In this document: one piece after another, positions 1 through 64,000 of the stretch | Position numbering within the stretch: the first letter of the stretch is position 1 | Layout: every line of letters starts with the position of its first letter | Origin: Clostridiales bacterium | GTDB lineage: Bacteria > Bacillota > Clostridia > Lachnospirales > Lachnospiraceae | Reading direction: 5' to 3' | Length of the DNA stretch: 64,000 bases | Assembly (NCBI GenBank): GCA_012522735.1 | Contig: JAAYJU010000106.1 | Span: 34,095-98,094, forward strand | Made by a program: the position numbers and the translations under genes | Notes under the pieces: model-generated | What the model was told of the DNA's origin: nothing | What the model saw: the letters and a program-made list of their open reading frames with translations, nothing else | Databases searched by the model: none

Positions 1-2947
1 CTTCATCAACAATAAAATCATATGAAAAGCCTGTTACATTCTTATTAATAGTATCCAGATAGTCATCAAGCGGATGTCCGCTTACATATATTCCAAGAAC
101 CTCTTTTTCAAAGGCAAGAATCTCTTCCTTACTATATTCCGCCACATCTGGAAGATTAAGCTCATATTCCTTTCTGTCATCCTCACCTGCAAAGTCAAAC
201 AGATTCATCTGACCCGTTAAGCTCGTTTTCCTTTCTTCTGCTATACGGTCCAGTATCTGTATATAGCTCATCATTAATTGGCGTCTGTTGTCATGAAGAT
301 TAGAGAATACTCCGGCTTTAATAAAGCTCTCTATAGTTCTTTTGTTGACCTCTTTCCCTGACAGGCGATTAGCAAAATCTCTTAGGCTTGTATATGGACC
401 GTTAGCTTCTCTTTCTGACACAAGTGCTTCTATTACAGGCCTGCCTATTCCCTTAATTGCTGATAAGGCATATCGTATTGAGCCGTCATATACCGTAAAG
501 ACCGCATGACCCTCGTTGATATCCGGGGGCAGGATTGTTATATCCATCTGACGGCAATTATAGATATACTGTGATACCTTGCCGGGATTGTCGATTACCG
601 ATGTCATTAAGGCCGCCATAAATTCTACCGGATAGTAATATTTTAGATAAGCAGTCTGATAGGAAATAACTGCATAAGCTGCGGCATGAGATTTATTAAA
701 GGCATACTTAGCAAAATCCAGCATCTCATCAAAGATATGATTTGCGATTTTTTCGTGAATACCATTCTTAACACATCCAGGGATTCCTTCCTCTTCGTTT
801 CCATAGATAAAGGTCTTCCTTTCCTTTATCATTACATCCTCTTTCTTCTTGGACATGGCTCTTCTAACCAAATCGCTCCGGCCATAGCTATATCCTGCAA
901 GGTCTCTTACTATCTGCATAACCTGCTCCTGGTATACAATACAGCCATATGTAGGTGCTAGAATATGCTCAAGCTGAGGACATTCATAGGTTACCTTTCC
1001 TGCTTCATTCTTTCCCTTAATATATTTTGGAATAAAGTCCATGGGTCCAGGTCTATAAAGAGCAATACCTGCTATGACATCCTCTAAGCTCTTAGGCTTT
1101 AATTCCTTCATAAAGCTCTTCATACCGCTGCTTTCCAGCTGGAAGATACCTTCGGTTTTAGCCGAACCAATTAAGTCATATACCTTATCGTCATTATAAT
1201 CTATAGCATCTATATCCAGTATATTTTCTGCATCTTTGTCTCTATTAATAAGGGCTACGGCATTTTGTATTACAGTAAGCGTTCTAAGCCCTAAAAAGTC
1301 CATCTTTAACAGACCCAGCTCTTCCAAGGTTACCATGGTAAACTGAGTCGTAATTGAATCATCAGAGGAACGGGATAAAGGAACATATTCGACTATACTT
1401 TCCTTACCGATTACCACACCGGCGGCATGCATGGATGAATGTCTGGGAAGACCTTCAAGTCTTTTTGACATATCGATTAGCCTTTTAACCTCATCATCGC
1501 CCTCATATATTTTACTTAACTCTGGATTAACCTTTAAGGCCTTTTCAATAGTAATCCCTATCTCGGTAGGAATCATCTTGGCTACGGTATCTACTTGAGA
1601 ATACGGCATATCCAGTGCCCTTCCCACATCTCTTATTACAGCCCGAGCAGCCATGGTACCAAAGGTAATTATCTGTACCACCTTATTCTTACCGTATTTC
1701 TCCGTAACATAATCTATAACCTCCTGCCTTCTTTCGAAACAAAAATCTATATCGATATCAGGCATGGTCAATCTTTCGGGATTTAAGAATCTTTCAAACA
1801 GCAAATTGTATTTTATGGGGTCTATATCCGTTATTCTTAGTGAATAGGATACTATAGAGCCAGCGGCACTTCCTCTTCCAGGGCCAACCATTATGCCATT
1901 ATCTCTGGCATATTTTATGAAATCCCATACGATTAGGAAATAATCCGAAAAACCCATATCATTTATGGTCTTTAATTCATAGTCCATTCTATCCCAAAGC
2001 TCTTTACTTACTTCACCATATCTATCCTTCATTCCCTCTCTACAAAGAAGACTAAGGTAGTCGAATGAGCTATATGGATCTGGTACAGGATAGACTGGTA
2101 ATTTATATTCACCAAATGTAATCAATACATTACAGCGTTTTGAGATTTCATATGAATTTTCCACCGCTTCCTTAGCATAGGGAAAAATCTCTAGCATCTC
2201 CTCAGGTGATTTGAGATAATACTGCCCGCCGTCATATCGCATACGGTTTTCATCTGATACCTTCTTTTGAGTCTGGATGCAAAGAAGTATATCGTGTGAT
2301 TCTGCATCCTCCTCATATGTATAGTGGACATCATTGGTAGCTACAAGCTGTATCCCAGTTTCATTTGACATCCGAATTAATCCCTGATTAACTGTATTTT
2401 GTTCAGGGATTCCGTGATCCTGAAGCTCCAAAAAGAAGTTACCCTTACCGAATATCTCTTGGTAACCTAGGGCTGCCTTTTTAGCCTCCTCATAAAAGCC
2501 TCTTCTGATATTTCCTGCTACTTCACCACCAAGGCATGCAGACAGAGCAATTATTCCCTCACTATGCATCTGTAAGACTTCCTTATCAATTCTTGGCTTA
2601 TAGTAGAAGCCTTCAAGAAATCCTTTAGACACTATCTTCATGAGGTTTTGATAACCTATATTATTCTCAGCCAGTAGAACCAGATGATAATAACGCTCTT
2701 CTGTAGCACCCGGTTCTCTATCAAACCTGGAATTTGGCGCAACATATACCTCACAGCCAATAATCGGCTTTATATCTTCAGATATGCAGGCCTTATAGAA
2801 ATCAATAACACCATACATAACTCCATGGTCGGTTATAGCAAGGCTATCCATGCCAAGCTCCTTGGCACGAAGAATTAGCTCTCTTATTTTACCTGAACCA
2901 TCAAGAAGGCTGTATTCCGTATGAAGATGTAAATGGGTAAAACTCAT
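1..2947 (-). CDS. dnaE: DNA polymerase III alpha subunit (runs off the left edge)
   Basis: Manual minus-strand translation from ATG at 2947 (RBS AGGAGG) gives MSFTHLHLHTEYSLLDGSG (PHP domain start). Later motifs GPGRGSAAGS, RLTMPDIDIDF and HAAGVVI are visible. Absent from the ORF track because it is edge-truncated. Confidence 0.96.
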   Translation of the reverse strand, partial: MSFTHLHLHTEYSLLDGSGKIRELILRAKELGMDSLAITDHGVMYGVIDFYKACISEDIKPIIGCEVYVAPNSRFDREPGATEERYYHLVLLAENNIGYQNLMKIVSKGFLEGFYYKPRIDKEVLQMHSEGIIALSACLGGEVAGNIRRGFYEEAKKAALGYQEIFGKGNFFLELQDHGIPEQNTVNQGLIRMSNETGIQLVATNDVHYTYEEDAESHDILLCIQTQKKVSDENRMRYDGGQYYLKSPEEMLEIFPYAKEAVENSYEISKRCNVLITFGEYKLPVYPVPDPYSSFDYLSLLCREGMKDRYGEVSKELWDRMDYELKTINDMGFSDYFLIVWDFIKYARDNGIMVGPGRGSAAGSIVSYSLRITDIDPIKYNLLFERFLNPERLTMPDIDIDFCFERRQEVIDYVTEKYGKNKVVQIITFGTMAARAVIRDVGRALDMPYSQVDTVAKMIPTEIGITIEKALKVNPELSKIYEGDDEVKRLIDMSKRLEGLPRHSSMHAAGVVIGKESIVEYVPLSRSSDDSITTQFTMVTLEELGLLKMDFLGLRTLTVIQNAVALINRDKDAENILDIDAIDYNDDKVYDLIGSAKTEGIFQLESSGMKSFMKELKPKSLEDVIAGIALYRPGPMDFIPKYIKGKNEAGKVTYECPQLEHILAPTYGCIVYQEQVMQIVRDLAGYSYGRSDLVRRAMSKKKEDVMIKERKTFIYGNEEEGIPGCVKNGIHEKIANHIFDEMLDFAKYAFNKSHAAAYAVISYQTAYLKYYYPVEFMAALMTSVIDNPGKVSQYIYNCRQMDITILPPDINEGHAVFTVYDGSIRYALSAIKGIGRPVIEALVSEREANGPYTSLRDFANRLSGKEVNKRTIESFIKAGVFSNLHDNRRQLMMSYIQILDRIAEERKTSLTGQMNLFDFAGEDDRKEYELNLPDVAEYSKEEILAFEKEVLGIYVSGHPLDDYLDTINKNVTGFSYDFIVDE

Positions 2948-2987
2948 TGCTTTTCCTCCTTGTAGAACTAAATAAGCATGCTCCTAC

Positions 2988-4436
2988 TTACCAGTCTTTT
3001 GAGGGCCTCTCGGGATCAATGATTTCTTCTAAGTTAAATAAATCCTGCAAACGTTCTGGAAATTCAAGCATAGCTTGACCATCCAGAGGCCGTCTTGTCA
3101 TTCTTACATAATCATCCTTTAGATGCATCCATGGCTTTGAATCCACGCCATGAAAATAATTAAAGCCAGCTTCTTTAAGGAATTTATATTTATCACCGCT
3201 ATAACTTCCCATGGTTGTTTCAATATCGACACCATAAGGGAAAATAAATATATCGGTTTCACCTACTAAAGATCCCACCTCATCAAGCCAGCGATTAGTA
3301 TCATTCTTTATAAATTCAAATGATTTCTCCTGCATATTTCTATGGTTATAGCTATGGGATGCAAACTCCCATCCGGTCTCCTTAAGTACTCTAGCCACCT
3401 CTTTGACTGTCTCCTTGTCCTGTTCATAGGTGGGTGATGTGGGATCATCTGTTCTGTATCCGAGAGAACCCTCATATCCAGTAAGGGCTAAAATACCTTT
3501 AGCACCCTTATAAGAGAAATCAGGATGCTCTTCAACAAAGGCATCAAGTATGGGTACAATATCATAAGGACCCTGCACTACACTCCCATCCTCTAAAATC
3601 ATCTCACAGGTAGGCTTGCCATCCTCACCAATAACTATCCTGGAAGCAAAGCCGTCCCCGTCCATATAATCATAATAGTTTACATCGTCCTGAGATAATA
3701 CGAAGGGTTTTTTACCCGGTGGAAGATATATCTCACCAGCGACAAATTTTGTTTTGCCGTTCTCATCGATGATCTGCTTAGCAAGGTCATGGACACTAAC
3801 AAGTACATATCCGTCCTCATACATGCTTTGCATCATTTTCTCAAATTCATATGCAGTAGTCATATACATATTATAACCCTTTGATTCATAATCACCGTCA
3901 AAGGCCTTGCTGTTATCGGCTACTAGTGAATGAAAGAAAATATGATTAAACTGAGTAACAGAGGTATATGAGCCTCCATACAATACTAATGAGGCTTTTT
4001 CTGCCTCTAAGGTATTTATGGCTGACAAAAGAGCGGGATATAGCTCATAACCGCCTTCCTTCCCTTTATAGGTTTTAATCATATCGATTGCACTATCATA
4101 GTCATAGCTTAATTTAAACTTATTTGCTTGCTCAATTAAGTCTTCTCTTTCGGCAATCTCTTGTAGAAGCCTTTCCTGCTCTTTAAGAGCCTCCAGCTCC
4201 TCTGGTGTCAGCTTTTCTTCTGCCTTATTATCTTTATCCTTTTTGTCTGTCTTATCTTTATTATCCTTAGTATTGTCAACTACTTTTCCTGGATTATCAT
4301 CATTCTTCTTATTCTTAGAAACAATATAATATGAACCTGCTATTGTAATAAGCAGTAACAATTCCAACAAAAGAATTACACCAAGCCTTTTAGCTGATTT
4401 CTTTTTTCTTCTTCTTGACCTATTTCTATCCGCCAT
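2988..4436 (-). CDS. Membrane-anchored polysaccharide deacetylase family protein
   Basis: Basic N-terminus plus TM helix, K/D-rich linker, then NodB-like motifs FHSL, LSQDDVNYY, ASHSYNH and FIFPYG. Confidence 0.75.
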   Translation of the reverse strand: MADRNRSRRRKKKSAKRLGVILLLELLLLITIAGSYYIVSKNKKNDDNPGKVVDNTKDNKDKTDKKDKDNKAEEKLTPEELEALKEQERLLQEIAEREDLIEQANKFKLSYDYDSAIDMIKTYKGKEGGYELYPALLSAINTLEAEKASLVLYGGSYTSVTQFNHIFFHSLVADNSKAFDGDYESKGYNMYMTTAYEFEKMMQSMYEDGYVLVSVHDLAKQIIDENGKTKFVAGEIYLPPGKKPFVLSQDDVNYYDYMDGDGFASRIVIGEDGKPTCEMILEDGSVVQGPYDIVPILDAFVEEHPDFSYKGAKGILALTGYEGSLGYRTDDPTSPTYEQDKETVKEVARVLKETGWEFASHSYNHRNMQEKSFEFIKNDTNRWLDEVGSLVGETDIFIFPYGVDIETTMGSYSGDKYKFLKEAGFNYFHGVDSKPWMHLKDDYVRMTRRPLDGQAMLEFPERLQDLFNLEEIIDPERPSKDW

Positions 4437-4567
4437 AAAGCACCTCTCTTAGCTATATTATTGCAAATCTATAGAAACTTATCCGATTATTACAATAAAC
4501 AAAGCATATCACATAAATAAGGCAATTTAATTACATAATAATTAATTATTCTAGTTATTTAGCCTCA

Positions 4568-4760
4568 ACCGGAAGAAGCACGCTATGCGAGCTTCTCATA
4601 TGCCTGCTTGCAGGCATTATCCGCTTGTGCGCGTTCGCATATATGCAAGCAAGCTTGAATAAGTGAACAGATTTTTTGTTCACTTTGCTCAGATTTGCTT
4701 CGCGCAAATGAAAGAAGCGCCATAAAGATATCCGGTTTATGATCTCTTTGTGGCGGCTTC
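4568..4760. repeat. GC-rich multi-hairpin intergenic element (REP/MITE-like or structured RNA; may include the ptsH terminator)
   Basis: Inverted repeats ATGCCTGC-tt-GCAGGCAT (4600-4617), CAAGC-aa-GCTTG (4646-4657), AAGTGAACA..TGTTCACTT (4661-4685), ATTTGC..GCAAAT (4693-4709) and an imperfect GAAGCGCCATAAAGA..TCTTTGTGGCGGCTTC stem (4714-4760), all in an AT-rich spacer. Confidence 0.6.
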
Positions 4761-4772
4761 CAAGTTCTCTTA

Positions 4773-5027
4773 TTATTTACTGCTTAGATACTTCTCGATA
4801 TTATTTATTGCCTCTTCTTCGTCCATACCTTCTGCAGTTACAAAAACCTTCTCCCCTGACGCTAGACCTAAGCTCATCATCCCCATGATGCTTTTAGCAT
4901 TAACTTTTTTCTCTTCGCTTTCCACATAGATGCTACACTCGTATTGACTTGCCACTTGAACAAGCAATGCAACCGGTCTGGCTTCTAAGCCATTAGGAAT
5001 GTTAATTACTATTTCTTTTCTTATCAT
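4773..5027 (-). CDS. ptsH: HPr phosphocarrier family protein
   Basis: 84 aa; NGLEARP at the His15 region (E in place of H, so Crh-like) and VNAKSIMGMMSL containing Ser46. Confidence 0.85.
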   Translation of the reverse strand: MIRKEIVINIPNGLEARPVALLVQVASQYECSIYVESEEKKVNAKSIMGMMSLGLASGEKVFVTAEGMDEEEAINNIEKYLSSK

Positions 5028-5982
5028 TTATGCTTTCCTCCTTATGCTCCCGATAATATTCTGCAATCATACTTAATTTTCGTAATCTATGATTAACACC
5101 GGATTTACCGATAGGCGGTAACAACATTGTTCCCAGCTCTTTAAGTGATGCCTCAGGATGCTCTACTCTAAGTCTTGCAATATCACGAAGGCCTTCATTT
5201 AGATTACTGAAGCCAACGTAATCTCTTATATATATGATATCATCAATCTGTTTTGATGCTGCTTCAACTGTCTTGTTGATATTAGCCGCCTCACAATTGA
5301 CCTGCCTATTTACTTGGTTACGCATTTCTTTAAGTATACGTACATTCTCAAGATCCATAAGCGAAACATGGGCTTCCATGACATTAAGCAAATCTACTAT
5401 TCCTGAACCTTCTTTTATATAGACTACATAATATTTCTTTCTCAGAATAATCTTTGCATCTATTGAAAATGTACATATAAGTTCTTGAAGTCTCTCAGCC
5501 TTTAAGGGATCATCAGTAACAAACTCCAAATGATACGCCTTTTTTGGATTGCTCATTGATCCGCACATTAGAAATGCACCGCGAATAAATGCTCTCTTGC
5601 AGCAGGTGTTCTGTAATACCATTTGAGCAGGATTACCAATTCTTCCATCCTCAATATCGTAGTCGCTTTGCTTTGTAGCCTTCAGTATGTTTCTTGCTAT
5701 ATCCTGATTCTTAATTATTAGTATATATGTTTTATTGTCTTTAATACTTTGATTGTTTCTAATCGAAATATCAATACTTATATTAAATGTTTTTTTAATT
5801 AATGTAAAGTACTTTCTTGCAACTAGCGGATTTTCTGTTTGAAGCCTTAAGTATTTATGAGACTGATTCGATATTACTTGTCCACCATAAGTTAATACCG
5901 CTGCCAGCTCAGCAATCCTGCAATGCCTGGCATCATTAATTTGTAAGGAAAGCTCTTCCTTAACATTCTTTGAAAATGACAT
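5002..5982 (-). CDS. whiA: DNA-binding protein WhiA
   Basis: MSFSKNVKEEL start, AFIRGAFL..GSMSNP..YHLEF, NRQVNCEAANINKT, GKSGVNHRLRKL. Confidence 0.95.
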   Translation of the reverse strand: MSFSKNVKEELSLQINDARHCRIAELAAVLTYGGQVISNQSHKYLRLQTENPLVARKYFTLIKKTFNISIDISIRNNQSIKDNKTYILIIKNQDIARNILKATKQSDYDIEDGRIGNPAQMVLQNTCCKRAFIRGAFLMCGSMSNPKKAYHLEFVTDDPLKAERLQELICTFSIDAKIILRKKYYVVYIKEGSGIVDLLNVMEAHVSLMDLENVRILKEMRNQVNRQVNCEAANINKTVEAASKQIDDIIYIRDYVGFSNLNEGLRDIARLRVEHPEASLKELGTMLLPPIGKSGVNHRLRKLSMIAEYYREHKEESINDKKRNSN

Positions 5983-6007
5983 TTCACATCAGCACCTTCA
6001 ATATATT

Positions 6008-6859
6008 CTAATCCTTTTCTATATCTCTATGCTCGGTCTTGATTCCATAGCCTAAGCCTGCGAGTCTTTGCGCAAGCTCATTTGTGAGGGTAACAGATCT
6101 GTGTTTCCCTCCTGTGCAGCCAATACCTATCACAAGTTGGTTCTTTCCCTCTGAAATATAATGAGGAATTAGGAATTTAAGCATGTCCTCTAATTTATTA
6201 AGAAATTGCATAGCTGCATCGGAATCCATAACGAACTTACTTACCGTCTCATCCATTCCTGTCTTGTCCTTTAGCTCAGATATATAAAATGGATTTCGTA
6301 AAAACCGAACATCAAATACTAGGTCAGAATCAGCAGGTATTCCATATTTAAAGCCAAAGGATAGAATCATTACCATAAAGTTCTTAAAATCCTCATCCTC
6401 TACATAAATCGTATCAATCTGAGTCTTTAGCTCACGAATAAGTAAATGACTTGTATCTATAATTATATCTGCCTTCTTGCGAAGAAAGTCAAGCTTCTCC
6501 CTCTCCAGCTCAATACCCTTATCCACCCTTCCCGATTGGGAAAGAGGATGAATCCTTCTTGTCTCCTTATAGCGTTTTACTAAGACCTCAGGTGAGCAAT
6601 CTAGGAATAAAATTTCATAGCAAAATCCTATGTTCTTCATGTCCTTTAGGACCGCATCAAGCTCATCTAAGGATTGTCCACTCCTTATATCAAGACCCAA
6701 TGCCACCTTATCATTATTTCCTTGCATAATAAGTTTTACGAACTTTTTAACTAGCTTTATGGGCAGGTTGTCCACACAGAAAAAGCCTGCATCCTCCAGC
6801 ATCTTAAGAACGGAGCTTTTTCCCGCTCCCGACATACCGGTAACAATAACAAATCTCAT
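6008..6859 (-). CDS. rapZ: RNase adapter RapZ (YvcJ family P-loop protein)
   Basis: VTGMSGAGKS Walker A, FCVDNLP, SFGFKYGIP..DLVFDVRFL.NPFY, GCTGGKHRSV. Confidence 0.95.
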   Translation of the reverse strand: MRFVIVTGMSGAGKSSVLKMLEDAGFFCVDNLPIKLVKKFVKLIMQGNNDKVALGLDIRSGQSLDELDAVLKDMKNIGFCYEILFLDCSPEVLVKRYKETRRIHPLSQSGRVDKGIELEREKLDFLRKKADIIIDTSHLLIRELKTQIDTIYVEDEDFKNFMVMILSFGFKYGIPADSDLVFDVRFLRNPFYISELKDKTGMDETVSKFVMDSDAAMQFLNKLEDMLKFLIPHYISEGKNQLVIGIGCTGGKHRSVTLTNELAQRLAGLGYGIKTEHRDIEKD

Positions 6860-6877
6860 TTATAACCCGGCCTTTCT

Positions 6878-7807
6878 TTAGTCAATATCAAAGGTTCCTA
6901 GAAATTTCACCTCAGGCTCAAGTATAACTCCGAATTTTTCATCTACTATTCGGATAACCTCCTTTATCAAGGTCATAAAATCCTTGGCTGTGGCGTTTTC
7001 CTTATTTATTAAAAAACCACAATGCTTATCAGAAACTGCAGCGCCTCCTACCTGATACCCCTTTAAGCCCGCATCGCTGATAAGCTTACCAGCAAAATAC
7101 CCCTCAGGACGCTTGAAGGTGCTTCCCGCACTATGCTTATCAAGGGGCTGCTTTTCTTGCCTTAGAGAATTTAGTTCATGTATTTTATCTAAAATCTCTT
7201 GCTTATTACCCTTAGAAAACTTCATGGTGGCTTCCAGTAGGCATAAATCCTTCTTCTGTAGAATACTGCTTCTGTATCCAAGCTGTAGAGCTTCATTATC
7301 TAAGGTATAGATTTCACCATCCCTATCTATAACCGTAGCAGTAAGCAAAACTTGCTTGATTTCTCCACCATAAGCTCCGGCATTCATTGTTACCGCTCCC
7401 CCTAGTGTTCCGGGGATACCGGCCCCGAATTCAAACCCAGTTAATTCATGCCTAGCAATCACATTAGATAGCTTTGACATAAGCACCCCGGCCTGGGCAC
7501 GTACGATATAATCCTCAGTAACTTCAATGTCAGAAAACCCTCCTGACAGCTTAATGATTAAGCCCTGATAGCCAAGGTCTGATACCAAAAGGTTACTTCC
7601 ATTTCCCATTATATAAAAAGGCATATTGTGGCTCTTGCACAATAAAACCACTTGCTTTATCTCATCTATGGTAGATGGCAATACCATGTAATCAGCCGCT
7701 CCACCGATTTGAAGGGATGTATGCTTTGACATAGATTCCTTTTGTCTAATCTGTTCATCTGCTAATATATTTTTCAATTCCTTCAAAAATAAATCCAAGT
7801 CCTTCAA
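6878..7807 (-). CDS. murB: UDP-N-acetylenolpyruvoylglucosamine reductase
   Basis: GNGSNLLVSD, GIPGTLGGAVTMNAGAYG, SAGSTFKRP, VSDKHCGFLIN, LEPEV. Confidence 0.96.
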   Translation of the reverse strand: MKDLDLFLKELKNILADEQIRQKESMSKHTSLQIGGAADYMVLPSTIDEIKQVVLLCKSHNMPFYIMGNGSNLLVSDLGYQGLIIKLSGGFSDIEVTEDYIVRAQAGVLMSKLSNVIARHELTGFEFGAGIPGTLGGAVTMNAGAYGGEIKQVLLTATVIDRDGEIYTLDNEALQLGYRSSILQKKDLCLLEATMKFSKGNKQEILDKIHELNSLRQEKQPLDKHSAGSTFKRPEGYFAGKLISDAGLKGYQVGGAAVSDKHCGFLINKENATAKDFMTLIKEVIRIVDEKFGVILEPEVKFLGTFDID

Positions 7808-7879
7808 AGGCTACCTCCATATGCTATAATACTATACTTCTAAAACCTATTCAACTGTCTGCTAGCTTATGTCATTATT

Positions 7880-8040
7880 CACGCATAAGCAGATTAGTCC
7901 ATGAAATTATCATGTTTTATGTGACATTCTTTATATGTCACAATAAAATATGGTAATTATCATGGATATGTGCATCGGTTCAGCAAGCTGAACCTTTTTG
8001 TGAACGAAAAAACCGTAGGTTTTTGAGTTCCTAATCTGCT
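7880..8040 (+). repeat. Modular hairpin repeat element, copy 1 (MITE/REP-like)
   Basis: Head CACGCATAAG, inverted pair AGCAGATTAG (7888-7897)/CTAATCTGCT (8031-8040), long internal stem centred on GTGACAT..ATGTCAC, core GTGCATCGGTTCAGCAAGCTGAACC (7970-7994). Related copies at 54915-55077 and 41637-41694. Confidence 0.85.
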
Positions 8041-8043
8041 AAT

Positions 8044-8982
8044 TTAATTCAATATCAACCTAGCACATCCATAAATCCCTGCATCATTACCAAGGGAGGC
8101 TATTAAAAACTCCTTATCCTTAAGTGCATTCATTACATTTGGTATGTAGTGCTTCTTAATATGTGATATCAATATATCACCAGCCTTAGAGACCCCGCCG
8201 CCTATGACAAATGCCTGAGGATCCATCACCTGTGCAACCCCTGCAAGGGCTATACCTAGATATCTACAGGCCTCATCGACTATCTCTAGGGCAAGCTCAT
8301 CACCCTGCTTAGCATAGTCAAATACCAGCTTAGCATTTATATCCTCTTTATCTGCCAGTAAAGAATCTTTAGAATTTTTTTCTAATGCTTGTCTTGCCAA
8401 TCTTGCAATACCCGTAGCAGAAGCATATTGCTCAAGACAGCCATACTTTCCACAGCCACAAGCCTCTTTTTCATCATAGTTTACAAGAATATGCCCGATT
8501 TCTCCACCGGCCCCGACACTTCCTGCAACAATTCTACCCTTATGAATAACACCTCCGCCAACTCCCGTTCCCAAGGTTACCAAAACCATATTATCAAAAC
8601 CCTTGCCCTTTCCCTTCCACTGTTCACCGAGGGCAGCAACATTGGCATCATTACCTGCTTTAACCTTAAGTCCGGTCATAGAAGACATCTCCTCTTCTAT
8701 ATTAAAGCCACCAAGACCAAGGTTAGCCATCTCTGATACATATCCCCTATCATTAACAGGACCCGGTAAACCTACTCCGACGCCAAGTATCTGTTCTCTA
8801 TCCAGACCCTTTTCTTTCCTGATTTTCTCTATGAAATCTGCAGCATCCTTTAAGACATCTTTACCGTTTTCGGTTCTTCTAGTGGCAAAGACACGTTTAT
8901 CAAGCATATTCCCTTCTCTATCAAATAAACCAATCTTTATGCCTGTACCACCGATGTCTACACCAAAACAATACTTATCCAT
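8044..8982 (-). CDS. glcK: ROK family glucokinase
   Basis: GVDIGGT, NDANVAALGE, TLGTGVGGG, GEIGHI..C.CG..GCLEQYASATG. ATG at 8982 chosen from GGAGG RBS (ORF track starts at GTG 8994). Confidence 0.92.
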   Translation of the reverse strand: MDKYCFGVDIGGTGIKIGLFDREGNMLDKRVFATRRTENGKDVLKDAADFIEKIRKEKGLDREQILGVGVGLPGPVNDRGYVSEMANLGLGGFNIEEEMSSMTGLKVKAGNDANVAALGEQWKGKGKGFDNMVLVTLGTGVGGGVIHKGRIVAGSVGAGGEIGHILVNYDEKEACGCGKYGCLEQYASATGIARLARQALEKNSKDSLLADKEDINAKLVFDYAKQGDELALEIVDEACRYLGIALAGVAQVMDPQAFVIGGGVSKAGDILISHIKKHYIPNVMNALKDKEFLIASLGNDAGIYGCARLILN

Positions 8983-8993
8983 AACTTCCTCCA

Positions 8994-9926
8994 CTACTCC
9001 TCTGTATTCCTTCGTATCTTGTTGGTAACTCTTTTATATAATTCCTGAGCAGCATTATATCCCATCTTCTTTTGCCTATGGTTTACAGCGGCAGATTCAC
9101 AGATAATTGCCAAATTTCTGCCGGGACGAATAGGTATTGAATGACATACTACTTGATTTCCCAGATATTCAATGTATTGTTCATCTAGACCGAATCGGTC
9201 ATAGTCCTTATCCCTACTCCATTCCTCAAGCTTGATTACCAGATCAATGGCCTGTGTATTCTTAACACTTTCAACACCGAACAGAGTCTTTACATCTATA
9301 ATTCCGATACCGCGAAGCTCGATAAAGTGTCTGGTGATATCAGGCGATGTTCCTATAAGCGTTTCATCACTAACCTTCTTGATTTCCACCACATCATCGG
9401 CTACAAGGCGGTGCCCTCTCTTAATCAGCTCAAGAGCAGCCTCACTTTTTCCTATTCCGCTTTCGCCGGTAATCAGTATTCCTTCACCATATACATCTAC
9501 TAATACACCATGAATTGATATTCTTGGTGCTAGCTCCACGTTCATCCACCTTATTACTTCAGCCATAAATGAGGATGTGGTCTTAGAGGATTTCAAAATC
9601 GGAACTTCTTTTTCGGTTGCAATACTAATAAGAGTATCACTAACCTCAAGATCCCTACAAAAGACAATACAGGGTACCTTATAATCCATTAGCTTACTCA
9701 TAATTTCAAGACGTCTCTCCATACCTAGATTTGACATATAGGCATGCTCCACATAACCTATAACCTGTACACGCTCTGAATCAAAGTGATCAAAAAAACC
9801 CGCCAGTTGTAGAGCAGGCCTGTTTACATCAGGCTGTGATATCTTAATTCTCTTAATATCAATGTCTGGCGTGCAATTTTCCAAATTCATCTTTTCTATT
9901 AGCTGTACCAAATCAACTGTATACAC
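8994..9926 (-). CDS. hprK: HPr(Ser) kinase/phosphatase
   Basis: NRPALQLAGF, HGVLVDVYGEGILITGESGIGKSEAALELIKRGHRLVADD, IPIRPGRN. Confidence 0.97.
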   Translation of the reverse strand: MYTVDLVQLIEKMNLENCTPDIDIKRIKISQPDVNRPALQLAGFFDHFDSERVQVIGYVEHAYMSNLGMERRLEIMSKLMDYKVPCIVFCRDLEVSDTLISIATEKEVPILKSSKTTSSFMAEVIRWMNVELAPRISIHGVLVDVYGEGILITGESGIGKSEAALELIKRGHRLVADDVVEIKKVSDETLIGTSPDITRHFIELRGIGIIDVKTLFGVESVKNTQAIDLVIKLEEWSRDKDYDRFGLDEQYIEYLGNQVVCHSIPIRPGRNLAIICESAAVNHRQKKMGYNAAQELYKRVTNKIRRNTEE

Positions 9927-10053
9927 CGCTTCATCCTCACTTTCATTTAAATCTAATACTTACTATCTAATAAAACATGAGATTCTATTTTCATTCTTTA
10001 ATCAAATTAATCTGCACACACATTCTAACACATCTAATACTTTAAAGTAAATC

Positions 10054-11925
10054 CTAATCAGCTTTAGGCTTGTGAAAGAAATTATATACCTCTGTCGCAG
10101 AGGCTTTATTCATAGAGGGAGCCTTAAGTATCTCATCGATATCCGCTTCCTTAATTGCCTCTAGGGATTGAAAATGCTTCATTAATGCCCTTCTTCTGGA
10201 TGGACCTATTCCTTTGATATCATCTAATATGGAACGCACCTGCTTTTTCTTACGTAGGCTTCTGTGATATTCTATGGCAAAGCGATGAGTCTCATCCTGA
10301 ATTCTTGTTATAAGCTTAAAGAGCTCACTGCTTTTGTCAATTGGAAGTTCTTTATTCCGGTAATAGAGACCTCTTGTACGGTGATTTTCATCCTTAACCA
10401 TGCCACATACTGCAATATCAAGCTTAAGCTCCTCCAATACCTCTAGGGCGACATTAACCTGTCCCTTTCCGCCATCCATAAATATTAGGTCGGGATATCT
10501 AGTAAAGCTCCCAAGAGCTTCATCAAGCTTCTTTTCTTTTAATTCCTCCAGCTCACGGATTCCATGGGTAAATCTTCGCATCAGCATCTCATGCATAGCC
10601 CCGTAATCATCGGGTCCAACAATAGTTCTTATCTTAAACTTTCTATAATCGGATTTCTTAGCCTTTCCCTGCTCAAATACCACCATGGACCCTACAGTTT
10701 CAAGGCCTGAAGTGTTTGATATATCAAAAGATTCTATCCTAGATATTAGCGGTAAATCCAGATAATCAGCTAACTCCTTAAGGGCTCCGGTAGTTCTTGC
10801 TTCTTCTCTTTTTAGCTTTTCGGCATCCTTATTAAGTATAAGGAGAGCATTTTTCTTAGCAAGCTCCACAAGCTTTTCTTTATTACCCTTTTTGGGTACA
10901 TGAAGGTAAACCTTCTGACCTCTTTTATTAGATAGCCACTGGCTAAGAATTTCCTCATCCTCAGGCTCTGCCTCCAGGAATATTTCCCTTGGTATATAAG
11001 GAGTTCCTGCATAGAACTGCTTAATAAAGCTGCCAATTACCTTGCTATCTGATTCATCCTCTACACCTGTCAGATAAAAATGATCCCTTCCAATAAGCTT
11101 TCCTCCTCTAATAAAGAAGGTCTGCACCACTGCTTCATCCTTATTTCTGGCAAAGGCTATGATATCTCTGTCAGCCTGGTCGGTATGAGTAATCTTCTGC
11201 TTATTCATAATCTGCTTAACGCTTCCAAGTAGGTCCCTATTAGTGGCCGCCTTCTCATACTCCATCTCATCTGAGGCTTGCTTCATTCTCTCTTCAAGCA
11301 TCTTTACAACAGGAGCATAATTTCCGCTTAGAAATTGGGTAGCATGGTCGATATTCTTGCCATAGTCCTCCTGTGAGATAAAGCCCTGACATGGAGCATC
11401 ACATTGTCCCATATAATAATAGAGGCAAGGTCTTTCCTTCCCGATATCCTTGGGAAGATTTCTGTTACAGGTTCTGATTTTATATAGCTTCCTTAGAAGA
11501 TCCAGAATGTCCTTAACAGCCGTTGTGCTGGTGTAGGGACCAAAGTATTTGGACTTATCTCTTTTCATCTCCCTAGAGAATAAGACTCTTGGATAGGCTT
11601 CATTTACAGTAACACGAATATAAGGATAGGTCTTATCATCCTTAAGCATGGTATTGTACTTAGGCCTGTGCTCCTTAATCAGGTTACACTCCAGCACCAA
11701 GGCCTCCACTTCCGAATCGGTAACTATATATTCAAAATGGTCTATACTCTCCACCATTTGCCTTATCTTCGTGGTGTGATTACGGCTGTTTTGAAAATAC
11801 TGCTTTACCCTGTTCTTAAGAATGACAGCCTTTCCCACATAGATAATGGTGTCTGATTTATCTCTCATAATATATACTCCCGGTTTATCCGGCAGCAACT
11901 TTAATTCTTCTTCTATATTAAACAT
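10054..11925 (-). CDS. uvrC: Excinuclease ABC subunit C
   Basis: [24 protein letters not shown] (GIY-YIG), [32 protein letters not shown]-terminal HhH. Confidence 0.97.
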
Positions 11926-11932
11926 AATCTAT

Positions 11933-11982
11933 CATGCCTTTCATCTTAGCATGCCTTTCATCTTGGCATGTCTTTATTTTAT
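11933..11982. repeat. 17-bp tandem repeat (2 near-perfect copies plus 1 degenerate) over the uvrC translation-initiation region
   Basis: CATGCCTTTCATCTTAG (11933-11949), CATGCCTTTCATCTTGG (11950-11966), CATGTCTTTATTTTAT (11967-11982). Confidence 0.8.
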
Positions 11983-12158
11983 ATAAGATGATAAGTAAAT
12001 GCAACATAATCTAATAAGTTAACATAAAATAAACTACCAAGGAGATATAGAATATATTATTCCTCATCCCCCTTAATCGCTTATAGTATCTTTTGTAGGC
12101 TCGTGGAAAATTTTTATATGATTTTACACATTTTAATTTATATATTAGCAGTATAAAA

Positions 12159-12192
12159 AGGTCTACCATACTTACAAAATTCTGGTAGACCT
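12159..12192 (-). terminator. Probable intrinsic terminator after ftsH
   Basis: 10-bp stem AGGTCTACCA/TGGTAGACCT followed on the minus strand by TTTT. Confidence 0.7.
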
Positions 12193-12217
12193 ATCTCATT
12201 ATTTCTCACTTATGCAA

Positions 12218-14233
12218 TTACACTTCAATATTTACACCAGGCGATTCTACATCTGTGCCCTGTACTACTACCTTCTCCTGGCCTTCATCAGCTATGTCCT
12301 GTACTACTTCCTTCTCCTGGCTTTCATCAAGCTCATCCTCAGTATGCGTCTCGGTTATGTCCTCACCCTTTATCTCTTTATATATTCCCATGAACTCTTC
12401 ACCGGTGATGGTTTCCTTGGTGATAAGAAATTCAGCTATTGCATCCAATACCTCTCGGTTTCCTGAAAGTAGTTCAAGTGCTCTATCATAGCATTCCTTC
12501 AAGATTCTCATTACTTCCTTATCTATCTCTCCTGCTGTTTCATTAGAGCAGTTTTGAACCGGTCTTCCGTCAAGATATTTGCTTTCTATAGATTCAAGTC
12601 CCATAAGTCCGAACTTTTCAGACATACCGTACTGGGTAACCATGGATCTTGCTAAGCTGGTAGCCTTTTCGATGTCATTGGAGGCTCCTGTGGTGATGGA
12701 TCCAAATACCAGCTCCTCAGCAGCCCTGCCACCATAGAGGGTGGTAATGCGGGTCATGATTTCATCCTTACTCATAAGGTATTTTTCTTCCTCAGGAACC
12801 TGCATAACATATCCTAAGGACCCCATTGTTCTTGGAACGATGGTTATCTTCTGTACGGGTTCAGCATGCTTTTCTAATGCTGTTACTAACGCATGACCTA
12901 CCTCATGATAAGCGACAATTCTTTTCTCTTCTTTATTTAAAATCCTATCTTTCTTTTCCTTACCAGCTATAACCACCTCAACGGATTCAAATAAATCCTC
13001 CTGTGTTACAACCGTACGTCCCTGCTTAACAGCAAGTATAGCTGCTTCATTAATCATATTTGCCAAATCCGAGCCAACAGCCCCGCTAGTAGCCCTTCCA
13101 ATAGCCTCTAAATCAACGGAATCATGCATAAGAACATTCTTGGCATGAACCCTTAATACATCTACCCTTCCCTTGAGGTCCGGCTTATCTACGATAATAC
13201 GGCGGTCAAATCTACCGGGACGAAGAAGGGCTTTATCTAGAACCTCAGGACGGTTGGTTGCACCAAGTACCACCAAGCCCTTTGAGGAGTCAAAGCCATC
13301 CATATTGGAAAGAAGCTGATTTAAGGTCTGCTCTCTTTCATCATTGCCGCCTCCATAGTGACTGTCTCTGCTTTTTCCTATAGCATCTATCTCGTCAATA
13401 AATATAATACATGGAGCAGTCTGCTGTGCCTGCTTAAATAAATCTCTTACTCTTGATGCACCTACACCTACGAACATTTCTACAAAGTCAGATCCGGTTA
13501 ATGAAAAGAAGGGTACCTTTGCTTCACCGGCGATAGCCTTCGCAAGTAGTGTCTTACCAGTTCCAGGAGGACCTACAAGTAATGCACCCTTGGGAAGCTT
13601 GGCACCAATACGGGTATATTTTGCGGGATTATGAAGGAAATCTACAATCTCTGTAAGAGATTCCTTTGCTTCCTCCTGACCGGCTACATCCTTAAATGTG
13701 ACTCCGGTTGATTTTTCAACATAAACCTTGGCATTGCTTTTACCGACGCCCATAACACCGCCGCTATTCTTAGATATAGCTTTAAATAAGAACCACATGA
13801 CTACATATATCAATATGAAAGGAAGAAGCATCGATAATATACTGTCTAGGATGGAGCTTCGATTATCCACAACCTTCCTGCTGTAATTTAGTCCATTTCT
13901 GTCATGAGCCTCTTGCAGCTGTTTGCTAAGCTCCTCATCATATAGGTTACCGGTATAATAGGATATGTCATAGTTGTAAGGCTGAACTATTGGGATAAAG
14001 TTGATTCTGTCACCGTCAATAATAACCTCCTTAAGCTTATCCTCATCCAACATAGTCATAAACTCATCGTAGCTTTGTTCAATATTAGTACTTTCTTTTA
14101 ATTGATTCGTTATCGCAGAAAACATATACCAGATAAATATTGCCGAAAGCAAGGTTATGATAATCGCAGTTCTATTCGGCATGTTATTCTTATTCTGTTT
14201 GTCATTCTTATTATCCATTAAGTCCTCCATCAT
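12218..14233 (-). CDS. ftsH: ATP-dependent zinc metalloprotease FtsH
   Basis: Two TM segments, [36 protein letters not shown]. Confidence 0.96.
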
Positions 14234-14446
14234 TTATTTCATACAAAATCTATATAGTATTAAGAATTATATTTTCCTATTAATTATCAATGCAATATAT
14301 TTCATTATACTGATAGTCCAATTATAAATCAATAAAATAGTTCTTAAAATTCTGTGTCTAATCTGTGATAATCCATATACCAGATAATTTCTATCAATCT
14401 AAATATTATATATGTATCATATAGAATATAGCAACCCAAAAAGAAA

Positions 14447-14468
14447 AAGGGAAACATGTTGTTCCCTT
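14447..14468 (-). terminator. Probable terminator after lspA
   Basis: AAGGGAA-acatgttg-TTCCCTT stem with a T-rich run (complement of AAAAAGAAAA) on the minus strand. Confidence 0.55.
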
Positions 14469-14486
14469 AAGTGAAAATGCATCTCC

Positions 14487-14975
14487 TTATTCTTCCTTTA
14501 GAATCTGTCCACTTTCATTTATTATTTTCCTATGAAACAGATTTGACAATAGCATCAAAAATGAACCTACAATTATAAATATATCCGCAAGATTAAACAC
14601 TATATGCTTTATAGATTTTATATTAAAACTAAAATAATCTACAACCTTTCCTCTCTCAAAACGATCCTTCAGATTACTTGCTCCGCCTCCTATACATAAG
14701 GCTAAGCCTAGTTTCTGCAGTCTCATTCTCTTAGAAGGAAGGATTAATATAAATGCAAGGGTAACGATTGCAAATACTATAGCTGATACCTTCTTGACAA
14801 TTTCAGTTTTGTCGTCCAAGACATTGAGGCAAAACCCACTATTGTACTCTCTTTTTACGGTGATTTTACCCTTTAGAATATCCTTCTTTTCTCCAATACG
14901 GATCTTTTGCTCGATATAATTCTTCATATTACTGTCTAACAGAAATACTGCTAGCGCTATTAGGATATACACCAT
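14487..14975 (-). CDS. lspA: Lipoprotein signal peptidase II
   Basis: Hydrophobic 162 aa; N.G motif (EYNSG), GGGASNLKDR..GKVVDY, FNLADIFI. Confidence 0.8.
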   Translation of the reverse strand: MVYILIALAVFLLDSNMKNYIEQKIRIGEKKDILKGKITVKREYNSGFCLNVLDDKTEIVKKVSAIVFAIVTLAFILILPSKRMRLQKLGLALCIGGGASNLKDRFERGKVVDYFSFNIKSIKHIVFNLADIFIIVGSFLMLLSNLFHRKIINESGQILKEE

Positions 14976-15011
14976 ATAGATTCCTCCTTTAAACTGAAAG
15001 ACCTTTAGATC

Positions 15012-15920
15012 TTAGTCGGACTTAGACCAGGACACATGATTTTTTAATAGTTCTCGTCCTTTTTTATTTCTAATATTCTGATATGAGGGATAATGGACGT
15101 AAATCGCCTCATCCTTTTGAAGCTTAATAATCCTATTCATTAGCTCCTTAAGCTTAGGGTCATAGACAAGCTTTACTCTACCAGTTTCAAATATATCCTT
15201 GAGCCCTGTAAAGGCACTTGCCAGAAAAATAACATTCAAATCCTCTTCGTAGATAATAATCTCTGAATGTTTTGAAAGAGATAGTAACTCATTTATATGA
15301 TACCCAAAACCTAATCCATATATAATATATCTCTTAACCTCTTTATTATACCAATATCTTGCAAGCATGAAAGCCTCTGTTGGTATTCTACCATTAGTAT
15401 GAAAATAGAAGGAATCCTTTCCGTTTTTTGCGGCAAGGGTCATTAAGCCGGAGGAAGAAAACTCTACTCTATAGCCTTCCATAAGAAAGGTCTGAGGGTC
15501 GATAGATTGGTCTAGTAATCCTTCCAGCCCTAAACTAGAGCTCTTAAGCACCTTAAGATTCTCATTATAGCTTTTCTCGTCAAATGTAACCTCCTCCTTG
15601 CTAATAATCAGCTCCTGGACGCCTATAATAAAGCTAACCAGCTGAAGTTCAAGTAAATCCGCAAGGAGGATATAATCTCCCATTTTGTATGCTTCCAAAA
15701 CTCCGCTTAACATTTCCATTACAGAATCTGTGGAAACTAGATTAAAATACTCTTTGTTATCAATAATCGCTTCTATGGAATACCTAATAAGATCCATCGA
15801 ATCTGCAATAATACCAAGAGCAAGATCATGTCGCTGCTCACGAAAATAATAAATAGCCTTATCTGCCTGCCCTAGCAAATCAATATTATTATAAAATATA
15901 GTCTTTATCTTATCTGTCAT
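15012..15920 (-). CDS. Maf-related protein: small helical domain fused to a Maf N-terminal domain, no DUF115 catalytic region
   Basis: N-terminal ~105 aa has LEAYKMGDYILLADLLE, like MKALEIGDTILFSDIFE in 36011-36328. C-terminal half has YIIYGLGFGYH..IIIYE, like VSMYGLGNGIF..LIIYE in the Maf at 34135-35973. Confidence 0.55.
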   Translation of the reverse strand: MTDKIKTIFYNNIDLLGQADKAIYYFREQRHDLALGIIADSMDLIRYSIEAIIDNKEYFNLVSTDSVMEMLSGVLEAYKMGDYILLADLLELQLVSFIIGVQELIISKEEVTFDEKSYNENLKVLKSSSLGLEGLLDQSIDPQTFLMEGYRVEFSSSGLMTLAAKNGKDSFYFHTNGRIPTEAFMLARYWYNKEVKRYIIYGLGFGYHINELLSLSKHSEIIIYEEDLNVIFLASAFTGLKDIFETGRVKLVYDPKLKELMNRIIKLQKDEAIYVHYPSYQNIRNKKGRELLKNHVSWSKSD

Positions 15921-15945
15921 CGATGGTCACCTCATTTATCCCATA

Positions 15946-17868
15946 CTATCTAATGAAAAGAGATGTAATCTGAACGCATTTATATCGTACTACCTTATTC
16001 GTAGTAGCGTTAACCTCATATACTGTTATATATTCGCCGGCAGTAACAGGAATATCAGCTTCCTGAGTAAATGCCGTTCCGGTAATTACATTCTCGGTAT
16101 GAAGACCTTCAACCTTAGTTGCATCCTTGGTATATACAAGCTTATTACCTGAGCGCACTGTTGTGATTACTCTGATTGATGTACTTCCTACCGCTGTACC
16201 CTTAGCTGCTGTAGCTGTAAGAGTTGTAGCAGGAGTAGGACTTTGTATAGTTAATCTAACCGATGTTCTATCTACTGTACCATTTTTAAAGTTAATGTAA
16301 AGTGCTCTGCTGTAGCTGTTAGGAAGGTCATTTAAGTGTTCCTTCTTAAGTGTTACAGTTATAGAATACTCTACAGCAGGATTAAGAGGGTCTGTTAGGA
16401 CAGGTGTATAGCTAGGGCTAAAGTCTATCTCCCTGGTACCAAGCTTAATGGTATTTATCTCTGTCTCATAGGGAAGCTTACCTGCATTGTTTAGCTGAAT
16501 ATTGAAAGTTAAATCATCTGATATTCCCTTAACAAATGTTAGATTCTTTGTCTCAACAACAGGTACTGAAGGATAAGCTATCTTGTGACTTAAATAGGTT
16601 GAAGCTAATTCGTAGCTCACTGCAGGTGTAGTTCTTGTGGCAGGTTTTGACTTGATCTCCTTCTGCCTTATAAAGATTTCACTGCCCTCTGTTGCCCTAG
16701 ATGCCAGAACCTTTACGGCCGTGCTTCTTGTTATGGAATACCAAGCCACTCTTTCAAGATCAAAGATATCACCCGGTTTTACTACACAGTACTGATATGG
16801 ATTATCAGAAGAAGCTGATGGTATGGTTATTGAAATATTAGCTGAACCGTTATAGTTAATATATATCTTGCTATCCGATGAATCAGCGTCTGCAGGAGCC
16901 TCTCCCTCTACTATTGGACCAGGAAGTATTCTCTGTGCCGGTAATTCTATCTCAGTTATTTTAGATGCTGCTGCTCTTACTGTAGCATAATTTCTAATCT
17001 GAATAACCATAGCAGGGAAGCTTTTATCTGCTGTTAAACCGGTTGAACCGTCATTTGCTATAAGAGCCAAAGGTACGTTTCTGGTTGATCTATCTGTTAC
17101 CTGAACCCAATTAGAGGTAAGGCCATTAATAGTAGCTCGATACTCCTTACCATATCTAATATCTGCTGTGAAATCCTCTCCATCAATTCCAACAACCATA
17201 GGAGAAGCCTTCTTAGCTATTTTTAATCTAACCTCTTTGCTAATTCTTCTTCCTGCACTACCGTCTCTTAAAGTTGTATCATTTGTAGCCATAATACGAA
17301 AATATAGGTCTGCACCTTTAATTTGTAATTTCTCCAGCTGTGCAACTGTAAGACTGGATGTGTGCCTCCAAGAACCATTCTCGCCTTTTCTCCACTCTAA
17401 ATTATCAAAAGTAATAGGTTCTAGTCCAGATCCTGCTGAGGACATTATATTTACCATAGTAGCAATCGTAGCACTCTTAGGAAGACCTGCCATTTTATCA
17501 TAGCTTATAGATACTTCTAGCTTTCTAGCTCTTTCTCTTAAGGTAACTCTATGCTGTGTACCATCCTCTCCCTTTATTACAATAGTCTGCGCCACTGTTG
17601 GGGAAACCCAAGAGAAATCAATCTCCGACGTAAGACCTACATCTGCAAGCATAACCTCCCAAGAGTTCCTTGCAGCATCATTTTCTGTGGCAAAGTAGAT
17701 CTTTGTATTTCCATTATTGTTCACAATGATATTCTCATTCTCATAGTCCACTATGTTAATGGATACCGGATAAGCGGCATAGACTTGTCCCTTACCCGTT
17801 AATGATAGCAAGACAGCGGCAAATCCCAACACAAATGCGTATTTAACCATCTTTTTAAATTTTTTCAT
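15946..17868 (-). CDS. Secreted/cell-surface beta-rich protein of unknown function
   Basis: Signal peptide (MKKFKK..hydrophobic..VYAA), T/S/A/V-rich mature region, no LPXTG or SLH motif seen. Confidence 0.6.
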   Translation of the reverse strand: MKKFKKMVKYAFVLGFAAVLLSLTGKGQVYAAYPVSINIVDYENENIIVNNNGNTKIYFATENDAARNSWEVMLADVGLTSEIDFSWVSPTVAQTIVIKGEDGTQHRVTLRERARKLEVSISYDKMAGLPKSATIATMVNIMSSAGSGLEPITFDNLEWRKGENGSWRHTSSLTVAQLEKLQIKGADLYFRIMATNDTTLRDGSAGRRISKEVRLKIAKKASPMVVGIDGEDFTADIRYGKEYRATINGLTSNWVQVTDRSTRNVPLALIANDGSTGLTADKSFPAMVIQIRNYATVRAAASKITEIELPAQRILPGPIVEGEAPADADSSDSKIYINYNGSANISITIPSASSDNPYQYCVVKPGDIFDLERVAWYSITRSTAVKVLASRATEGSEIFIRQKEIKSKPATRTTPAVSYELASTYLSHKIAYPSVPVVETKNLTFVKGISDDLTFNIQLNNAGKLPYETEINTIKLGTREIDFSPSYTPVLTDPLNPAVEYSITVTLKKEHLNDLPNSYSRALYINFKNGTVDRTSVRLTIQSPTPATTLTATAAKGTAVGSTSIRVITTVRSGNKLVYTKDATKVEGLHTENVITGTAFTQEADIPVTAGEYITVYEVNATTNKVVRYKCVQITSLFIR

Positions 17869-18006
17869 CTCTTAAACCTCCAATTCACAAACCTGTTATG
17901 TACCACAAATCAGTTTATAAATGATACAATGATTAACTGTTGCAAATTATTCAAAATTTCACTATTATCATATTTATCGGTCTTTATATGATTATTCTGA
18001 ACCACT

Positions 18007-18867
18007 CTAGCTAATATCATCGAATTCTAGATATGAACAAGGTATATGTGTCTTTCGCTCTTCAATAGGCGGTAATTTCATATAATTACGGTAAATTGAT
18101 CTTAAATACCAGTCATAATTACTGAAGCCAAAGAACAAATGGCCCTCAAACTCATATTCAGATAAATTTTTAAATATTTTTTTTGGAAACCCATAGGGAT
18201 AATCCTTAGGATGAGGAGAACACATGTGAGATATAAGCTCATGTTTCCTTTTATTATTATAATTTGCAATTAATAATTGTGTTTTCATTACGAGGTTTCT
18301 AGGTATCTTTGATAATATAGAATACCACATTCTCATTAATCGATTTGGGTGTACTCTTTTACCAGCTTCTGACCATAGTGTTTTTTGGATGCAATAACTA
18401 GTAAATAAATGTATCCTTCTTAATAATATATTGTCAGGGACCCCATCCATAATAAAGATATCCAAAAACACACCATCTTGAGCTGGTATGTGCTCATATC
18501 CTGCACGAACATATCTTGTGCCTTTTAATAATAATCTAGAATACCCCCATCTGTAATAAGGATCTGTCGTGTAATCCTGAAGGAAAAACCTTTTATGATC
18601 TAGTCCCCCCTTGCTCTTACAAACCATATAAAATCGCTCGTAATCTCTACGTAGTATTACAACATCTGCATCTGTATCCCATGGAATAAAGCCCTTGTGC
18701 CTGACAGCACCCAGTAATGTACCGCCGTCTATTGCATAAGGTATATTATATGCTCTGCAAATACGATCAAATTCCACAAGACAATCTAATATATTGCTTT
18801 GTAATCCTTTGACCTGTTCGTCAGTTAGCTCTATTATACTTATATTACTACGCATTTGATACTTCAT
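18007..18867 (-). CDS. LicD family phosphotransferase (paralogue 1)
   Basis: GGTLLGAVRHKGFIPWDTDAD signature, C-terminal YLRSIYRNYMKLPP.E.R. Confidence 0.9.
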   Translation of the reverse strand: MKYQMRSNISIIELTDEQVKGLQSNILDCLVEFDRICRAYNIPYAIDGGTLLGAVRHKGFIPWDTDADVVILRRDYERFYMVCKSKGGLDHKRFFLQDYTTDPYYRWGYSRLLLKGTRYVRAGYEHIPAQDGVFLDIFIMDGVPDNILLRRIHLFTSYCIQKTLWSEAGKRVHPNRLMRMWYSILSKIPRNLVMKTQLLIANYNNKRKHELISHMCSPHPKDYPYGFPKKIFKNLSEYEFEGHLFFGFSNYDWYLRSIYRNYMKLPPIEERKTHIPCSYLEFDDIS

Positions 18868-18869
18868 TC

Positions 18870-19937
18870 CTATTTACCTTCTAGATTGCATCTCATACTC
18901 TCTATAGTATTTTGTAGCATTTGCTCAAGACCTACCTCAGGTACAAAGCCTAAGCTTAATAATTTGTCAATGCTTAAGACAGCCCTCATTTCTGGATTAT
19001 AGCCTAATTCTTTACTATCGTGATTAATTTCAATTTTTACACCAATTCTGCCCATTGCCATTTTAGTTGCTATTAGCTTGGCCATATCATATATTGATAT
19101 TTCTGTATCAGGATTTGCCACATTATATGCCTCGCCATCTTCTCCTCTAAATAATATAAGAAATAAAGCTTTTGCACAATCTCTGATATAAAGATAATTT
19201 CTTACTGTCCTTCCCTCTGTGTGTAATATTATATCTCTTTCTTCAATTACACATCGTGCAAACTCTGCAAAGACTCGTTTATCATCATAAGCCACACCAG
19301 GTCCAAATGTTTGAGTCAATCTCGCTATTTTTATTGGTAGATTATATTCATATGCATATGAAAAGCATAGATTTTCAGCCATTCTTTTCCCTTCAGAATA
19401 GCTACTCCTTGGAGATGTTATATCTATATACCCATAGTCATTCTCATGTATATATGGTTTATCATCTCGGTGTCTCCCATATATCTCTAATGATGATAAA
19501 TATAAGAATCCATATAATTTTTGTTTTGATGCAAATTGGAGTATATTATTGGTACCTGATACAAGAGAAAGAATAGTTTCAACCGGGTGCTTTATAAAAT
19601 CGCCAGATTGGGTTGTATTAGCCCCATGAATAATATAATCAATATTAGTATCTATCTTAATCTCATCTCTAACATCTCCATATATGAAGTTTAGTTGCTT
19701 CATATCGACATAATCAGCATACATCCTCTCTGCTTTTTCCTTATTACGACAAAGAGCATATACTTTAATGTTATTACGGTTTTCTCTTTCATACTCAAGC
19801 AATACTTTAGTCAAAAAACTTCCAATTAAACCGGTTGATCCAGTTATAAGGAAGGTTCTATTCATTATCTGTGGAAAGCTTTTTAAATAAGCCTTCATAT
19901 TACTTATGTCATTTTCTAAATAGTTTACATTATTCAT
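18870..19937 (-). CDS. NAD-dependent epimerase/dehydratase (extended SDR), probable CDP-ketose reductase
   Basis: FLITGSTGLIGS, YLSSLEIYG, YSEGKRMAE (YxxxK), RLTQTFGPG. Confidence 0.75.
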   Translation of the reverse strand: MNNVNYLENDISNMKAYLKSFPQIMNRTFLITGSTGLIGSFLTKVLLEYERENRNNIKVYALCRNKEKAERMYADYVDMKQLNFIYGDVRDEIKIDTNIDYIIHGANTTQSGDFIKHPVETILSLVSGTNNILQFASKQKLYGFLYLSSLEIYGRHRDDKPYIHENDYGYIDITSPRSSYSEGKRMAENLCFSYAYEYNLPIKIARLTQTFGPGVAYDDKRVFAEFARCVIEERDIILHTEGRTVRNYLYIRDCAKALFLILFRGEDGEAYNVANPDTEISIYDMAKLIATKMAMGRIGVKIEINHDSKELGYNPEMRAVLSIDKLLSLGFVPEVGLEQMLQNTIESMRCNLEGK

Positions 19938-19938
19938 T

Positions 19939-20439
19939 CTAATTCTCCTGTTCTAACCCAACAGAATTAATAGCTTCTGTAATATTTAAAACATTTCCTA
20001 TTTTTTTCTTCAGCTCTTTAGTTACAGAGTCTATATTACCGAAGATTGATATCAGAATCACATCTGCACTAGGCAAATTGTCTTTTAATTTATATACTGG
20101 TAATGAATGATACAAATTATCTGCATTATTATCAATAAAATAAATCACCTCAACATTACTATCTTTAAGAGCATCATAAATAAGATAACCAATCTCTCCC
20201 ATTCCATAGATGGCAATACGATGATAGCCCGATCTCTCCAAATGGTTTGCTAGCGAATATCCAAGCTTATGTATAGCCACCCATTCAAGCATGAAATCAT
20301 ACTTACTTTTATTGAGTTCTATACTCTTATCCTTTTTGTGCTCCTGAACTTTAAGATACCGATTTTTTTTTTGTAAATCAATCACAAAATATGCTTGAAT
20401 AATAATTATTATTATAGTAGTTATAAAAAGATATATCAT
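19939..20439 (-). CDS. Membrane-anchored small Rossmann-like domain protein
   Basis: N-terminal TM helix, coiled linker, then RIAIYGMGEIG..YFIDNN. ATG at 20439 chosen from RBS spacing. Confidence 0.55.
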   Translation of the reverse strand: MIYLFITTIIIIIIQAYFVIDLQKKNRYLKVQEHKKDKSIELNKSKYDFMLEWVAIHKLGYSLANHLERSGYHRIAIYGMGEIGYLIYDALKDSNVEVIYFIDNNADNLYHSLPVYKLKDNLPSADVILISIFGNIDSVTKELKKKIGNVLNITEAINSVGLEQEN

Positions 20440-20456
20440 AGTTATCCCCAACCCTC

Positions 20457-22469
20457 TCAAATTCCAAAATACTCATTATTAGTGAATCCTAATAGTTCTA
20501 ATGCTTGACTAATCTCTTTATAATATTTTGATGAGCTAATTGCAATCTTGGAAAATTCCTGTCTTCTTTCCTTTAGTTGCTCGGGACTCATGACATCCTT
20601 ACCACGATACATAGTACCCCATTTGTTAATATCTGAATCACAGTAGCATAAAACATTACCCTGCTCAGCTTCAATTAGTTCCGTCATAAGCTCTGCATTA
20701 TTTCCCGCCCCATAAACTACATAATTATTACCTGGAATCACAATACCCTTTAAATTCTGTACAGCTTTTCTTAAGGTCGAGTAAAAATCCATTAAAATCT
20801 TAGCATCCATTGCTTTGTCAGTAAACACCTCCATAAATATGGGCTTGTCAGACGCCTCAAATAATAGTGGCATCTGCCTATCAAACTCTTCTTTATTCTT
20901 TACAGAAAGATATCTTATGTTTAAGGATTTGACCCATCCTTTAGCTTTGGTGAAGTGTTCAGCAGCAATAAAATTATCCTTAGTCTCAATAATCCGTGCT
21001 GGATTCCAGTAAAAGGTCTCTCCACCTGCATTGTTGCATAATATAATCCTTACATTGGATCCAACATAGCGATTCCATAAACCATTCATATCATAGAAAA
21101 AGCTCAGGTCACCAATAATCAGAAAAGCAAGTCGATCTTTATCTGCTACTGCCTGTCCTATAAAACTGGATAAACCCCCATCAATTCCTGTTGTACCGCG
21201 GTTCGAATAAACAGTAGTAATAGGATTAATAGAATAGCTCTGTGAAAATCTTACGATTGAATCAATGCCTAGATGAAGAATTGTATTACCTGGTATTTTC
21301 TTCATCATTTGTTGAATTATATAATTATTACTAAAAGGTAGCTCCTGATTAATCAAATGCTCTATTGAAGCTATCTTTGCCTTTATTAAATTATAATACC
21401 CTGCATTTTCTTTAGAATCCTCTGACCTACTATCAAATACATTCTCATTAAAAAATTCAAAGAATTCTCGATTATCTCCCTCAATAACATGTGTCAGCTT
21501 CTGTAAATGATCTATAATTCTGCCTTCCTCATTGACACACCAGTGCTCCATATATCCTGAATAATTTTTTAGGCGCAAACGGAGCTTGGACATATATTGT
21601 CCATTCATTGATATAACGATATCCGGCGCAATCTGTGTAAACTGACTATCTGAAATAACCTCAGACAAAAGGTAGAGGTTGATAGCTTTACTACAATGAA
21701 CATTGGCAATGTTCTCCACTGAAACAACACAATTATATTTCTTGCAGAATTCTTCAATTAATTGTCTCTCTTTGTCATCTACATTATGATTTTGTCCATA
21801 AATAAGTAGAACTCTCTTTTTATAAAGGTGTTTCTGTAATTGTTCTTGCATTGTTCTGTCTAACTTATGTAATACTAATTGTTCTATCTTTTTTACTTCG
21901 GGTAAAGTATCAGCATTAAAGGAAATAAACGGATGCTTTCCAGCACTATCTACAGGAATATTAATATGTACGGGACCTCTACCATTATGATTTAATTCCA
22001 TAAGTGCCTCGTTAATTATTCTCTCACAGTACCAAGCATCACGTGAGTCCTGTACAATAGGAAGTGTCACTTCTTTTTTGCATACTTGATTAAATATACT
22101 ACTTTGGGGTATTTGTTGTTCCTCAAGCTGGAATAACGTATAAGGAGTTTTGTCTGCTGTTATTACAACCAAGGGTATACTCTGATAACAAGCCTCATTT
22201 ACAGCTGCCGAATAATTAACAGATGCTGTACCCGAAGTACAGCATATGCCCACATAGCAATCATGACTTTCCTGTGCCAAGCCCATAGCAAAAAAACCTG
22301 CGCTACGTTCATCGACAATAGAGTAGCATTCGAAGAAATCATCTCTCTCTAAGGAATGAACTATTGGTGAATTTCTTGCTCCTGGAGATAAAACCATTTT
22401 CTTAACTTTATATTTTTTTAGTAGTGCGATTAATATCTGTACATTTTCAATTTCAGAATACATAATCAT
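20457..22469 (-). CDS. MenD-like thiamine-diphosphate enzyme with an appended C-terminal Rossmann-like domain
   Basis: VLSPGARNSP, VDERSAGFFAMGLA, CCTSGTA, NRGTTGIDG, IGDLSFFYDMN, plus an extra ~90 aa tail starting YVVYGAGNN. No other men genes in the window. Confidence 0.8.
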   Translation of the reverse strand: MIMYSEIENVQILIALLKKYKVKKMVLSPGARNSPIVHSLERDDFFECYSIVDERSAGFFAMGLAQESHDCYVGICCTSGTASVNYSAAVNEACYQSIPLVVITADKTPYTLFQLEEQQIPQSSIFNQVCKKEVTLPIVQDSRDAWYCERIINEALMELNHNGRGPVHINIPVDSAGKHPFISFNADTLPEVKKIEQLVLHKLDRTMQEQLQKHLYKKRVLLIYGQNHNVDDKERQLIEEFCKKYNCVVSVENIANVHCSKAINLYLLSEVISDSQFTQIAPDIVISMNGQYMSKLRLRLKNYSGYMEHWCVNEEGRIIDHLQKLTHVIEGDNREFFEFFNENVFDSRSEDSKENAGYYNLIKAKIASIEHLINQELPFSNNYIIQQMMKKIPGNTILHLGIDSIVRFSQSYSINPITTVYSNRGTTGIDGGLSSFIGQAVADKDRLAFLIIGDLSFFYDMNGLWNRYVGSNVRIILCNNAGGETFYWNPARIIETKDNFIAAEHFTKAKGWVKSLNIRYLSVKNKEEFDRQMPLLFEASDKPIFMEVFTDKAMDAKILMDFYSTLRKAVQNLKGIVIPGNNYVVYGAGNNAELMTELIEAEQGNVLCYCDSDINKWGTMYRGKDVMSPEQLKERRQEFSKIAISSSKYYKEISQALELLGFTNNEYFGI

Positions 22470-23890
22470 TCCTCCTGATATTCAATAATCTCACTTACAT
22501 CGTAGTCCATGCATAGATAGGACTCCATATTGAGAAGTACCTTTTTCTTTGATTTTTCTCTGGCTTGATTATATACAGATGTATAATTATTTCGACTTAA
22601 CACAATAATAAAATCAACCTCTTGCCAACAGTCCTCATAATTACATATCTTTTGCTCGTTCTCTACTAAATCACCCCAGAGCAAAGGATCTCTATCAATA
22701 ATATGATCTAACTCTAATTGGTTTTCTGCTAATACTGGATATAGTGCTCTAAGATACTTCCCAGCTCCCCACACAGCTACTTTGTATTGATTCTCTTTAA
22801 TATAATCAAATAACCTTTTTATTCTATCAATACAGAATTTATACTTCAATTTCATATATTTTTGAATATAATCTCTCCCTTTATGTGACATTATAAAATC
22901 TTCTCTTTCTCCACGCCACGATGATATATCTTGTGCATTATAAACAATCTGATTTAAGATATCTATATAAAAGAAATTAGCACTCCTTCCTATGTACTGA
23001 AGATTATCAGGATCTGCTCCCAAAGCAATAAAATGATTATTTACATTTATTATGGTTTTTATCGGAAGATCATCTACATAGTTTAGATAATAACTCATGA
23101 TTCTAATCCAATATTTTAACATCCAATGGTTACATTCCTGAGGATATTTATCAAAGTAATCATTATTTTTTAAAAAATCTGCCAAACTAAAAACAGACTG
23201 TGTTAAATTGTTGATTTTATTACAATCTATATTATGTAAGGTTGAATCCTCATTAATGTTGTTATAGTAATAAAAGGCTTCCCTAACATATTCTATTCTA
23301 TAAGCCTCTAGATACCATCTTAATACAATAGCTGTATCTTCAAAAAAAATGTTTTCTGGAAAGAATAGTTGATGCTCTGTTATAAAATCCTTTCTTATAA
23401 TATTGCTCCAGCAATATGCCTTGTACATTAGAATAATGCCACGTGTCTTCGTGTCATCTATAACTCCAGTAAGCTTATGTTCATAGGCAGCAAGATATTT
23501 ATGGGCATTAGTATTCACATCTATCATATAATAATCGCACATAACGATATCAGCGCTAGTATGTTCTGCCTTTTCATATAGCCTTCTACATGTGTCTAAA
23601 TCAATATAATCATCACTATCTACAAATTTGATGTATTTACCTCTAGCTTTTCGTATACCAACATTTCTGGCTCCCCCCTGACGCATATTTTTGTCCAAAA
23701 ATATTCCTATTACCTTGTCAGGATATTTCGATACATATTCTCTAATTATTAAATGAGAATTATCAGGGGATTTGTCATCTACGACGATGATTTCTATTTC
23801 CTGTAGCGTCTGATTAACACAGGAGTCTAAGCATTGACGTAGTGTTTTTTCTACATTATATACAGGGATTATTATGCTGACTTTTATCAT
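22466..23890 (-). CDS. Glycosyltransferase family 2 with C-terminal Rossmann-like tail
   Basis: VSIIIPVYNVEK, VDDKSPD, GGARNVG, FVDSDDY, FFEDT; tail KVAVWGAGK. Confidence 0.88.
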   Translation of the reverse strand: MIKVSIIIPVYNVEKTLRQCLDSCVNQTLQEIEIIVVDDKSPDNSHLIIREYVSKYPDKVIGIFLDKNMRQGGARNVGIRKARGKYIKFVDSDDYIDLDTCRRLYEKAEHTSADIVMCDYYMIDVNTNAHKYLAAYEHKLTGVIDDTKTRGIILMYKAYCWSNIIRKDFITEHQLFFPENIFFEDTAIVLRWYLEAYRIEYVREAFYYYNNINEDSTLHNIDCNKINNLTQSVFSLADFLKNNDYFDKYPQECNHWMLKYWIRIMSYYLNYVDDLPIKTIINVNNHFIALGADPDNLQYIGRSANFFYIDILNQIVYNAQDISSWRGEREDFIMSHKGRDYIQKYMKLKYKFCIDRIKRLFDYIKENQYKVAVWGAGKYLRALYPVLAENQLELDHIIDRDPLLWGDLVENEQKICNYEDCWQEVDFIIVLSRNNYTSVYNQAREKSKKKVLLNMESYLCMDYDVSEIIEYQEE

Positions 23891-25368
23891 GTAATTGAAC
23901 CTCCGGCTAATTTAGGAGCTAACACTTGCTCCATATTTATGTTATATTTGTTGAGATTTAGTATTATATCCTCAAACGAATTACTTGCTATTACTATATA
24001 GTTAAATAATTTCTCATTATACTTTAAATCCTGAACTGAAAAGACTGGTTTTCCCTGGCATAGGGTACCTGCTTTCTCCATATCTGAATCACAGTATCCA
24101 ATAACAACTCCCTCTCTTTGCAGTATATAGTTTGTAACCTTTAATCCATTCTTTCCAGTTCCATATACTATATATTTTCCATCTCTTTTAACATCAAAAT
24201 CATCAGAAAATCTATCAGAGCGAAAATTATAGGATATCTCTTCAAGATACCTTCGAATCGGAAGATATTGCGGACATGCCTTCTCACATTTTCCGCATTT
24301 TATACAGTCAGATGCATGACCTGAGTTTGTTATTATAGTATTATATAAAGAAATATGTCGTCCCTTATGTATCCTATCTGTATCAACTTTTTTTTGCATA
24401 GAATTATATATATGAAACAACTCAGGAATTCTTATATTCTTCGGGCACTCCTTCACACAATACAAGCAAGCAGTACATTGTATTTTATAATATGAGTTAA
24501 TCATATCCACAATTTGACTTATTAGCTCTTGCTCTTCCTGCGATAAAGGCTTGAATTCAGTCATAATATTGACATTATCCTGTAATTGAGCAATATTTGA
24601 CATGCCGCTTAATACCATTTCTACCCCTGGTAACGATGCTACATAACGAAGTGCTAAAGAGACCGGAGACTCTTTCCTATCCAAGGATTTAATTTTTTCT
24701 TCAACATTATTAGGAACATTAGCTAAAGCTCCACCCTTAATCGGCTCCATAACAAATATAGTCTTATTATGCTTACGGGCTATCTCATAGCATTTTCTTG
24801 ATTGAATGTGTGGACTTTCCCAATCTAGGTAATTAAGCTGTAGCTGTACAAAATCGACATCAGGATACTTTATCAAAACCTGGTCTAAAAGATCAGCATT
24901 ATCATGAAATGAAAAACCTATACTTTTGGCATATCCTCTGCCCTTTAAGCTGCTGACAAATTCAAATAATTCATGGCTTACCATATCATCATAAACTGTA
25001 CCATTTACATTATGGATATAATATATATCAAAATAATCAACCCCACACCTTATTAGCTGCTCCATAAAGAATTGTTCATAACCACCCTTTTTTATTGCAA
25101 TATGATGAGTCATTTTATCGGCTAATATATATTGATTCCTTTGATACCTTGTGGTTAAACACTCATGAATAGCTATTTCAGACATCCCGTTATGGTATGG
25201 ATATGCTGTCTCAAAGTAATTAAATCCATTCTCAATAAATAGGTCGGTCATTCTTGATACTTCATCATAATTAATATCCTTTATACTTGAACCATGTAGC
25301 GGCAATCTCATAAAGCCAAAGCCTAACTTCTTCTTAAAAAAATTGCTTAAATTATTCATTTGCTCCAC
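23887..25368 (-). CDS. Aldo/keto reductase with 4Fe-4S dicluster and Rossmann-like tail
   Basis: LGFGFMRLP, YFETAYPYH, VMEPIKGG, VLSGMS, CTACLYC..CP and CIKCGKCEKACP; tail YIVYGTGKNG. Confidence 0.88.
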   Translation of the reverse strand: MEQMNNLSNFFKKKLGFGFMRLPLHGSSIKDINYDEVSRMTDLFIENGFNYFETAYPYHNGMSEIAIHECLTTRYQRNQYILADKMTHHIAIKKGGYEQFFMEQLIRCGVDYFDIYYIHNVNGTVYDDMVSHELFEFVSSLKGRGYAKSIGFSFHDNADLLDQVLIKYPDVDFVQLQLNYLDWESPHIQSRKCYEIARKHNKTIFVMEPIKGGALANVPNNVEEKIKSLDRKESPVSLALRYVASLPGVEMVLSGMSNIAQLQDNVNIMTEFKPLSQEEQELISQIVDMINSYYKIQCTACLYCVKECPKNIRIPELFHIYNSMQKKVDTDRIHKGRHISLYNTIITNSGHASDCIKCGKCEKACPQYLPIRRYLEEISYNFRSDRFSDDFDVKRDGKYIVYGTGKNGLKVTNYILQREGVVIGYCDSDMEKAGTLCQGKPVFSVQDLKYNEKLFNYIVIASNSFEDIILNLNKYNINMEQVLAPKLAGGSIT

Positions 25369-25371
25369 CTT

Positions 25372-26469
25372 TTAATATGTTTCCATAACCTGGTCAATAG
25401 ATTTCTTAAGAATGCTAATAGAATGATTACGTTTTTTCTCTATTAATGGTCTAACACTAGTATAATCAACCTGATAATCGCTTATCTTATCACAATCACC
25501 TATTGTAATCATCCTATCCTCTAATCCTGTTTCTACCAATATAGTCTTAATTCTGCTTATATTTTTATTACTGATTACTGAATAAAAAGGAATACCCAGA
25601 TTAATTGAAAAGGCAGTACCATGAAAGGAGGTGGTAATAACTAAGGAAGCATGCTGTATATATGCAACAAAATCCAAGGGACCGGCATCATGAATATATT
25701 CCAGATTACACTCTTTATAAATATCCTTTAGGGAAATAACCTTTAATGCAAGATGAAACTTTTTAGCCATCATTTTGGCAATTGATAACCCTCCCTCGAC
25801 ATATCCTACTTCATAATATAATAGATATGGCTTGTGTGTACATTCATTATTACTACACCACTCATCCTTAGATATTAAAAAGGTTGGATCCTCTACTTGG
25901 CCTATATCCATACCCAGAAGACTTCCAACCATCTCTGCTCCCGACTTTTCTCTCATAAATATGTAATCATATTGCTTCATAAAGTCTATATAGGGCATTA
26001 ATTTGCTCCTGTTACTAGATCCCATACTTGGCGCATAAGCAATACGATGCTTTATTTGCGGATAAGGCATAAAATAAAAGTCTGAATACCAACCATTTCC
26101 TCTAAAATCAAGATTCCAAATTTGATCACTTCCTGTTATCACAATATCATAAGACTTGATCTCCTCACTATTCTCAAACTCCTTAGAGGTGAGAAAAGCA
26201 TGCTTGCTTAAGTTTAGTTCGTTCTCAATAAACTCTTGAAATTTCTGATATCGAATTATATTATAATTGGCCGTTTTCTTATAAATTTGGTTCTGAATTT
26301 TTGTCGGATCATAAGCATCTCTGTGTTTTTGAGTAGCAAAATCAATAATCTCGCATTCATACCCAAGCTTTTTAATCGTTTTTTGAAGAGCATAGGCTTG
26401 TAGTACGGCACCATAATTAACAGGTCTATGAAAGGTTGCTATGCCAATTTTTATATTGCCTTTGTCCAT
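25372..26469 (-). CDS. Polysaccharide pyruvyl transferase family protein (WcaK/CsaB-like)
   Basis: NYGAVLQAYAL, ITGSDQIWN, YAPSMG, MRE..G, DPTFL, VITTSFHGTAFSI. Confidence 0.85.
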   Translation of the reverse strand: MDKGNIKIGIATFHRPVNYGAVLQAYALQKTIKKLGYECEIIDFATQKHRDAYDPTKIQNQIYKKTANYNIIRYQKFQEFIENELNLSKHAFLTSKEFENSEEIKSYDIVITGSDQIWNLDFRGNGWYSDFYFMPYPQIKHRIAYAPSMGSSNRSKLMPYIDFMKQYDYIFMREKSGAEMVGSLLGMDIGQVEDPTFLISKDEWCSNNECTHKPYLLYYEVGYVEGGLSIAKMMAKKFHLALKVISLKDIYKECNLEYIHDAGPLDFVAYIQHASLVITTSFHGTAFSINLGIPFYSVISNKNISRIKTILVETGLEDRMITIGDCDKISDYQVDYTSVRPLIEKKRNHSISILKKSIDQVMETY

Positions 26470-26510
26470 AATACTTGTCCTTCCCCTTTATTTTTGTGGC
26501 TTATGAATGG

Positions 26511-27803
26511 CTATCTATATATCTCAAATTCAGTTTTATTATTGACTAATATATAGGGGATTCCTTTTTCAGCTAGTAGCTTTGCTGCAAAAATATGTGC
26601 TGCCTCGGGAATTACAAATACAATTAAATTATTATCAGTATCCTCTAACTCATCCGAATGAATAATTTTTTTATCCTCATAATATGAGCCGTAAATATTC
26701 TGATCTATAAAAAACTGCATAGACCAGTTTGGAAACTTCTGTTTAATAAAGTGATAAAAGTTAATTGTATCCGAGCGAATTCCCCATAATGCATAGGATA
26801 TTTGTGAATTATGAAAAGGTAGATTGCTTATTGCATCTGATAATCCCTTATTATATTCTGCTCTGTTACGATTTTCCCAATAAGTACTTATATCCAAAAA
26901 CTGTGCATTATCATTGTATGCTTTTTTTATCTGATTGCTAAACACGGATATCATCTGTTCTTTTTCATTTTCATATTCTATAGGCGAAGGATTCCAATCA
27001 ATATCTTTAAAATTAGTAGGCGTATATAAGGGCACGAACTTATCAATCCAGGAAAAACGAGTATCAAAATTATCGCCAGCTAGTATTACAGGAATGCCCA
27101 TTGCAATACAGGGAACAGCTGCATGTAACCTAGAAGTAATTACCAGTGAAGCATCTTCCTTATACATTAAGAGTTGCTGATATGCTTTCGCATTATATAC
27201 CGATATTTCATCATCCGAAAGAAAGAACGAATCTGTAAGTCTTTCCATTACAGGCAAATGTGTTGTTATTTCAATCCTGTTCTTTAGCACAGATGGTATA
27301 TAATCCAATATACTCCTTGGAGCATCGACCACATAGATCTTGCTCCCCTTAATAAACTTATCCCTTCTGGGTAAAGTTGCAGTCATACAACCTGATATAA
27401 AAGCTCTAATTCCGATTTTTCTAAGGTTAATCATTGTTTGTTCATCTCTACACCCAATTGGCTGGTAACTGCGTAGCTGATCAAGAATACTCTCATCAAA
27501 ATCCTCTGTAAACAAATGGAAGCTAGTAAAGACAGGAATAATTTTATCAGATACTGGGAGTGTATTGAATTGATTCTGGTACTGATCATGAATAGCATTA
27601 TAACAGCTCATAGGTAAAATCACATATTCTCCATCGTATGACTTAAGCTGATAATAATCGATATGTATAATTTGCTCATCATCAATCCCCATTCTCTTAT
27701 ATAGATTATAAAGAGCATAGGATTGAATTGGATCTCCAAGATTACACCACTTTTTACTATCTTTGCGTACGGATTTTCTGTATTGTAGTATACCATACTT
27801 CAT
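26511..27803 (-). CDS. Second polysaccharide pyruvyl transferase family protein with C-terminal extension
   Basis: NLGDPIQS, PIGCRD..T, SGCMTATLP, VITSRLHAAVPCIAMGIPV. Confidence 0.75.
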   Translation of the reverse strand: MKYGILQYRKSVRKDSKKWCNLGDPIQSYALYNLYKRMGIDDEQIIHIDYYQLKSYDGEYVILPMSCYNAIHDQYQNQFNTLPVSDKIIPVFTSFHLFTEDFDESILDQLRSYQPIGCRDEQTMINLRKIGIRAFISGCMTATLPRRDKFIKGSKIYVVDAPRSILDYIPSVLKNRIEITTHLPVMERLTDSFFLSDDEISVYNAKAYQQLLMYKEDASLVITSRLHAAVPCIAMGIPVILAGDNFDTRFSWIDKFVPLYTPTNFKDIDWNPSPIEYENEKEQMISVFSNQIKKAYNDNAQFLDISTYWENRNRAEYNKGLSDAISNLPFHNSQISYALWGIRSDTINFYHFIKQKFPNWSMQFFIDQNIYGSYYEDKKIIHSDELEDTDNNLIVFVIPEAAHIFAAKLLAEKGIPYILVNNKTEFEIYR

Positions 27804-27815
27804 TTCGCTTGCCTC

Positions 27816-28754
27816 CTAAACCTTCACCTTTTTTAGAAGCTCTTTATAATCATCTATCTCAGGCTTAACTAGTTTTAGTGCAGAACATGGTATATGACTA
27901 ATACGTTGCTCCACCGGAGGTAGCTTCATATAATCTCCAAAGGTTCGTTTAAGTGCTTCATCATAATTGTGAACCGCCATAAATCTTCTTCCTTCGAAAA
28001 GCAATCTTATATATCCATGGTCCCAATTCAATTGTCCAATCTTCACTTTATAATAATCTTCTTTTGTTATACTGCGTGGATATCCCCATTTGCTTTCACT
28101 GTATGACGAAACCTTATGTGCCATATTTCTGCATAAATTTGTCCTGCTCTTTCCACTCCATTCAATAACCCAGTCTCTAAAATGAAAAACCATGTTTCTC
28201 GGAATAAAGCTCAAGGCCCTAAATAAAGCTCGCATAAAAGAATTAGGGTGTAGCTCTTTTCCAACAACAGACCATAAAACTTTGCGAATAAGAAAACAGG
28301 AAAAGCTATGAATTGGTCTTAATAAAGGATTATCTGGAACACTGTCAGCACATATTATGTCTACAAAAACACCATTTTTTGATTTTATCATTTCATGGCC
28401 TGCACGAACGAAGACAGTGTCTTTACGTAGAATACGAGCATAATTCCAACGATAATCCTTATCAGTTCTCCATTCCTGAAGAAAGAAGCGTTTCTTATCA
28501 AGCTCTGTTTTACATACTTCATAAAAACGATTATAATCCTCTCTATCCATAGATATATCCATGTCGGGATCCCAAGGAATAAAGCCCTTATGCCTTACTG
28601 CTCCTAGTAGGCTTCCGCCAGCCAAGCGATAAGGTATATGCTTCATGGTACATATCCTATCAATTTCAATTACCATTTCCAGCTGGATCAACTGTATACA
28701 TCTTCGCTCCTTAGCTGTTATAATTATTTCTCTATTTATTCTTTCTGCTTTCAA
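27816..28754 (-). CDS. LicD family phosphotransferase (paralogue 2)
   Basis: GGSLLGAVRHKGFIPWDPDMD; colinear similarity to 18007-18867. Confidence 0.9.
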   Translation of the reverse strand: MKAERINREIIITAKERRCIQLIQLEMVIEIDRICTMKHIPYRLAGGSLLGAVRHKGFIPWDPDMDISMDREDYNRFYEVCKTELDKKRFFLQEWRTDKDYRWNYARILRKDTVFVRAGHEMIKSKNGVFVDIICADSVPDNPLLRPIHSFSCFLIRKVLWSVVGKELHPNSFMRALFRALSFIPRNMVFHFRDWVIEWSGKSRTNLCRNMAHKVSSYSESKWGYPRSITKEDYYKVKIGQLNWDHGYIRLLFEGRRFMAVHNYDEALKRTFGDYMKLPPVEQRISHIPCSALKLVKPEIDDYKELLKKVKV

Positions 28755-28789
28755 GATTTACTCCCGTTTTAATTAATGATATATAATAG

Positions 28790-29515
28790 TCATATCCCAT
28801 AAATCTGAGAACCTTCTTTGGCTTCATAAATTGCCTTAAAAATGTAATAATCATAAGCTGTTGTTATCTTGATATTTTCTTCAAGGCACTCTACTGTATG
28901 TAGTTCATACCCATAGGACTGCATCAGCTCTACTGAATCAATAATACGCTCTTTCCCATCCGCTAAAGCTCTATTATGAACCTCCCAAATATCCTTAACA
29001 AAAAAACTCTGAGGAGCTCGTGCTATAGATAGAGTGTTTCTTTTGTATACTTCACTAATAGTATTGTTATCTTCATCGGTACGTATAATGCTCTCTTTGG
29101 CAGGAACAACCGTGATACCTGATCCATACTTTCTAACAGACCTAATATTATCAGAAATAAGCTTTTCCGAAACAAATGGGCGAACTCCATCATGTATCAG
29201 CACAATATCTTCTTCTGATTTCGATTGATTATGTACTACTTTGATTCCATTATATATTGAACCCTGACCAGTATTTGCTCCTGGAATTACTGAACTTACT
29301 TTTGTAATATTAAAACGTCTAATTTGTTCCCATAATGTATTTATCCAATCATCAATGCACACAACAACAATATTATCGATTTCTTCATGGTATTCAAAAT
29401 TCTCTATTGTATAGATTAGTATTGATTTACCATGTAGCTCTAAGAATTGCTTTGGCTTAGTCTTACTATTCATTCTTTGCCCTGTTCCACCCGCAAATAT
29501 CATGGCAGTAACCAT
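28790..29515 (-). CDS. IspD/TarI family cytidylyltransferase
   Basis: IFAGGTGQRM..PKQFL, LIHDGVRP, APQSF, ENIKITT..D. Confidence 0.9.
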   Translation of the reverse strand: MVTAMIFAGGTGQRMNSKTKPKQFLELHGKSILIYTIENFEYHEEIDNIVVVCIDDWINTLWEQIRRFNITKVSSVIPGANTGQGSIYNGIKVVHNQSKSEEDIVLIHDGVRPFVSEKLISDNIRSVRKYGSGITVVPAKESIIRTDEDNNTISEVYKRNTLSIARAPQSFFVKDIWEVHNRALADGKERIIDSVELMQSYGYELHTVECLEENIKITTAYDYYIFKAIYEAKEGSQIYGI

Positions 29516-30991
29516 TTAGCCATCCTCCTTCATTAACGCTTCTATAACTCGCTTTCCAGCATTTCCATCTATATTCAACACATTGCCTTTCAAACTCTCT
29601 ATTCGTTGCTGTTTCTCATAGTCCTCATCATTTAAGATCATATCGCAGAAATTTTTCATAGTAAAACCATCAAAACGATAGTATGCGATACTCTCATCGA
29701 ATGTAGGAATGCATTTGCGAAAATACTCTCTTTTTCCCCTGATAAACAAAACAGGCTTTCCCGTAATCATGTATTGTCTGGTCCACGAACTCATATCAGA
29801 TATCATTCCATCAGATGCTACAGTTGCGATTTTATTATCAGCAAACTCATCAATAATCGCACCCTTTGATTTAATGCTCTCGATATTACTTTTGTATTGC
29901 ACCATCCATTCACTACGCATCCTCTTAATAGTTGATTCGAATAGTGGGTGAGGTCGCCAGATCAAAGTAATACCCTCTTGTGATGCTAAAAAATTAAGAG
30001 TCTTTGTTAGAAAGTCCATATAAGTTTTAAATTTTAGCATATGTCCGATACTTGTATTTATAATGATAACCTTATTATTTCCTATCTTTTCCTTCCACTC
30101 CTTAGGTATTTCTATTCCTTTATAATCCAAATTAACATAAGCATCAAATTTCGGCGAACCACTAAGTATTAGCTTGTCAGCATTAATTCCAATTTTAATG
30201 TAAAGATCATATTGCTCTTTAGATTGTGTTACTATCTTATCTACCAAAAGTAAGCTTGGGACTAAGATTTTATTATTGAAGGCTTCTGCATCCAAATACA
30301 TACCAGATATAAAATACGGACTATAGATAACCATCTCTGATACTTCCTTAAGATTTTTAACATAGTAATCAGGATCAATTGTAGTAACATTATTGAATTG
30401 ATCGTATGGATTGTGTATAAATGTAAAATCCGGATGGAGCTGTCTTAAATCTATCTGCTCCCACGATGTAATTGGTACATAATCAGGAAAATCCATACCA
30501 TCATAATGCATATTCCCTATTGATCCATCTGGATTTTTATCATAATAAGGAATAGGCATCACATAACATTCACAACCTTCGTAATCCTTTGCAGCATTCC
30601 AGATACTCTCTAAACTGTCCCACATACTTGCTTGATAGGGTAGAAATAGACATACTACCTTTTCTGGTATTTCATTCTTTATCTGAGAGTATATCTGTAT
30701 AATAAATCTAGACAATTTCTTATTAATCTTTAACTTCTCTTGCCTATTTTCTTCCTGAGAACACAGCCATACCAGCTCACAATATGTCTCTAATTTCTTA
30801 ACAATCGGATGGTTTTCTCCTTCCGATTGCTCTACCTCGTTACCTATTTGGATTGCACTTTCCTGCATTACTTGTAGCATATCATATAATTGCTGTGCAT
30901 TATATATATCAATTACCTTGTCAATGGTCTTATGAGCATTTTCCATGGTCTTTATTATGCTTAGTATTTGTTGTTTGATATATCTCCTCAT
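29516..30991 (-). CDS. CDP-glycerol glycerophosphotransferase (TagF)-like protein with helical N-terminal domain
   Basis: FLPYQASMWDSLESI, FIHNPYD, GSPKFD, IWRPHPL, MISDMSS. Confidence 0.6.
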   Translation of the reverse strand: MRRYIKQQILSIIKTMENAHKTIDKVIDIYNAQQLYDMLQVMQESAIQIGNEVEQSEGENHPIVKKLETYCELVWLCSQEENRQEKLKINKKLSRFIIQIYSQIKNEIPEKVVCLFLPYQASMWDSLESIWNAAKDYEGCECYVMPIPYYDKNPDGSIGNMHYDGMDFPDYVPITSWEQIDLRQLHPDFTFIHNPYDQFNNVTTIDPDYYVKNLKEVSEMVIYSPYFISGMYLDAEAFNNKILVPSLLLVDKIVTQSKEQYDLYIKIGINADKLILSGSPKFDAYVNLDYKGIEIPKEWKEKIGNNKVIIINTSIGHMLKFKTYMDFLTKTLNFLASQEGITLIWRPHPLFESTIKRMRSEWMVQYKSNIESIKSKGAIIDEFADNKIATVASDGMISDMSSWTRQYMITGKPVLFIRGKREYFRKCIPTFDESIAYYRFDGFTMKNFCDMILNDEDYEKQQRIESLKGNVLNIDGNAGKRVIEALMKEDG

Positions 30992-31033
30992 TCAGACCTC
31001 CCAATAAAAACTGTTGTCGTGGTTAATAATAAA

Positions 31034-32092
31034 TTAAGTATTGTCTCTCAGCCTCACCAATGCTGGCTCATAATCTCCACACTTATTATAATAAGTCTTC
31101 GCTTTATCCACTAATCCGAGGCATTCATATATCACTCCAATATTATAGTATGCCCTGTAGCTATTTACACCGTCCATCTTATGGAACTTCATCTTGGTAG
31201 CCTTGATAAATTCATCAATGGCCTCTGTAAACTTTGCATTGTTCATATATATTAGACCCATCAGATATACAAAATCAGCACTTATGGCAAATTCATCGTA
31301 TACACCTAGTAGCTGCATAGATTTCTCATACTGTTTAGAGTTAATAAGTGCATAACCGTAGCTCTCTACCATATCCTGAACATACTCTAGCCTAATATCC
31401 AGATCAAAATATAAGGCCTTGTCAAACCAACTACAGGCGGCTTCATAATCCTCCTGCATATAAAAAGATTTACCTAATTGATAAAGTATATAAGGGTCAT
31501 CCCCATCATCCTCAAGCTGCTGTAAAAGAATTGTAATATTTCTGTTTGTCTTTTTTTTTCTTGTCTCTAAGTCTCCATCATAACCTCTATGATCAACCTC
31601 CACCGGTATATCATAATAATAGCTTTCCAAATCTTTGATTGGACCAGGCTGTTCATGTATTTTCCCTTTATATTCATATAAATCCTTAGAGAATAGCCTA
31701 CCTACCCGGTTATTGATTCGGAAGGTTTCTCCGTCCCTTATAAAGCTATTCTTCTGAACAAGTCTACCAACACCATCCGGGTTTTCTCTGATAAGTCTCT
31801 CCAGCTCATCCTTATCAAAATAATCAGCTACTTCGTCGCTATCTATTACAAGTACATACTTATTAGTTGCCTTACTAACACTATAATTTCTAGCTGCAGA
31901 AAAATCCTGTCTCCAGATATAATCATAGACCTTATCGGTATATTTCTTGGCAATCTGCTTTGTATTATCAGTTGAACCAGTATCTACTACTATTACTTCA
32001 TAGCCTAATGGTAGTAATGGTTCTAGACATTGTCCCAATTGTTCTTCTGAATTCTTTACAATCATACATATTGAAATCATTATACTACCCAT
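31034..32092 (-). CDS. GT2 glycosyltransferase with TPR repeats (candidate flagellin O-glycosyltransferase)
   Basis: ISICMIVKN, VDTGSTD, DFSAARN, IDSDE, IHEQP, then TPR-like YQLGKSFY, YLMGLIYM and YNIGVIYE. Confidence 0.85.
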   Translation of the reverse strand: MGSIMISICMIVKNSEEQLGQCLEPLLPLGYEVIVVDTGSTDNTKQIAKKYTDKVYDYIWRQDFSAARNYSVSKATNKYVLVIDSDEVADYFDKDELERLIRENPDGVGRLVQKNSFIRDGETFRINNRVGRLFSKDLYEYKGKIHEQPGPIKDLESYYYDIPVEVDHRGYDGDLETRKKKTNRNITILLQQLEDDGDDPYILYQLGKSFYMQEDYEAACSWFDKALYFDLDIRLEYVQDMVESYGYALINSKQYEKSMQLLGVYDEFAISADFVYLMGLIYMNNAKFTEAIDEFIKATKMKFHKMDGVNSYRAYYNIGVIYECLGLVDKAKTYYNKCGDYEPALVRLRDNT

Positions 32093-32135
32093 ATCTTTCT
32101 TTACTCTAACGTGCTTTACGCCAATAGTGCTACAG

Positions 32136-32816
32136 TTATTTGTTCAGTTCTCTTTGCTTCATTAATTCCTCTACAATAAGCCAATCACTAATCTCGTCAA
32201 TTTCAAAATAAGTTTCTTCATTCATTTCTACAGCTACTATTCTTCCTGATATCCTACATCTATTCTCTAATAATAATTTCTTTGAAGTAATATAGAAAGC
32301 ACCATTTTCAACTAAGTAGCCATCAAATTCTTGGCGCCTTGGTCTTGAAAAAATATCATAATTCTGGGGCTTTACATATCCACCTTGATTATTCCAAATA
32401 AATCTTTTCTGTCTTACTACAGATAAAACACTATCTACATCATCCTTGTAATATTCCTCAATTCCCTTGCATAGATCCTCAGCAGAAAGTAAGGGTGAGG
32501 TTGCTTGTATCAATATGATATCATCGAAATCATATTGCTCGGCAAACTCTAGCATAACACTCTCTGTACTAGCTGTGTCTGTTGCATTTTCCGGATCTCT
32601 TCCTATAACTCTGACATTCTCAAATCCAAAGCTATTAACTGTATCTGAAATCTTCTGACTATCCGTAGCAACATAAACTTTATCGATCCCAGAGCAATTA
32701 TGTGCTGCAAGAACCGTCCAATATACCAAAGGCTTACCATTAATAATTCTTATGTTTTTTAGTGGTATCGATTTACTTCCACCTCGAATTGGGATAAACG
32801 CTACCATATTTTTCAT
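32136..32816 (-). CDS. neuA: Acylneuraminate/ulosonic acid cytidylyltransferase (NeuA family)
   Basis: FIPIRGGSKSIPLKNI, VATDS, IQATSPL, ENGAFY, EIDE..D. Confidence 0.88.
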   Translation of the reverse strand: MKNMVAFIPIRGGSKSIPLKNIRIINGKPLVYWTVLAAHNCSGIDKVYVATDSQKISDTVNSFGFENVRVIGRDPENATDTASTESVMLEFAEQYDFDDIILIQATSPLLSAEDLCKGIEEYYKDDVDSVLSVVRQKRFIWNNQGGYVKPQNYDIFSRPRRQEFDGYLVENGAFYITSKKLLLENRCRISGRIVAVEMNEETYFEIDEISDWLIVEELMKQRELNK

Positions 32817-32840
32817 ACTATTACCTCATAATTATGAAAT

Positions 32841-33722
32841 TTATATTCTGTATTTTAACTTATCTCTTTGCTCTTGCTCTATAGGCAATATTTCATTAGA
32901 TTTATATGATAAACTCTCATATGTAGCCAGTAAATTTCTTTTTAGTCTACGTATACCATCCGGCTCTAAGGATGCTGCATGATCAGTACCCTTCCATGTC
33001 CTATCTAAAGTAAAATGCCTTTCTATCACAGAAGCTCCAAGAGTGTATGCCGCAATATCAATCGCAAACCCATTATGATGTCCTGAAAATCCGATTTGCT
33101 TAACCATTGATCCATATGTATTAACCAGCCTGGTTATTTCTAAAAGACATACATCCTTAAATGGAACAGGATAACCAGAGGTACATGAATATAATACTAA
33201 ATCCTTATTTCTGCCCTTAGATTCAAATAATCTCACAATCTTTTCTTCTTCTTCTCTTGTAGTCATTCCAACCGATATATGTATTTCTCCCTCAAAATTA
33301 TCACATAGCCAAGATAGCATGTTGAAATGATTGTTGCAAGCACTAGGTATTTTAATCATTTTCGGGTTAAATGCTACGATTTCTTTGGCTGAAGTCATGT
33401 CCCAAACAGATGTCGAATACTCAATTCCAATTTCCTTGCATTTTTCATATAATTCCTTATGTTGCTCAGCATTAAACTCCAAGAACTCTCTATGCTCGCC
33501 ATATGTAGTCCCATATGAATTATGAGGATTAGGATGAGGTGCATTATATTGTTCAGGCGTTAATAATTCGACGTTATTTCTTTTCTGAAACTTAACCACA
33601 TCAGCATCACAAAAGATTTTTGCCATTTTTATCATCTCTACTGCAATATCTAAATCTCCTTTGTGATTACATCCAATCTCAGCAATAACCTTTGGGGATT
33701 TATATTCTAACGTTTTATTCAT
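32841..33722 (-). CDS. neuB: NeuB-family PEP-dependent ulosonic acid synthase lacking the C-terminal SAF/antifreeze domain
   Basis: IAEIGCNHKGD, ADVVKFQKR, IKIPSA, CTSGYP, GFSGH, IERHFTLDR..GTDHAASLEP. Ends just after the TIM barrel. ATG at 33722 chosen from RBS (ORF track 33731). Confidence 0.85.
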   Translation of the reverse strand: MNKTLEYKSPKVIAEIGCNHKGDLDIAVEMIKMAKIFCDADVVKFQKRNNVELLTPEQYNAPHPNPHNSYGTTYGEHREFLEFNAEQHKELYEKCKEIGIEYSTSVWDMTSAKEIVAFNPKMIKIPSACNNHFNMLSWLCDNFEGEIHISVGMTTREEEEKIVRLFESKGRNKDLVLYSCTSGYPVPFKDVCLLEITRLVNTYGSMVKQIGFSGHHNGFAIDIAAYTLGASVIERHFTLDRTWKGTDHAASLEPDGIRRLKRNLLATYESLSYKSNEILPIEQEQRDKLKYRI

Positions 33723-33736
33723 ACAAACCACCTTTC

Positions 33737-34114
33737 TTATCCAAAATATTTATATAGCATTTCCAATGACAACATTCTATCATCCACATAATAATCTGCA
33801 TTTGGTTTTCCAAAGTGGAGCTCATGATACTTTAGTTCCCATCTAGACATCTGGTCTTTCGTAACAGAAGACCAATCTATCCCAGTAACATAGCCTCTTG
33901 CAGTAAATAACACTATATAATTACCCATATCATATAACTTGTTTATTATATTAATCATAGGTATGTTAGGCTCAGCCAGCTCATAGTTATTATCCTTAGC
34001 TTGATTTGCTATTACCCCATCTATATCAAACACAAATCTTCTACCACCATGTGAGATGTTCATATAGTCTTCTTTAATCTTATTTTCTAGGTGTTTAGAA
34101 TAATCTATATTCAT
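33737..34114 (-). CDS. Small HAD-superfamily phosphatase (capsule-biosynthesis phosphatase type)
   Basis: VFDIDGVI (DxD), LFTARG, GKP.ADYYVDD. Confidence 0.8.
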   Translation of the reverse strand: MNIDYSKHLENKIKEDYMNISHGGRRFVFDIDGVIANQAKDNNYELAEPNIPMINIINKLYDMGNYIVLFTARGYVTGIDWSSVTKDQMSRWELKYHELHFGKPNADYYVDDRMLSLEMLYKYFG

Positions 34115-34134
34115 TCAAGTCTCCTTAATATAAA

Positions 34135-35973
34135 TTAATTACCACTTATTTCTTTATAGTTATCAATTGTTTCCAGCAATGCCTGTTTAATAAATTTGGA
34201 TGTATCAATTGTAGCCTGATATATTATTTTAGACTTCTGGAATGTGCTCAGATTGTAATCCTCCGAATCGTCAGATAGAATCAACATTTCTGAAAGTTGA
34301 GGGGCAGTTTGAGCAGTAATATGATAATCCATAAGTGGATATATACTCTGCTCCTCTATAAACTTATTTACCTTACTTAGCTTCCTTAATGCTTCATTTA
34401 GTTTTTTGCTTGACAAGCCTCTTTCATATTCCCTAATAACATTATTACATTTTCTAATTGCAGACTCCGCTTCATCTAATATACTGTTCATAATAGGCAC
34501 ATAGCCTTCAAGATAATCTATTATTTTCCCAATGTCCTTCCTGTAAAAGATTGGTTCAATGTTAAACAAATCCTCATTTTCCATATGTATTTCTCTACAA
34601 TACCTAGCAACTGCTTCTTTTAGAGGCATTACAATAGTCCCCTTTATTCTAGCTCCCCTCTCCTTTGCATCTATTACCTCTATATCGTTATTTAAAGCTA
34701 TTAAGTCCTGATATCTATTCACAAATTCCTTCCAATCAACTCTTGATTTTATCATACTGCCATCAATGCCCTCTACCATAACATTGGCTTCTTCTCCTTT
34801 ATTGTTAATTTCACCTCCGACATGGCTGACATTTCCATTAAAAGCAAGATCCTGTCCAACTAATATCACTCTCTTATATCCCAGTTCTACACAAGCAGTA
34901 TATGCAACAATTGCAACTGATCCACTAGTAGTAATTTCAGATGCTTCCTTATTAACCAAATCATATATTCCATTCAGGAAGGGATTACTTGTACAGAATA
35001 TTTTTTTTCCAATATGACGACTTAATATATCATTATTAGCTTCCATAGTACATATTAAAGGAATATTAACATCATCTCTTCGTGAAAAATGAATTAGTTC
35101 CTTTACAGGGTCAATTGTAACAGTGAAATCCGGTTCTAATCCATAGTCCAAAAGATAATCTAGAACCCGGTCACAAGCAAATATAACTGCTTTACCCTTA
35201 GCCTTTTTTAGTTCTTCAATATTTTCTTCAACTGAAGGCCCTGCTGCTACTACTATGGCAGGCACTTCTTTTGGTGTATATTTTTTTAATTCTTTTAAGT
35301 TGCTTGAATCAATTAAATAAGTCAAATTTTTAAATATATTTTGTATATATTTTTCACTAAGCTTTATTGTCGTATTAATATTTAAAGTATTAGATACTAG
35401 GCCTTCTTTAATCTCATTAAAAAAAGTTATACAGCTTTCTGCAAATATCTTATCATAATTAGGATAAATACATTGAATTTGCGACTTCATATTTGTGATA
35501 TTGATTGCACTTTTAACTGTAATATGAAAAGAGAAATCGTTAGCTCCTTCAACTGCAATCACAACTCTTTTATCCGATAGTATTTCTGATAGATCATAAT
35601 TCTTAATTACATGGCTAAAAATATCATAGCTCGGCTCATATATGATTAGTAAGTGACTTTCTTCCATTTTCCTTAATAATGCTCTAGCAAAGATTCCATT
35701 GCCAAGACCGTACATTGAAACAACTGTATTAATGTTTTGTAAGGTAAATTGGTCACTCCATCTTATTGCTTCTTCAATTGGTCTATAGATACTATTCAGT
35801 CTATATGTCATTGCCTTATAGGTAATCGAAACAATCTTCTCTCCATCCTTGGCATAAATAGTCTCTATATTATCTAATCTATTAGTATAATTATTATCAT
35901 TATTTATAAGATTTTTGTATAAATAACTGTGATTATTTTCTATCAATTCCATGTTTTTATTATAAAAGGTCAT
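34135..35973 (-). CDS. maf: Motility-associated factor (Maf, DUF115) flagellin glycosyltransferase
   Basis: PAIVVAAGPSV..NI, VTIDP, GSVA..A..LG..RVILVGQDLAF; located just downstream of fliC. Confidence 0.88.
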   Translation of the reverse strand: MTFYNKNMELIENNHSYLYKNLINNDNNYTNRLDNIETIYAKDGEKIVSITYKAMTYRLNSIYRPIEEAIRWSDQFTLQNINTVVSMYGLGNGIFARALLRKMEESHLLIIYEPSYDIFSHVIKNYDLSEILSDKRVVIAVEGANDFSFHITVKSAINITNMKSQIQCIYPNYDKIFAESCITFFNEIKEGLVSNTLNINTTIKLSEKYIQNIFKNLTYLIDSSNLKELKKYTPKEVPAIVVAAGPSVEENIEELKKAKGKAVIFACDRVLDYLLDYGLEPDFTVTIDPVKELIHFSRRDDVNIPLICTMEANNDILSRHIGKKIFCTSNPFLNGIYDLVNKEASEITTSGSVAIVAYTACVELGYKRVILVGQDLAFNGNVSHVGGEINNKGEEANVMVEGIDGSMIKSRVDWKEFVNRYQDLIALNNDIEVIDAKERGARIKGTIVMPLKEAVARYCREIHMENEDLFNIEPIFYRKDIGKIIDYLEGYVPIMNSILDEAESAIRKCNNVIREYERGLSSKKLNEALRKLSKVNKFIEEQSIYPLMDYHITAQTAPQLSEMLILSDDSEDYNLSTFQKSKIIYQATIDTSKFIKQALLETIDNYKEISGN

Positions 35974-36010
35974 AGCTTTATACTCCCTATTAGCTTCATA
36001 TTTTCCTTAA

Positions 36011-36328
36011 TTATAATATATCAGCATTAATAGCCTCAGTAAATAGCTCCTTCAACTCATATTCAAAGATATCAGAAAAAAGGATTGTATCGCCTATTTC
36101 CAAGGCCTTCATAGCTTGCATTAATATTTCATTCAATTTTACTTGATCTACTATTGTTTCATCTCCATTTTGTGCTTGATCAGATATGGCACTAGTAGTA
36201 TTGTTCAATACTATTAGTGTATTTTCTAGCTCCTTATACCCTTCTTCTGTTTTGTTTTGATAAAATAAATTTGTTACTTTACTAATCGCTTCAATCGCTT
36301 CTTTTAGATTTTTCTTAATCATATTCAT
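36011..36328 (-). CDS. Small helical hypothetical protein of the flagellar glycosylation locus
   Basis: 105 aa amphipathic helices; DTILFSDIFEYEL motif shared with the N-terminus of 15012-15920. Confidence 0.65.
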   Translation of the reverse strand: MNMIKKNLKEAIEAISKVTNLFYQNKTEEGYKELENTLIVLNNTTSAISDQAQNGDETIVDQVKLNEILMQAMKALEIGDTILFSDIFEYELKELFTEAINADIL

Positions 36329-36348
36329 CCACCATTCTTGTTTTTAAA

Positions 36349-36375
36349 AAAGGACTGACTTAAAGTCAGTCCTTT
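36349..36375 (-). terminator. Intrinsic terminator after fliC
   Basis: Perfect 12-bp stem AAAGGACTGACT-taa-AGTCAGTCCTTT; the minus strand ends in a T6 run. Confidence 0.85.
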
Positions 36376-36395
36376 CTTATGTTTTGATAATACTG

Positions 36396-37214
36396 TTACT
36401 GTAATAATGCAAGTACACCCTGTGTCTGTTGATTAGCCTGAGCAAGCATAGATTGTGCAGCCTGTTGAAGGATAGTATCCTTTGCAAAGTTAACCATCTC
36501 TTTTGCCATATCAACGTCACGGATACGAGCTTCGGCAGCCTGTAAATTCTCAGCGGTATTATCTGCATTTGCAATTGTATGCTCTAACCTATTCTGTAAT
36601 GCTCCAAGAGCAGATCTCTGAGTAGATACATTGTCAAGAGCAGTCTGAATTGTGGATATCGCACCAGTAGCACCAACGTGAGATAATACTGCAGATGCAA
36701 CACCTGTAATTGATAATGCAGATGCTCTCATGTCATTAATGCTGAATGTTATAATCTGACTTGTGTTAGCTCCTACCTGAAGATTCTTGGATGAGAAAGT
36801 ACCATCTAATAACTTCATGGTATTGAATTCAGTCTGATTTCCTATACGAGTCACTTCATCAGTTAATGCTGTTAACTCTTTCTGAATAGCCTGACGGTCT
36901 GCTGATACGTTAGTATCATTAGATGCCTGAACAGCAAGCTCTCTCATTCTCTGAAGGATAGACTGTGTCTCATTTAGAGCACCTTCTGCTGTCTGAATTA
37001 AGGAGATACCGTCCTGAGCATTTGTTGATGCCTGGGAAAGACCTCTGATCTGTCCGCGCATCTTCTCGGAAATTGTAAGTCCAGCTGCATTGTCGCCTGC
37101 ACGGTTAATCTTATAACCAGATGACAATTTCTCTGTAGCCTTAGCAATATTTCCTGTGGTAATACCTAACTGTCTGTTTGTGTTGGCTGCTGCCATGTTG
37201 TGTTGAATAATCAT
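36396..37214 (-). CDS. fliC: Flagellin (short, 272 aa)
   Basis: MIIQHNMAA, EKLSSGYKINRAGDNAAGL, LQRMRELAVQ, RSALGALQNRLEH, ILQQAAQSMLAQAN. Confidence 0.98.
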   Translation of the reverse strand: MIIQHNMAAANTNRQLGITTGNIAKATEKLSSGYKINRAGDNAAGLTISEKMRGQIRGLSQASTNAQDGISLIQTAEGALNETQSILQRMRELAVQASNDTNVSADRQAIQKELTALTDEVTRIGNQTEFNTMKLLDGTFSSKNLQVGANTSQIITFSINDMRASALSITGVASAVLSHVGATGAISTIQTALDNVSTQRSALGALQNRLEHTIANADNTAENLQAAEARIRDVDMAKEMVNFAKDTILQQAAQSMLAQANQQTQGVLALLQ

Positions 37215-37242
37215 AAAATTATTCCTCCTTGAATTATTTTGT

Positions 37243-37262
37243 TAGCGGCATCCTTGCCACTA
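37243..37262 (-). promoter_or_regulatory. CsrA-type AGGA-loop hairpin in the fliC leader
   Basis: mRNA UAGUGGCA-AGGA-UGCCGCUA; a second GGA lies in the Shine-Dalgarno AAGGAGG. Confidence 0.75.
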
Positions 37263-37312
37263 TGATTATTTTTCTCCTAATTCTAAATAAGGAGAAGTTT
37301 CTTACATTATAT

Positions 37313-37339
37313 ATATCGGTAAAGTTTTATAAAACTTTA
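37313..37339 (-). promoter_or_regulatory. Sigma-28 (FliA/SigD) promoter of fliC
   Basis: TAAA-N15-ACCGATAT on the minus strand. Confidence 0.8.
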
Positions 37340-37356
37340 TACCCATTTTGGAGTTT

Positions 37357-37851
37357 TTATTTCTTTTTGTCGTAAAAATATGACTGGGATTCCGGTTTGC
37401 TTGTCATATTCCTATAGTAATTAGTAACTGTCTCATTACTGAGTCTAGAACTCTTAATGCTTTTTCGCTTATTTGCTAATAAGGCTTCCAGTTTTGGTCT
37501 ATTTCTTTTCTCAAGAGCTTGCAATTTAACGCTTAGATCGGTGATTGCTGTTACCAACTCTTTAAGTGATGTAATTTGAGATACATACTCCATGCGATTT
37601 TCGTTTAATTCCTCTCTCACACGATCGTAGACCATCTCAAACCCTCTATCCAACTCATCAAGACTTTTAATTTGCTCCTCTTTAAGAGTTATGGTCTTTA
37701 AGAACTCATCCTCCTCGAAGTCATCTGAGTTAATAATTTCTTGCTGTTTAGTCGTAACTTGCATCAATTCATTAAGAATCACCTGTTTTTTCCTAAGTGA
37801 ATCTATTAACAATTGAATATAGGTTTGCTTAGCATTATCATTTAATTCCAT
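37357..37851 (-). CDS. FlgN-like flagellar export chaperone
   Basis: Coiled-coil 164 aa ending YFYDKKK, between fliS and fliC. Confidence 0.6.
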   Translation of the reverse strand: MELNDNAKQTYIQLLIDSLRKKQVILNELMQVTTKQQEIINSDDFEEDEFLKTITLKEEQIKSLDELDRGFEMVYDRVREELNENRMEYVSQITSLKELVTAITDLSVKLQALEKRNRPKLEALLANKRKSIKSSRLSNETVTNYYRNMTSKPESQSYFYDKKK

Positions 37852-37869
37852 AGCCTGCTCCTTTTGTAG

Positions 37870-38238
37870 CTATTTTGCCAGCCTCATTACTTCCTTCCAG
37901 GTGTCACGCATCTCTCTGATGTATCCAAGTGCTTCCTCAATTATCTCTACATCTTTTTTAATATTGCCTTCAATTAATCTCCGATAGATATAATCATAAA
38001 CTATTTCAAATTGGTTAGCAGATGGATATTTAAAATCCAAGGTAATCCTAAGCTCGGCTATAATTCTTTCGGCCTTGATTATATTTATATTAGCCTTTTC
38101 TACATCATTCTTCTCTATAGATAAGATTGCTATATTACAAAACTTTATTGCACCCTCATATAGCATCAATGTTAATTCTGCAGGTGATGCTGTCAATATC
38201 CTATTATCCTTATATACCGCAGCAGCATTTACAGCCAT
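37870..38238 (-). CDS. fliS: Flagellin chaperone FliS
   Basis: TASPAELTLMLYEGAIKF, IIKAERII, IRE.RDTWKEV. Confidence 0.95.
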   Translation of the reverse strand: MAVNAAAVYKDNRILTASPAELTLMLYEGAIKFCNIAILSIEKNDVEKANINIIKAERIIAELRITLDFKYPSANQFEIVYDYIYRRLIEGNIKKDVEIIEEALGYIREMRDTWKEVMRLAK

Positions 38239-38257
38239 ATCATTTCCTCCCGTTATT

Positions 38258-40297
38258 TTAATTCTGATTACTGTTCATCCCAAGCATGGACATGAGAGCT
38301 GAGCTTTGTGAGTTCATCTTCGCCATGGCAGTCTCCATAGCAGCAAACTGTTTGAAATATTTATTCTCAATATCTAAAAGCTTAGCTTCCATCTTTGCAA
38401 GATCTGATTTATAATTGGCTAATGTCTTAGACATTTCCTTGTCATTATATACTGTCAGGGCGCTACTAAGAGTTGTACTCTTCATTTTATCCATCAATGA
38501 GCTATATAGATTATCAGCAATCTTTGTCATTACCTGAGCAGCCTCTTCAGGATTATTGTTAAGGGCATCCATGAGTTTGTTCTCAAGGGATGCTACAGTA
38601 GCAAAATCCTCATCTCCACTTATATGAAGAAGTCCTTTTTCAGTATAGCTCCCGGTTGTGATTCCATAGCTGGATAGTGAATATTTCTTACCGTTAACCG
38701 TGACACCTTCATTCAGAGATGAACGCATTACATCAATAAGGCCGCCTAGTATGTTGTCTCTTCTAAGAAGTGAGTCCTTGATTTTGGTCTCCCATTTTTC
38801 TATCTGCTCTTCTGTCATGGTTGCTCTTTCATCATCAGTTAGAGGATCATAACCGCGGGATGACTTAGCATTGTAGGCATCATTCATTTCCTTAAGAAGC
38901 TCATTGTAAGACTTAACAAAATCCTTAACCATATCATATACGGCTTCCGTATTGCCTGCTACAGATAAACTTATAGTCTCATCATCCTCAGTACCTGGTG
39001 TATCAAGTCCAACGGTTACACCCTTTAAAGTAAGTGTCAGACCGTTAACCGAGAAATTATTAGATGAACCGGTAAGCTCTGCTCCATTGTATATTACAAT
39101 AGAATCAGTAGCCTGTACTAATACAGCCTGCGGATTACCATTAATCTCTATCTTACCATCAATATTCTTTCTTATTTCTCCAAATCCAAGATTTGCTAGA
39201 CTTCCTGTTTGGCTAATAGGCTCATTAGCGGCATTGGCATATGCAGTGAGTAGTGTATCTAGTTGTCCCTCTGCTGCCAAAAACACATTGCCAACCTCGG
39301 CTTCATTATTCTTCCAAGCCTCATACTCAGCAGTTGCAGCTACTTCTGCGTCCAATCTAAGCCTATCTTTTATTGCAGCCTGTAATACTGCATCATCTAA
39401 GGGTTCGCCCTCTTCTAATCCTAGGCTTAATCTTAACTCAGCTTCAACCTCAGGTGTGACCTCGTCTATCTTACTTTGATTTGTCATGTAGTCATTGACA
39501 AATTTTGTTCTAACTTGCCCATACTTTATTTCCAAAAGCTTATCTTCTATTACGACTTTATCTTCAGGTGTAAGAGTATCATTTAGATAAGAATTAAGAT
39601 AGTTATCAACCTTACTCTTATCAGCATTACTTAATAAATCATAGCTCAAGAAGTCACGGATAGCATTCTTGTCTTGCACTTGTACAGATGATGAAGAGGT
39701 AATCTCAAATGCATTCTCTACACCACTGGCCTTCGAGCTTATAAAGAAACGCTTCTGAGTTGTATCATAGCTAGCATTCAAACCAGCACTCTGGAGAGAG
39801 GCTATTAGATTTCCAACGGTTGTCTTCTCTCTAATGTCAAGATTAACTTGCTTTTCACCATTCTTTATCTGTATAGTGGTACCCTCGGATGCATCGAATC
39901 CGAGATCTACTAATTTAGTATTAGAGTTTATCTGGTTCCCTTTATTATCTGTATCAAGCTTTGCTCCGGTCACGAACTGTGAACTAGCAAGCTGCTTAAC
40001 CTTAATTAAATGAGTTCCTTCCGGAGCATTTGATCCGGCAGTCACCTCTACCTTACCGATATTTGACGAGGTAGCTTTTTTCACAGCAAAGCTGCCCTGC
40101 ATTCTAAGCTTAGATAATTGCCCAGTATACAAGGAATATATCTTAGAGTTTAATGCCTTCCACTTTTCCTGTTTCCATTCAGTGGTTGTTATTTTATTCT
40201 GTACTTTTGTAGACTTTAGCCGATGCGCATCCATTAATGACTTAACAACAGCCTCTGTATCCATTCCAGAGATCAATCCGGATAATCTCATTGCCAT
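38258..40297 (-). CDS. fliD: Flagellar filament cap protein FliD
   Basis: GLISGMDTEA.V..LM, VKQLASS, N.FSVNGLTLTLKG, FVKSYNEL, YFKQFAAMETAMAKMNSQ. Confidence 0.95.
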   Translation of the reverse strand: MAMRLSGLISGMDTEAVVKSLMDAHRLKSTKVQNKITTTEWKQEKWKALNSKIYSLYTGQLSKLRMQGSFAVKKATSSNIGKVEVTAGSNAPEGTHLIKVKQLASSQFVTGAKLDTDNKGNQINSNTKLVDLGFDASEGTTIQIKNGEKQVNLDIREKTTVGNLIASLQSAGLNASYDTTQKRFFISSKASGVENAFEITSSSSVQVQDKNAIRDFLSYDLLSNADKSKVDNYLNSYLNDTLTPEDKVVIEDKLLEIKYGQVRTKFVNDYMTNQSKIDEVTPEVEAELRLSLGLEEGEPLDDAVLQAAIKDRLRLDAEVAATAEYEAWKNNEAEVGNVFLAAEGQLDTLLTAYANAANEPISQTGSLANLGFGEIRKNIDGKIEINGNPQAVLVQATDSIVIYNGAELTGSSNNFSVNGLTLTLKGVTVGLDTPGTEDDETISLSVAGNTEAVYDMVKDFVKSYNELLKEMNDAYNAKSSRGYDPLTDDERATMTEEQIEKWETKIKDSLLRRDNILGGLIDVMRSSLNEGVTVNGKKYSLSSYGITTGSYTEKGLLHISGDEDFATVASLENKLMDALNNNPEEAAQVMTKIADNLYSSLMDKMKSTTLSSALTVYNDKEMSKTLANYKSDLAKMEAKLLDIENKYFKQFAAMETAMAKMNSQSSALMSMLGMNSNQN

Positions 40298-40308
40298 TAT
40301 GACCCCTC

Positions 40309-40728
40309 CTATCTTCTTTCATCAATCATCAAGCCTGCAAGTTCCCACAATTTTTCTATCATTTTTAATGTCTCTTCCGGAGGTATCTCTCTTATAACCT
40401 CCTCGGTATCCTTATCCATAACCTTGATTGTCACTCTTCTTGTTTCCTCATGATAGCCAAATTCACATTTTGTGTTATGGCTCTTCAGTCTATTATTAGC
40501 TTTGGAAATCTCAGATTTAATATACTGTTGACTGGCGGCAGATGATTCTTTATCATCATCTTGTCCAGTAATAGGTTGAATAGCAGATGTCGATTCCTTC
40601 CTTAATGTTTCAAGTTTTACATTTACATCAACACTTTTAGACCCGCTTGCATCTGTTGGTTTTGCTGCTGGGCCAAGATTACTTTGATATATTGATGTCT
40701 TAACTACCTCTAAAGCCATTTTATACAC
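40309..40728 (-). CDS. flaG: FlaG family protein
   Basis: [27 protein letters not shown]; lies upstream of fliD. Confidence 0.9.
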   Translation of the reverse strand: MYKMALEVVKTSIYQSNLGPAAKPTDASGSKSVDVNVKLETLRKESTSAIQPITGQDDDKESSAASQQYIKSEISKANNRLKSHNTKCEFGYHEETRRVTIKVMDKDTEEVIREIPPEETLKMIEKLWELAGLMIDERR

Positions 40729-40765
40729 CTCCGTGTGTCCTCAAAAATTATTCATCGTGCCCTTA

Positions 40766-40781
40766 ACATCATCCTTGATAT
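40766..40781 (-). promoter_or_regulatory. CsrA-type AGGA-loop hairpin in the flaG leader
   Basis: mRNA AUAUCA-AGGA-UGAUGU, with the same CAAGGAUG core as the fliC site. Confidence 0.6.
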
Positions 40782-40807
40782 TTTATGGGCATATCTCTTC
40801 TATAAAT

Positions 40808-40835
40808 ATATCGGCATGATAAACAAAAAACTTTA
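40808..40835 (-). promoter_or_regulatory. Sigma-28 promoter of flaG-fliD-fliS
   Basis: TAAA-N16-GCCGATAT on the minus strand. Confidence 0.8.
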
Positions 40836-40900
40836 TATCTTACTTTATAATTTCTGATTAGTGAAACTCTTATGATAAAGTCACGAGAATGCATGGCAAC

Positions 40901-41122
40901 TCATTCAAATAACTTCTTCAAAGCTTCCTCGTTTATCTCGGTAGAAGCCGCCTCTTTATTGGATTCTAGTATTTGTAGATATAGCTCCTTACGATAGATT
41001 GGTACTGATTTTGGCGCACTTATACCTATTTTAATCTGATCACCCTTTATTTCTAAAACAGTAATTTCAATATCATTCCCGATTATAATTGATTCATTAA
41101 TTTTTCTTGATAGGGCTAACAT
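40901..41122 (-). CDS. csrA: Carbon storage regulator CsrA
   Basis: MLALSRK.NESIIIG..IEITV..I.G.QIKIGI.AP..V.IYR.E. Confidence 0.97.
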   Translation of the reverse strand: MLALSRKINESIIIGNDIEITVLEIKGDQIKIGISAPKSVPIYRKELYLQILESNKEAASTEINEEALKKLFE

Positions 41123-41589
41123 TATTTGCCCCCCTTCTCGGCCTTTATAGCCTTTAGCTGCTCATAGAAGTAGTATTTTATTTCATAATTAGCATCATCT
41201 ACTATTACCTGACAACCCTTTTTACTATCTGCATTAATTACAAAGGGTGCCTTTAAATTTGCGGATATCTTGGTAACATCGCTTGGGACTGTTACGGAAA
41301 CCAAGACGACCAAATTTTCTGCATTGATATTCCCAAGGGAAGAAAGTAGCTCATCCTCCACAGTAGGATTGAAATCAGGCCTAATAAGAAATGGACTAAT
41401 TACGGGGATAGCAAGACCCGGCTCCTCAATATTTTGTAGCCACGTGATATCAGGCCTTTCCCCGCTTTCATTATCGTAGATAATTGCGTATCTTTTGCAA
41501 TCTGTAAAGCCTAAAATACCCTCATCAAAGGTAATTATTTTATCCTCTTCAAGATTTATCTCTCCAAAATGCTTTGTTTTAACTATCAT
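41122..41589 (-). CDS. fliW: Flagellar assembly factor FliW
   Basis: TKHFGEI..I.F.EGILGF, WLQ, SANLKAP.VIN; overlaps the csrA start. Confidence 0.93.
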   Translation of the reverse strand: MIVKTKHFGEINLEEDKIITFDEGILGFTDCKRYAIIYDNESGERPDITWLQNIEEPGLAIPVISPFLIRPDFNPTVEDELLSSLGNINAENLVVLVSVTVPSDVTKISANLKAPFVINADSKKGCQVIVDDANYEIKYYFYEQLKAIKAEKGGK

Positions 41590-41636
41590 AGGTTTCCCCT
41601 TTCGTATGAATATAATTATTTATAATATAAACTACT

Positions 41637-41694
41637 CAGATTAGTGGCTGCACACCGAAAGGTTCAGCTTGCTGAACCGATGCACTTATGCGTG
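41637..41694 (-). repeat. Modular hairpin repeat element, copy 3 (short, internally deleted)
   Basis: Minus strand reads CACGCATAAG, GTGCATCGGTTCAGCAAGCTGAACC (identical to 7970-7994), a short spacer, then CTAATCTG. It begins 1 nt after the flgL stop. Confidence 0.8.
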
Positions 41695-41695
41695 T

Positions 41696-43192
41696 TTATA
41701 AAAAATCCAGTAATGAGTTCTGTACAACTCGAGAAGCTGCAGATAGGGACGAATTATATATCATCTGTGCTGCATTAAAATTAATGATAGTATCAACGAT
41801 ATCCACATCCTCATTCATTGACATAAGCTCCTTAAAATCAACCTTTTGGCTGGAAAGCCTGTTCTCTGTCAGTCTTAGTCTGAACAGTCTGCTACCAAGG
41901 TCTGCTGCAGCTACGTTAACTCTGTCCTGCTCCTTGTTGGAGCTGGTTATTCCTCTGGCAAATGTAGTCTGCATAACTTCCTTCTTAAGATCGAGCTCTG
42001 TTTCAAATTGCTCAAGCATTTTCTCATAACGAAGGATTTGGTCTTCCGTAAGGTTTTTATCCTCTAAACGCTTTTTAACCTCGGCAATTTTACCTTCAAC
42101 TTGAATTACATCATCAACAGCCTTTAAAATATCATCAATATCTCTGCCGATTTTATGTGATATGGCATCGGATCCTTCTGTATTTATGGTAAGCTTTTGA
42201 TTGTAATTAATTTCGTATTGGATTTCCTGTTTTTCTTTTGTGTAGTGAATCTGCGGTTGCTCCGGTTTATTATGATCTGTCATAACACAGTTGAAATAAT
42301 GCTCAGGTTTAAGTTCACCCTTTTCAAAATTAGTTTTAGTATATGATAATTCTATATTGTCTGCTGTTCTTAATTCTTCATAAATGCTTCCATGCATGAT
42401 AATCTCACCAGTCTCATAGATAAAATTAATGCCCGAAGGAGGTTGGGGGTTATATGCATTCGGATCATAAGCAGATATGGTTTGTATATTAATAAATGGT
42501 AACTGCTCTTCGGATTCCTCTCCAGGTACAGGCTTAGTATAGCGAATACTATCAATGGTCATATTCTCAAGCTTATCATAGGATAGTTTTAATCGATATG
42601 TGTTCTCCATCCTGGGAGCATCCGCGAAATCTTCCAAAGGTTCATCAAAATCCTTAAGTTCATATGAACCTGATACTCTGGATATCATCCGTATCTGGTC
42701 ACCTGAAAAATTCTCTGTTATATCATATTGTAGATGGTCGACATTCTCCATGAATGTTAATGGACTATCCGTTTTATAACCAGAAAATACATATCTGCCG
42801 GCATAATTAGCATTACCCTCCTGATATATCTGATTCTTCATCTCTACAAGATTCTGAACAATTGAAGCGCGATCGGTAGCTGTCAGGGAATCTGAGGCTC
42901 CCTGAACACAATCTGTATTAATCTGTCTTAATATTTCATTTATTGTTTTTAAAGAGCCTTCGGTTATATCCATCCAGGACATGGCATCCGGAATGTTCTT
43001 ATCATAATACTGTTCAAGCTCAGTCAAATTTGTTCTAAGCTTCAGGGCTCTAACCGTAACGATTGGGTCATCTGATGGCTTTTGAATCTTCTTGCCTGTG
43101 AAATATTGCTCCTCCAACTTAGACACATTTAATTTATTCTTATTAATATTACTGAGCATATTATTTGTCATCATACGGTTTGTGATTCTCAT
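41696..43192 (-). CDS. flgL: Flagellar hook-associated protein 3
   Basis: MRITNRMM, TGKKI.KPSDDP, NYAGRYVFSG.KT, Y..SL.AASR..QNSLLDFL. Confidence 0.93.
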   Translation of the reverse strand: MRITNRMMTNNMLSNINKNKLNVSKLEEQYFTGKKIQKPSDDPIVTVRALKLRTNLTELEQYYDKNIPDAMSWMDITEGSLKTINEILRQINTDCVQGASDSLTATDRASIVQNLVEMKNQIYQEGNANYAGRYVFSGYKTDSPLTFMENVDHLQYDITENFSGDQIRMISRVSGSYELKDFDEPLEDFADAPRMENTYRLKLSYDKLENMTIDSIRYTKPVPGEESEEQLPFINIQTISAYDPNAYNPQPPSGINFIYETGEIIMHGSIYEELRTADNIELSYTKTNFEKGELKPEHYFNCVMTDHNKPEQPQIHYTKEKQEIQYEINYNQKLTINTEGSDAISHKIGRDIDDILKAVDDVIQVEGKIAEVKKRLEDKNLTEDQILRYEKMLEQFETELDLKKEVMQTTFARGITSSNKEQDRVNVAAADLGSRLFRLRLTENRLSSQKVDFKELMSMNEDVDIVDTIINFNAAQMIYNSSLSAASRVVQNSLLDFL

Positions 43193-43207
43193 TTGGCACC
43201 TCCAACA

Positions 43208-45064
43208 TTATGTTCCCATATAGGTAATCAATCTATCATAAATCTCATTCATTACGGATATTACTTTAGCGGAAAGATTATAAGCGTTCTGGAAGCGAAC
43301 GAGACTCATGGCTTCCTCGTCAATATCCACACCCGATACGGATAACTTTTGGTTTGTAATGGCCCTAAGGATATTCTCCTGGCTAATGGAAAAATTATTC
43401 GCTTTTTTAGTATCAATTCCTATATCCGCCACCAGAGTATTCATGAATCCTCCCGGTTCTCCTTGTCCAAACATGGTCTTGTCAGATTTTAATGCTAACA
43501 AGGCTTCTACAACATCATTATTGTCTATTCCATTTACTACATCTGTAGCAGCCGCAAACCGACTAGGGTCATTCATCAGCTGACTATTTATAGTAAAATT
43601 GTCTGCTGTCAAAAAATAATACGATCCATATAGAGGTCTATTCTCCGGTACCTCTTCAAAAAAGCTGCCCGTCTGAGAATTAAAGGTATCAAAGTCATAG
43701 TAGTAATAATCATCTGATTCAGCTAATGGACCAAATACATACTCTCTCCCATTTACCTTATTCGTCGCACTGAAGAAATCTGTTCCGGGATTATTATTAA
43801 GATCTCTTCCTGTTCTATGGATCTCATTAAAGGCTTTGGCATATGTTCTGATGAACATATTCATCTGGTCCAGATAATAAGGAATTCCCTTATAGTTTAT
43901 ACTTTCACCTATTGCTGCTCTTGTATCTATGGCATCCGTCCAAAGTGGCTCCTCAAGCTCAAAAGAATAGATAAATTCACCGGTATCTTCATCTCTATTA
44001 ACCTCAAATCCGACATATACATAATCCATATTTCCTATGGTTATAACACCGGATTCGGGAATGTTCAGCCTCTCTACCTCATTTATTGTAGTGCCGGTTA
44101 AAGTAATATAATTATCCCCGGCAACAGCAGAGACACTTCCCTGAAGATTATTTCTATTATTACCATCTCTGATTTCATATAAGGCCTTAAGAGAACCTCC
44201 AAGATTCTGACTTCCCAAATTAAATGATTGGCCACTGGCCCAAGCCACATCATATAGCCCATCTATATCATTTTGATTCTGCTTCTTCTCTCTTGGGATA
44301 ACCTGAAGTGTATTATAATTTCCTCCATCCACTAAGGTCTGTCCATCCATCTTTATTACATAGCTGGTAACACCAATACCGTCACCTATCACCTTTTCAG
44401 TAACTGATACAGTGGCCATATTGGATAATTCATCAACCAAAAGAGCTCTTTGATCTCTAAGGTCATTAGCAGCACCACCTCTTACCTCCAATGTATTAAT
44501 CTGCTTAGTAAGAGCAGCAATCTGCTGTACTGTTGAATTAATTTTTTCAACCATGTTTCGAATCTCAAAATTACATTCATCCTGAATGTTTTTTAGGTTT
44601 TCTGATAATGAATTAAAATAGTCCGAAAGACTCTTACCATAATTAATAACCTGACTACGAACAGTAAGACTGGATGGATTATTTGCAAGCTCCTGAAGGC
44701 TGTTATACATAGAATTAAATGTAGTTGTAAATCCTTCCACGCTAACCTCATTAAAGTAATTTTCTATTTCGGTCATATAGTGGGCTTTACTGGCGTATTC
44801 TCCCATAATTGTATTGTTTTTTCTAAACTTTACATCATAATATTCATCTCTAAGCTGTGTTACTCCCGTAACACTGACACCGGTTCCTGCCATACCATAG
44901 CTACTATTCATCCTAAGCGCTTTTCCTGCCTTTTGACTCATAACCTGTCTGGTATATCCGTTTGTTTCCGAGTTGGATATATTATGGGCAGTCGTATCCA
45001 GAGCCGCCTGATAAGCATATAAACCTGATTGTCCAATATGTAAACCAAAAAATGTTGATCCCAT
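43208..45064 (-). CDS. flgK: Flagellar hook-associated protein 1 (copy A)
   Basis: GL.AYQ.ALDTTAHNISN.ET.GYTRQ, ANDLRDQR, SVSGVDIDEE...L..FQ.AY. Confidence 0.92.
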   Translation of the reverse strand: MGSTFFGLHIGQSGLYAYQAALDTTAHNISNSETNGYTRQVMSQKAGKALRMNSSYGMAGTGVSVTGVTQLRDEYYDVKFRKNNTIMGEYASKAHYMTEIENYFNEVSVEGFTTTFNSMYNSLQELANNPSSLTVRSQVINYGKSLSDYFNSLSENLKNIQDECNFEIRNMVEKINSTVQQIAALTKQINTLEVRGGAANDLRDQRALLVDELSNMATVSVTEKVIGDGIGVTSYVIKMDGQTLVDGGNYNTLQVIPREKKQNQNDIDGLYDVAWASGQSFNLGSQNLGGSLKALYEIRDGNNRNNLQGSVSAVAGDNYITLTGTTINEVERLNIPESGVITIGNMDYVYVGFEVNRDEDTGEFIYSFELEEPLWTDAIDTRAAIGESINYKGIPYYLDQMNMFIRTYAKAFNEIHRTGRDLNNNPGTDFFSATNKVNGREYVFGPLAESDDYYYYDFDTFNSQTGSFFEEVPENRPLYGSYYFLTADNFTINSQLMNDPSRFAAATDVVNGIDNNDVVEALLALKSDKTMFGQGEPGGFMNTLVADIGIDTKKANNFSISQENILRAITNQKLSVSGVDIDEEAMSLVRFQNAYNLSAKVISVMNEIYDRLITYMGT

Positions 45065-45072
45065 GCTACCTC

Positions 45073-46809
45073 CTATAAATTCATAATTATGTGCTCTAGC
45101 ATCTCGCTGACCACATTAATATACCTTGCTGCAGCATTATATGAGTGTTGAAACTTTATCAGATTTGTTAGTTCCTCATCGGAGGATACACCGGCGACCT
45201 CAGATCTTTTATTATCAATACTTGTCACCATAGATATTTGATTCATACTAATGGTATGAACCTGTTCACCTCTGTTAGCAATCTCCGATATAAATGAAAT
45301 ATAATAATCATTAACATTGTTTGAGGTTAAAGTATTTGGTGATAAGGTTGCGAATGGCTTTTGCCAGTTGGATAAAAGTCTCTGTGCCATTTCAATATCA
45401 TATGCTCCTGTTCCGTCATTCTTTGATAGAGGTAGATATGAATTGTTTTGAAGAATATTTGGATTAACTTCTATTTCTCCTAATGTATAGAGAGAATAGT
45501 TGTCATTCGGATCCTCTTCTATATATACACGGGCATATATAGTCTCAAAATCCCCTTCATCGTTAATGATTTGAATATCCTGAAAGTCTGTATAACGAGG
45601 AGTAGACTTCTTAGAAAATAAAGCCTCACCGGCAGTTCTCTGTGAATCCAATCCTACAGAAGCATTTTCTTCATCAAAAATCTTTAGCTTGCTACCATCT
45701 GTCAAGGTTACCTCTTTATTTGGACATAGAGTGTCATTAACCATGGTAACTATACCATGTATCAGCTGATCAAATTGGGCTTGAGCTGTCATCATTACAG
45801 ACGGATTGATTAAATTATTATATTCTCTTACCGCATCCTGATACTGTGTATGGGTTTCATATCTTTCACGGACAGGTATATCGGTATAATTAGCTTGTTT
45901 ATGACCTCTGGCAATAAGTAATCCCTTTAAGGAACCAATATCAGTATCATGCATGGATGACGGAGGTCTATCCATATTAAATACATCAACATAGCCATGG
46001 GCGACCCAAATTGGCTTTAGCATCTGGGAATCCTCACTTATTTGGGCTGTATCCATACGGTAAACCAAATCCTCTGTTACAAATGGTACGCCCTCTACAT
46101 TGACTGTAACGACACCTGCTGGATTCTCTTTATATGTAATTTGGATAATCTTACTAAGCTCATCCAAAAGTAGATTTCTATTGTCTCTTAAATCATTAGC
46201 CTTTTCTACACCTGTGCTCTCGTAATGCCTAATTTTAATATTAAGCTCTCTGATTTCATCACCAATTTCATTGATTCGATTTACCTGATCAACAATCTTT
46301 GTATTAAGATTTATCTGGTAATCATTCATCTGATTATATATATTGTCGGCTCTTTCCACAAATGAAACTGCGGTTTGTATAAATGAAGCTCTTGCCACAA
46401 TATTGTCAGGCTCTCTAGACAACTCCTGCAATGCTTCCCAGAATTCCTTCATAGTATTCTGAAATTGAACACCTTCCAGCTCGCCAAATAATCCCTCAAC
46501 TTCCTCTATTGCTTGGTATTGGGATTCATAAAAAGCCTGTCTACCAATTTCCTGGCGATAGGCTTGATCCAAGAAGGCATCTCTCACCTGTTTCACCTCA
46601 GCAAAATTGGCACCCAAGCCGCGTTGCATGGATGAAAGGTGGGATTCACCCCATTTAACATATTGAAAATCAGTAAATATAGCTTGTTGTCTTACATATC
46701 CTTTTGTATCTACGTTTGCTAGATTATGTGATGTAACATTAAGAGCCGCTTGACTGACATTCAGACCCGACACTCCTATATGTAGACTACCAAATGAAGC
46801 CATAAACAT
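45073..46809 (-). CDS. flgK: Flagellar hook-associated protein 1 (copy B)
   Basis: GL..SQAALNVTSHNLANV.T.GYVRQ, ANDLRD.R, GVSSDEEL.NLIKFQHSY. Confidence 0.9.
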   Translation of the reverse strand: MFMASFGSLHIGVSGLNVSQAALNVTSHNLANVDTKGYVRQQAIFTDFQYVKWGESHLSSMQRGLGANFAEVKQVRDAFLDQAYRQEIGRQAFYESQYQAIEEVEGLFGELEGVQFQNTMKEFWEALQELSREPDNIVARASFIQTAVSFVERADNIYNQMNDYQINLNTKIVDQVNRINEIGDEIRELNIKIRHYESTGVEKANDLRDNRNLLLDELSKIIQITYKENPAGVVTVNVEGVPFVTEDLVYRMDTAQISEDSQMLKPIWVAHGYVDVFNMDRPPSSMHDTDIGSLKGLLIARGHKQANYTDIPVRERYETHTQYQDAVREYNNLINPSVMMTAQAQFDQLIHGIVTMVNDTLCPNKEVTLTDGSKLKIFDEENASVGLDSQRTAGEALFSKKSTPRYTDFQDIQIINDEGDFETIYARVYIEEDPNDNYSLYTLGEIEVNPNILQNNSYLPLSKNDGTGAYDIEMAQRLLSNWQKPFATLSPNTLTSNNVNDYYISFISEIANRGEQVHTISMNQISMVTSIDNKRSEVAGVSSDEELTNLIKFQHSYNAAARYINVVSEMLEHIIMNL

Positions 46810-46830
46810 ACCACCTTCACTTTGATTTAC

Positions 46831-47346
46831 TTACTGTTTTGCATCGAACATCCCTGTTCCTGAAGATTTTTCATTATCTTGCGATGCATTTTTAGTGTAA
46901 GTGTTGTTCCCCGGCGACATCCTTGTACTTTGAAGAAAATTCATATTGAATTCTATCATCTCTAGGGATTGTTGAATTAGAACCTTGTTTCTATTATTAA
47001 TTTCAACTAATATATTAACGGTTTCCTTAAGCTTGTCGTGAAGCTCAGATAAAATCCTTTTTTCCTTTTGTTGATGATCCAATAGACCAACTAGGGTAGA
47101 AAGATTTAAGTTCTTGTCTTCTTTTCCAAGAACAGTTCCGATATCCTCCATAACCCTAGCTCTCTTGTTCTCCAGAGCCGTGACCTTGTCTATTGCATCT
47201 TGTTCCTTCGCAGTGATTTCCTGCAAAGCTACTGTGTCATTCATAACGATTATCTGTGTCTTTTCTCTGACAACAGGAATAAGCTGATTATATACATCCT
47301 GTTCCTTACTTAATATATCAATTAACTCATCAATTAAGCTTGCCAC
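46831..47346 (-). CDS. flgN: Flagellar export chaperone FlgN
   Basis: Helical 171 aa, L...N.RN..LIQQSLE.I, C-terminal FDAKQ; directly after flgM. Confidence 0.8.
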   Translation of the reverse strand: MASLIDELIDILSKEQDVYNQLIPVVREKTQIIVMNDTVALQEITAKEQDAIDKVTALENKRARVMEDIGTVLGKEDKNLNLSTLVGLLDHQQKEKRILSELHDKLKETVNILVEINNRNKVLIQQSLEMIEFNMNFLQSTRMSPGNNTYTKNASQDNEKSSGTGMFDAKQ

Positions 47347-47375
47347 AATTTACCTCGCTTCCGATATAAAAGATC

Positions 47376-47654
47376 TTATACCAGTTCATCAAAATAACGG
47401 TTAACCACTTTATCGGCTACATCTGTCATATTAATATTGTAAGTCCCAGATTCAATCTGCTTCTTGATTTGGTTTACTTTATCCTCTCTTACATCAGGAG
47501 TCTGTGTAACAATTTGCTTTGCCACCCTATAATCCTGTCCCTTTTGGGATATCTCTAGCTTATCACTAAAGCTTCCACCGCTTGGCTTAGTTGCTTTCTT
47601 AACATTATTAGCGTTATAAACCTGACTTACCTTGTTATATGCATCTATACGCAT
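47376..47654 (-). CDS. flgM: Anti-sigma-28 factor FlgM
   Basis: DKLEIS, DVREDKV..IK.QIESGTY.I..VADK. Confidence 0.92.
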   Translation of the reverse strand: MRIDAYNKVSQVYNANNVKKATKPSGGSFSDKLEISQKGQDYRVAKQIVTQTPDVREDKVNQIKKQIESGTYNINMTDVADKVVNRYFDELV

Positions 47655-47709
47655 AATTTCACCACCTAACTAAAACTGATTGTTGATTTGTTCTATTACC
47701 CTATATTAT

Positions 47710-47736
47710 TTATCGGCTTTTTACTAATAAACATTA
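47710..47736 (-). promoter_or_regulatory. Probable sigma-28 promoter of flgM
   Basis: TAAT-N15-GCCGATAA on the minus strand. Confidence 0.65.
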
Positions 47737-47766
47737 TAGGTAAAATGCTTTAATTATGTTAATCTA

Positions 47767-49053
47767 TTAGCTCCAAATAAACCAAATCAATATATATCCA
47801 GTTATAACTGCTGATAGGGTAAATGGAACACTTACCTTCATAAATGTTCCCGCACTTACCTCATATCCTTCTTTTCGCAAGATACCTAGTCCTGTAATAT
47901 TGGCAGATGCACCTATAGGAGTTATATTACCACCTAGGGTAGCACCAATTAGTAATCCAAAATAAAGTAGGTTTGGCTGTATCCCCATAATATTTGCTAT
48001 CTCTCCCACAACCGGAAGCATTGTTGCCACATATGGGATATTATCAATAAAGGCAGAGAACAATACCGAAGCCCATACTATCAAGGAGTATATTAAAAAT
48101 ACATTATCACCGCTTGCTTTAACAAAGATCTGACTTATGTCCTTTACAAGTCCTACTTCGGTAATTCCACCTATCACAACAAACAATCCCGCTAAAAGAA
48201 GGATTGTATCAAAATCTATGGAATTAATACTATCTTTAATGGTCTCTGAATTTCTTGTCTTAATTAGCTTGCGAATAAGTCCTATTAGGAATAAGCCCAT
48301 ACATATAATACCATTCATCATGCCTTCGATAGCATCTGGCTTGTACTCACTCGGGACAAATGAGTTAAGTATCAATAGTACCACTATGCCTACCAATAGT
48401 ACTGTAGGAAAATAATCCTCAACCTTAGTTCGCTCTGAAGTCTCTATATATTGTCTATCATTTCTAAAAAGGACTAAAAGGACTATAGTAGAAACAACTG
48501 CACCGGCTTCAACTACCCAGAATATTCCCGGCTTACCATCAAGATAAAAGAAATCTATAAAGCTTAGGTTGGCATGTCCGCCAAGTAATATAGATGTGGT
48601 ATCACCAACCAAGGTGGCAGCCCCCTGAAGATTAGAGGAGATGGCTATAGAGATTACACTTAGCACCGGTGATATTCTAAGCTTCTTGGCAATATTTACA
48701 GCGACGGGAGCAACCATCAATACAGTTGCTACATTATCTACAAAGGCAGATATTATACCCGCAAAGAGAGCCAATGATATAATCGCCCATTTTATATTTG
48801 GCACCCTATTAATAATATGGTCGGCTAATAAAGAAGGCATCTTAGATTCTATAAAGAAACCGACTACTCCCATTGTGCCGGCAATCATTAAAATAACATT
48901 CCAGTCTATTGCCGTAAGAACTTGATTTAAAGGTAATATACCAAGGATAACAAAAATTGCCGCTGAGACTAGGGCAATGTATGCCCTAATTTTAGGAAAA
49001 GATAATAATAAAATATAAGTCAATGCAAATAATATAATAGCTGTGGTCTTCAT
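47767..49053 (-). CDS. ArsB/NhaD/SLC13 family ion transporter
   Basis: About 12 hydrophobic segments; SAFVDNVATV, GDTTS, SAFIDNIP, GGNITPIGASAN. Confidence 0.8.
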   Translation of the reverse strand: MKTTAIILFALTYILLLSFPKIRAYIALVSAAIFVILGILPLNQVLTAIDWNVILMIAGTMGVVGFFIESKMPSLLADHIINRVPNIKWAIISLALFAGIISAFVDNVATVLMVAPVAVNIAKKLRISPVLSVISIAISSNLQGAATLVGDTTSILLGGHANLSFIDFFYLDGKPGIFWVVEAGAVVSTIVLLVLFRNDRQYIETSERTKVEDYFPTVLLVGIVVLLILNSFVPSEYKPDAIEGMMNGIICMGLFLIGLIRKLIKTRNSETIKDSINSIDFDTILLLAGLFVVIGGITEVGLVKDISQIFVKASGDNVFLIYSLIVWASVLFSAFIDNIPYVATMLPVVGEIANIMGIQPNLLYFGLLIGATLGGNITPIGASANITGLGILRKEGYEVSAGTFMKVSVPFTLSAVITGYILIWFIWS

Positions 49054-49087
49054 AGTCCTCCCGATTTATGTGTTTATATATAAACAC

Positions 49088-49113
49088 AAATTCCCCCCCT
49101 AGAGGGGGAATTT
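49088..49113 (-). terminator. Hairpin after the S41 protease gene
   Basis: AAATTCCCCC-cctaga-GGGGGAATTT. Confidence 0.65.
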
Positions 49114-49128
49114 ATACTTATAATTTAT

Positions 49129-50370
49129 TTACTTCATTTGCTCTTTTAGAATCTCAATTGCTTTTTGAAGCTGATTATCCTCATCTTTTGGAATAGTTAC
49201 CAGCTGCTTTAACTCTTCGTCTAGCTCGATTTCCACGTCAGGCACAATGCCCTCGCCATGTATATTTCGTCCATTTGGCGTAAAATATTTAGATATAGTA
49301 AGCTTGATGGCGGTTCCGTCTGTTAAGGGTATGACCCTTTGTACTATCCCTTTACCAAAGCTTGTAGTCCCTATCACTGTTGCCTTATCATAATCCTGCA
49401 AAGTCCCTGCAAATATCTCTGAAGCGCTGGCGCTATTACCATTAATCATTACCACCATGGGTTTATTATATCGATCAGAATTATCGGTTTTTTCTTCTTC
49501 TCGATTACCATATTTATCTTCAGTGTATACAACTAATTTCCCTTTAGGAAGCAAACGGTCCAGAATATCAACCACCGAGTTTAAAAGTCCCCCGGGGTTA
49601 TTTCTGACATCAATGACTAGTCCTTTCATTCCCTTCTTTTCTAATGCAGAAATCGCGCTAGAAAATTGAGAAATAGTAATATCATCAAATTCAACAATTT
49701 GAATATAGCCTATATCGTTCTTTAGCATCTCATATTCAATGGTCGGGATATTAATCTTTTTCCTTACTATAGTAAAGTCCATGGGATCTGTGACACCATC
49801 TCTATAGATAGAGATATTTACCTTGGTGCCTTCCTTGCCCTTGATTTTACCAACAACCTCTGTAAGGTCTTCGCCTGTGACCTCTACACCTTCCACTTTA
49901 AATAAAATATCATCAGGAAGCAAGCCAGCATTATAGGCAGGTCCATCCTTATATGGTCTTACAACGGTAATTACTCCCGTCTTAACATCCTGACTTACCA
50001 CGGCTCCAATACCATGATATACACCAGAGGAGCTTTCAATTAAATTCGCATACTCCTGTTTGGTATAGTATGTTGAATAGGGATCATCCAGACTATTAAC
50101 AAATCCTTTATATATCCCTGTGGCATAAGCCTCTGAATCTACATCTTCTAAATAATACGTATCTATTATCATCTTCAATACAGATAATTTTTCGACAATA
50201 TCCTCATAATTATCTTCTTCTGTATTATTGGCAGCGGACACATCCTCTATAGGTGTGGCATCAACCTTTTCTGGTTCATATACCAGGTAAAATACGCCAA
50301 AGCCTATTAAGGACAATAATATAGCCCCAAAAATCCCGGACAGAAATCCGGTTAAAAAGTTTTTCCTCAT
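49129..50370 (-). CDS. ctpA: C-terminal processing protease (S41 family) with PDZ domain
   Basis: LDDPYSTY, GIGAV, DVRNNPGGLL, NGNSASASEIFAG, GTTSFGKGIVQ. ATG at 50370 chosen from GGAGG RBS. Confidence 0.88.
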   Translation of the reverse strand: MRKNFLTGFLSGIFGAILLSLIGFGVFYLVYEPEKVDATPIEDVSAANNTEEDNYEDIVEKLSVLKMIIDTYYLEDVDSEAYATGIYKGFVNSLDDPYSTYYTKQEYANLIESSSGVYHGIGAVVSQDVKTGVITVVRPYKDGPAYNAGLLPDDILFKVEGVEVTGEDLTEVVGKIKGKEGTKVNISIYRDGVTDPMDFTIVRKKINIPTIEYEMLKNDIGYIQIVEFDDITISQFSSAISALEKKGMKGLVIDVRNNPGGLLNSVVDILDRLLPKGKLVVYTEDKYGNREEEKTDNSDRYNKPMVVMINGNSASASEIFAGTLQDYDKATVIGTTSFGKGIVQRVIPLTDGTAIKLTISKYFTPNGRNIHGEGIVPDVEIELDEELKQLVTIPKDEDNQLQKAIEILKEQMK

Positions 50371-50396
50371 ACCAAGCCTCCTAAAAAAGTAAATAA

Positions 50397-51485
50397 TCAA
50401 TAATCTAACTGTTCCATGTATTTCATATATTTAACAACCATTAAAGCTATTTTAAATGTAATTGCATCTTCAAATACACGAAGATCAAGATTGGTATTCT
50501 TTTGTAATTTATCTAGGCGATATACAAGGGTGTTCCTATGTATATATAATTGCCTTGAGGTCTCGGATACATTCAGGTTGTTCTCAAAGAATTTATTTAT
50601 TGTAGCTAGTGTCTCATCATCGAAGTCATCAGGTGATTTGCCTTCAAATATCTCTTTTATAAACATTTTACACAGAGGCATGGGAAGCTGATAAATCAAT
50701 CTTCCAATTCCTAGGTTGTTGTATGCCACGACATTTCTGCCGCTGTAGAATATCTTGCCCACGTCAAGAGCCATCTTTGCTTCCTTAAAGGATCTGGATA
50801 CATCCTTAATTTCAGATACTATTGTACCATAAGCCACATGAACCTTTGTCATAGCCTCGGTATTAAGCATGTCAAGGATAATTTTAGCTGTTTTATTCAG
50901 ATCCTCATAGGTCTCATTATGCTTTACTTCTTTTACAAGTATAATATTCTTTTCATCTACAGCTGTAATAAAATCCTTTGTCTTTCCAGAGAATAGGCTA
51001 CGAACTGTCTCAAGAGCATTAGCATCCTTTTCATTCTTAGTCTCAATAATATATACAACTCTTTTAGCTTCAGTATCAATATGAAGCTTCTTTGCACGGT
51101 TATAGATATCAACCAGCAGTAAATTATCAAGAAGAAGATTCTTGATAAAATTATCCTTATCATAACGCTCTTTATAGGCTATAAGCAGATTCTGTATTTG
51201 AAAAGCAGCAATCTTTCCAATCATAAATACATCCTCGCTGTCACCCTTTGCAACAATTACATATTCCAATTGATGCTCATCAAAAACCTTAAAAAACTGA
51301 TATCCTTGAATAGCCTGACTATCAGCAGGTGAAGCTACAAATGATAAAACTATATTCTCATATTGATCTGTATTCTCAGCTGTTGATGCCAAAGCTTTAC
51401 CTTCTGTATCCATAACCGATATGTCAATACGTGTAATACCCTTTAAGCCATCAATTGTATTTTGAAGAATTTGATTTGAAATCAT
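50397..51485 (-). CDS. CdaR/PucR family transcriptional regulator
   Basis: C-terminal FFENNLNVSETSRQLYIHRNTLVYRLDK helix-turn-helix. Confidence 0.85.
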   Translation of the reverse strand: MISNQILQNTIDGLKGITRIDISVMDTEGKALASTAENTDQYENIVLSFVASPADSQAIQGYQFFKVFDEHQLEYVIVAKGDSEDVFMIGKIAAFQIQNLLIAYKERYDKDNFIKNLLLDNLLLVDIYNRAKKLHIDTEAKRVVYIIETKNEKDANALETVRSLFSGKTKDFITAVDEKNIILVKEVKHNETYEDLNKTAKIILDMLNTEAMTKVHVAYGTIVSEIKDVSRSFKEAKMALDVGKIFYSGRNVVAYNNLGIGRLIYQLPMPLCKMFIKEIFEGKSPDDFDDETLATINKFFENNLNVSETSRQLYIHRNTLVYRLDKLQKNTNLDLRVFEDAITFKIALMVVKYMKYMEQLDY

Positions 51486-51719
51486 ATATACACTCCTTTA
51501 AATATTATATTTGAATTTTTACTTAAAATTCATAGATACTAATCCCATTTTAGCACTATAATAGTAATAAGTAAACTATTTTTATTAATATTGCATAATA
51601 CTTTTAGTACAATTCTATGAATTTACTACTATTATAAATTAGTTGCCTCATTAAACTATATCCATGATATGTCTATATAGTCCATTTATAGTATACAGTT
51701 TTAGGATTTCAAGCAAAAA

Positions 51720-51743
51720 AAGAGAACACCGAAGTGTTCCCTT
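51720..51743 (-). terminator. Probable terminator after the sugar ABC ATPase gene
   Basis: AAGAGAACAC-cgaa-GTGTTCCCTT, with a T run on the minus strand from the A7 tract. Confidence 0.65.
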
Positions 51744-51757
51744 CAATCTTTATATTA

Positions 51758-52873
51758 TTAGTTTGTTATAACCTCTTCTGTATCCTTATCAAATACATGT
51801 AGCCTATTCATATCAAAAGCAACCTTTAATACATCATCAGGTCTAGCTGTTGTACGAGGATTTACACGAGCGGTAAATTCTAAGGTATCATCAACCGAGA
51901 AGTATAAGAATACTTCAGCACCCAGAAGCTCGTAAACTCTTACAGTTGCTTCAAGTACAGCTTCAGGATAATTGTTGATATACATCTCTTCATCATGAAT
52001 ATTCTCAGGACGAATACCGATAACAACGCTCTTATCAACATATCCGCCATCAACAAGCTTCTTAGCCTTATTCTCAGGTAGCTTTAAAGCCTTGTTATGG
52101 AATTCAACAAATACATCTTCACCTCTCTTAACAACAATAGCATCCATAAAGTTCATCTGAGGTGATCCCATGAAACCAGCAACGAATAAGTTCTGAGGCT
52201 TATCGTAAAGGTTCTGAGGAGAATCAACCTGCATAATTAATCCATCCTTCATAACAACAATTCTTGTACCAAGTGTCATAGCCTCGGTCTGGTCATGTGT
52301 TACATAGATAAATGTTGTCTGTAATTTCTGATGTAGCTTGGAAATCTCGATACGCATCTGTACTCTCAATTTCGCATCAAGGTTTGATAAAGGCTCATCC
52401 ATAAGGAATACCTTAGGATTACGAACGATTGCACGACCCATAGCTACACGCTGTCTCTGACCACCGGACAGAGCCTTAGGCTTACGATCTAATAAATGCT
52501 CAATATCAAGAATCTTAGCTGCTTCATGAACAACCTTATCAATCTGATCCTTGGGAACTTTTCTTAATTTCAGACCAAATGCCATATTATCATATACTGA
52601 CATATGAGGATATAGCGCATAGTTCTGGAAAACCATCGCAATATCTCTATCCTTAGGTTCAACATCATTTACTAACTTATCATCAATATAAAGTTCACCC
52701 TGTGTAATCTCTTCAAGGCCTGCTATCATACGCAGTGTTGTAGATTTACCACAGCCTGATGGCCCAACGAAAATAACAAACTCTCTATCGGCTATCTCAA
52801 GACTAAAGTCTTTAACTGCTACTACGCCGTTAGGGTATTGCTTCGTAATATTCTTTAATGATACACTTGCCAT
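51758..52873 (-). CDS. msmX: Multiple-sugar ABC transporter ATP-binding protein (MsmX/UgpC type)
   Basis: [47 protein letters not shown]; stand-alone gene. Confidence 0.88.
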
Positions 52874-53055
52874 TTTCTATCCTCCTATACATTTCGTGTA
52901 TGTTCTTGTACTTCTTTATATCAGTATGATACACCATTTGTTTTACATAAACCATATCCCATTTTAACAAAATCGGTTTTGCCCTTTTGTATAATTTGTA
53001 TATTTAAAGATAAATTAAGTGTTTTTACCGATAATCTAAATATTTTTTGTTTTAT

Positions 53056-53940
53056 TTACTGTCTATATTCTATAAAGCCTTCACCCATTACTTCACGTAC
53101 ATCATTGACAATTACGAAAGAATTTGGGTCTATTTTCTTAGCAATTTCAGTAATTTTAACAATTTCATTCTTGGAAACTACACAAAAAAGCATCTTCCTT
53201 TCCTTATGGGAGTACATACCTGTGGAGCTTAAACCGGTTACCCCACGGTCAAGGGTGGTCATTATTTCTTTTGCAATCTTGTCATATTCATCAGAAATTA
53301 TATATGCCATTTTTGCAAATTTCAAACCTTCCAATATACCATCTGACACTTTAGTGGTTATGATTACGGCTATAATAGCATACAATGCATTTCCTAGTCC
53401 AAACACCAAAGCTCCTAAAACAATTATTGCTCCATCAATAAAAGTCAGAATAAAGGGAACCGAAATATGTCGTTTGTATCTATGGATTAGCGTTGCCAGC
53501 AAATCTGTTCCACCCGTGGAAGCATATACTGAAAACACCATTCCCATACCGACACCGGTTATAGCTCCTCCCACTACAGATGATAATAACATATCATTAA
53601 AGTTAAAATCATAGATTGGAATAATCATCAAGGATATAACCAAGCTTACTGTGCCAAAAAAAACATTAAGCATGGTCTTTAGTCCCAGAATCTTAATGGC
53701 TACTATGAATAAAGGTATATTAACTATAACTGTAAAAAGCCATATAGGAAGACCGCCCTCCCATATATACTTAGTAATCTCCTTGACTATTATAGCAAGT
53801 CCGGATATTCCTCCTGTAACTAAGCCCAAAGGCTCATATATTAAATTAATAGCTAAGGCCATCAAAAATGAACCTACAGCAATTGTCACATACTTTTTAA
53901 TTATTTTACTTGTTTTACTTAATACTTTTCTTCTTGACAT
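53056..53940 (-). CDS. YitT family membrane protein
   Basis: GLVTGGISGLAI, STGGTDLLA, RGVT....GMYS, IDPNSFVIV..EV.GEGF. Confidence 0.88.
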   Translation of the reverse strand: MSRRKVLSKTSKIIKKYVTIAVGSFLMALAINLIYEPLGLVTGGISGLAIIVKEITKYIWEGGLPIWLFTVIVNIPLFIVAIKILGLKTMLNVFFGTVSLVISLMIIPIYDFNFNDMLLSSVVGGAITGVGMGMVFSVYASTGGTDLLATLIHRYKRHISVPFILTFIDGAIIVLGALVFGLGNALYAIIAVIITTKVSDGILEGLKFAKMAYIISDEYDKIAKEIMTTLDRGVTGLSSTGMYSHKERKMLFCVVSKNEIVKITEIAKKIDPNSFVIVNDVREVMGEGFIEYRQ

Positions 53941-54015
53941 TATTCAACCCTTTTTATGCCTTTCACATTATTAGCTTGCGCTCATACTTGTCTAGCTATA
54001 CTCTATGTACTGGGT

Positions 54016-54858
54016 TTATTCGCCCAAGTAATCTTTAAGCTGCTTGGCAGCTTCCAGTTCATTAATAGTATATGCACTATTACTATCAGCTCCGGCGATA
54101 ACCTCAAATACGATATTTTTTCCCGGAGTGTTTAGATAACTTTCCATATAATTAAGCTTATCCTCAAAAGAAAGATTTGATGTAATTTCATCATATAACT
54201 CTTCTATATAATTACGTAATTCAGTCTCTGTACTTATTGTATGTAAATGCTCCAAAAAACTATCAGAAAAAACTTCTCTAGGAAATATATTCTCTGAATT
54301 CTGCAGATTATTTGCTTTTCTCTTTATAATCTCAGTATCAAATACAGTATTGTATATGCTCTGTGGTACTACTGTAAAATAGCTAATTTGAATATCTAGT
54401 AGCTCCTCAATCATTAAAACTCCATATTCATACACATTTTCCTTGGGCAGATAACCGGTTATGGCAGAAAGCTTTAAAAAGCTAGGAATCGATGGCTTAA
54501 TAAGTACAAGCTCTCTATGCAATGAATCTGATAAGGTTAGTTGAGTTTTAATGGGAATTGTAATATAGTAAAGCATTACATTTTCACAATTAAATATCTC
54601 TAAAATCAACTTTGTAATGTCTCCGCTTTCTTCATCAACGCAGTAGATGAGATGCTTTGATACATCATCAATTCTTGCCTCGGTAATAAGAGCCTGCTTT
54701 TTAACCGGCGGAATGGCTTCTATCACATTTGAATCCTCCACGTCATAAAAATACATCACTAATTTATAGCTAGCAACAATAATAATAGTAACAAGCATTA
54801 AAAAAAGAAGGGATTTTAAAAATCCTGTAGCAAATATTTTACCTGCACTTTTTCTCAT
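54016..54858 (-). CDS. Hypothetical membrane-anchored protein
   Basis: N-terminal TM helix and an acidic extracytoplasmic domain; family not confidently recognised. Confidence 0.5.
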   Translation of the reverse strand: MRKSAGKIFATGFLKSLLFLMLVTIIIVASYKLVMYFYDVEDSNVIEAIPPVKKQALITEARIDDVSKHLIYCVDEESGDITKLILEIFNCENVMLYYITIPIKTQLTLSDSLHRELVLIKPSIPSFLKLSAITGYLPKENVYEYGVLMIEELLDIQISYFTVVPQSIYNTVFDTEIIKRKANNLQNSENIFPREVFSDSFLEHLHTISTETELRNYIEELYDEITSNLSFEDKLNYMESYLNTPGKNIVFEVIAGADSNSAYTINELEAAKQLKDYLGE

Positions 54859-54914
54859 ATATTCACCCCTCATTCTAGACTATTTTACCATACCACAATT
54901 CCCTAATCAACATC

Positions 54915-55077
54915 CGCGAATAAGCAGATTAGTCCAAGATAATCAGAAACTTTTTTTGTGACATGTTGTATATGTCATAATAAAATGATATATTTATCAT
55001 GGATAAAGTGTATCGGTTCAGCAAGCTGAACCTTTAAGCGAACGAAAAAGTCGAAGACTTTCGTGTTCCTAATCTGC
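54915..55077 (+). repeat. Modular hairpin repeat element, copy 2
   Basis: TAAGCAGATTAGTCCA, GTGACAT..ATGTCAT, ATCATGGA, GTGTATCGGTTCAGCAAGCTGAACC (55008-55032), GAACGAAAA..GTTCCTAATCTGC; colinear with copy 1. Confidence 0.85.
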
Positions 55078-55102
55078 GAACTAAAATGAATTGGAGACTA
55101 AT

Positions 55103-55852
55103 ATGACTAAAGTTAATAGTATTAATAAAGGAACTGTTCTTGTAACAGGATCATCCAGAGGTATCGGAAAGGCTATTGCTATAAAATTCGCAATGGAAGG
55201 CTATAATCTAATAATAAACGGCAGTAGTCGCAAGGATAAACTACTACAGACCAAGTACGATATCGAACAGTATAAGGTTTCATGTATGGCATACTTTGGG
55301 GATATTGGTGATTATGACAAGGCTAAAGAGCTCTTCTCAATGATCAAAGAAGAGTTCGGTCATATAGATATTCTAGTGAATAATGCTGGAATATCCTATG
55401 TAGGCTTGCTTACAGATATGTCCTTAGAGGACTGGAACAAGATTATCACAACCAATCTAACTTCCGTATACAATTGTTGCTCACTTGCTATTCCCGATAT
55501 GGTTAAAGAAAAGAGTGGTAAGATTATTAATATATCCTCAGTCTGGGGAAATGTCGGTGCTTCCTGCGAGGTGGCATATTCTGCGTCCAAGGGGGGGATG
55601 AATGCATTTACAAAAGCACTAGCTAAGGAGCTTGCCCCCAGTAATATTCAGGTAAATGCTATCGCCTGTGGCGCCATAGACACCGAAATGAATAAGTTCC
55701 TTACAGATGAGGAGCTACTGGCGCTTTCAAATGAAATTCCTAGCGGTAGGCTTGGCAATGCAGAAGAAGTGGCTGATTTAGTATATCAATTATCACAAAA
55801 TAACAGCTACCTTACCGGCCAGGTTATTGGCTTGGACGGTGGCTGGATTTAA
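55103..55852 (+). CDS. Classical SDR oxidoreductase (FabG/YmfI-like)
   Basis: VTGSSRGIG, VNNAG, NISS.WG..GASCEVAYSASKGG, VNAIA.G.IDT.MN. The ASCEV segment resembles YmfI-type enzymes (from memory, not searched). Confidence 0.8.
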   Translation: MTKVNSINKGTVLVTGSSRGIGKAIAIKFAMEGYNLIINGSSRKDKLLQTKYDIEQYKVSCMAYFGDIGDYDKAKELFSMIKEEFGHIDILVNNAGISYVGLLTDMSLEDWNKIITTNLTSVYNCCSLAIPDMVKEKSGKIINISSVWGNVGASCEVAYSASKGGMNAFTKALAKELAPSNIQVNAIACGAIDTEMNKFLTDEELLALSNEIPSGRLGNAEEVADLVYQLSQNNSYLTGQVIGLDGGWI

Positions 55853-55922
55853 TGGTGCCAGGCACCATTACGAAATTGTTACATGGTGTTCATACTTTCT
55901 TAATGGTGCCTGGCACCATTAA
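55849..55922. repeat. Doubled 21-bp palindrome (REP-like) between convergent genes
   Basis: TAATGGTGCCAGGCACCATTA (55850-55870) and TAATGGTGCCTGGCACCATTA (55901-55921), separated by 30 unique bp. Confidence 0.85.
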
Positions 55923-55940
55923 GAGACATCATTAAGAATA

Positions 55941-56705
55941 TCAATCTGTTATGTACCTCAACCAACCATTATATATATCTTCTTCGCTAGCTCCGAAGGC
56001 AGCTTCATAATCTCCAGCTTGCGCAAATGCCTTAATACTGTCCCAAGAATATGTATTATCTAGATACTCAATATAGCTATAAGAATATTGATATCCGTTG
56101 AAATCAGCAAATTTTATCGGTGCTGTAAGGCCCTTAATACGGGTCTGCTCTAGGGTAGGTATAGTACCGTATCTCTTTATATCTCCGGGATTTTGCCCGG
56201 ACAGATACCCTGCCAGCCCATTATCTACCCAATAGGTCATATCCTCATTCAGGACATGATTATATGCATGAACGATTTCATGTAGAACTGCATTCTTAAC
56301 GGAATTATAATCATGCGCTTTACCGGGATTAGCAGGGGATGTAAGAATAACATCTGTGCTTATATTGTCACCAATATGCCAATCTAAGCCCAAAAAGGGT
56401 ACTATATATCCATATTTCTTTGTCTGCATTGTCCTTTGCTTGTCATATATGTAAATGCGTATATTCTCTTTCTCTGTAAGCCCCAGAAGCTCAGCGAGCT
56501 CTCTTGCTCTTTCTTCTGCTAGTTCAAATGCATCCCTAGCCGCTTCCTTCTCTGTCTCATAATATACGTTCACCCAGTCCCCAACGAATACACTCATTGT
56601 AGAATTGGCAAGTCTTATAGTCGGAATAAAATTAATCAAAGCAATAAGAACAAATGCTAGTATAAAACCTATAAATATTTTAAATAACACCTTGTATATT
56701 CTCAT
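55941..56705 (-). CDS. Membrane-anchored putative zinc metallopeptidase (HExxH)
   Basis: N-terminal TM, VLHEIVHAY..W...GLA.YLS pattern typical of peptidase MA-like domains. Confidence 0.55.
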   Translation of the reverse strand: MRIYKVLFKIFIGFILAFVLIALINFIPTIRLANSTMSVFVGDWVNVYYETEKEAARDAFELAEERARELAELLGLTEKENIRIYIYDKQRTMQTKKYGYIVPFLGLDWHIGDNISTDVILTSPANPGKAHDYNSVKNAVLHEIVHAYNHVLNEDMTYWVDNGLAGYLSGQNPGDIKRYGTIPTLEQTRIKGLTAPIKFADFNGYQYSYSYIEYLDNTYSWDSIKAFAQAGDYEAAFGASEEDIYNGWLRYITD

Positions 56706-56751
56706 AAGATAGTTCTTCCCCCTAATTCTTCTCCCACAGTGCCTAGTACCA

Positions 56752-57087
56752 CTATATGGTAATTAGCTTTTCTCCATCTTGAATTATATCGGTCAAATTC
56801 TTTCCCCAATAAATCACATTAACTCCTATCTCAGCCAAATACTCGGATACACCTAGCTGGTCCGAACACCCTTTGCATGCTGTGAATTTAACACCGACAT
56901 GAATAGCCATTTTTATCTTTTCTCGTATGATTTCATTCTCAGAAGCCAGCTTGGCAGAGGCTCCCCATATTACTACCTCCACCTCATCCCACCAGTCTTT
57001 TAGAATGCAGTTTTGAGAATACATAAGTACCATTTTCTCAGACGTTATCATATTATCACTTGTCCATAGGATATATAGCTTTCTCAT
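56752..57087 (-). CDS. DsrE family protein
   Basis: LYILWTSDN, WWDEVEVVIWGASAKL, ACKGC. Confidence 0.75.
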   Translation of the reverse strand: MRKLYILWTSDNMITSEKMVLMYSQNCILKDWWDEVEVVIWGASAKLASENEIIREKIKMAIHVGVKFTACKGCSDQLGVSEYLAEIGVNVIYWGKNLTDIIQDGEKLITI

Positions 57088-57111
57088 ATTTAATACGCCT
57101 CCCCATAAAAA

Positions 57112-57324
57112 CTATATTATTTTCAATCTAGATAAGACTTCAAGCATACCAATAGCTGTTAAATATAGTGCAGATATAATTAGAAAAATGAAAGCTAGCC
57201 AGGAAACCTTCTTCTCATCAACAGATTCTTCTATAATATCGTCAGATTTAGGCGTGGCCTTTATAGACCTTAGTAGTAATAAACAAATAAAAAATACATT
57301 CCCTGTTTGAGATAATTTTATCAT
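57112..57324 (-). CDS. Small hydrophobic ORF, possibly a gene remnant
   Basis: 70 aa with two hydrophobic stretches; no recognisable RBS; next to the probable IS end. Confidence 0.3.
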   Translation of the reverse strand: MIKLSQTGNVFFICLLLLRSIKATPKSDDIIEESVDEKKVSWLAFIFLIISALYLTAIGMLEVLSRLKII

Positions 57325-57371
57325 AAGGAGCTTTATTGTTCAAATTAAAAACCTATATTTGTTCCCTAGGA

Positions 57372-57437
57372 GGGGTGACATTTTCACCTGATAATTAACC
57401 TCCCCTAGGGGTGACATTTTCAAAAGTTGTTGACACA
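57372..57437. mobile_element. Probable orphan insertion-sequence end (DDE type with repeated transposase-binding sites)
   Basis: 15-bp direct repeat GGGGTGACATTTTCA at 57372-57386 and 57408-57422, followed by AAAGTTGTTGACA(CA). The minus strand reads TGT-N10-TGAAAATGTCACCCC. No transposase or partner end seen. Confidence 0.45.
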
Positions 57438-57470
57438 TAAAAATCTTAATAGGATCTCTATATATAATAA

Positions 57471-57498
57471 TAGAGTGGGATTCGAGAATCCCACTCTA
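57471..57498 (-). terminator. Terminator of the sugar catabolism operon
   Basis: 12-bp stem TAGAGTGGGATT-cgag-AATCCCACTCTA. Confidence 0.7.
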
Positions 57499-57564
57499 AC
57501 TATTACTGTATAATATTTATAATAAGCATTACTCTCTAAAAACTCTATAAATTCAATTTATATA

Positions 57565-58494
57565 CTATGCCTTTAGGACAGCATCAGCAATTCCTTTTGC
57601 ATCCAGACCATATAAAGCCATTAATTCATCATAGGGCCCAGAAGCAGCATAAACCTTTGGTACTCCAAGCATTTTAACAGGGACCGGACTTTTTGCCGCA
57701 CATACTTCTGCGACCATGGTACCCAAACCGCCTTGTAAATAATGCTCCTCTACTGTTACTATCTTCCCTGTTCTATTCGCCGCTTCAACTATAATTTCTT
57801 CATCAATAGGACACACGGTAGGCATTCCAATAATATGAGGATTACACCCTTGCTCCTCTAATAACACCGCTGCCTTCAACACTTCAGCAGTAATAGAACC
57901 GGTGGAGATAATTGTGATATCCTCGCCCTCCTTAAGTACAGTTCCCTTTCCAATAATAAAAGGCTTTTCTTCAAATAATACTGGTTGTGCAGCATTACCG
58001 ATTCTCATATAAACAGGTCCATCATGCTCTAGCATAGCTTTTACTGCATATCTGATCTCTACCGGATCCTGAGGTGCTAGTACAACAACACCCGGTATCA
58101 TCCTCATGATTGCATAATCCTCCAAAGAATGATGGGTAGCTCCCAAATCCGAATATGTTAGGCCACTATTTCTTCCCACAATTTTAGCATTTTGTTTCAT
58201 ATAGCCCAAATCATTTCGGAACATTTCATAAGGTCTTACTGTAACAAAGGGCGCAATTGCACAAAATACCGGTATCTTACCAGTTGTCGCCAAGCCTGAT
58301 GCGATTCCCATAACTCCTTGTTCCATAATACCAAATTCAAAATAACGCTCAGGATGTTCCTTCGCAAATTCACCAAATCCTGAACTACCACCACTATCTG
58401 CGGAAAGGATGACAATATCTGAATTTAATTCTGCCAGTTCTGTTACGGCCTTACCAAACTCTTTTCTAGGATCTAATTTCTCTCCTACCATCAT
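57565..58494 (-). CDS. Transketolase C-terminal (pyrimidine-binding) subunit
   Basis: FGIMEQGVMG.A.GLA, GATHHSLED, PVYMRIG, TVEEHY..GGLG. Confidence 0.9.
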   Translation of the reverse strand: MMVGEKLDPRKEFGKAVTELAELNSDIVILSADSGGSSGFGEFAKEHPERYFEFGIMEQGVMGIASGLATTGKIPVFCAIAPFVTVRPYEMFRNDLGYMKQNAKIVGRNSGLTYSDLGATHHSLEDYAIMRMIPGVVVLAPQDPVEIRYAVKAMLEHDGPVYMRIGNAAQPVLFEEKPFIIGKGTVLKEGEDITIISTGSITAEVLKAAVLLEEQGCNPHIIGMPTVCPIDEEIIVEAANRTGKIVTVEEHYLQGGLGTMVAEVCAAKSPVPVKMLGVPKVYAASGPYDELMALYGLDAKGIADAVLKA

Positions 58495-58505
58495 ACTTCC
58501 TCCTA

Positions 58506-59351
58506 TCATATTAATTCTAACTCTTTTATAGCGGTTTCTGTTTCATAGATTGCCTGATTTAATTCTTCCTTAGATGGCTTCCAATAATGATAAGCCGCCT
58601 TATTTTCAGCAAAGGATATCCCTTTAGATTTAATTGTATGAGAAACTATCAATGTAGGCTTTCCACATTGCATAGGTATTAAATCCAAAGTCTCAATTAT
58701 CTCTTTCATATTATTTCCGTCTATGTCTTTAACCGCCCAGCCAAATGATGAGAACCGTTCAGCTATCGGTTCAAAATTCATAATATCTGACGTATGCCCG
58801 CTGATTTGAAGTCCATTATTGTCAACAAATACAACCAGATTATCAAGCTTATGATGAGCCGCAGCTGCCGCTGCTTCCCAATTAGAGCCCTCCGCTAACT
58901 CACCATCACCCATAACCACATAAACCTTTGAAGACATTTTATCAAGCTTAAAGCCCAAGGCCATACCGCAGCCAATGGATAAGCCGTGCCCTAAAGCTCC
59001 TGTATTTGCTTCAATTCCCTCTAGCTTATGCATATCAGGGTGTCCGGGTATCTTAGTATTTAGCCTTCCATAAGTATCCAGTACAGATTTATCAAAATAA
59101 CCCTTCTCCGCCAATACAGCATATTGTGCCATACATTTATGACCAGCTGAAAGGATAAAACGGTCCCTATCCTCTAGCTTTGGATTTTGGGCAGATATGT
59201 TCATTTTATAGAAATAAAGTGCAGTCAATATATCTATGCAGGATAGAGCTCCACCAAGATGACCACATCCGCTGGCTTCCACCATACGTACTACGTTTCT
59301 TCTGCATTTTGCTGCATTTAGTTCCAGCTCTTTGATTACTTTTCTATCCAT
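58506..59351 (-). CDS. Transketolase N-terminal (ThDP-binding) subunit
   Basis: GHLGGALS, DRFILSAGH, TGALGHGLS, GDGELAEG..WEA, VDNNGLQ. Confidence 0.92.
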   Translation of the reverse strand: MDRKVIKELELNAAKCRRNVVRMVEASGCGHLGGALSCIDILTALYFYKMNISAQNPKLEDRDRFILSAGHKCMAQYAVLAEKGYFDKSVLDTYGRLNTKIPGHPDMHKLEGIEANTGALGHGLSIGCGMALGFKLDKMSSKVYVVMGDGELAEGSNWEAAAAAAHHKLDNLVVFVDNNGLQISGHTSDIMNFEPIAERFSSFGWAVKDIDGNNMKEIIETLDLIPMQCGKPTLIVSHTIKSKGISFAENKAAYHYWKPSKEELNQAIYETETAIKELELI

Positions 59352-59791
59352 TATGCATGCCTTCTTTCATACTCCAATATCCGATCAACCTTGGGAGCAG
59401 ATCTTGTATTGGGATCATAGGAGACGCTTAGGTATTCCTTTACACAGCATTTGGCTACTTCTATACCCATAATCTGTGCACCCATAGCAATTATGTTCGC
59501 GTTGTTACTAAGTTGAGCCCTCTGAGCCTGATAAACGTCGGTTACCAGAGCTGCATATGCTCCATCTATTTTATTAGCTGCAATACTTACTCCAATTCCT
59601 GTTCCGCAGATTAATATTCCTCTATCATAGCTACCTTTTGCCACTGCCTCTGCCACTTCTATAGCAGTATTTGCATAAATCGGATCATCGCTGCCAAAAT
59701 CAATACATTCATGACCCAGCTCCTCAATAAAGGGAATAAGCTGTGCCTTAAACTCTGTAGCATTTGGATCACATCCTATAGCTATTTTCAT
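59351..59791 (-). CDS. RpiB/LacA/LacB family sugar-phosphate isomerase
   Basis: MKIAIGCD, GILICGTGIGVSIAANK, NNANIIAMG. Confidence 0.9.
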   Translation of the reverse strand: MKIAIGCDPNATEFKAQLIPFIEELGHECIDFGSDDPIYANTAIEVAEAVAKGSYDRGILICGTGIGVSIAANKIDGAYAALVTDVYQAQRAQLSNNANIIAMGAQIMGIEVAKCCVKEYLSVSYDPNTRSAPKVDRILEYERRHA

Positions 59792-59813
59792 AATCTTCTT
59801 CCTCCTTTAGCTC

Positions 59814-60734
59814 TTAATCCTCGTTCAAAAGCTCATTTATAATACTTAGACTCTGTTCAAATGTCAGCTCCATCTTCCTTAAATTCTCGTCTTCCACAGG
59901 CTTTAGCGGATGTCTAGGACTACCACAGGTATATCCTAGAAGATTCATAGCTGCCTTTACTCCGGATACTCCTGCAGGAGCCGTTGTTTGCGCTGCAAGA
60001 TCACCCAACATTCCATTTAATTTTTCGGCCTTTTCATATTTACCTTCCTTAATCAGAGCATATAAGCTACAGCATAATTCAGGAATATAATTTGCTGATG
60101 AGAGTACCCCACCTGAGGCTCCCTTGCGTATACTATCAAGAAATTTACCAAATGTTCCTGACAGTACAAAGAACTCCTTGACGTCTGTTAGTAAGTTAAG
60201 ATATTGTTCGATAGGTAAAGCTGAAGTATCTTTTATTCCAATAATATTATTATGAGAAGATAGGATCTTAACTGTATTAGGTTCTATGTTGACACCAGCC
60301 GCATAGCCCGGTGCACTATATAAGATAATCGGAAGGGGAGATTCATCTGCAACCTTTGTATAGAATTCAACTAGACATTCCTGAGTGATTTGCTTGGGAA
60401 AATAATGAGGAGTTAGTATGAATACAGCATCTATCCCTAACTCAGCCACTTTCTTAGTAAAGGAGATAGTTTCCTTCGTTGATTCTCTGCCTGTTCCTGT
60501 AAATACCAATTTGTCAGGAGAAGCTGCTTCCTTAACCACTCTCGTAACTTCATATGCTTCATCATCATTCAACATAAAGAATTCACCATTACTTCCCAAG
60601 GGCATATAGCCTCGTATATTGGTGTAATTCAGTTTTTCAATGTTGCGTCTTAGCATATTATAATCAACTGCATTTGTTACAGGATCAAATGGTGTTATTA
60701 CGGGCACAAAAATGCCATTCAAATCTACTGCCAT
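59814..60734 (-). CDS. DapA/NanA family class I aldolase or dehydratase
   Basis: VPVITPF, GSNGEF, IILYS.P, IIGIKDT (Schiff-base Lys). Confidence 0.88.
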   Translation of the reverse strand: MAVDLNGIFVPVITPFDPVTNAVDYNMLRRNIEKLNYTNIRGYMPLGSNGEFFMLNDDEAYEVTRVVKEAASPDKLVFTGTGRESTKETISFTKKVAELGIDAVFILTPHYFPKQITQECLVEFYTKVADESPLPIILYSAPGYAAGVNIEPNTVKILSSHNNIIGIKDTSALPIEQYLNLLTDVKEFFVLSGTFGKFLDSIRKGASGGVLSSANYIPELCCSLYALIKEGKYEKAEKLNGMLGDLAAQTTAPAGVSGVKAAMNLLGYTCGSPRHPLKPVEDENLRKMELTFEQSLSIINELLNED

Positions 60735-60756
60735 ATTCTTTCTCCTTATATAACGC

Positions 60757-62097
60757 TTACTTAATTTTACTCAACAAATCCTTTACCATAAGAGCATTGC
60801 CCTTTAATGGACAATTATCGATTACTTCAATTTCAAAGCTATCAAACATCTTCTTTTTAATCCCTAAATAAGCCTTATTATTTTCAACCAAATTACCAGT
60901 AGCTTTAATCGTCTTATTCATAGGAATAATCTTTTTACACCTATCAATTGTAGTCTTTGACTGAAGCTGAATCCCTTCGATTAAAGCACATAGCATATTA
61001 TCTCTGCCTGTATCTAAGGTTAGACCATTGAATGTGCCCTTCTTTTTCCTTAAGCTTTGTCTATCTCCTGTCAAATAAGGCAAAAATTTTACTCCTCCTG
61101 TTTCACATCTATTCATTAACAAATCGGATAGGTGTTCTTGAAAGAACTCCTCCTTACTCATATCTTTGTAAAATTCTCTTCTAAACCATTCTAATGCGAA
61201 GCCTCCGGTTGTTATAGAAAAAACCTGCCACAATCCTTTTGTCCCAGAAGCCCTCAGATAATACTTATCATTAGTAATCGGTGTATTGGTTAGCACTGAA
61301 ATAATTTCACTACTACCTGAAATAAACAAGGCTTGACCGCTAGTATTTACTTCTGCGCCAATCAAGGCGCTTGCTACATCCTGGGTACCTAAGAGTACCG
61401 GTATATCTGATTTCAAACCCATGTTCTGTGCTGTCTCCGGTAGTAAACCGTGGTATGTACTATTAGCCTCTTTTATCGGTGGTAATAATTCCATTGGTAT
61501 ATTAAATGCATTACAAATTTCCTTTGACCAACCAGTACCTGTAATTGTTTCATACATTCCGGTAATCGATGCATTTACTTGATCGATTGCCCATTGTCCT
61601 GTTAATTTTTTATATAAATATGTTGTTAAATGCCCTATGCGTCTAACCTTACTAAATAATTTTGATCTATGATCACGAAACCATAATAGGGTTGTTAAGG
61701 TCACGCCTCCCGCATATGGTAAAGTGCCTGTAATATTCAGAAAATTGTCTTTACCGAATTCTTCAATAATCCTCTTTGTATAGGCTCGGCTTCTTCTATC
61801 CAAATGAGTAACAATTGGATACAATGCTCTTCCCTCTTCGTCCATCATAACAAAGGAGGGTGCAAAGGCATCAAAGCATACAGCTTCTACAAGTGGTAGA
61901 TATTCTTTCACATCTCTTAGAGTATCGAAAAAAGCCTTCTCAAGCTCTACCATGTCAATTTCAAGTTTATTTTTATCAGTTATCTTCAGTTTGTAGTCTC
62001 TTTTTGCAGTTTTTATTAGGCGAACTTCTTCATCAATGATTGCTATTTTAACTGATGAAGTACCAAAATCTGCTGATAATGTATATATGTTATTCAC
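60757..62097 (-). CDS. FGGY family carbohydrate kinase
   Basis: ADFGTSSVK, D.R, LLWFRD, SGSSE, FLPYLTGDR. Confidence 0.85.
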   Translation of the reverse strand: MNNIYTLSADFGTSSVKIAIIDEEVRLIKTAKRDYKLKITDKNKLEIDMVELEKAFFDTLRDVKEYLPLVEAVCFDAFAPSFVMMDEEGRALYPIVTHLDRRSRAYTKRIIEEFGKDNFLNITGTLPYAGGVTLTTLLWFRDHRSKLFSKVRRIGHLTTYLYKKLTGQWAIDQVNASITGMYETITGTGWSKEICNAFNIPMELLPPIKEANSTYHGLLPETAQNMGLKSDIPVLLGTQDVASALIGAEVNTSGQALFISGSSEIISVLTNTPITNDKYYLRASGTKGLWQVFSITTGGFALEWFRREFYKDMSKEEFFQEHLSDLLMNRCETGGVKFLPYLTGDRQSLRKKKGTFNGLTLDTGRDNMLCALIEGIQLQSKTTIDRCKKIIPMNKTIKATGNLVENNKAYLGIKKKMFDSFEIEVIDNCPLKGNALMVKDLLSKIK

Positions 62098-62110
62098 CTC
62101 TTTTGCATAA

Positions 62111-62146
62111 TAATAGGGGCTGGAGGAAAATCTCCAGCCCCCATTA
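62111..62146 (-). promoter_or_regulatory. Intercistronic stem-loop after the solute-binding protein gene (mRNA stabiliser or partial terminator)
   Basis: GGGGCTGGAG-gaaaat-CTCCAGCCCC. Confidence 0.65.
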
Positions 62147-62170
62147 CTATAAATATTTCAATTGATGTCT

Positions 62171-63499
62171 TTACTGATTATCAGCAAGTATAGTTTCTAC
62201 TCTGGAAATTACTTTTTCCATAGCATCGTCTATGGACACGCCATTACCTATCATTGTATTATAGGCTTCACCCATTACATCCTGGATTTCACCGTAAGCG
62301 GGGAATGAAGGTGAAGGAAGAGCATATTCCATACAATCAATAAAGCCCTTGAAAGTTTCGTTGTCGAATGCAGGATCAGCTGCCGCATCCTTGGTAACAG
62401 GCAATCTACCAGACTTTACACCAAAATCTACAGAAAATTCGCTCTGTGTTATGAATTTTAAGTAATCTGCTACTATTTCAGGATTCTTACTTGCAGTTGT
62501 AATTGCATAACCAGATGTCTGAAGATTTGTAACGTGTCTTTCTGCCTTAGGAACTGCAACGCTGGCCAGCTTGCCCTTCAGATTAGGGTTATCACTTTCT
62601 ATTGCTCCAATAGCATTTGATCCTGTAATCATAAGTCCAGTCTTTTCTTGTGCAAAATATGCTGCTGCTTCAGGATATCCTGTCTCAGTTGCTCCTGGAG
62701 GTACTACGCCATCTACAAGTGCTAAGTCAACGAATGATTGCAATGCATTTCTGAATTTATCTGTACCTAAGTCTGATACCCATTCACCGGCATCATTTTG
62801 ATATATTTCATTTACACCAAAGGCTCTTGAATATTGAACAAATCTAGCTTGTCCTGAACCATTATTTGTTCCTACCATACTAAATCCCCAACGAGAATCA
62901 TTAGTAAATGCTTTAGCAGCTGCTGCAAAATCATCCATGGTTTCAATCTTATCCATTCCGATTTCCTGTAACCAGTCTCCACGGTATATTACAGCTACGG
63001 GTATAACATGCCAAGGAACCATCATAAGCTGTCCATTGATCTTACCGTACTCTACAACCTTTTCAGTCAAAGTGCCAATAAATTCTTCGCCTAATAACTC
63101 TTCATGGTCAACGATGATACCCATATCATGAGCCTGTGCCATAAACTCTGTCGGCATAAAGAATGCATCAGGAAGATCATTACTTGTATTTAAAGCTACA
63201 ATCTTCTTAGCCATTTCATTTACAGGTTGTCCTATCAGTTCAATCTTAACATTAGGATTTTTAGCCATATAAGCATCTGCCATAGCCTGCTCCATAGGAC
63301 CTTCCTTCTCAGTGATTAATGTAGACAAAATCTTAATTGTTACTTGCTCATCTGTATCTGTTCCCTTATTAGTATCGGGTTCGGATACATCTGTATTAGG
63401 TTTATTGGTTGATGAATCCTCCTTTTTCCCTGCACAGCCTGATAACAAGCCTGTTGCCATAACTAGAACTAGTAATACACTTAATAGTCTTTTCTTCAT
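62171..63499 (-). CDS. Carbohydrate ABC transporter substrate-binding lipoprotein
   Basis: Lipobox LLSGC, low-complexity linker, family-1 SBP motifs (PDAFF, YRGDWL, M.ITGS). Confidence 0.9.
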   Translation of the reverse strand: MKKRLLSVLLVLVMATGLLSGCAGKKEDSSTNKPNTDVSEPDTNKGTDTDEQVTIKILSTLITEKEGPMEQAMADAYMAKNPNVKIELIGQPVNEMAKKIVALNTSNDLPDAFFMPTEFMAQAHDMGIIVDHEELLGEEFIGTLTEKVVEYGKINGQLMMVPWHVIPVAVIYRGDWLQEIGMDKIETMDDFAAAAKAFTNDSRWGFSMVGTNNGSGQARFVQYSRAFGVNEIYQNDAGEWVSDLGTDKFRNALQSFVDLALVDGVVPPGATETGYPEAAAYFAQEKTGLMITGSNAIGAIESDNPNLKGKLASVAVPKAERHVTNLQTSGYAITTASKNPEIVADYLKFITQSEFSVDFGVKSGRLPVTKDAAADPAFDNETFKGFIDCMEYALPSPSFPAYGEIQDVMGEAYNTMIGNGVSIDDAMEKVISRVETILADNQ

Positions 63500-63520
63500 T
63501 TTTCCTCTCCTTTAATTTTT

Positions 63521-64000
63521 TTATTGTTTTACAGCACCAGCTGTTAAACCACTTATAAAATATTTCTGTAAAAATATAAATAATATTACCAAGGGTAGAC
63601 TCGCAATGATTGAAGCCGCCATCATATCATTCCATAAGATCTTATAGAAACCATTTAGCTCTGCAATTCCTAAAGGAACTGTCTTTAATTCTGGCGAGTT
63701 AATCAATACCTGCGCAAACATATACTCATTCCATCCAGTAATAAATGCATAAATTGCAGAAGAAGCTATACCGGGTAATGTCATCGGAAGAATTATCTTA
63801 TAAAACGCCTTCCATCTGGAGCAACCATCTATAATAGCCGCCTCATCTAGTTCAAGAGGTATTGTTCTAAAGAAGCCTACCATCATCCACGAACAGAAGG
63901 GGACAGTAAATGATATATATACGATTATCATTCCAAGCAGACTATCATTAATACCATAGGTGCTCAATACCTTATAATAGGGAATTAGCATCATAATGGA
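63521..64000 (-). CDS. Carbohydrate ABC transporter permease (truncated by the right edge)
   Basis: EAA loop ELDEAAIIDGCS, FITGWNEY, FLQKYFISGLTAGAVK. Confidence 0.9.
   Translation of the reverse strand, partial: SIMMLIPYYKVLSTYGINDSLLGMIIVYISFTVPFCSWMMVGFFRTIPLELDEAAIIDGCSRWKAFYKIILPMTLPGIASSAIYAFITGWNEYMFAQVLINSPELKTVPLGIAELNGFYKILWNDMMAASIIASLPLVILFIFLQKYFISGLTAGAVKQ

Follow-up and report, generated by a model that had tools for sequence, protein, structure and literature searches.

The stretch of DNA analysed here (the window, 64,000 nucleotides) contains three copies of a folded sequence, and the question that they raise is whether such a sequence is a mobile element or a structured RNA. 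The preliminary description of the window offered these two possibilities, which are supported by the results below and are not mutually exclusive: the data fit a repeat that was spread at the DNA level and whose copies are constrained as sense-strand RNA.

All three copies lie at the positions given previously, copies 1 and 2 being on the forward strand with the modules listed for them. The element consists of a closing stem P1 (AAGCAGATTAG/CTAATCTGCTT), a hairpin P2 of ~30 bp, a conserved junction UAAGUGCAACGUG and a short hairpin P3, with a small terminator-like core hairpin present zero to two times per copy and found alone as well. Copy 1 (7880..8043, +; covariance model (CM) score 106.9 bits) is a complete element that has one additional core hairpin module (MFE -67.1 kcal/mol, z -10.7). 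On the forward strand it comprises the head tetramer CACG (7880..7883), a candidate 5' strand of a pseudoknot on the grounds of the family-wide head/junction covariation; the P1 5' arm ATAAGCAGATTAG (7885..7897), which pairs with 8031-8043; the long, nearly perfect P2 (7898..7966); the optional core hairpin GGTTCAGCAAGCTGAACC with T5 (7977..7999), terminator-like here according to a terminator scan; the junction tetramer TGTG (7999-8002), the candidate pseudoknot partner of the head; P3 (GAAC..AAAAACC-GTA-GGTTTTT..GTTC, 8002..8030); and the P1 3' arm CTAATCTGCTAAT (8031..8043), the partner of the 5' arm. The inverted pair noted earlier does exist, but it is longer than was claimed, as ATAAGCAGATTAG pairs with CTAATCTGCTTAT, and half of the 'head' therefore belongs to the closing stem. 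It was wrong to place the head outside the structure; its remaining part (CACG/CGCG) covaries with the junction (CGUG/CGCG). The contrast drawn with a MITE bounded by terminal inverted repeats (TIR) is also weaker than proposed.

Copy 2 (54915..55077, +; 73.9 bits) is a full element with one core hairpin and occupies the 5' region of the gene for a short-chain dehydrogenase (start 55103); its P2 has partly decayed in the middle (fold -51.3 kcal/mol, z -5.8). The second hairpin differs in sequence from that of copy 1 with its pairing kept (AAAGTC-GAA-GACTTT vs AAAAACC-GTA-GGTTTTT), just as had been observed. Copy 3 is a deletion derivative, which indeed keeps head, core hairpin and tail but is on the minus strand (41636..41694): it retains the head CACGCATAAG, the junction, the core hairpin and the 3' arm CACTAATCTGAG, and with its weak fold (z -1.4) it is a remnant. 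Its type of deletion, between the ATAAG direct repeats of head and junction, recurs at orthologous sites. Two of the copies abut stop codons, as reported, although the genes had to be renamed: copy 1 has the stop codon of a gene for a ROK-family kinase on one side and the murB promoter on the other, and copy 3 lies between the stop of a flagellin-family, FlgL-like gene and fliW, in the same orientation as both. Copy 1, the best-folded copy of the window, is antisense to both of its neighbour genes, which counts against the reading preferred below.

The expectation of many copies genome-wide proved correct. By blastn and a covariance model, about 45-50 recognisable copies occur in the 2.8-Mb genome, far beyond chance (raw counts, with both strands counted, were 61 blastn places and 72 CM matches). 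They belong to a hitherto undescribed family of modular, strongly folded repeats, which are intergenic, contain no ORF and have a GC content of 30-47% and a length of 60-210 nt, i.e., the size and content of MITEs. Their terminal inverted repeats (ATAAGCAGATTAG/CTAATCTGCTTAT), up to about 19 bp in some copies, are likewise those of a MITE, while the constancy of the P1 arms, with P2 present or absent, is that of a BOX-type mosaic. The family is carried by 18 of the 25 sampled genomes of the genus (1-50 CM matches each) and by 2 of 150 other genera of the same bacterial family; the CM search did not detect it in any of 16 other families of the order sampled, nor was it found in any plasmid or phage record. 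Among the carriers are the cultured Mobilisporobacter senegalensis and Anaerotaenia torta, as well as Herbinix and Anaerocolumna MAGs, and the range is limited to a few related gut and digester Clostridia. Since the identity between copies is only about 70-89% (median best-match identity 79%), there is no sign of recent transposition in the window genome.

In spite of this divergence the pairing is kept. A first alignment of 16 copies gave 47 pairs, 29 of them compensatory; with 71 distinct copies, 93.9% of the cells pair, against 73.6% in shuffled and 34-39% in slid controls, and double changes are found in 41 of the 47 pairs (654 cells), including 27 of the 29 pairs of P2 and 8/8 of P3, the latter being 97.6% paired. 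Such massive compensatory change, seen also between copies at orthologous sites, where 90 of 138 changed pairs remain paired, bears out the earlier view that the fold is under selection. Compensatory change in DNA palindromes can, however, arise without selection, via template switching, and the repeat might be a MITE that is entirely selfish and has no function as RNA, its hairpins being kept for transposition or by quasipalindrome correction during replication. Against this, the copies are old and still about 94% paired, and G-U predominates over A-C in the stems on the element strand (94:29), even in lagging-strand copies (25:11), though C-to-T change that accompanies transcription on the non-template strand may account for part of this excess. 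In addition, the head and junction tetramers pair in 3.49 of 4 positions vs 3.11±0.04 on shuffling (maximum 3.28 in 2000 shuffles), in combinations that include CGCG/CGCG (eight times), CATG/CATG (three times), CACA/TGTG and CGTG/CACG; such covariation is meaningless for a double-stranded TIR. The covariation of the head CACG with the junction CGUG suggests that the 5' tail and the junction form a pseudoknot of 4 bp, which would be sterically tight across a P1 of 9-13 bp with a linker of 1-5 nt, and an alternative pairing may be formed instead. The best explanation of these data is that, although the primary sequence drifts, the fold is preserved on the sense strand.

The position of the copies relative to genes points to the same strand. 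The element is co-oriented with the downstream gene in 38 of 43 copies (88%), independently of the direction of replication; all ten copies beside lagging-strand genes follow the orientation of the gene. Between convergent genes no copy was found among ~43, though such gene pairs border 10% of the intergenic regions. Of 69 copies, 44 are preceded by a -10 box (at least 5/6 matches) that ends 7-10 nt upstream of AAGCAG, most often 9 nt, and 30 of these 44 also have a -35 box, vs a control rate of 12%. With this spacing P1 would begin at about +1, and, as most copies lie just behind a promoter and ahead of a gene, the element is probably the folded start of many mRNAs, the downstream genes being unrelated housekeeping genes. 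The -10 boxes are ancestral, i.e., present in element-free alleles. Promoter-like GTGACA-N17-TAAAAT also occurs inside P2 in copy 1 (7921-7949, +) and copy 2 (54958..54986, +). Empty alleles of the copy 2 site have TTTATA-N17-TGTGATATACT at this place, and this ancestral promoter is missing from the window genome; it is possible that the sequence inside P2 of copy 2 substitutes for it.

For a selfish MITE the same bias would result from a target preference for the extended -10 (TGnTATAAT) together with the loss of harmful insertions, and the comparison of orthologous sites lends this some weight. Sister species differ by the gain, loss and remodelling of copies, in agreement with the empty-site check proposed in the preliminary description: orthologous sites are empty or differently composed, as expected of insertion polymorphism, P2-less and mini versions occur, modules come and go freely, and tandem and back-to-back copies exist. 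The site of copy 1 is empty in five sister species; that of copy 2 is occupied also in G001, G052 and G011 and empty in G024, G015, G022 and G051. In most orthologous pairs the elements (57-85% identical) are at best as similar as their coding flanks, i.e., the element tends to diverge faster. Furthermore, 5 of 71 copies, where about 0.2 would be expected, lie between perfect direct repeats (11-18 nt) of the extended -10 box, whose geometry is always the same, and alignment of filled and empty sites revealed a similar, imperfect repeat of ~20 nt around copy 1 (CTGCTAGCTTATGTCATTAT, 7859..7878, +, and CTGCTAATTTAATTCAATAT, 8036-8055, +), of which sister species G024 has a single unit, CTGCTAACTCATGTCAAGAT; this repeat is TSD-like but ambiguous, because the right unit overlaps the 3' arm too. 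In the other 66 copies, however, flank similarity is at the background level, with no regular TSD and hence no decay series. As previously stated for the window, no transposase adjoins any copy examined, nor does a longer element have the same ends; an autonomous IS with these ends was not found in the own genome or in ~0.5 Mb of loci of other carriers. Considering also that the MITE-like repeats of pneumococci are over-represented between convergent genes (PMC3049150), where none is found here, we regard a selfish element devoid of any RNA role as a rather unlikely alternative.

A transfer in which a Y1 (HUH) transposase moves the repeat in the form of single-stranded DNA, as for a REP/REPIN- or IS200/IS605-type element, was considered as well. 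The loops of P3 are mostly C-GAA-G or C-GTA-G, classic stable DNA mini-hairpins, regular TSDs are lacking, and the genome has one RAYT-like Y1 gene (G000:C28, about 5700-6296); within the genus, genomes that have a Y1 gene carry on average 11.9 copies vs 2.9 in those without. The co-occurrence is nevertheless imperfect, as the Y1 gene is lacking from a 10-copy genome (98% completeness) and one Y1 genome is free of the element; the flanks of the Y1 gene are devoid of the repeat that would be expected there in a REP/REPIN-RAYT system; and the orientation of the copies follows transcription, not replication (28 leading vs 15 lagging), contrary to the strand preference of IS200/IS605-derived PATEs. 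A Y1-moved element thus seems highly improbable.

If the copies act as RNA, they could form a dedicated functional class multiplied in the lineage, for instance leaders that bind a protein, self-cleaving ribozymes or folds that block exonucleases. The conserved unpaired junction UAAGUGCAACGUG, the covarying candidate pseudoknot, the anchoring of P1 at the predicted +1 and the sense orientation would suit such a class, and so would the strand order 5' tail-P1a-hairpin-tail partner-hairpin-P1b, which is that of HDV-like ribozymes and flaviviral xrRNAs and serves as a lead only: strand order and 4-bp covariation are compatible, but helix lengths differ, no helix of a catalytic core being nearly as long or as variable as P2. 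The comparison with Rfam 15 that had been proposed, which covers riboswitches, the T-box and known ribozymes, gave no matching family, i.e., zero matches at the gathering score across the window and, for eight loci at E up to 5, only chance matches to miRNA and snoRNA hairpins. Given also the free loss and gain of modules, down to P2-less and mini versions, the unrelated housekeeping genes downstream and the very narrow distribution, a dedicated RNA class appears improbable. A riboswitch or specific cis-regulator is not supported, as the downstream genes are unrelated and only 2 of 150 other genera have the repeat.

Taken together, these results are best accounted for by a MITE/BOX-like mosaic repeat which would be transcribed along with the genes, form an RNA structure at the 5' end or between cistrons and change the fate of the mRNA, a reading to which we assign a probability of roughly 0.6. 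The repeat, lineage-restricted, interspersed and of the MITE/BOX/BIME kind, has undergone gain, loss and remodelling at the DNA level, its surviving copies being almost always inside transcription units in sense orientation, most of them directly behind a sigma-70-type promoter, so that P1 would start at about +1/+2 of the mRNA, and others immediately following the stop codon of the preceding gene of an operon. The co-transcribed element might then shield the 5' end against decay pathways that depend on it, with the long P2 duplex as a possible site of processing. A bolder version, to which we give little credence, is a portable 5'-end module that lands or is retained at the TSS, 0-3 nt past the extended -10, and whose three-way junction and tail pseudoknot would sequester or process the 5' end in the manner of a fold that cleaves itself or resists exonucleases; if true, a set of unrelated genes would share a common post-transcriptional handle. 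Interspersed stem-loop repeats are known from few model bacteria and their function is still disputed, while the signature of this family is unusually clean (fixed -10 spacing, 88% sense, no convergent copies, compensatory change at ~79% identity, tail-junction covariation). Having cultured carriers (M. senegalensis DSM 26537, A. torta DSM 100431), it makes the choice between parasite and mRNA-fate module directly testable, and an RNA role, if true, would make the family a compact, naturally occurring 5'-UTR part for use in anaerobic Firmicutes.

Among known systems, the ompA and aprE leaders are single-locus 5'-terminal stabiliser stem-loops, whose stem is 0-2 nt from the mRNA 5' end, as it is here from the predicted one; they are unique, whereas the present repeat is multi-copy and insertion-polymorphic, with a hypothetical stabilising effect. 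Putative mobile promoters, or promoter reuse, similarly place near-identical 5' regions ahead of unrelated genes (PMC3575422), but our repeat starts just past the -10, and its promoters are unrelated to each other and ancestral. REP/BIME and REPIN-RAYT systems are alike in being mosaics of short palindromic units transcribed within operons and in forming long-lived intragenomic populations (PMC8049555); they differ in that here no RAYT is flanking, the units are much longer and the location is mostly promoter-proximal instead of at operon 3' ends. Correia (CREE/NEMIS, Neisseria) and ERIC (enterobacteria) elements are transcribed, MITE-like stem-loop repeats as well, which can create promoters and alter mRNA stability via RNase III or RNase E cleavage in an orientation-dependent manner (PMC3049150). 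Here the host is a Firmicute, and the promoter is upstream of the element and host-derived. Correia elements have 26-bp TIRs and a TA duplication, vs a closing stem of 9-19 bp and no regular duplication in our repeat. BOX of Streptococcus pneumoniae is over-represented between convergent genes (16/86, PMC3049150, vs none of ~43 here), and neither fixed -10 spacing nor pseudoknot-type covariation is reported for it. The likeness to BOX is one of architecture by description, not of sequence, the hosts being unrelated; it comprises pairing end modules with internal modules of varying number (boxA-boxB(n)-boxC), a length of about 100-200 nt, tens to hundreds of copies, a tight predicted fold when transcribed, spread without a proven mobilising enzyme and strain variation by gain and loss of modules (architecture, copy number and strain variation from PMC3049150).

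All three of the similar stretches reported in the window were confirmed by sequence inspection and alignment: copies 1 (7880-8043) and 2 (54915-55077) lie collinearly on the plus strand, and copy 3 (41636-41694), on the minus strand, aligns only as the reverse complement, CACGCATAAG-TGCATCGGTTCAGCAAGCTGAACCTTTCGGTGTGCAGCCACTAATCTGAG. The predicted RNA folds of copies 1 and 2 reach -67.1 kcal/mol (z -10.7) and -51.3 kcal/mol (z -5.8), respectively, and that of copy 3 is unexceptional (z -1.4). By Pfam, copy 1 sits between two minus-strand genes, next to the stop of one and the start region of the other, murB; copy 3 is flanked by another gene and fliW, and copy 2 precedes a short-chain dehydrogenase gene. 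The abutment of two copies on stop codons, previously assigned to glucokinase and flgL, holds for copies 1 and 3, the genes being placed by Pfam in the ROK kinase and flagellin (FlgL-like) families. On the divergent side of copy 2, the neighbouring gene (54016-54873, without a Pfam match) retains a TTGATT-N17-TAAAAT promoter at 54874-54914, the -35 box of which adjoins the copy 2 head. The GC-richer cluster of nested hairpins at 4568-4760, following a gene that ends near 4436-4560, looks like a separate feature, matching neither the element sequence nor its covariance model.

The window corresponds to C29:34095-98094 of an assembly of 2.82 Mb (259 contigs, 37% GC), in which copy 1 matched 61 places by blastn, merging into 43 loci. 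A covariance model derived from 16 standard copies gave 72 matches on the two strands together, corresponding to about 45-50 forward copies, truncated and mini forms included, as the preliminary description had anticipated in predicting many copies genome-wide; the counts of the two 11-mer arms, 107 and 101, compare with about 23 expected by chance. Within the genus, 18 of 25 sampled genomes contained 1-50 model matches each; carriers were present in just two of 150 other genera of the family, one of them with 16 copies, and the 16 genomes sampled outside the family but within the order gave no match. An exact-word scan revealed carriers among Herbinix MAGs, Mobilisporobacter senegalensis DSM 26537, Anaerotaenia torta DSM 100431, Anaerocolumna and many digester 'Clostridiales/Bacillota' MAGs, and single matches in unrelated phyla, no more than chance for a 16-mer. 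Four element-bearing contigs (L094, L096, L102, L122) come from SHOH01, labelled 'Anaerolineaceae bacterium MAG4'; their translated flanks match those in the window's genome at up to 94% identity, and this MAG looks mislabelled or its bin mixed. A plasmid or phage origin was rejected, as no match was found in plasmid and phage collections. The suggested comparison with Rfam matched no family, whether at the gathering score or with E values relaxed to 5, and the repeat is apparently new and undescribed.

A standard copy is about 140 nt long and consists, from the 5' end, of the head CACG(N), the 5' arm of closing stem P1 (ATAAGCAGATTAG), the ~30-bp hairpin P2, a junction (UAAGUGCAACGUG), the hairpin P3 (e.g., GAGCGAGAAAGUC-GAA-GACUUUCGAGCUC) and the 3' arm of P1 (CUAAUCUGCUUAU). 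The P2 apex, UUUUAUGUGACA...UGUCACAAUAAAA, is conserved within the genome and has other sequences in other genomes. The junction contains zero, one or two insertions of an optional 24-nt module, AUCGGUUCAGCAAGCUGAACCUUU, which is also found alone at other places, in sister species for example directly downstream of stop codons; the one in copy 1 precedes a T5 run and was scored as a terminator. The core hairpin ATCAGTTCAGCAAGCTGAACTTTT stands alone right after a stop codon at loci L079 and L081 (G001:C119 and G024:C77, in two sister species), the orthologous site G000:C223:3853-3994 of the window's genome carrying a full element without it; the module acts as a small repeat in its own right. 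Variants comprise mini forms (P1 only) and forms without P2; at the orthologous C245 site a deletion between direct ATAAG repeats of head and junction distinguishes the form without P2 from the full one, and copy 3 has precisely this junction. At G000:C122:15264-15361 the tail of one copy (GGAGCCACTAATCTGCTTATCATAATGC) forms 4-5 tandem repeats with a 28-nt period, a minisatellite built from the 3' arm. A CRP/Rex-type operator was rejected for the TGTGA..TCACA of P2, where the half-sites are N13 rather than N6 apart and covary pairwise. A promoter-like site in P2 scores 10/12 in both full window copies; a family-wide promoter at this place was also rejected, since just 7 of 16 copies have the -7 T of the candidate -10 box (alignment, by eye).

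In line with the proposal that the fold is under selection, pairing is retained across the family. Compensatory changes affect 29 of 47 pairs among 16 copies, and among 71 distinct copies from many genomes both sides have changed in 41 of the 47 (654 cells). In the latter set 93.9% of cells are paired, versus 73.6% after shuffling and 34-39% with slid partners, and none of 500 shuffles attained any of five pairing measures. These changes and the ~45-50 copies speak against the possibility that only the window copies exist, without covariation. The copies are old, with a median best-match identity of 79%; the sole pair above 90% (excluding one site represented under two locus ids) is a tandem duplication. 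At L171:3284-3627 (M. senegalensis RJVG01000001), two copies 97.7% identical and 213 nt apart each have their own extended -10 box and share the same downstream hairpin, a recent local tandem duplication of promoter plus element. In nine copy pairs with homologous flanks 138 base pairs had changed, 67 by double compensation and 23 with a wobble retained, 48 being broken in one partner. In six such pairs the element identity is 57-85%, mostly no higher than that of the coding flanks (e.g., 69% versus 85-89% in one orthologous pair). Given the compensatory and paired-cell counts together with this low identity, pairing is kept while the sequence drifts. On the modelled strand G-U/U-G cells outnumber A-C/C-A cells by 94 to 29; split by local GC skew, the ratios are 58:15 in leading-strand and 25:11 in lagging-strand copies, and therefore the excess follows the element's own strand and not replication composition. 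A contribution of transcription-associated C-to-T change is possible.

The head had been placed wholly outside the inverted pair, which proved incorrect for its ATAAG part, belonging to P1. The other four bases are the reverse complement of a junction tetramer, with which they covary: CACG/CGTG occurs 29 times, CGCG/CGCG 8, CATG/CATG 3, CGTG/CGCG 2, and CACA/TGTG, CGTG/CACG and CATG/CGTG once each. With the head position set independently of the junction sequence, 3.49 of 4 positions pair, versus 3.11±0.04 shuffled (maximum 3.28 in 2000 shuffles), and full pairing is seen in 45 of 67 copies (shuffled mean 30.6, maximum 38). The resulting strand order, 5' tail-P1a-P2-tail partner-P3-P1b, would give an H-type pseudoknot topology, and owing to the tight geometry (P1 of 9-13 bp, linker of 1-5 nt) the two pairings may be alternative rather than simultaneous. 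HDV-like ribozymes and flaviviral xrRNAs have this order in common, which is a lead only; none of the Rfam models gave a match. The pseudoknot covariation, the G-U bias of lagging-strand copies and the intact pairing of old ones are less well accounted for by the main rival explanation, a selfish element with a target preference for -10 boxes.

According to a crude ORF prediction, 38 of 43 copies point in the same direction as the gene downstream, often ~10-60 nt from its start. About 25 copies lie sense and 5 antisense in co-directional spacers, 12-14 in divergent spacers, almost always nearer the gene toward which they point, and none of the 43 in convergent spacers; for comparison, co-directional spacers make up 81% of all intergenic regions in the genome, convergent ones 10% and divergent ones 9%. 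GC skew assigns 28 copies to the leading strand and 15 to the lagging. An orientation imposed by replication, as for a single-stranded DNA transposon, was rejected: 10 of 10 copies that precede a lagging-strand gene follow that gene, and none is oriented with replication against it.

Among 70 upstream flanks from many genomes conservation is absent past ~20 nt upstream, except for TGnTATAAT, the spacing of which is constant. In 44 of 69 copies a -10 hexamer (at least 5/6 matches, A2 and T6 present) ends 7-10 nt ahead of AAGCAG, with the mode at 9 nt (26 copies) and 1-3 matches at most other offsets; 30 of the 44 have the TGn extension, and in 30 a -35 box is found with a spacing of 16-18 nt (control rate 12%). 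If +1 lies ~7 nt past the hexamer, transcription would begin at the G of CACG or one base later, 0-2 nt ahead of P1. The boxes are host-derived: element-free alleles of sister species retain the same idiosyncratic ones (TGATATACT, CGTATAAT and CATATTGA at the C256, C24 and C175 sites). In 17 of 72 copies an upstream ORF instead extends into the head, which provides its TAA or TAG.

The comparison of filled and empty sites that had been recommended revealed empty orthologous sites, those of copies 1 and 2 included. At the copy 1 site five sister species have 20-40 nt only; a filled counterpart in a distant MAG (L140) was dismissed, that element sitting in the neighbouring spacer. The copy 2 site is filled in three other genomes (G001, G011 and, with two tandem copies, G052) and empty in four (G024, G015, G022, G051), which have a normal promoter there; this promoter, ancestral for the dehydrogenase gene, is missing in the window's genome, where P2 of copy 2 bears its promoter-like site (10/12), and in G052. 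Ten more sites, queried with concatenated flanks, are mostly empty, P2-less or mini in sister species. Perfect flanking direct repeats of 11, 11, 11, 12 and 18 nt occur in 5 of 71 copies, in five genomes, versus ~0.2 copies expected; they represent the extended -10 box (ATGnTATAATn), always ending 7-9 nt before AAGCAG and beginning 0-7 nt after CTAATCTGC. These repeats and the gain and loss of copies are what a selfish element does explain. The other 66 copies have no excess flank similarity, so that a regular target duplication is not established, and a universal decayed TSD was rejected, the distribution being bimodal, with five perfect repeats and all others at background level. The flanks of copy 1 form an imperfect ~20-nt repeat of a sequence that is single-copy in a sister species and itself resembles TGnTATAAT.

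No cognate transposase had been noticed in the window, and none adjoins any copy examined. When 5' and 3' arms separated by 0.5-5 kb were sought in the same genome and other carriers' loci, only chance pairs emerged, with no autonomous partner and no longer element bearing the same ends; small contigs and a 361-aa ORF between two outward copies, considered as a transposase source, encode ordinary housekeeping proteins. The RAYT/HUH gene with the same ends that was to be looked for has a single candidate, the RAYT-like Y1 (HUH) family gene at G000:C28:5637-6296 (54.5 bits to PF01797), from the flanks of which the element is absent; ~290 nt upstream of it lies a hairpin built on three GTAATGGTGCC units. 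Presence of the Y1 gene correlates only loosely with copy number in the genus.

Taken together, the results support the earlier either/or of a mobile element or a structured RNA, as MITE/BOX-like dynamics accompany maintained pairing. In view of the start-site location, sense orientation, wobble tolerance and tail-junction covariation, we favour a structure that would be co-transcribed at the 5' end of mRNA or between cistrons, with 5'-end protection or processing as a plausible role; its significance would rise markedly if transcripts prove to start at P1. By anatomy and dynamics the family is a MITE/BOX/BIME-like mosaic repeat, for which, as tested, a cognate IS was not found and a regular TSD was not established. 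It is set apart from described families by its strict sense orientation, independent of replication, by its location at the predicted transcript start and by sense-strand wobble tolerance combined with tail-junction covariation. The pneumococcal BOX, RUP and SPRITE repeats are enriched between convergent genes (PMC3049150), the opposite of the distribution found here, with no copies in such spacers.

Follow-up and report, generated by a model that had tools for sequence, protein, structure and literature searches.

The window examined here is a stretch of 64,000 nucleotides from an uncultured Lachnospiraceae bacterium (genome completeness 92%), in which 17 minus-strand open reading frames fill positions 18007-36328, downstream of the flagellin gene fliC. 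From fliC towards lspA, the features of the locus are as follows:

36396-37214, minus: fliC, 272-aa flagellin with Flagellin_N and Flagellin_C domains, the presumed acceptor
36346-36372, minus: hairpin resembling an intrinsic terminator, read from the sequence, between fliC and the island (GGACTGAC / GTCAGTCC, then a T run)
36011-36328, minus: sm105, 105 aa, small four-helix bundle adjoining Maf, candidate GlfM-type specificity factor
34135-35973, minus: Maf612, Maf-type flagellin ulosonic-acid transferase without TPR (MptE-like domain, 133 bits)
33737-34114, minus: HAD125, small HAD phosphatase (TIGR01689 at 9.6e-5; PDB 9iqw at 8.6e-10)
32841-33731, minus: short NeuB-family synthase, 296 aa, no SAF domain (NeuB domain, 223 bits)
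32136-32816, minus: CMP-ulosonate synthetase (CTP_transf_3 domain), resembling PseF and KdsB but under their cut-offs
31034-32092, minus: GT2TPR, 352 aa, GmaR-like GT2 with TPR repeats (Pfam), candidate second initiating flagellin glycosyltransferase
29516-30991, minus: TagF491, TagF-family CDP-alcohol phosphotransferase (PF04464, 26.9 bits; cut-off 22.1)
28790-29515, minus: TarI, TarI-type cytidylyltransferase (NF001183, D-ribitol-5-phosphate cytidylyltransferase, 186.6 bits; cut-off 166)
27816-28754, minus: LicD2, LicD-family phosphotransferase (LicD domain, 128.6 bits)
26511-27803, minus: Pyr430, polysaccharide pyruvyltransferase family (PS_pyruv_trans domain), member of the conserved GT2-TPR cassette
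19939-26469, minus: inserted block, comprising the next five genes (Pfam and NCBIfam annotations)
25372-26469, minus: Pyr365, PS_pyruv_trans pyruvyltransferase
23887-25368, minus: AKR, aldo-keto reductase with two 4Fe-4S clusters
22466-23890, minus: GT2_474, GT2 glycosyltransferase
20457-22469, minus: MenD-clade ThDP enzyme, 670 aa, best PDB match MenD (6e-42)
19939-20460, minus: Ross173, 173 aa, membrane-anchored at its N terminus
18870-19937, minus: SDR355, short-chain dehydrogenase (Epimerase/SDR domains)
18007-18867, minus: LicD1, second LicD-family phosphotransferase, a 44% paralogue of LicD2
15946-17868, minus: SbsC640, secreted, 640 aa, with a signal peptide and an S-l_SbsC_C domain (1.9e-11)
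15012-15920, minus: MafN302, truncated Maf of 302 aa adjoining lspA (Maf_flag10_N domain)

The first-pass annotation had described 17 co-oriented, tightly packed genes, and this was borne out, with intergenic gaps that are all 43 bp or shorter. Two of the three 4-bp overlaps that it listed (22466-22469 and 23887-23890) are genuine ATGA start/stop overlaps; the third, TTGA at 20457-20460, hinges on a TTG start without a clear ribosome-binding site. Domain annotation confirmed all of the modules it had named, namely Maf, a GT2 with TPR, ulosonic-acid, CDP-alditol/LicD/TagF, and ThDP/AKR/pyruvyltransferase. The AT-richness that it had noted also holds, as a modest effect: GC content is 33.3% in the island against 37.3% in the genome, 39.2% in the left flank and 36.9% in the right flank, the minimum among 427 sliding 18.3-kb genome windows (mean 37.2%, sd 1.4), and GC3 lies at or below the genome's 15th percentile in 12 of the 14 island genes of at least 200 aa. 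However, maf itself (31.1% GC) ranks with the most AT-rich island genes though it is a syntenic core gene, so that low GC is no evidence of recent import. Annotation of domains and membrane segments detected no Wzx, Wzy, ABC exporter, priming phosphoglycosyl transferase or LCP ligase in the interval, and only two hydrophobic segments in the island, the N-terminal anchor of Ross173 and a weak one in Pyr430 (residues 393-411).

The flagellin gene has a sigma-D-like promoter match at 37314-37339. The island starts 67 bp past fliC, and no promoter was recognised in a search of this gap; given the terminator-like hairpin, transcription of the island would depend on read-through or on a promoter that escaped recognition. 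At 272 aa, FliC is of ordinary length for its clade rather than very short, as had been claimed, since 58 distinct flagellins of 260-290 aa were found in relatives. In a profile over these 58 clade flagellins, the central residues 141-200 are the least conserved, and 17 of the 60 are Ser or Thr. A second flagellin of 535 aa, with its own FliS-like neighbour, is encoded on contig C237 and could be the target of one of the two routes outlined below.

Conserved frame and variable interior

The interval from fliC to lspA spans about 14 to 40 kb across six clade genomes, and its interiors differ. Its frame consists of fliC, sm105 and Maf at one end and of SbsC640, MafN302 and lspA at the other. Two conserved genes (15012-17868) bound the variable part in every relative examined, and SbsC640 occupies the same position in all six clade genomes in which the distal edge was captured. 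The functional unit therefore extends beyond 18007-36328 and takes in these frame genes, among which SbsC640 probably has a role other than glycan synthesis. MafN302 fuses an N-terminal domain like that of sm105 and GlfM to a Maf N-domain (hhalign of the sm105 and MafN302 families: probability 82.8%, E 9e-6); it has no catalytic MptE-like domain, in contrast to full-length relatives of about 560 aa.

The interior had been proposed to be a horizontally exchanged cassette. In favour of exchange, only the fliC-proximal half of the island persists in the nearest relative (G341), and the stretch from LicD1 to about TarI is replaced there, with no DNA similarity to the window. In addition, proteins of the distal cassette are 51-78% identical to their counterparts on metagenomic contig L158, yet FlgK is only 37% identical. 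However, relatives share the position of the island and its proximal half, which tells in part against the proposal.

Predicted routes to the flagellin glycans

For the two routes described here, we infer every substrate, the order of the steps, and the presence of two glycans rather than one. The Maf cassette (route A) consists of sm105, as the candidate GlfM-like protein, together with Maf612, the short NeuB, HAD125 and the CMP-synthetase. The AlphaFold2 model of sm105 has four helices (pLDDT 93), a fold search retrieved generic helical bundles only, and 15 of 80 related loci have the protein next to Maf. Residues D80, D86 and Y90 are invariant, the latter two in the last helix. GlfM is a small soluble four-helix bundle encoded beside Maf-2 in Shewanella oneidensis and Kurthia (bioRxiv 10.1101/2023.12.03.569772), and the island shares with that system a TPR-less Maf, a small four-helix protein whose last helix holds a conserved acidic residue, and a flagellar locus with ulosonic-acid genes. 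By likeness to the published description of GlfM, sm105 may thus be a GlfM-like adaptor, although it is encoded upstream of maf (GlfM is usually downstream) and has 105 aa against 89. Maf612, syntenic after fliC in the genus, matches a PseD-domain model (1.7e-32) and PDB 5mu5 (1.5e-5). The short NeuB, the only NeuB in the genome, matches PseI, NeuB and SpsE structures (1e-23 to 1e-20), but scores under the NeuB and PseI equivalog cut-offs; it would join PEP to a sugar or sugar phosphate. HAD125 is a putative ulosonate-phosphate phosphatase; in relatives, its homologues form fusions with the CMP-synthetase, and locus L080 has an independent Cof-type HAD fusion (two lineages). The 92%-complete genome yielded no NeuC-type epimerase (Epimerase_2, NeuC/LegG) and, for a DegT-type aminotransferase, weak partial DegT-family matches only. 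The pathway seems to start from a sugar phosphate and to yield a Kdn-type ulosonic acid, unlike the Pse or Leg of the Maf-2/GlfM system. The short NeuB would condense PEP with a common sugar phosphate, mannose-6-phosphate being the leading guess, to give a Kdn-9-P-type product; HAD125 would remove the phosphate, the cytidylyltransferase would form the CMP-sugar, and Maf, aided by sm105, would transfer the sugar to flagellin.

The GT2-TPR cassette (route B) would add alditol phosphate. Listeria GmaR is the best solved relative of GT2TPR (1.3e-31), followed by SunS. GmaR is about twice as long as GT2TPR and is also the anti-repressor of MogR. Like L. monocytogenes GmaR (PDB 22ao), GT2TPR carries its TPR repeats after a GT2 catalytic domain, and the two share a conserved D-x-D-E region. 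Flagellin genes are followed by a set of GT2-TPR, TagF, IspD, LicD, pyruvyltransferase and SDR in Brevibacillus sp. TJ4, C. chromiireducens and L158, and by the GT2-TPR and TagF part only in an 'Epulopiscium' MAG. Like Brevibacillus sp. TJ4 and C. chromiireducens, Anaeromicropila herbilytica is a cultured organism with such cassettes. The family of TagF491 counts over 6000 proteins with the annotation CDP-glycerol glycerophosphotransferase, and members lie one or two genes downstream of a flagellin and GT2(-TPR) pair in all four contexts examined. LicD1 is 56-67% identical to LicD proteins from the flagellar loci of Brevibacillus, C. chromiireducens and L158, LicD2 is 65% identical to its L158 counterpart, and Pyr430 is 48-53% identical to its Brevibacillus and L158 counterparts. 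TarI probably makes a CDP-alditol, most plausibly CDP-ribitol. Homologues of SDR355 adjoin an IspD/TarI gene in loci L155 and L157, and they accompany TarI in L158, in L160 and in several loci of Lachnospiraceae; this co-inheritance suggests that SDR355 is the reductase producing the alditol phosphate. In a related island, Rpe and TarI are accompanied by a TarJ-type dehydrogenase. In the proposed sequence, the GmaR-like GT2-TPR would dock on flagellin and attach a first hexose or HexNAc, SDR355 and TarI would supply the CDP-alditol, TagF491 and the two LicD proteins would attach alditol-phosphate units through phosphodiester bonds, and Pyr430 would attach a pyruvate-derived group. An IspD-family CDP-ribitol synthase with two paralogous LicD-family transferases acting on a protein O-glycan recalls ISPD, fukutin and FKRP on alpha-dystroglycan. 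However, the sole PDB match of LicD2, to FKRP, covers a short segment (E 2.8e-5), the island's alditol and acceptor are putative, and a TagF-like enzyme is also present.

The inserted block is missing from the otherwise colinear L158 cassette. Its ThDP enzyme exceeds the MenD equivalog cut-off (256 bits against 244), and among solved structures MenD, the SEPHCHC synthase of menaquinone biosynthesis, comes closest to it. Unlike MenD, it is encoded in glycan loci beside a pyruvyltransferase and a reductase, in a genome where no MenB was found, and has an additional PglD_N/C2185-like C-terminal module. The AKR and the MenD-like enzyme have a C-terminal module in common (about 100 aa, 42% identity). 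In flagellar loci L159 and L160, where they lie between fliW/csrA and a GT2-TPR, the two are joined into single proteins of 1046 aa. Pyruvyltransferase, AKR and MenD-like genes also form a triad in Wzx/Wzy polysaccharide loci. These fusions and conserved triads support the earlier grouping of the ThDP, AKR and pyruvyltransferase genes and mark a real evolutionary unit. Within route B or on its sugar donor, Pyr365, the Fe-S AKR, GT2_474 and the MenD-clade enzyme may add one more sugar, which would bear another acidic side chain of keto-acid origin.

Number of glycans and their acceptor

The locus is best read as a cytoplasmic flagellin O-glycosylation island of hypervariable type, and two separately initiated glycans on FliC are its most likely products; they would be placed on Ser/Thr of the short central segment before export. 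Maf and GT2-TPR both look like autonomous initiators, since orthologues of GT2TPR stand right beside fliC in Maf-less genomes (G198, G058, G049, G128 and G159) and GT2-TPR is absent from 46 of 62 Maf-bearing genomes. Across 29 loci, seven orthologues lie within 1.5 kb of fliC, several of them in genomes without Maf. These distributions argue against one composite glycan, in which Maf alone would initiate and GT2-TPR, held on flagellin by its TPR, would elongate a chain decorated by the other enzymes, as do the occurrence of the alditol-phosphate cassette apart from Maf in Brevibacillus, C. chromiireducens and L158 and the closeness of the GT2 domain to GmaR, an initiating O-GlcNAc transferase. 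A single chain is consistent with the operon-like packing of all 17 genes and with the position of GT2-TPR immediately after the CMP-synthetase in both the window and G341. Moreover, the GT2-TPRs directly after flagellin in Brevibacillus, 'Epulopiscium' and L158 have 643-758 aa, about twice the length of GT2TPR, and are only 24-36% identical to it, and a 356-aa look-alike ends, rather than starts, the Brevibacillus cassette, so that GT2TPR could be elongating. Taken together, a composite glycan seems rather unlikely.

The two routes could also serve two acceptors, one modifying the 272-aa FliC and the other the 535-aa flagellin or a hook-associated protein. TPR domains and GlfM set acceptor specificity in published work, and the second flagellin offers a candidate. 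However, both transferases are encoded directly downstream of the short fliC, and most relatives with just one system hold it beside a short flagellin, which makes a division of acceptors quite improbable. It is very doubtful that the distal genes (LicD, TagF-like, TarI, pyruvyltransferases and MenD-like) merely lodge near flagellin and build or modify a pyruvylated or teichoic-acid-like wall polymer, which might anchor the SbsC-domain protein, since the classical wall-polymer families, the MenD-like and pyruvyltransferase genes in Wzx/Wzy loci of other genera, and the secreted protein with an S-layer SbsC domain directly downstream are set against the absence of priming, export and ligase genes, the same enzyme set enclosed by flagellin and flaG/fliD in Brevibacillus and following flagellin genes in three more lineages, and the AKR/MenD-like fusions at flagellar loci.

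Relation to known flagellin glycosylation islands

In Clostridium sporogenes NCIMB 10696, an island was predicted to carry one maf and two GT2-TPR and to make two glycans, the number favoured here, and co-occurrence of Maf and GT2-TPR was already reported for this species (PMC13317340). Both occur in one locus in about 11 of 300 sampled genera. As in those Clostridium islands (PMC13317340) and in Geobacillus, variable cassettes lie within the flagellin locus, but those islands hold Pse, Leg or deoxyhexose pathways, and the terms LicD, ribitol and pyruvyl are absent from PMC13317340. In the C. difficile Type A system (CD0240-CD0244), also directly downstream of fliC, a glycosyltransferase, a cytidylyltransferase and a TagF-like phosphotransferase lead to a phosphodiester on the first sugar (PMC10714395). 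The contiguous GT2TPR, TagF491 and TarI resemble CD0240, CD0242 and CD0244. However, the activated group of the island would be an alditol (TarI with an SDR) rather than N-methyl-threonine, counterparts of CD0241 (ThrH-like) and CD0243 (methyltransferase) are lacking, and two LicD proteins, pyruvyltransferases, and ThDP and AKR enzymes are added. A search of the open-access literature found no paper naming flagellin glycosylation together with LicD.

The gene content and synteny of the locus, its modular make-up, the gene fusions and the lack of export genes are direct observations. The island is a mosaic of three cassettes, each of which recurs beside flagellin genes in other Firmicutes, and it forms an exchangeable glycan locus linked to flagellin, with a fixed place in the genomes of the genus and variable contents. 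Its enzymes constitute a soluble sugar-modifying set, in an island of a known kind with a previously undescribed chemistry.

Position and composition of the island

The interval 18007-36328 is filled by 17 minus-strand open reading frames with an intergenic spacing of -4 to 43 bp, and the tightly packed, co-oriented gene island described in the first-pass annotation stands on these calls, as do all the protein families named there, which were confirmed by Pfam and NCBIfam. Two of the three 4-bp start/stop overlaps that had been listed (22466-22469 and 23887-23890) are ATGA; the third, at 20457-20460, is TTGA and requires accepting a TTG start codon that lacks a clear ribosome-binding site. In the source genome, a 2.82-Mb assembly of 259 contigs (92% complete), one of which, of 113.7 kb, carries the window, the GC content of the island is 33.3% against 37.3% for the genome, the lowest among 427 sliding windows of the same size (mean 37.2%, sd 1.4), and GC3 does not exceed the 15th genomic percentile in 12 of the 14 island genes of at least 200 aa. 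The AT-richness first judged by eye is thus borne out. Its use as a sign of horizontal import is not: maf, a syntenic core gene, is as AT-rich as the variable genes, and the glycan loci on two other contigs of the same genome (C47 and C17) are likewise low in GC, so that low GC was rejected as proof of recent import. Per-codon likelihood against the genome codon usage was uninformative, merely favouring AT-ending codons.

Gene order was compared with that of four further same-genus genomes containing both edges of the island and of the closest relative found, G341; a fifth same-genus contig (G013) stops before the distal edge. The relatives named via Maf are Lachnospiraceae-type Clostridia, namely Anaerocolumna, Mobilitalea, Herbinix, Mobilisporobacter, and Anaeromicropila. 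The conserved order starts with flgK, flgL, fliW, flaG, fliD, fliS, flgN, fliC (~272 aa), a 105-aa protein, and Maf, and resumes after a variable interior with a secreted 640-aa protein that ends in an SbsC C-terminal domain, followed by a truncated Maf of 302 aa and then lspA. As this order is common to the window, the four same-genus genomes and G341, the island's location and its two edge pairs are conserved and vertically inherited; only the interior changes, with a fliC-to-lspA span of ~14 to 40 kb among the clade genomes compared. The distal edge pair comprises:

15946-17868, minus strand: secreted 640-aa protein with a signal peptide and an S-layer SbsC C-terminal domain
15012-15920, minus strand: MafN302, the truncated Maf, in which a four-helix domain like GlfM is joined to a Maf N-domain, without the catalytic MptE-like domain

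The former is kept in all six clade genomes capturing that edge (40-65% identity), and MafN302 is conserved beside lspA (~50-66% identity). Relatives of MafN302 of ~560 aa have the same N-terminal domain fused to a complete Maf; MafN302 could be an adaptor, a decoy, or a conserved remnant.

The flagellin, which had been considered very short, proved ordinary, since 260-290 aa is the norm in the clade (58 distinct sequences); across these, conservation is lowest in the central, Ser/Thr-rich segment 141-200. Outside the main flagellar locus, the genome encodes a second flagellin (contig C237, 695-2302, plus strand; 535 aa), which has a large central domain and is followed by a FliS-like gene.

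Just after fliC lies a terminator-like hairpin. Of the sigma-D/sigma-28-like motif TAAA-N13-17-CCGATA, 7 matches were found where 0.78 would be expected, including the following:

37314-37339, minus strand: sigma-D/sigma-28-like match
40809-40835, minus strand: sigma-D/sigma-28-like match
45879-45901, minus strand: sigma-D/sigma-28-like match
55011-55036, minus strand: sigma-D/sigma-28-like match
23060-23085, minus strand: sigma-D/sigma-28-like match

Matches lie upstream of flaG and fliC; near the island the scan returned just two, the one upstream of fliC and one within GT2_474, a gene of the interior, from which the distal genes could be driven. A promoter scan from 14000 to 33900, which took in lspA, the frame genes, and the greater part of the island, gave sigma-70-type matches at chance level.

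The Maf cassette and its sugar

The Maf protein of the island, Maf612, carries the MptE-like (DUF115) domain PF01973 (133.2 bits, cut-off 34.6), matches the PDB Maf 5mu5 at 1.5e-5, and has no TPR repeats according to Pfam. Its gene lies ~400 bp past fliC, and the HAD, NeuB, and CMP-synthetase genes come next, an arrangement syntenic in the genus. Maf612 is the predicted transferase of a CMP-ulosonic acid to flagellin Ser/Thr. In another genome of the genus, a Maf orthologue (G008:C32:152522-154348, locus L002; 55% identical) within a 40-kb island has two TAA stops inside and is a possible pseudogene. The adjacent 105-aa protein, sm105, was modeled as a confident four-helix bundle (pLDDT 93), and its family has invariant D80, D86, and Y90, the last two located in the last helix (helix 4). 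GlfM is a small cis-encoded factor enabling TPR-less Maf-2 to bind flagellin (bioRxiv 10.1101/2023.12.03.569772). Compared by published description only, both are small soluble four-helix bundles whose last helix holds a conserved Asp and whose genes adjoin that of a Maf lacking TPR repeats, which makes sm105 a candidate GlfM-type specificity factor. A fold search with the sm105 model returned only generic or designed four-helix bundles (E > 0.1) and did not recover FliS or FliT; the sm105 family is homologous to the N-terminus of MafN302 (hhalign 82.8%, E 9e-6).

The NeuB protein is short (296 aa) and falls below the NeuB and PseI equivalog cut-offs. The synthase, phosphatase, and CMP-synthetase genes are adjacent, as needed for a Kdn-9-P or Neu5Ac-9-P type of pathway. 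In Anaeromicropila the CMP-synthetase is fused to a domain like HAD125, the small HAD phosphatase of the island, and NeuB likewise carries a fused domain, resembling a cupin isomerase; in a second, independent lineage (locus L080) the fusion partner of the CMP-synthetase is a Cof-type HAD. Pse, Leg, and Neu5Ac were rejected as the Maf donor, since the 92%-complete genome yielded no Epimerase_2 enzyme (NeuC/LegG type) and only partial, weak DegT-family matches (at most 46.6 bits), none of them a genuine DegT-type enzyme. Because the genome holds a single NeuB, a single CMP-synthetase, and a single Maf, has neither Epimerase_2 nor a full DegT, and because CMP-synthetase-HAD fusions occur, these data point to a phosphorylated ulosonate as the likely product of NeuB, with the phosphate being removed before CMP activation as in the Kdn-9-P or Neu5Ac-9-P routes. 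The rumen-type Lachnospiraceae flagellin island at L080 (15881-20459) has the same short NeuB, 72% identical, and also a complete CDP-ribitol route consisting of Rpe, TarI, and a TarJ-type dehydrogenase.

The GT2-TPR cassette and the inserted block

The candidate second initiating transferase, GT2TPR, combines a GT2 domain with TPR_1/2/8 repeats (Pfam), and its best solved relative is the Listeria flagellin O-GlcNAc transferase GmaR (1.3e-31; DSDE/DADE region conserved), followed by the peptide glycosyltransferase SunS. At 352 aa, it is much shorter than the GT2-TPR protein heading the cassette in other phyla. In a family sample of 300 genera, homologues were found in 56, frequently as tandem arrays, and Maf in 62; 16 genera had both, about 11 of these with the genes at most 40 kb apart on one contig. 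fliC lies within 1.5 kb of a GT2-TPR orthologue in 7 of 29 loci, Maf-less genomes included. Arrays of 3-5 orthologues were seen in several Lachnospiraceae genera (G124, G293, G128, and G148), which suggests diversification by site or by sugar.

GT2TPR, TagF491, and TarI are contiguous downstream of fliC. The family of TagF491 numbers over 6000 proteins, annotated as CDP-glycerol glycerophosphotransferase; TagF491 itself had no sequence match among solved structures. TarI scores 186.6 bits against the cut-off of 166 for NF001183 (ribitol-5-phosphate cytidylyltransferase); its putative partner reductase is an SDR, not of the TarJ type, and is co-inherited with TarI in at least six loci. For LicD2, one of the two LicD proteins, the sole solved relative is FKRP. 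In all four contexts opened, a TagF491 homologue lies one or two genes downstream of a flagellin and GT2(-TPR) pair:

Brevibacillus sp. TJ4: flagellin, GT2-TPR, Pyr, TagF, Pyr, LicD, IspD, SDR, GT2, flaG, fliD, fliS
'Epulopiscium' MAG: TagF homologue with the flagellin and GT2(-TPR) pair upstream
Clostridium chromiireducens: TagF homologue with the flagellin and GT2(-TPR) pair upstream
Metagenomic contig L158: TagF, IspD, LicD, Pyr, LicD, SDR, in almost the same order as the window

Identity between the window and L158 reaches 78% for TarI, 65-67% for LicD, 55% for SDR, 53% for the pyruvyltransferase Pyr430, and 51% for TagF, with flagellin at 60% and FlgK at just 37%. With G341, the window shares GT2TPR (73%), TarI (~50%), TagF (41%), and nothing else of the cassette; G341 is devoid of LicD, pyruvyltransferases, AKR, and the MenD-like gene, and DNA comparison of the two showed no similarity over ~18000-30400. 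The closeness to L158 and the difference from G341 are the strongest evidence that cassettes have probably been exchanged between lineages. Gene content and order show the teichoic-acid-like combination of GT2-TPR, TagF, TarI, LicD, pyruvyltransferase, and SDR as a recurrent and transferable flagellin-locus module in two Firmicutes classes. The nearest characterized parallel is the Type A pathway of C. difficile, in which CD0240 is a transferase, CD0242 a cytidylyltransferase, and CD0244 a TagF-like phosphotransferase (PMC10714395). The window shares these three enzyme types of CD0240-0244 after fliC; however, the domains of CD0241 (phosphothreonine-forming) and CD0243 (N-methyltransferase) were not found among its 17 genes by Pfam and NCBIfam. 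By analogy, the island probably works like the Type A pathway, yet is not a member of it.

Relative to L158, the window carries an insertion of five genes (19939-26469), with Pyr430 on one side and the SDR/LicD1 pair on the other; they encode the pyruvyltransferase Pyr365, an aldo-keto reductase with Fe-S clusters (AKR_FeS), GT2_474, a MenD-like ThDP enzyme, and a membrane-anchored 173-aa protein. The ThDP enzyme scores 256.2 bits against the cut-off of 244.2 for TIGR00173 (MenD equivalog), and its closest solved relative is MenD (6e-42), with acetolactate synthases at 1e-10; its sequence places it clearly in the MenD clade. A role in menaquinone synthesis was rejected, as its contexts are glycan loci and no MenB was found in the genome, by a search in which 11 of 14 controls were positive. 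Among 300 genera, 10 have homologues (34-48% identity); a Pyr365-like pyruvyltransferase adjoins the MenD-like gene in 5 of 7 contexts, one context being a classical Wzx/Wzy locus and others being triads in the order Pyr, MenD-like, AKR or Pyr, AKR, MenD-like. The best database matches (52% identity, full length) are 1046-aa proteins joining the Fe-S AKR and the MenD-like enzyme, encoded in two metagenomic flagellar loci:

L159, 8200-11340: AKR-MenD-like fusion, 1046 aa
L160, 8789-11926: AKR-MenD-like fusion, 1046 aa

There, the fusion gene is flanked by fliW/csrA and a GT2-TPR gene, and the loci also hold genes for IspD, a TagF-like protein, an SDR, and a pyruvyltransferase fusion. Since fusions occur in flagellar loci and the triads recur, the ThDP/AKR/pyruvyltransferase module named in the first-pass annotation is a genuine functional unit, predicted to serve both surface polysaccharides and flagellar loci. 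In L159 and L160, the AKR-MenD-like fusion is followed by one of C2185-like_N, ferredoxin, FrhB_FdhB_C, and pyruvyltransferase domains.

AKR_FeS and the MenD-like enzyme have in common a C-terminal module of ~100 aa (42% identity):

20460-20765, minus strand: C-terminal module (GxG...CDSD), precomputed tag PF22674 C2185-like_N, weakly PglD_N-like
23890-24213, minus strand: C-terminal module of the same type

A Rossmann-like module on four enzymes of the window was confirmed in just these two; the 173-aa protein weakly resembles it (PglD_N at 2.7e-4). PF22674 was not among the matches when the C-terminal pieces were run through hmmscan, though the precomputed tags list it for the MenD-like protein. 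Many enzymes of L159 and L160 bear this tag, and in such islands the module is appended to otherwise unrelated tailoring enzymes, namely the ThDP enzyme, AKR, GT2, GT8, methyltransferases, and pyruvyltransferase.

Predicted products and their significance

The most economical reading of the island is that of two separately initiated glycans, because in other genomes either transferase is found next to flagellin without the other. The first would be an ulosonic acid put on flagellin by Maf with the GlfM-like protein, and the second a Hex(NAc)-phosphate-alditol begun by GT2-TPR and then pyruvylated and tailored. Two initiators are favored over a single composite chain on flagellin, which we regard as the less likely arrangement. 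Membership in a wall teichoic acid or Wzx/Wzy locus was rejected, as no priming phosphoglycosyl transferase, flippase, ABC exporter, polymerase, or ligase was found among the 17 genes by Pfam and NCBIfam. The only hydrophobic segments are the N-terminal anchor of the 173-aa protein and residues 393-411 of Pyr430. Because export and priming genes are missing from the island and each cassette sits in flagellar loci elsewhere, the evidence fits cytoplasmic O-glycosylation of flagellin, not a wall polymer. Against assignment to flagellin stand the hairpin after fliC, the short GT2-TPR, and the 535-aa flagellin on another contig; as a whole, the assignment appears probable.

A more specific chemistry can be proposed for the second glycan. 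ISPD, fukutin, and FKRP carry out the ribitol-phosphate modification of mammalian dystroglycan, and the flagellin-locus cassette, common next to flagellin genes across Bacilli and Clostridia, would be their bacterial counterpart, with two LicD paralogues and the TagF-like enzyme placing ribitol-phosphate on a protein O-glycan. In a tailoring reaction not described before, the pyruvyltransferase of the inserted triad would install an enolpyruvyl ether, to which the MenD-clade enzyme would add a keto-acid-derived acyl anion in a Stetter-type 1,4-addition, a reaction that MenD carries out on isochorismate; the Fe-S aldo-keto reductase would then reduce the ketone to give an ether-linked hydroxy-acid side chain, and the PglD_N/C2185-like module common to the latter two would bind the nucleotide of the sugar donor. 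That ribitol-phosphate placement and Stetter-type tailoring both hold is a tentative, rather unlikely conjunction.

Flagellin glycans govern filament assembly, motility, and recognition by hosts, phages, and antibodies, and in flagellins with D0 and D1 as their only domains, most of what is exposed at the surface is glycan. Flagellin glycosylation islands of the hypervariable kind are already known, and Maf and GT2-TPR in one island have been predicted for C. sporogenes (PMC13317340). In the open-access literature, we found no paper linking flagellin glycosylation to LicD, to a ThDP enzyme (only the Maf domain itself turned up), or to Kdn with Maf and a phosphatase, and no description of a GT2-TPR/TagF/TarI/LicD/pyruvyltransferase/SDR flagellin-locus module. 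The comparisons show the MenD-clade carboligase and Fe-S reductase as a conserved, sometimes fused unit of putative glycan tailoring. The main value of the island is as a pointer to putative chemistry in cultured organisms: carriers include Brevibacillus sp. TJ4, Clostridium chromiireducens, and Anaeromicropila herbilytica, and the predicted phosphate-, alditol-, and keto-acid-derived decorations are therefore open to direct mass spectrometry. If the proposed chemistry is true, it would extend the range of known enzyme activities and give mammalian ribitol-phosphate glycosylation a parallel in bacteria.

Follow-up and report, generated by a model that had tools for sequence, protein, structure and literature searches.

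A mini-Rossmann domain recurs on unrelated enzymes and on a membrane protein in a Lachnospiraceae flagellin-sugar island and is most likely a nucleotide-binding accessory module

Five copies of one domain in a flagellin-sugar island

We analyzed a 64,000-nucleotide stretch of Lachnospiraceae DNA (the window) that contains a flagellin-sugar island. Within the island, a domain of about 90 residues (the module) forms the C-terminal tail of four unrelated enzymes and the soluble part of a small membrane protein. The preliminary description of this DNA had picked out five similar segments; each is real and lies at the place given for it, and all are on the (-) strand. We conclude that all five represent a single mobile mini-Rossmann domain. 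The genes and features are as follows, with the evidence for each in parentheses.

19939..20439, (-) strand: gene for the solo-module protein, 166 aa (sequence reading, hydropathy, AF2, family alignment)
20380..20439, (-) strand: predicted membrane helix, solo protein residues 1-20 (KD hydropathy 2.55 over residues 2-20; AF2)
19984..20226, (-) strand: module copy 1, solo protein residues 72-152 (profile E 2.7e-7; AF2 model; PglD_N 22.2 bits against a cut-off of 23.4)
20460..20735, (-) strand: module copy 2, C-terminal tail of the MenD-like ThDP enzyme, residues 579-670 (profile E 5e-32; AF2 pLDDT 97; Foldseek matches to 3nkl, Rex, 2g6t and VioB)
22556..22795, (-) strand: module copy 3, tail of the GT2 glycosyltransferase, residues 366-445 (profile E 5.9e-6)
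23908..24195, (-) strand: module copy 4, tail of the aldo-keto reductase (AKR)/4Fe-4S protein, residues 392-487 (profile E 8e-29; 42% identity to the MenD tail)
25372..26469, (-) strand: pyruvyltransferase 1 (PvT1), a module-free negative control within the block (Pfam: PS_pyruv_trans only)
26541..26804, (-) strand: module copy 5, tail of pyruvyltransferase 2 (PvT2), residues 334-421 (profile E 3.4e-3 alone; HHalign of family profiles 97.8%)

The relationship among the five copies was established with profiles. We gathered 172 domains by exhaustive HMMER search and built a module profile from them; searched against all 9,131 genome ORFs of at least 60 aa, it returned the five copies at the E values listed above. 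Rex (3.4e-5) was the only additional ORF in the genome to match at E<1e-3, and PvT1 gave no module match in this genome-wide search. The weak PvT2 copy is accepted as a module because the profile of its own family, made from 108 full-length homologs, matches the module profile in HHalign at 97.8% (E 1.2e-12, 88 columns). The tail also matches the module profile at the same position in 72 of 120 PvT2 homologs.

Direct comparisons were less sensitive. BLASTP among the five tails was significant for the MenD/AKR pair only (42% identity over 67 aa, 58 bits), and a two-sequence profile of that pair missed the other three copies in its own genome, even at E<=10. When the AKR tail and the solo protein were used as queries in word-indexed searches, nothing came back beyond the query itself or one close homolog. 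The failure of the two-sequence profile, together with three nonsignificant pairwise BLAST comparisons, would suit a chance resemblance of generic GxG...D Rossmann-like motifs without common origin. We give that explanation a negligible probability: four copies were recovered genome-wide at profile E values of 5.9e-6 or below, the fifth is secured by HHalign, the AF2 folds agree, and just one further ORF reached E<1e-3. The genome-wide profile search and HHalign thus rule out chance resemblance.

The MenD and AKR tails had been called strikingly alike. The likeness is not exceptional: for either tail, enzymes elsewhere carry copies that are closer still, and identity of about 40% is typical of the subfamily. 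Homogenization of the two tails within the locus was considered and rejected, since the nearer relatives of each sit on other proteins.

Fold and conserved residues

The AF2 model of the MenD tail (97 aa, pLDDT 97) has the order beta-alpha-beta-beta-alpha-beta-alpha-beta, with five strands (residues 9-13, 32-37, 51-54, 68-71 and 94-96) and three helices (19-28, 56-61 and 77-86). The membrane protein model (pLDDT 81, with 85-92 across most of the module) contains the same unit. The segments align by profile and by HHalign, and the two modeled copies fold alike. Foldseek TM-scores for the MenD tail were 0.73 for 3nkl, 0.73 for 2g6t, 0.70 for VioB, 0.65-0.71 for Rex and 0.69 for WbaP. The module profile retrieved the same proteins from PDB sequences (3nkl 7e-12, Rex 8e-9, 2g6t 3e-7, VioB 1e-5, WbaP 6e-4).

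Over the 172 domains, conservation is highest at G13 (100%) and D37 (98%), followed by G15 (87%), K42 (84%) and G44 (84%). Every one of the five window copies has G13, in the loop after beta1, and D37, which closes beta2, and the module carries additional conserved K-x-G and S-P motifs. Every family motif is intact in the MenD-like tail, and the AKR tail departs from the family only at P55. The GT2 tail keeps its WGAGKY loop and IDRD motif and has lost K42; full-length GT2 orthologs with the same tail occur in the related loci L006, L007 and L008. The solo copy keeps the YGMGEIG loop and IDNN and has lost the KxG motif. Only in PvT2 is the second glycine lost: its degenerate loop reads WGIRSD, the tail still has its beta2 Asp, and a WG[IL]R[SA]D loop is common to the tail's close relatives.

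Relation to known families

The module belongs to the superfamily that includes the PglD/VioB N-domain, the Rex/CoA-binding domain, C2185-like_N, the PglF/WbpM-type N-domain represented by 3nkl, and the DUF of WbaP. The PglD_N-type fold comprises a five-stranded mixed sheet and three helices, and in PglD-type proteins a Ser of the glycine loop and a pair of Asp residues closing beta2 contact the ribose, uracil and phosphate (PMC8040287). The module shares this fold with the N-domains of PglD, VioB and PerB (PF17836), as the MenD tail matches VioB 7txp with an rmsd of 2.2 Å (TM 0.70) and PerB with a TM-score of 0.64. Both have a YG-x-G loop after beta1 and an Asp ending beta2, and in PglD-type proteins these hold the UDP or TDP of the sugar. 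Unlike PglD_N, the module occurs by itself or at one or the other end of unrelated enzymes, and Pfam identified no Hexapep domain (left-handed beta-helix), as found in PglD-type proteins, in any of the five window proteins. Scores with the PglD_N HMM stayed below the cut-off of 23.4 bits, at 22.2 for the solo copy and 14.9 for the MenD tail, with no match for the other copies.

By profile, the closest functionally characterized relative is the NAD(H) domain of Rex (CoA_binding, PF02629), which aligns along the whole module (E 8e-9; Foldseek E about 1e-5) and shares a D-x-D-x-x-K-x-G stretch with it. Rex also has a winged-helix DNA-binding domain and a swapped C-terminal dimerization helix, both absent from the module. 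The CoA_binding HMM gave 18.0 bits for the AKR tail and 15.4 for the PvT2 tail, below its cut-off of 22.3.

The DUF of WbaP binds UMP, UDP and UTP, and roles in allosteric sensing and in dimer contact have been proposed for it; it supplies most of the interface of the WbaP dimer, through a beta-hairpin swap (PMC10942596). This domain (CoA_binding_3, PF13727) has the fold of the module (TM 0.69 to 8t53; profile E 6e-4) and likewise serves a glycan-pathway enzyme as an accessory domain. Its place is fixed within one architecture, whereas the module is freely shuffled, and the WbaP-type hairpin insertion is absent from the 97-aa MenD tail model.

The best match in both sequence and structure is the 3nkl domain (E 7e-12, TM 0.73); we take its parent protein to be a PglF/WbpM/CapD-type enzyme, with this Rossmann-like domain at the N-terminus. 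In the PglF/WbpM-type family the domain comes after membrane helices, as it does in the solo protein. There, however, an SDR dehydratase follows in one polypeptide, and the solo protein represents a free-standing family of about 160 aa.

Methyltransf_14 (the TcaB9/TylC3-type C-domain) and C2185-like_N (PF22674; 2g6t) are among the Pfam models that relatives of the module match most often. The counts among 118 relatives were 20 for Methyltransf_14, 13 for PglD_N (at E<=1e-3), 11 for C2185-like_N and 5 for CoA_binding. The TcaB9 C-domain binds its dTDP-sugar substrate. The window copies reach only 14-15 bits with Methyltransf_14, and in our own scans PF22674 (cut-off 27 bits) had no match on them and returned nothing relevant in their own genome. 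Precomputed tables do assign PF22674 to the AKR protein, to a 63%-identical homolog of the solo protein and to many PvT2 relatives. In our scans, all window copies fell below every Pfam gathering threshold.

The membrane-anchored solo protein

The solo protein consists of an N-terminal hydrophobic helix, a Lys-rich helical linker and the module, and its AF2 model shows a helix over residues 2-58 followed by the module. The ATG at 20439 is the start codon of its gene and follows a GGGG(A) ribosome-binding site at a distance of 7 nt; the gene stops 1 nt ahead of the ATG of an epimerase (SDR) gene. Foldseek with the full-length model gave a best E of 0.01; FkbM 2py6, Rex and PglB-ATD were among the Rossmann-type hits. 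Sensitivity was probably reduced by the 58-residue helix in the query. Anchored solo proteins of about 160 aa without a catalytic domain are conserved as a family in the Lachnospiraceae, with more than 80 examples. In the family alignment AIYGMGE and D103 are invariant, and G84, D103 and D126, all three lying outside the search pattern, are 100% conserved. Across the family, the flanks on either side of the membrane helix are equally positive, so that charge favors neither topology.

Neighbors of the solo gene vary and are mostly glycosyltransferases. The neighboring gene bears a module in 24 of 84 cases on the upstream side and in 13 of 79 on the downstream side; in 13 of 79 loci the solo gene is the only one with a module within about 5 kb. 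In the related island L001, a 650-bp gap held no hidden solo gene. The solo subtype of the module recurs, together with its linker helix, at the C-terminus of GT2, GT4, GT10 and WbsX enzymes, and WbsX genes adjoin solo genes in L006 and L008.

The 1-nt spacing to the SDR gene, the weak Polysacc_synt_2 match of that gene and the standing of 3nkl (deposited as UDP-D-quinovosamine 4-dehydrogenase) as best PDB relative would fit a split gene, in which the solo protein is the detached N-terminal part of a PglF/WbpM/CapD-type membrane dehydratase and the adjacent epimerase/dehydratase is the other half. We consider this highly improbable. The solo form is kept in more than 80 loci beside varied neighbors, only 1 of 72 downstream genes carries Polysacc_synt_2, and the window SDR is a standard 355-aa Epimerase-family protein (4e-39) whose homologs stand alone in L001-L003. 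The neighbor survey largely refutes the split-dehydratase model.

Distribution across enzymes and genomes

The module is widespread on sugar-tailoring enzymes of the Lachnospiraceae and is not specific to this locus. We identified 1,453 representative proteins that bear it, at the N-terminus, internally or at the C-terminus, on GT2, FkbM, radical-SAM, LicD and other enzymes; 29 of 150 relatives have two or three modules. In related genomes, 5-9 module genes cluster side by side, with up to nine in a row. The idea of a portable module therefore holds more broadly than first claimed, across many enzyme families and at any position. There are also related islands in which PvT2 with its tail is the sole copy among the window's five, and PvT1, the AKR, the GT2, the MenD-like enzyme and the solo gene are absent. 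Two Rosetta-stone fusions were found. In P0006, from another organism, the AKR and the MenD-like enzyme are fused in one protein with a single module.

What the module may do

We regard the module as most likely a nucleotide-binding accessory domain, with a probability of roughly 0.6, because its most conserved residues, the glycine loop and the beta2 Asp, are nucleotide-binding in PglD-type relatives. The loop and the Asp would hold phosphate and ribose, as in PglD-type and classical Rossmann domains. The ligand could be UDP, CDP, CMP, NAD(H) or CoA, a choice that the fold does not decide. On the MenD-like and AKR enzymes, the bound nucleotide may be the part by which an NDP- or CMP-linked sugar substrate is held, as in the PglD N-domain and the TcaB9 C-domain; we hold this possible at somewhat less than even odds. 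A nucleotide bound to a GT-type tail or to the solo copy would more probably be an effector, and/or the domain there would aid dimerization, as reported for the WbaP DUF, a suggestion we treat as more doubtful still. The presence of the solo-subtype module on GT2, GT4, GT10 and WbsX enzymes, which have unrelated folds and already bind a donor, argues against a substrate-platform role there. Counted against nucleotide binding are the solo copy, which lacks a catalytic domain, and the relatives with two or three modules. The PvT2 copy and its close relatives also speak against it: they have kept the domain without the second glycine, so at least one clade needs no canonical loop.

The preliminary description had proposed a docking or nucleotide-sensing tag with a membrane anchor. 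Its nucleotide-sensing part fits by homology, in that the fold, the glycine loop and the beta2 Asp have counterparts in PglD-type UDP platforms, in Rex and in the WbaP DUF, which binds UMP. Its docking part holds that contacts between modules build a tailoring metabolon and that the anchored solo copy tethers this assembly to the membrane; such contacts could coexist with nucleotide binding. Five to nine consecutive island genes carry the module, a conserved solo copy has a membrane helix instead of an enzyme, and the solo subtype recurs with its linker helix on the tails of other enzymes, of which WbsX adjoins the solo gene in two loci. The AKR-MenD fusion has just one module, the WbaP DUF forms most of a dimer interface, Rex is likewise a dimer, and the PvT2 copy persists despite its degenerate loop. 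Conservation is nevertheless strongest at ligand-type positions rather than at an obvious surface patch. The MenD and AKR tails are not mutual nearest relatives and thus give no sign of co-adapted pairs, and the solo gene has no fixed neighbor. The hairpin swap of WbaP and the swapped helix of Rex are missing from the 97-aa model, and PvT2 keeps its tail in islands where it is the sole representative of the window's five copies. The docking tag found no direct support, and we consider it unlikely.

We find it more improbable that the module is solely a structural or self-association domain that stabilizes or homo-oligomerizes each enzyme, without ligand or cross-enzyme contacts. Accessory oligomerization domains are common on Gram-positive glycosyltransferases (TarS/TarP), and the degenerate loop of the PvT2 clade and the tandem modules are in keeping with such a role. 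Near-invariance of G13 and D37 over 172 divergent domains is hard to explain without a ligand, however, and the solo membrane form has nothing to stabilize. As a long shot, the module might be a common address label of Lachnospiraceae glycan islands, whereby nucleotide-gated contacts between modules assemble enzymes of unrelated folds on the anchored solo protein. If true, this would place a membrane-tethered glycan-tailoring metabolon beside the flagellar export machinery, with a dockerin/cohesin-like logic for protein glycosylation.

Implications

The fold of the module is already known as part of a nucleotide-binding superfamily, and curated models largely miss this subfamily. Our literature search found no description of it, and searches on C2185/HI1244/2G6T/PF22674 and on the TcaB9 C-terminal domain returned nothing relevant. 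The natural AKR-MenD fusion supports the view that these two enzymes work together. By analogy with YerE/YerF, which act in yersiniose biosynthesis, their job could be to build a branched-chain sugar. A large proportion of the enzymes encoded by flagellin and other glycan islands in the Lachnospiraceae bear the module. Identifying its ligand would improve the annotation of thousands of proteins now listed as "glycosyltransferase/methyltransferase family", would tell whether island tailoring occurs on nucleotide-linked sugars, and would reveal whether these pathways share organization or regulation through one domain.

Copies of the module in a flagellin glycosylation island

The five copies of the module, a mini-Rossmann domain of ~90 aa, lie in a flagellin glycosylation island whose genes are all on the minus strand. 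In island order, the genes are:

36396-37214, minus strand, flagellin
minus strand, Maf transferase, HAD-like protein, NeuB and CMP-type cytidylyltransferase
minus strand, GT2-TPR, Glyphos_transf protein, IspD and LicD
minus strand, pyruvyltransferase 2 (PvT2), pyruvyltransferase 1 (PvT1), aldo-keto reductase (AKR) with a 4Fe-4S domain, GT2 and MenD-like ThDP enzyme
minus strand, small hydrophobic-helix protein (19939-20439), SDR epimerase and second LicD

The small protein starts at an ATG at 20439, with an RBS-like GGGG 7 nt ahead of it, and the epimerase ATG lies 1 nt past its stop codon. Elsewhere in the window, 15012-17868 holds a 302-aa protein whose sole match is the Maf N-terminal domain (a Rossmann-like stretch, YGLGFGY), adjoining a 640-aa SbsC_C-domain protein. 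A Maf-N-like (558 aa, 37% identity) and SbsC-like (53% identity) pair also flanks the island in a same-genus genome (L010:1-2891).

The preliminary description proposed that similar segments occur in the MenD-like protein, the AKR, the GT2, PvT2 and the small membrane protein. Pairwise BLASTP among the five copies gave a significant alignment for one pair only, the tails of MenD and AKR (42% identity over 67 aa, 58 bits). A two-sequence profile of these tails did not recover the other three copies in this genome. In an exhaustive HMMER search, the MenD+AKR profile (E ≤ 1e-3) reached 1,453 representative proteins, and we assembled a broad module profile of 172 domains from the HMMER matches. 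Searched against all 9,131 genome ORFs of at least 60 aa, the broad profile retrieved MenD (5e-32), AKR (8e-29), the small protein (2.7e-7), the GT2 tail (5.9e-6) and the PvT2 tail (3.4e-3), and found no copy in PvT1. The PvT2 copy is marginal alone and was settled at the family level: a tail profile from 108 full-length PvT2 homologues matched the module profile over 88 columns (HHalign probability 97.8%, E 1.2e-12), and the tail matches in register in 72 of 120 homologues. These genome-wide and family-level matches bear out the five similar segments, far beyond chance.

The one further ORF below E 1e-3 in this search encodes a Rex repressor (3.4e-5); among functionally characterised proteins, Rex is the nearest relative of the module. 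Outside the island, no ORF other than this one (232 aa; contig C220, reverse-strand coordinates 17949-18644) resembles the module.

Fold and structural relatives

The AlphaFold2 model of the MenD tail (40-sequence alignment) had a pLDDT of 97, a pTM of 0.89 and the order beta-alpha-beta-beta-alpha-beta-alpha-beta. Foldseek against the PDB matched this model to 3nkl, deposited as UDP-D-quinovosamine 4-dehydrogenase (TM 0.73), 2g6t (0.73), Rex structures (0.65-0.71), VioB 7txp (0.70) and WbaP 8t53 (0.69), with further matches to PerB, the PglB acetyltransferase domain and succinyl-CoA synthetase. Searching the profile against PDB sequences gave an agreeing result (3nkl 7e-12, Rex 8e-9, 2g6t 3e-7, VioB 1e-5, WbaP 6e-4). 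The small protein, modeled with eight homologues, showed a helix at residues 2-58 followed by the same module fold (pLDDT 81 overall, 85-92 across most of the module). The window copies fall under every Pfam cut-off (PglD_N 22.2 and 14.9 bits, CoA_binding 18 and 15, Methyltransf_14 ~14).

Distribution among enzymes and genomes

Scoring the position of the module in the best 150 of the 1,453 representatives gave 64 C-terminal, 55 internal, 46 N-terminal and 15 essentially solitary cases; 29 of the proteins have the module in two or three copies. Partner domains in 118 of these 150 included GT2 (29), FkbM methyltransferase (19), radical SAM (9), NKWYS (7), PS_pyruv_trans (3), LicD (2) and TPP enzymes (2), as well as class I methyltransferases, SDR and GT1. 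Pfam models that pick up the module itself in the same 118 were Methyltransf_14 (20), PglD_N (13), C2185-like_N (11) and CoA_binding (5).

Module matches are present, and clustered, in 28 of 31 genomes (this genome and 30 relatives). Clusters reach nine module genes within 15 kb in genome G008, eight within 9.5 kb in G014, eight within ~20 kb in G022, and five each in G004 and G009. In G008 (L005:3070-18121), a run of about twelve genes includes nine that bear the module: four GT2, one WbsX GT, one each with a domain of GDPD-like, cytidylyltransferase-like and xylose-isomerase-like barrel type, and a protein of 363 aa that, the module aside, matches nothing in Pfam. A HAD-like protein also bears the module in G014.

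The membrane-anchored form

In the solo form, a membrane helix takes the place of the enzyme. Related genomes repeatedly encode proteins of ~160 aa in which a hydrophobic helix at the N-terminus and a conserved linker helix (YY..LNQW) precede the module. A scan for this pattern, with one genome per species, identified 79 loci, mostly in Lachnospiraceae, that encode 80 short helix-anchored forms and 27 larger proteins with the linker and module subtype as a C-terminal tail. Ten of the larger proteins were scanned, and nine proved to be glycosyltransferases, representing several unrelated folds: GT2 (five), WbsX (two), GT4/GT1 (one) and GT10 (one). Both flanks of the helix are equally positive across the family, so charge gives no reading of topology; the fold suggests that the module is cytoplasmic.

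Neighbors of the solo gene vary and are most often glycosyltransferases. A module-bearing gene lies upstream in 24/84 cases and downstream in 13/79, and at 13 of the 79 loci the solo gene is the sole carrier of the module within ~5 kb. One solo-module gene, inside a glycan island of a same-genus genome (L011:6382-10001), sits between genes for UDP-galactopyranose mutase and a glycyl-radical (PFL-like) enzyme, the latter unusual for such an island.

Related islands

We compared window positions 19939-26469 with three related islands (L001:9045-13916, L002 and L003), in which PvT2 is 53% identical. These islands contain GT2-TPR, Glyphos_transf, IspD, LicD, PvT2, LicD and epimerase genes. The PvT1-AKR-GT2-MenD-solo block is absent from all three, which gives it the look of an inserted cassette. 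No solo gene lies in the 650-bp gap of L001. A protein named from Paenibacillus solani (P0163), not encoded in this genome, is 49% identical to PvT2.

Nucleotide binding and docking

The best-conserved positions over the 172 domains are G13 (100%), D37 (98%), G15 (87%), K42 (84%) and G44 (84%), together with G49, P55 and L81. This set includes the Gly loop that follows beta1 and the Asp that closes beta2, both of which are kept in the MenD, AKR, GT2 and solo copies. Rex binds NAD(H). In PglD, a Gly-loop Ser and two Asp residues (Ser13, Asp35 and Asp36) contact ribose, uracil and phosphate (PMC8040287). The WbaP DUF binds UMP, UDP and UTP and makes up most of the dimer interface, and allosteric regulation of the enzyme has been proposed (PMC10942596). 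From the conserved loop and Asp, the PglD contacts and the ligands of the WbaP DUF and Rex, we infer that nucleotide binding is the core mechanism of the module, with a probability of about 0.6.

In PvT2 (module at 26541-26804) and its relatives at ≥50% identity, including L001:10001-11290, the Gly loop has degenerated to WG[IL]R[SA]D, whereas WGaGvhG persists in more distant members of the family. Loss of the canonical loop is conserved in this one clade.

The preliminary description suggested a docking or nucleotide-sensing tag that assembles the tailoring enzymes, with the membrane protein as anchor. A docking tag would be compatible with nucleotide binding, and it would suit a module that decorates whole islands, exists in a membrane-anchored form and has homologs that sit at the dimer interface in WbaP and in Rex. 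Two Rosetta-stone cases also favor it: an AKR-MenD fusion, and WbsX fused to a solo-type module in G008 where G004 and G002 have adjacent WbsX and solo genes. However, the conserved residues are of the ligand type, and no gene is a constant partner of the solo gene. The tails of MenD and AKR are not mutual nearest relatives, since the MenD tail best matches the fusion-protein tail and then GT2 tails. Islands L001-L003 also have a tailed PvT2 orthologue but none of the PvT1-AKR-GT2-MenD-solo block. We consider docking unlikely as the function of the module.

The fusion protein P0006, from another organism, joins AKR/4Fe-4S and MenD-like enzymes in 1,046 aa with a single C-terminal module; its cores are 49% and 54% identical to the AKR and MenD-like cores of the window (20457-25368). 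This natural fusion supports the separate enzymes of the window acting together, possibly in a YerE/YerF-like step toward a branched sugar. For these two enzymes, an attractive role for the module would be a substrate handle on an NDP- or CMP-linked sugar; PglD, TcaB9 and the YerE/YerF branched-sugar pair would be its analogues. The GT tails and the solo copy are unlikely to act as platforms for the substrate of their own enzyme, given that the donor nucleotide is already bound by those enzymes; an effector role, or one in dimerisation or tethering, is a better fit.

The fold and superfamily of the module are already known. Our literature search found no description of this module subfamily, its extreme promiscuity in Lachnospiraceae glycan islands or the conserved solo paralogue with its membrane anchor.
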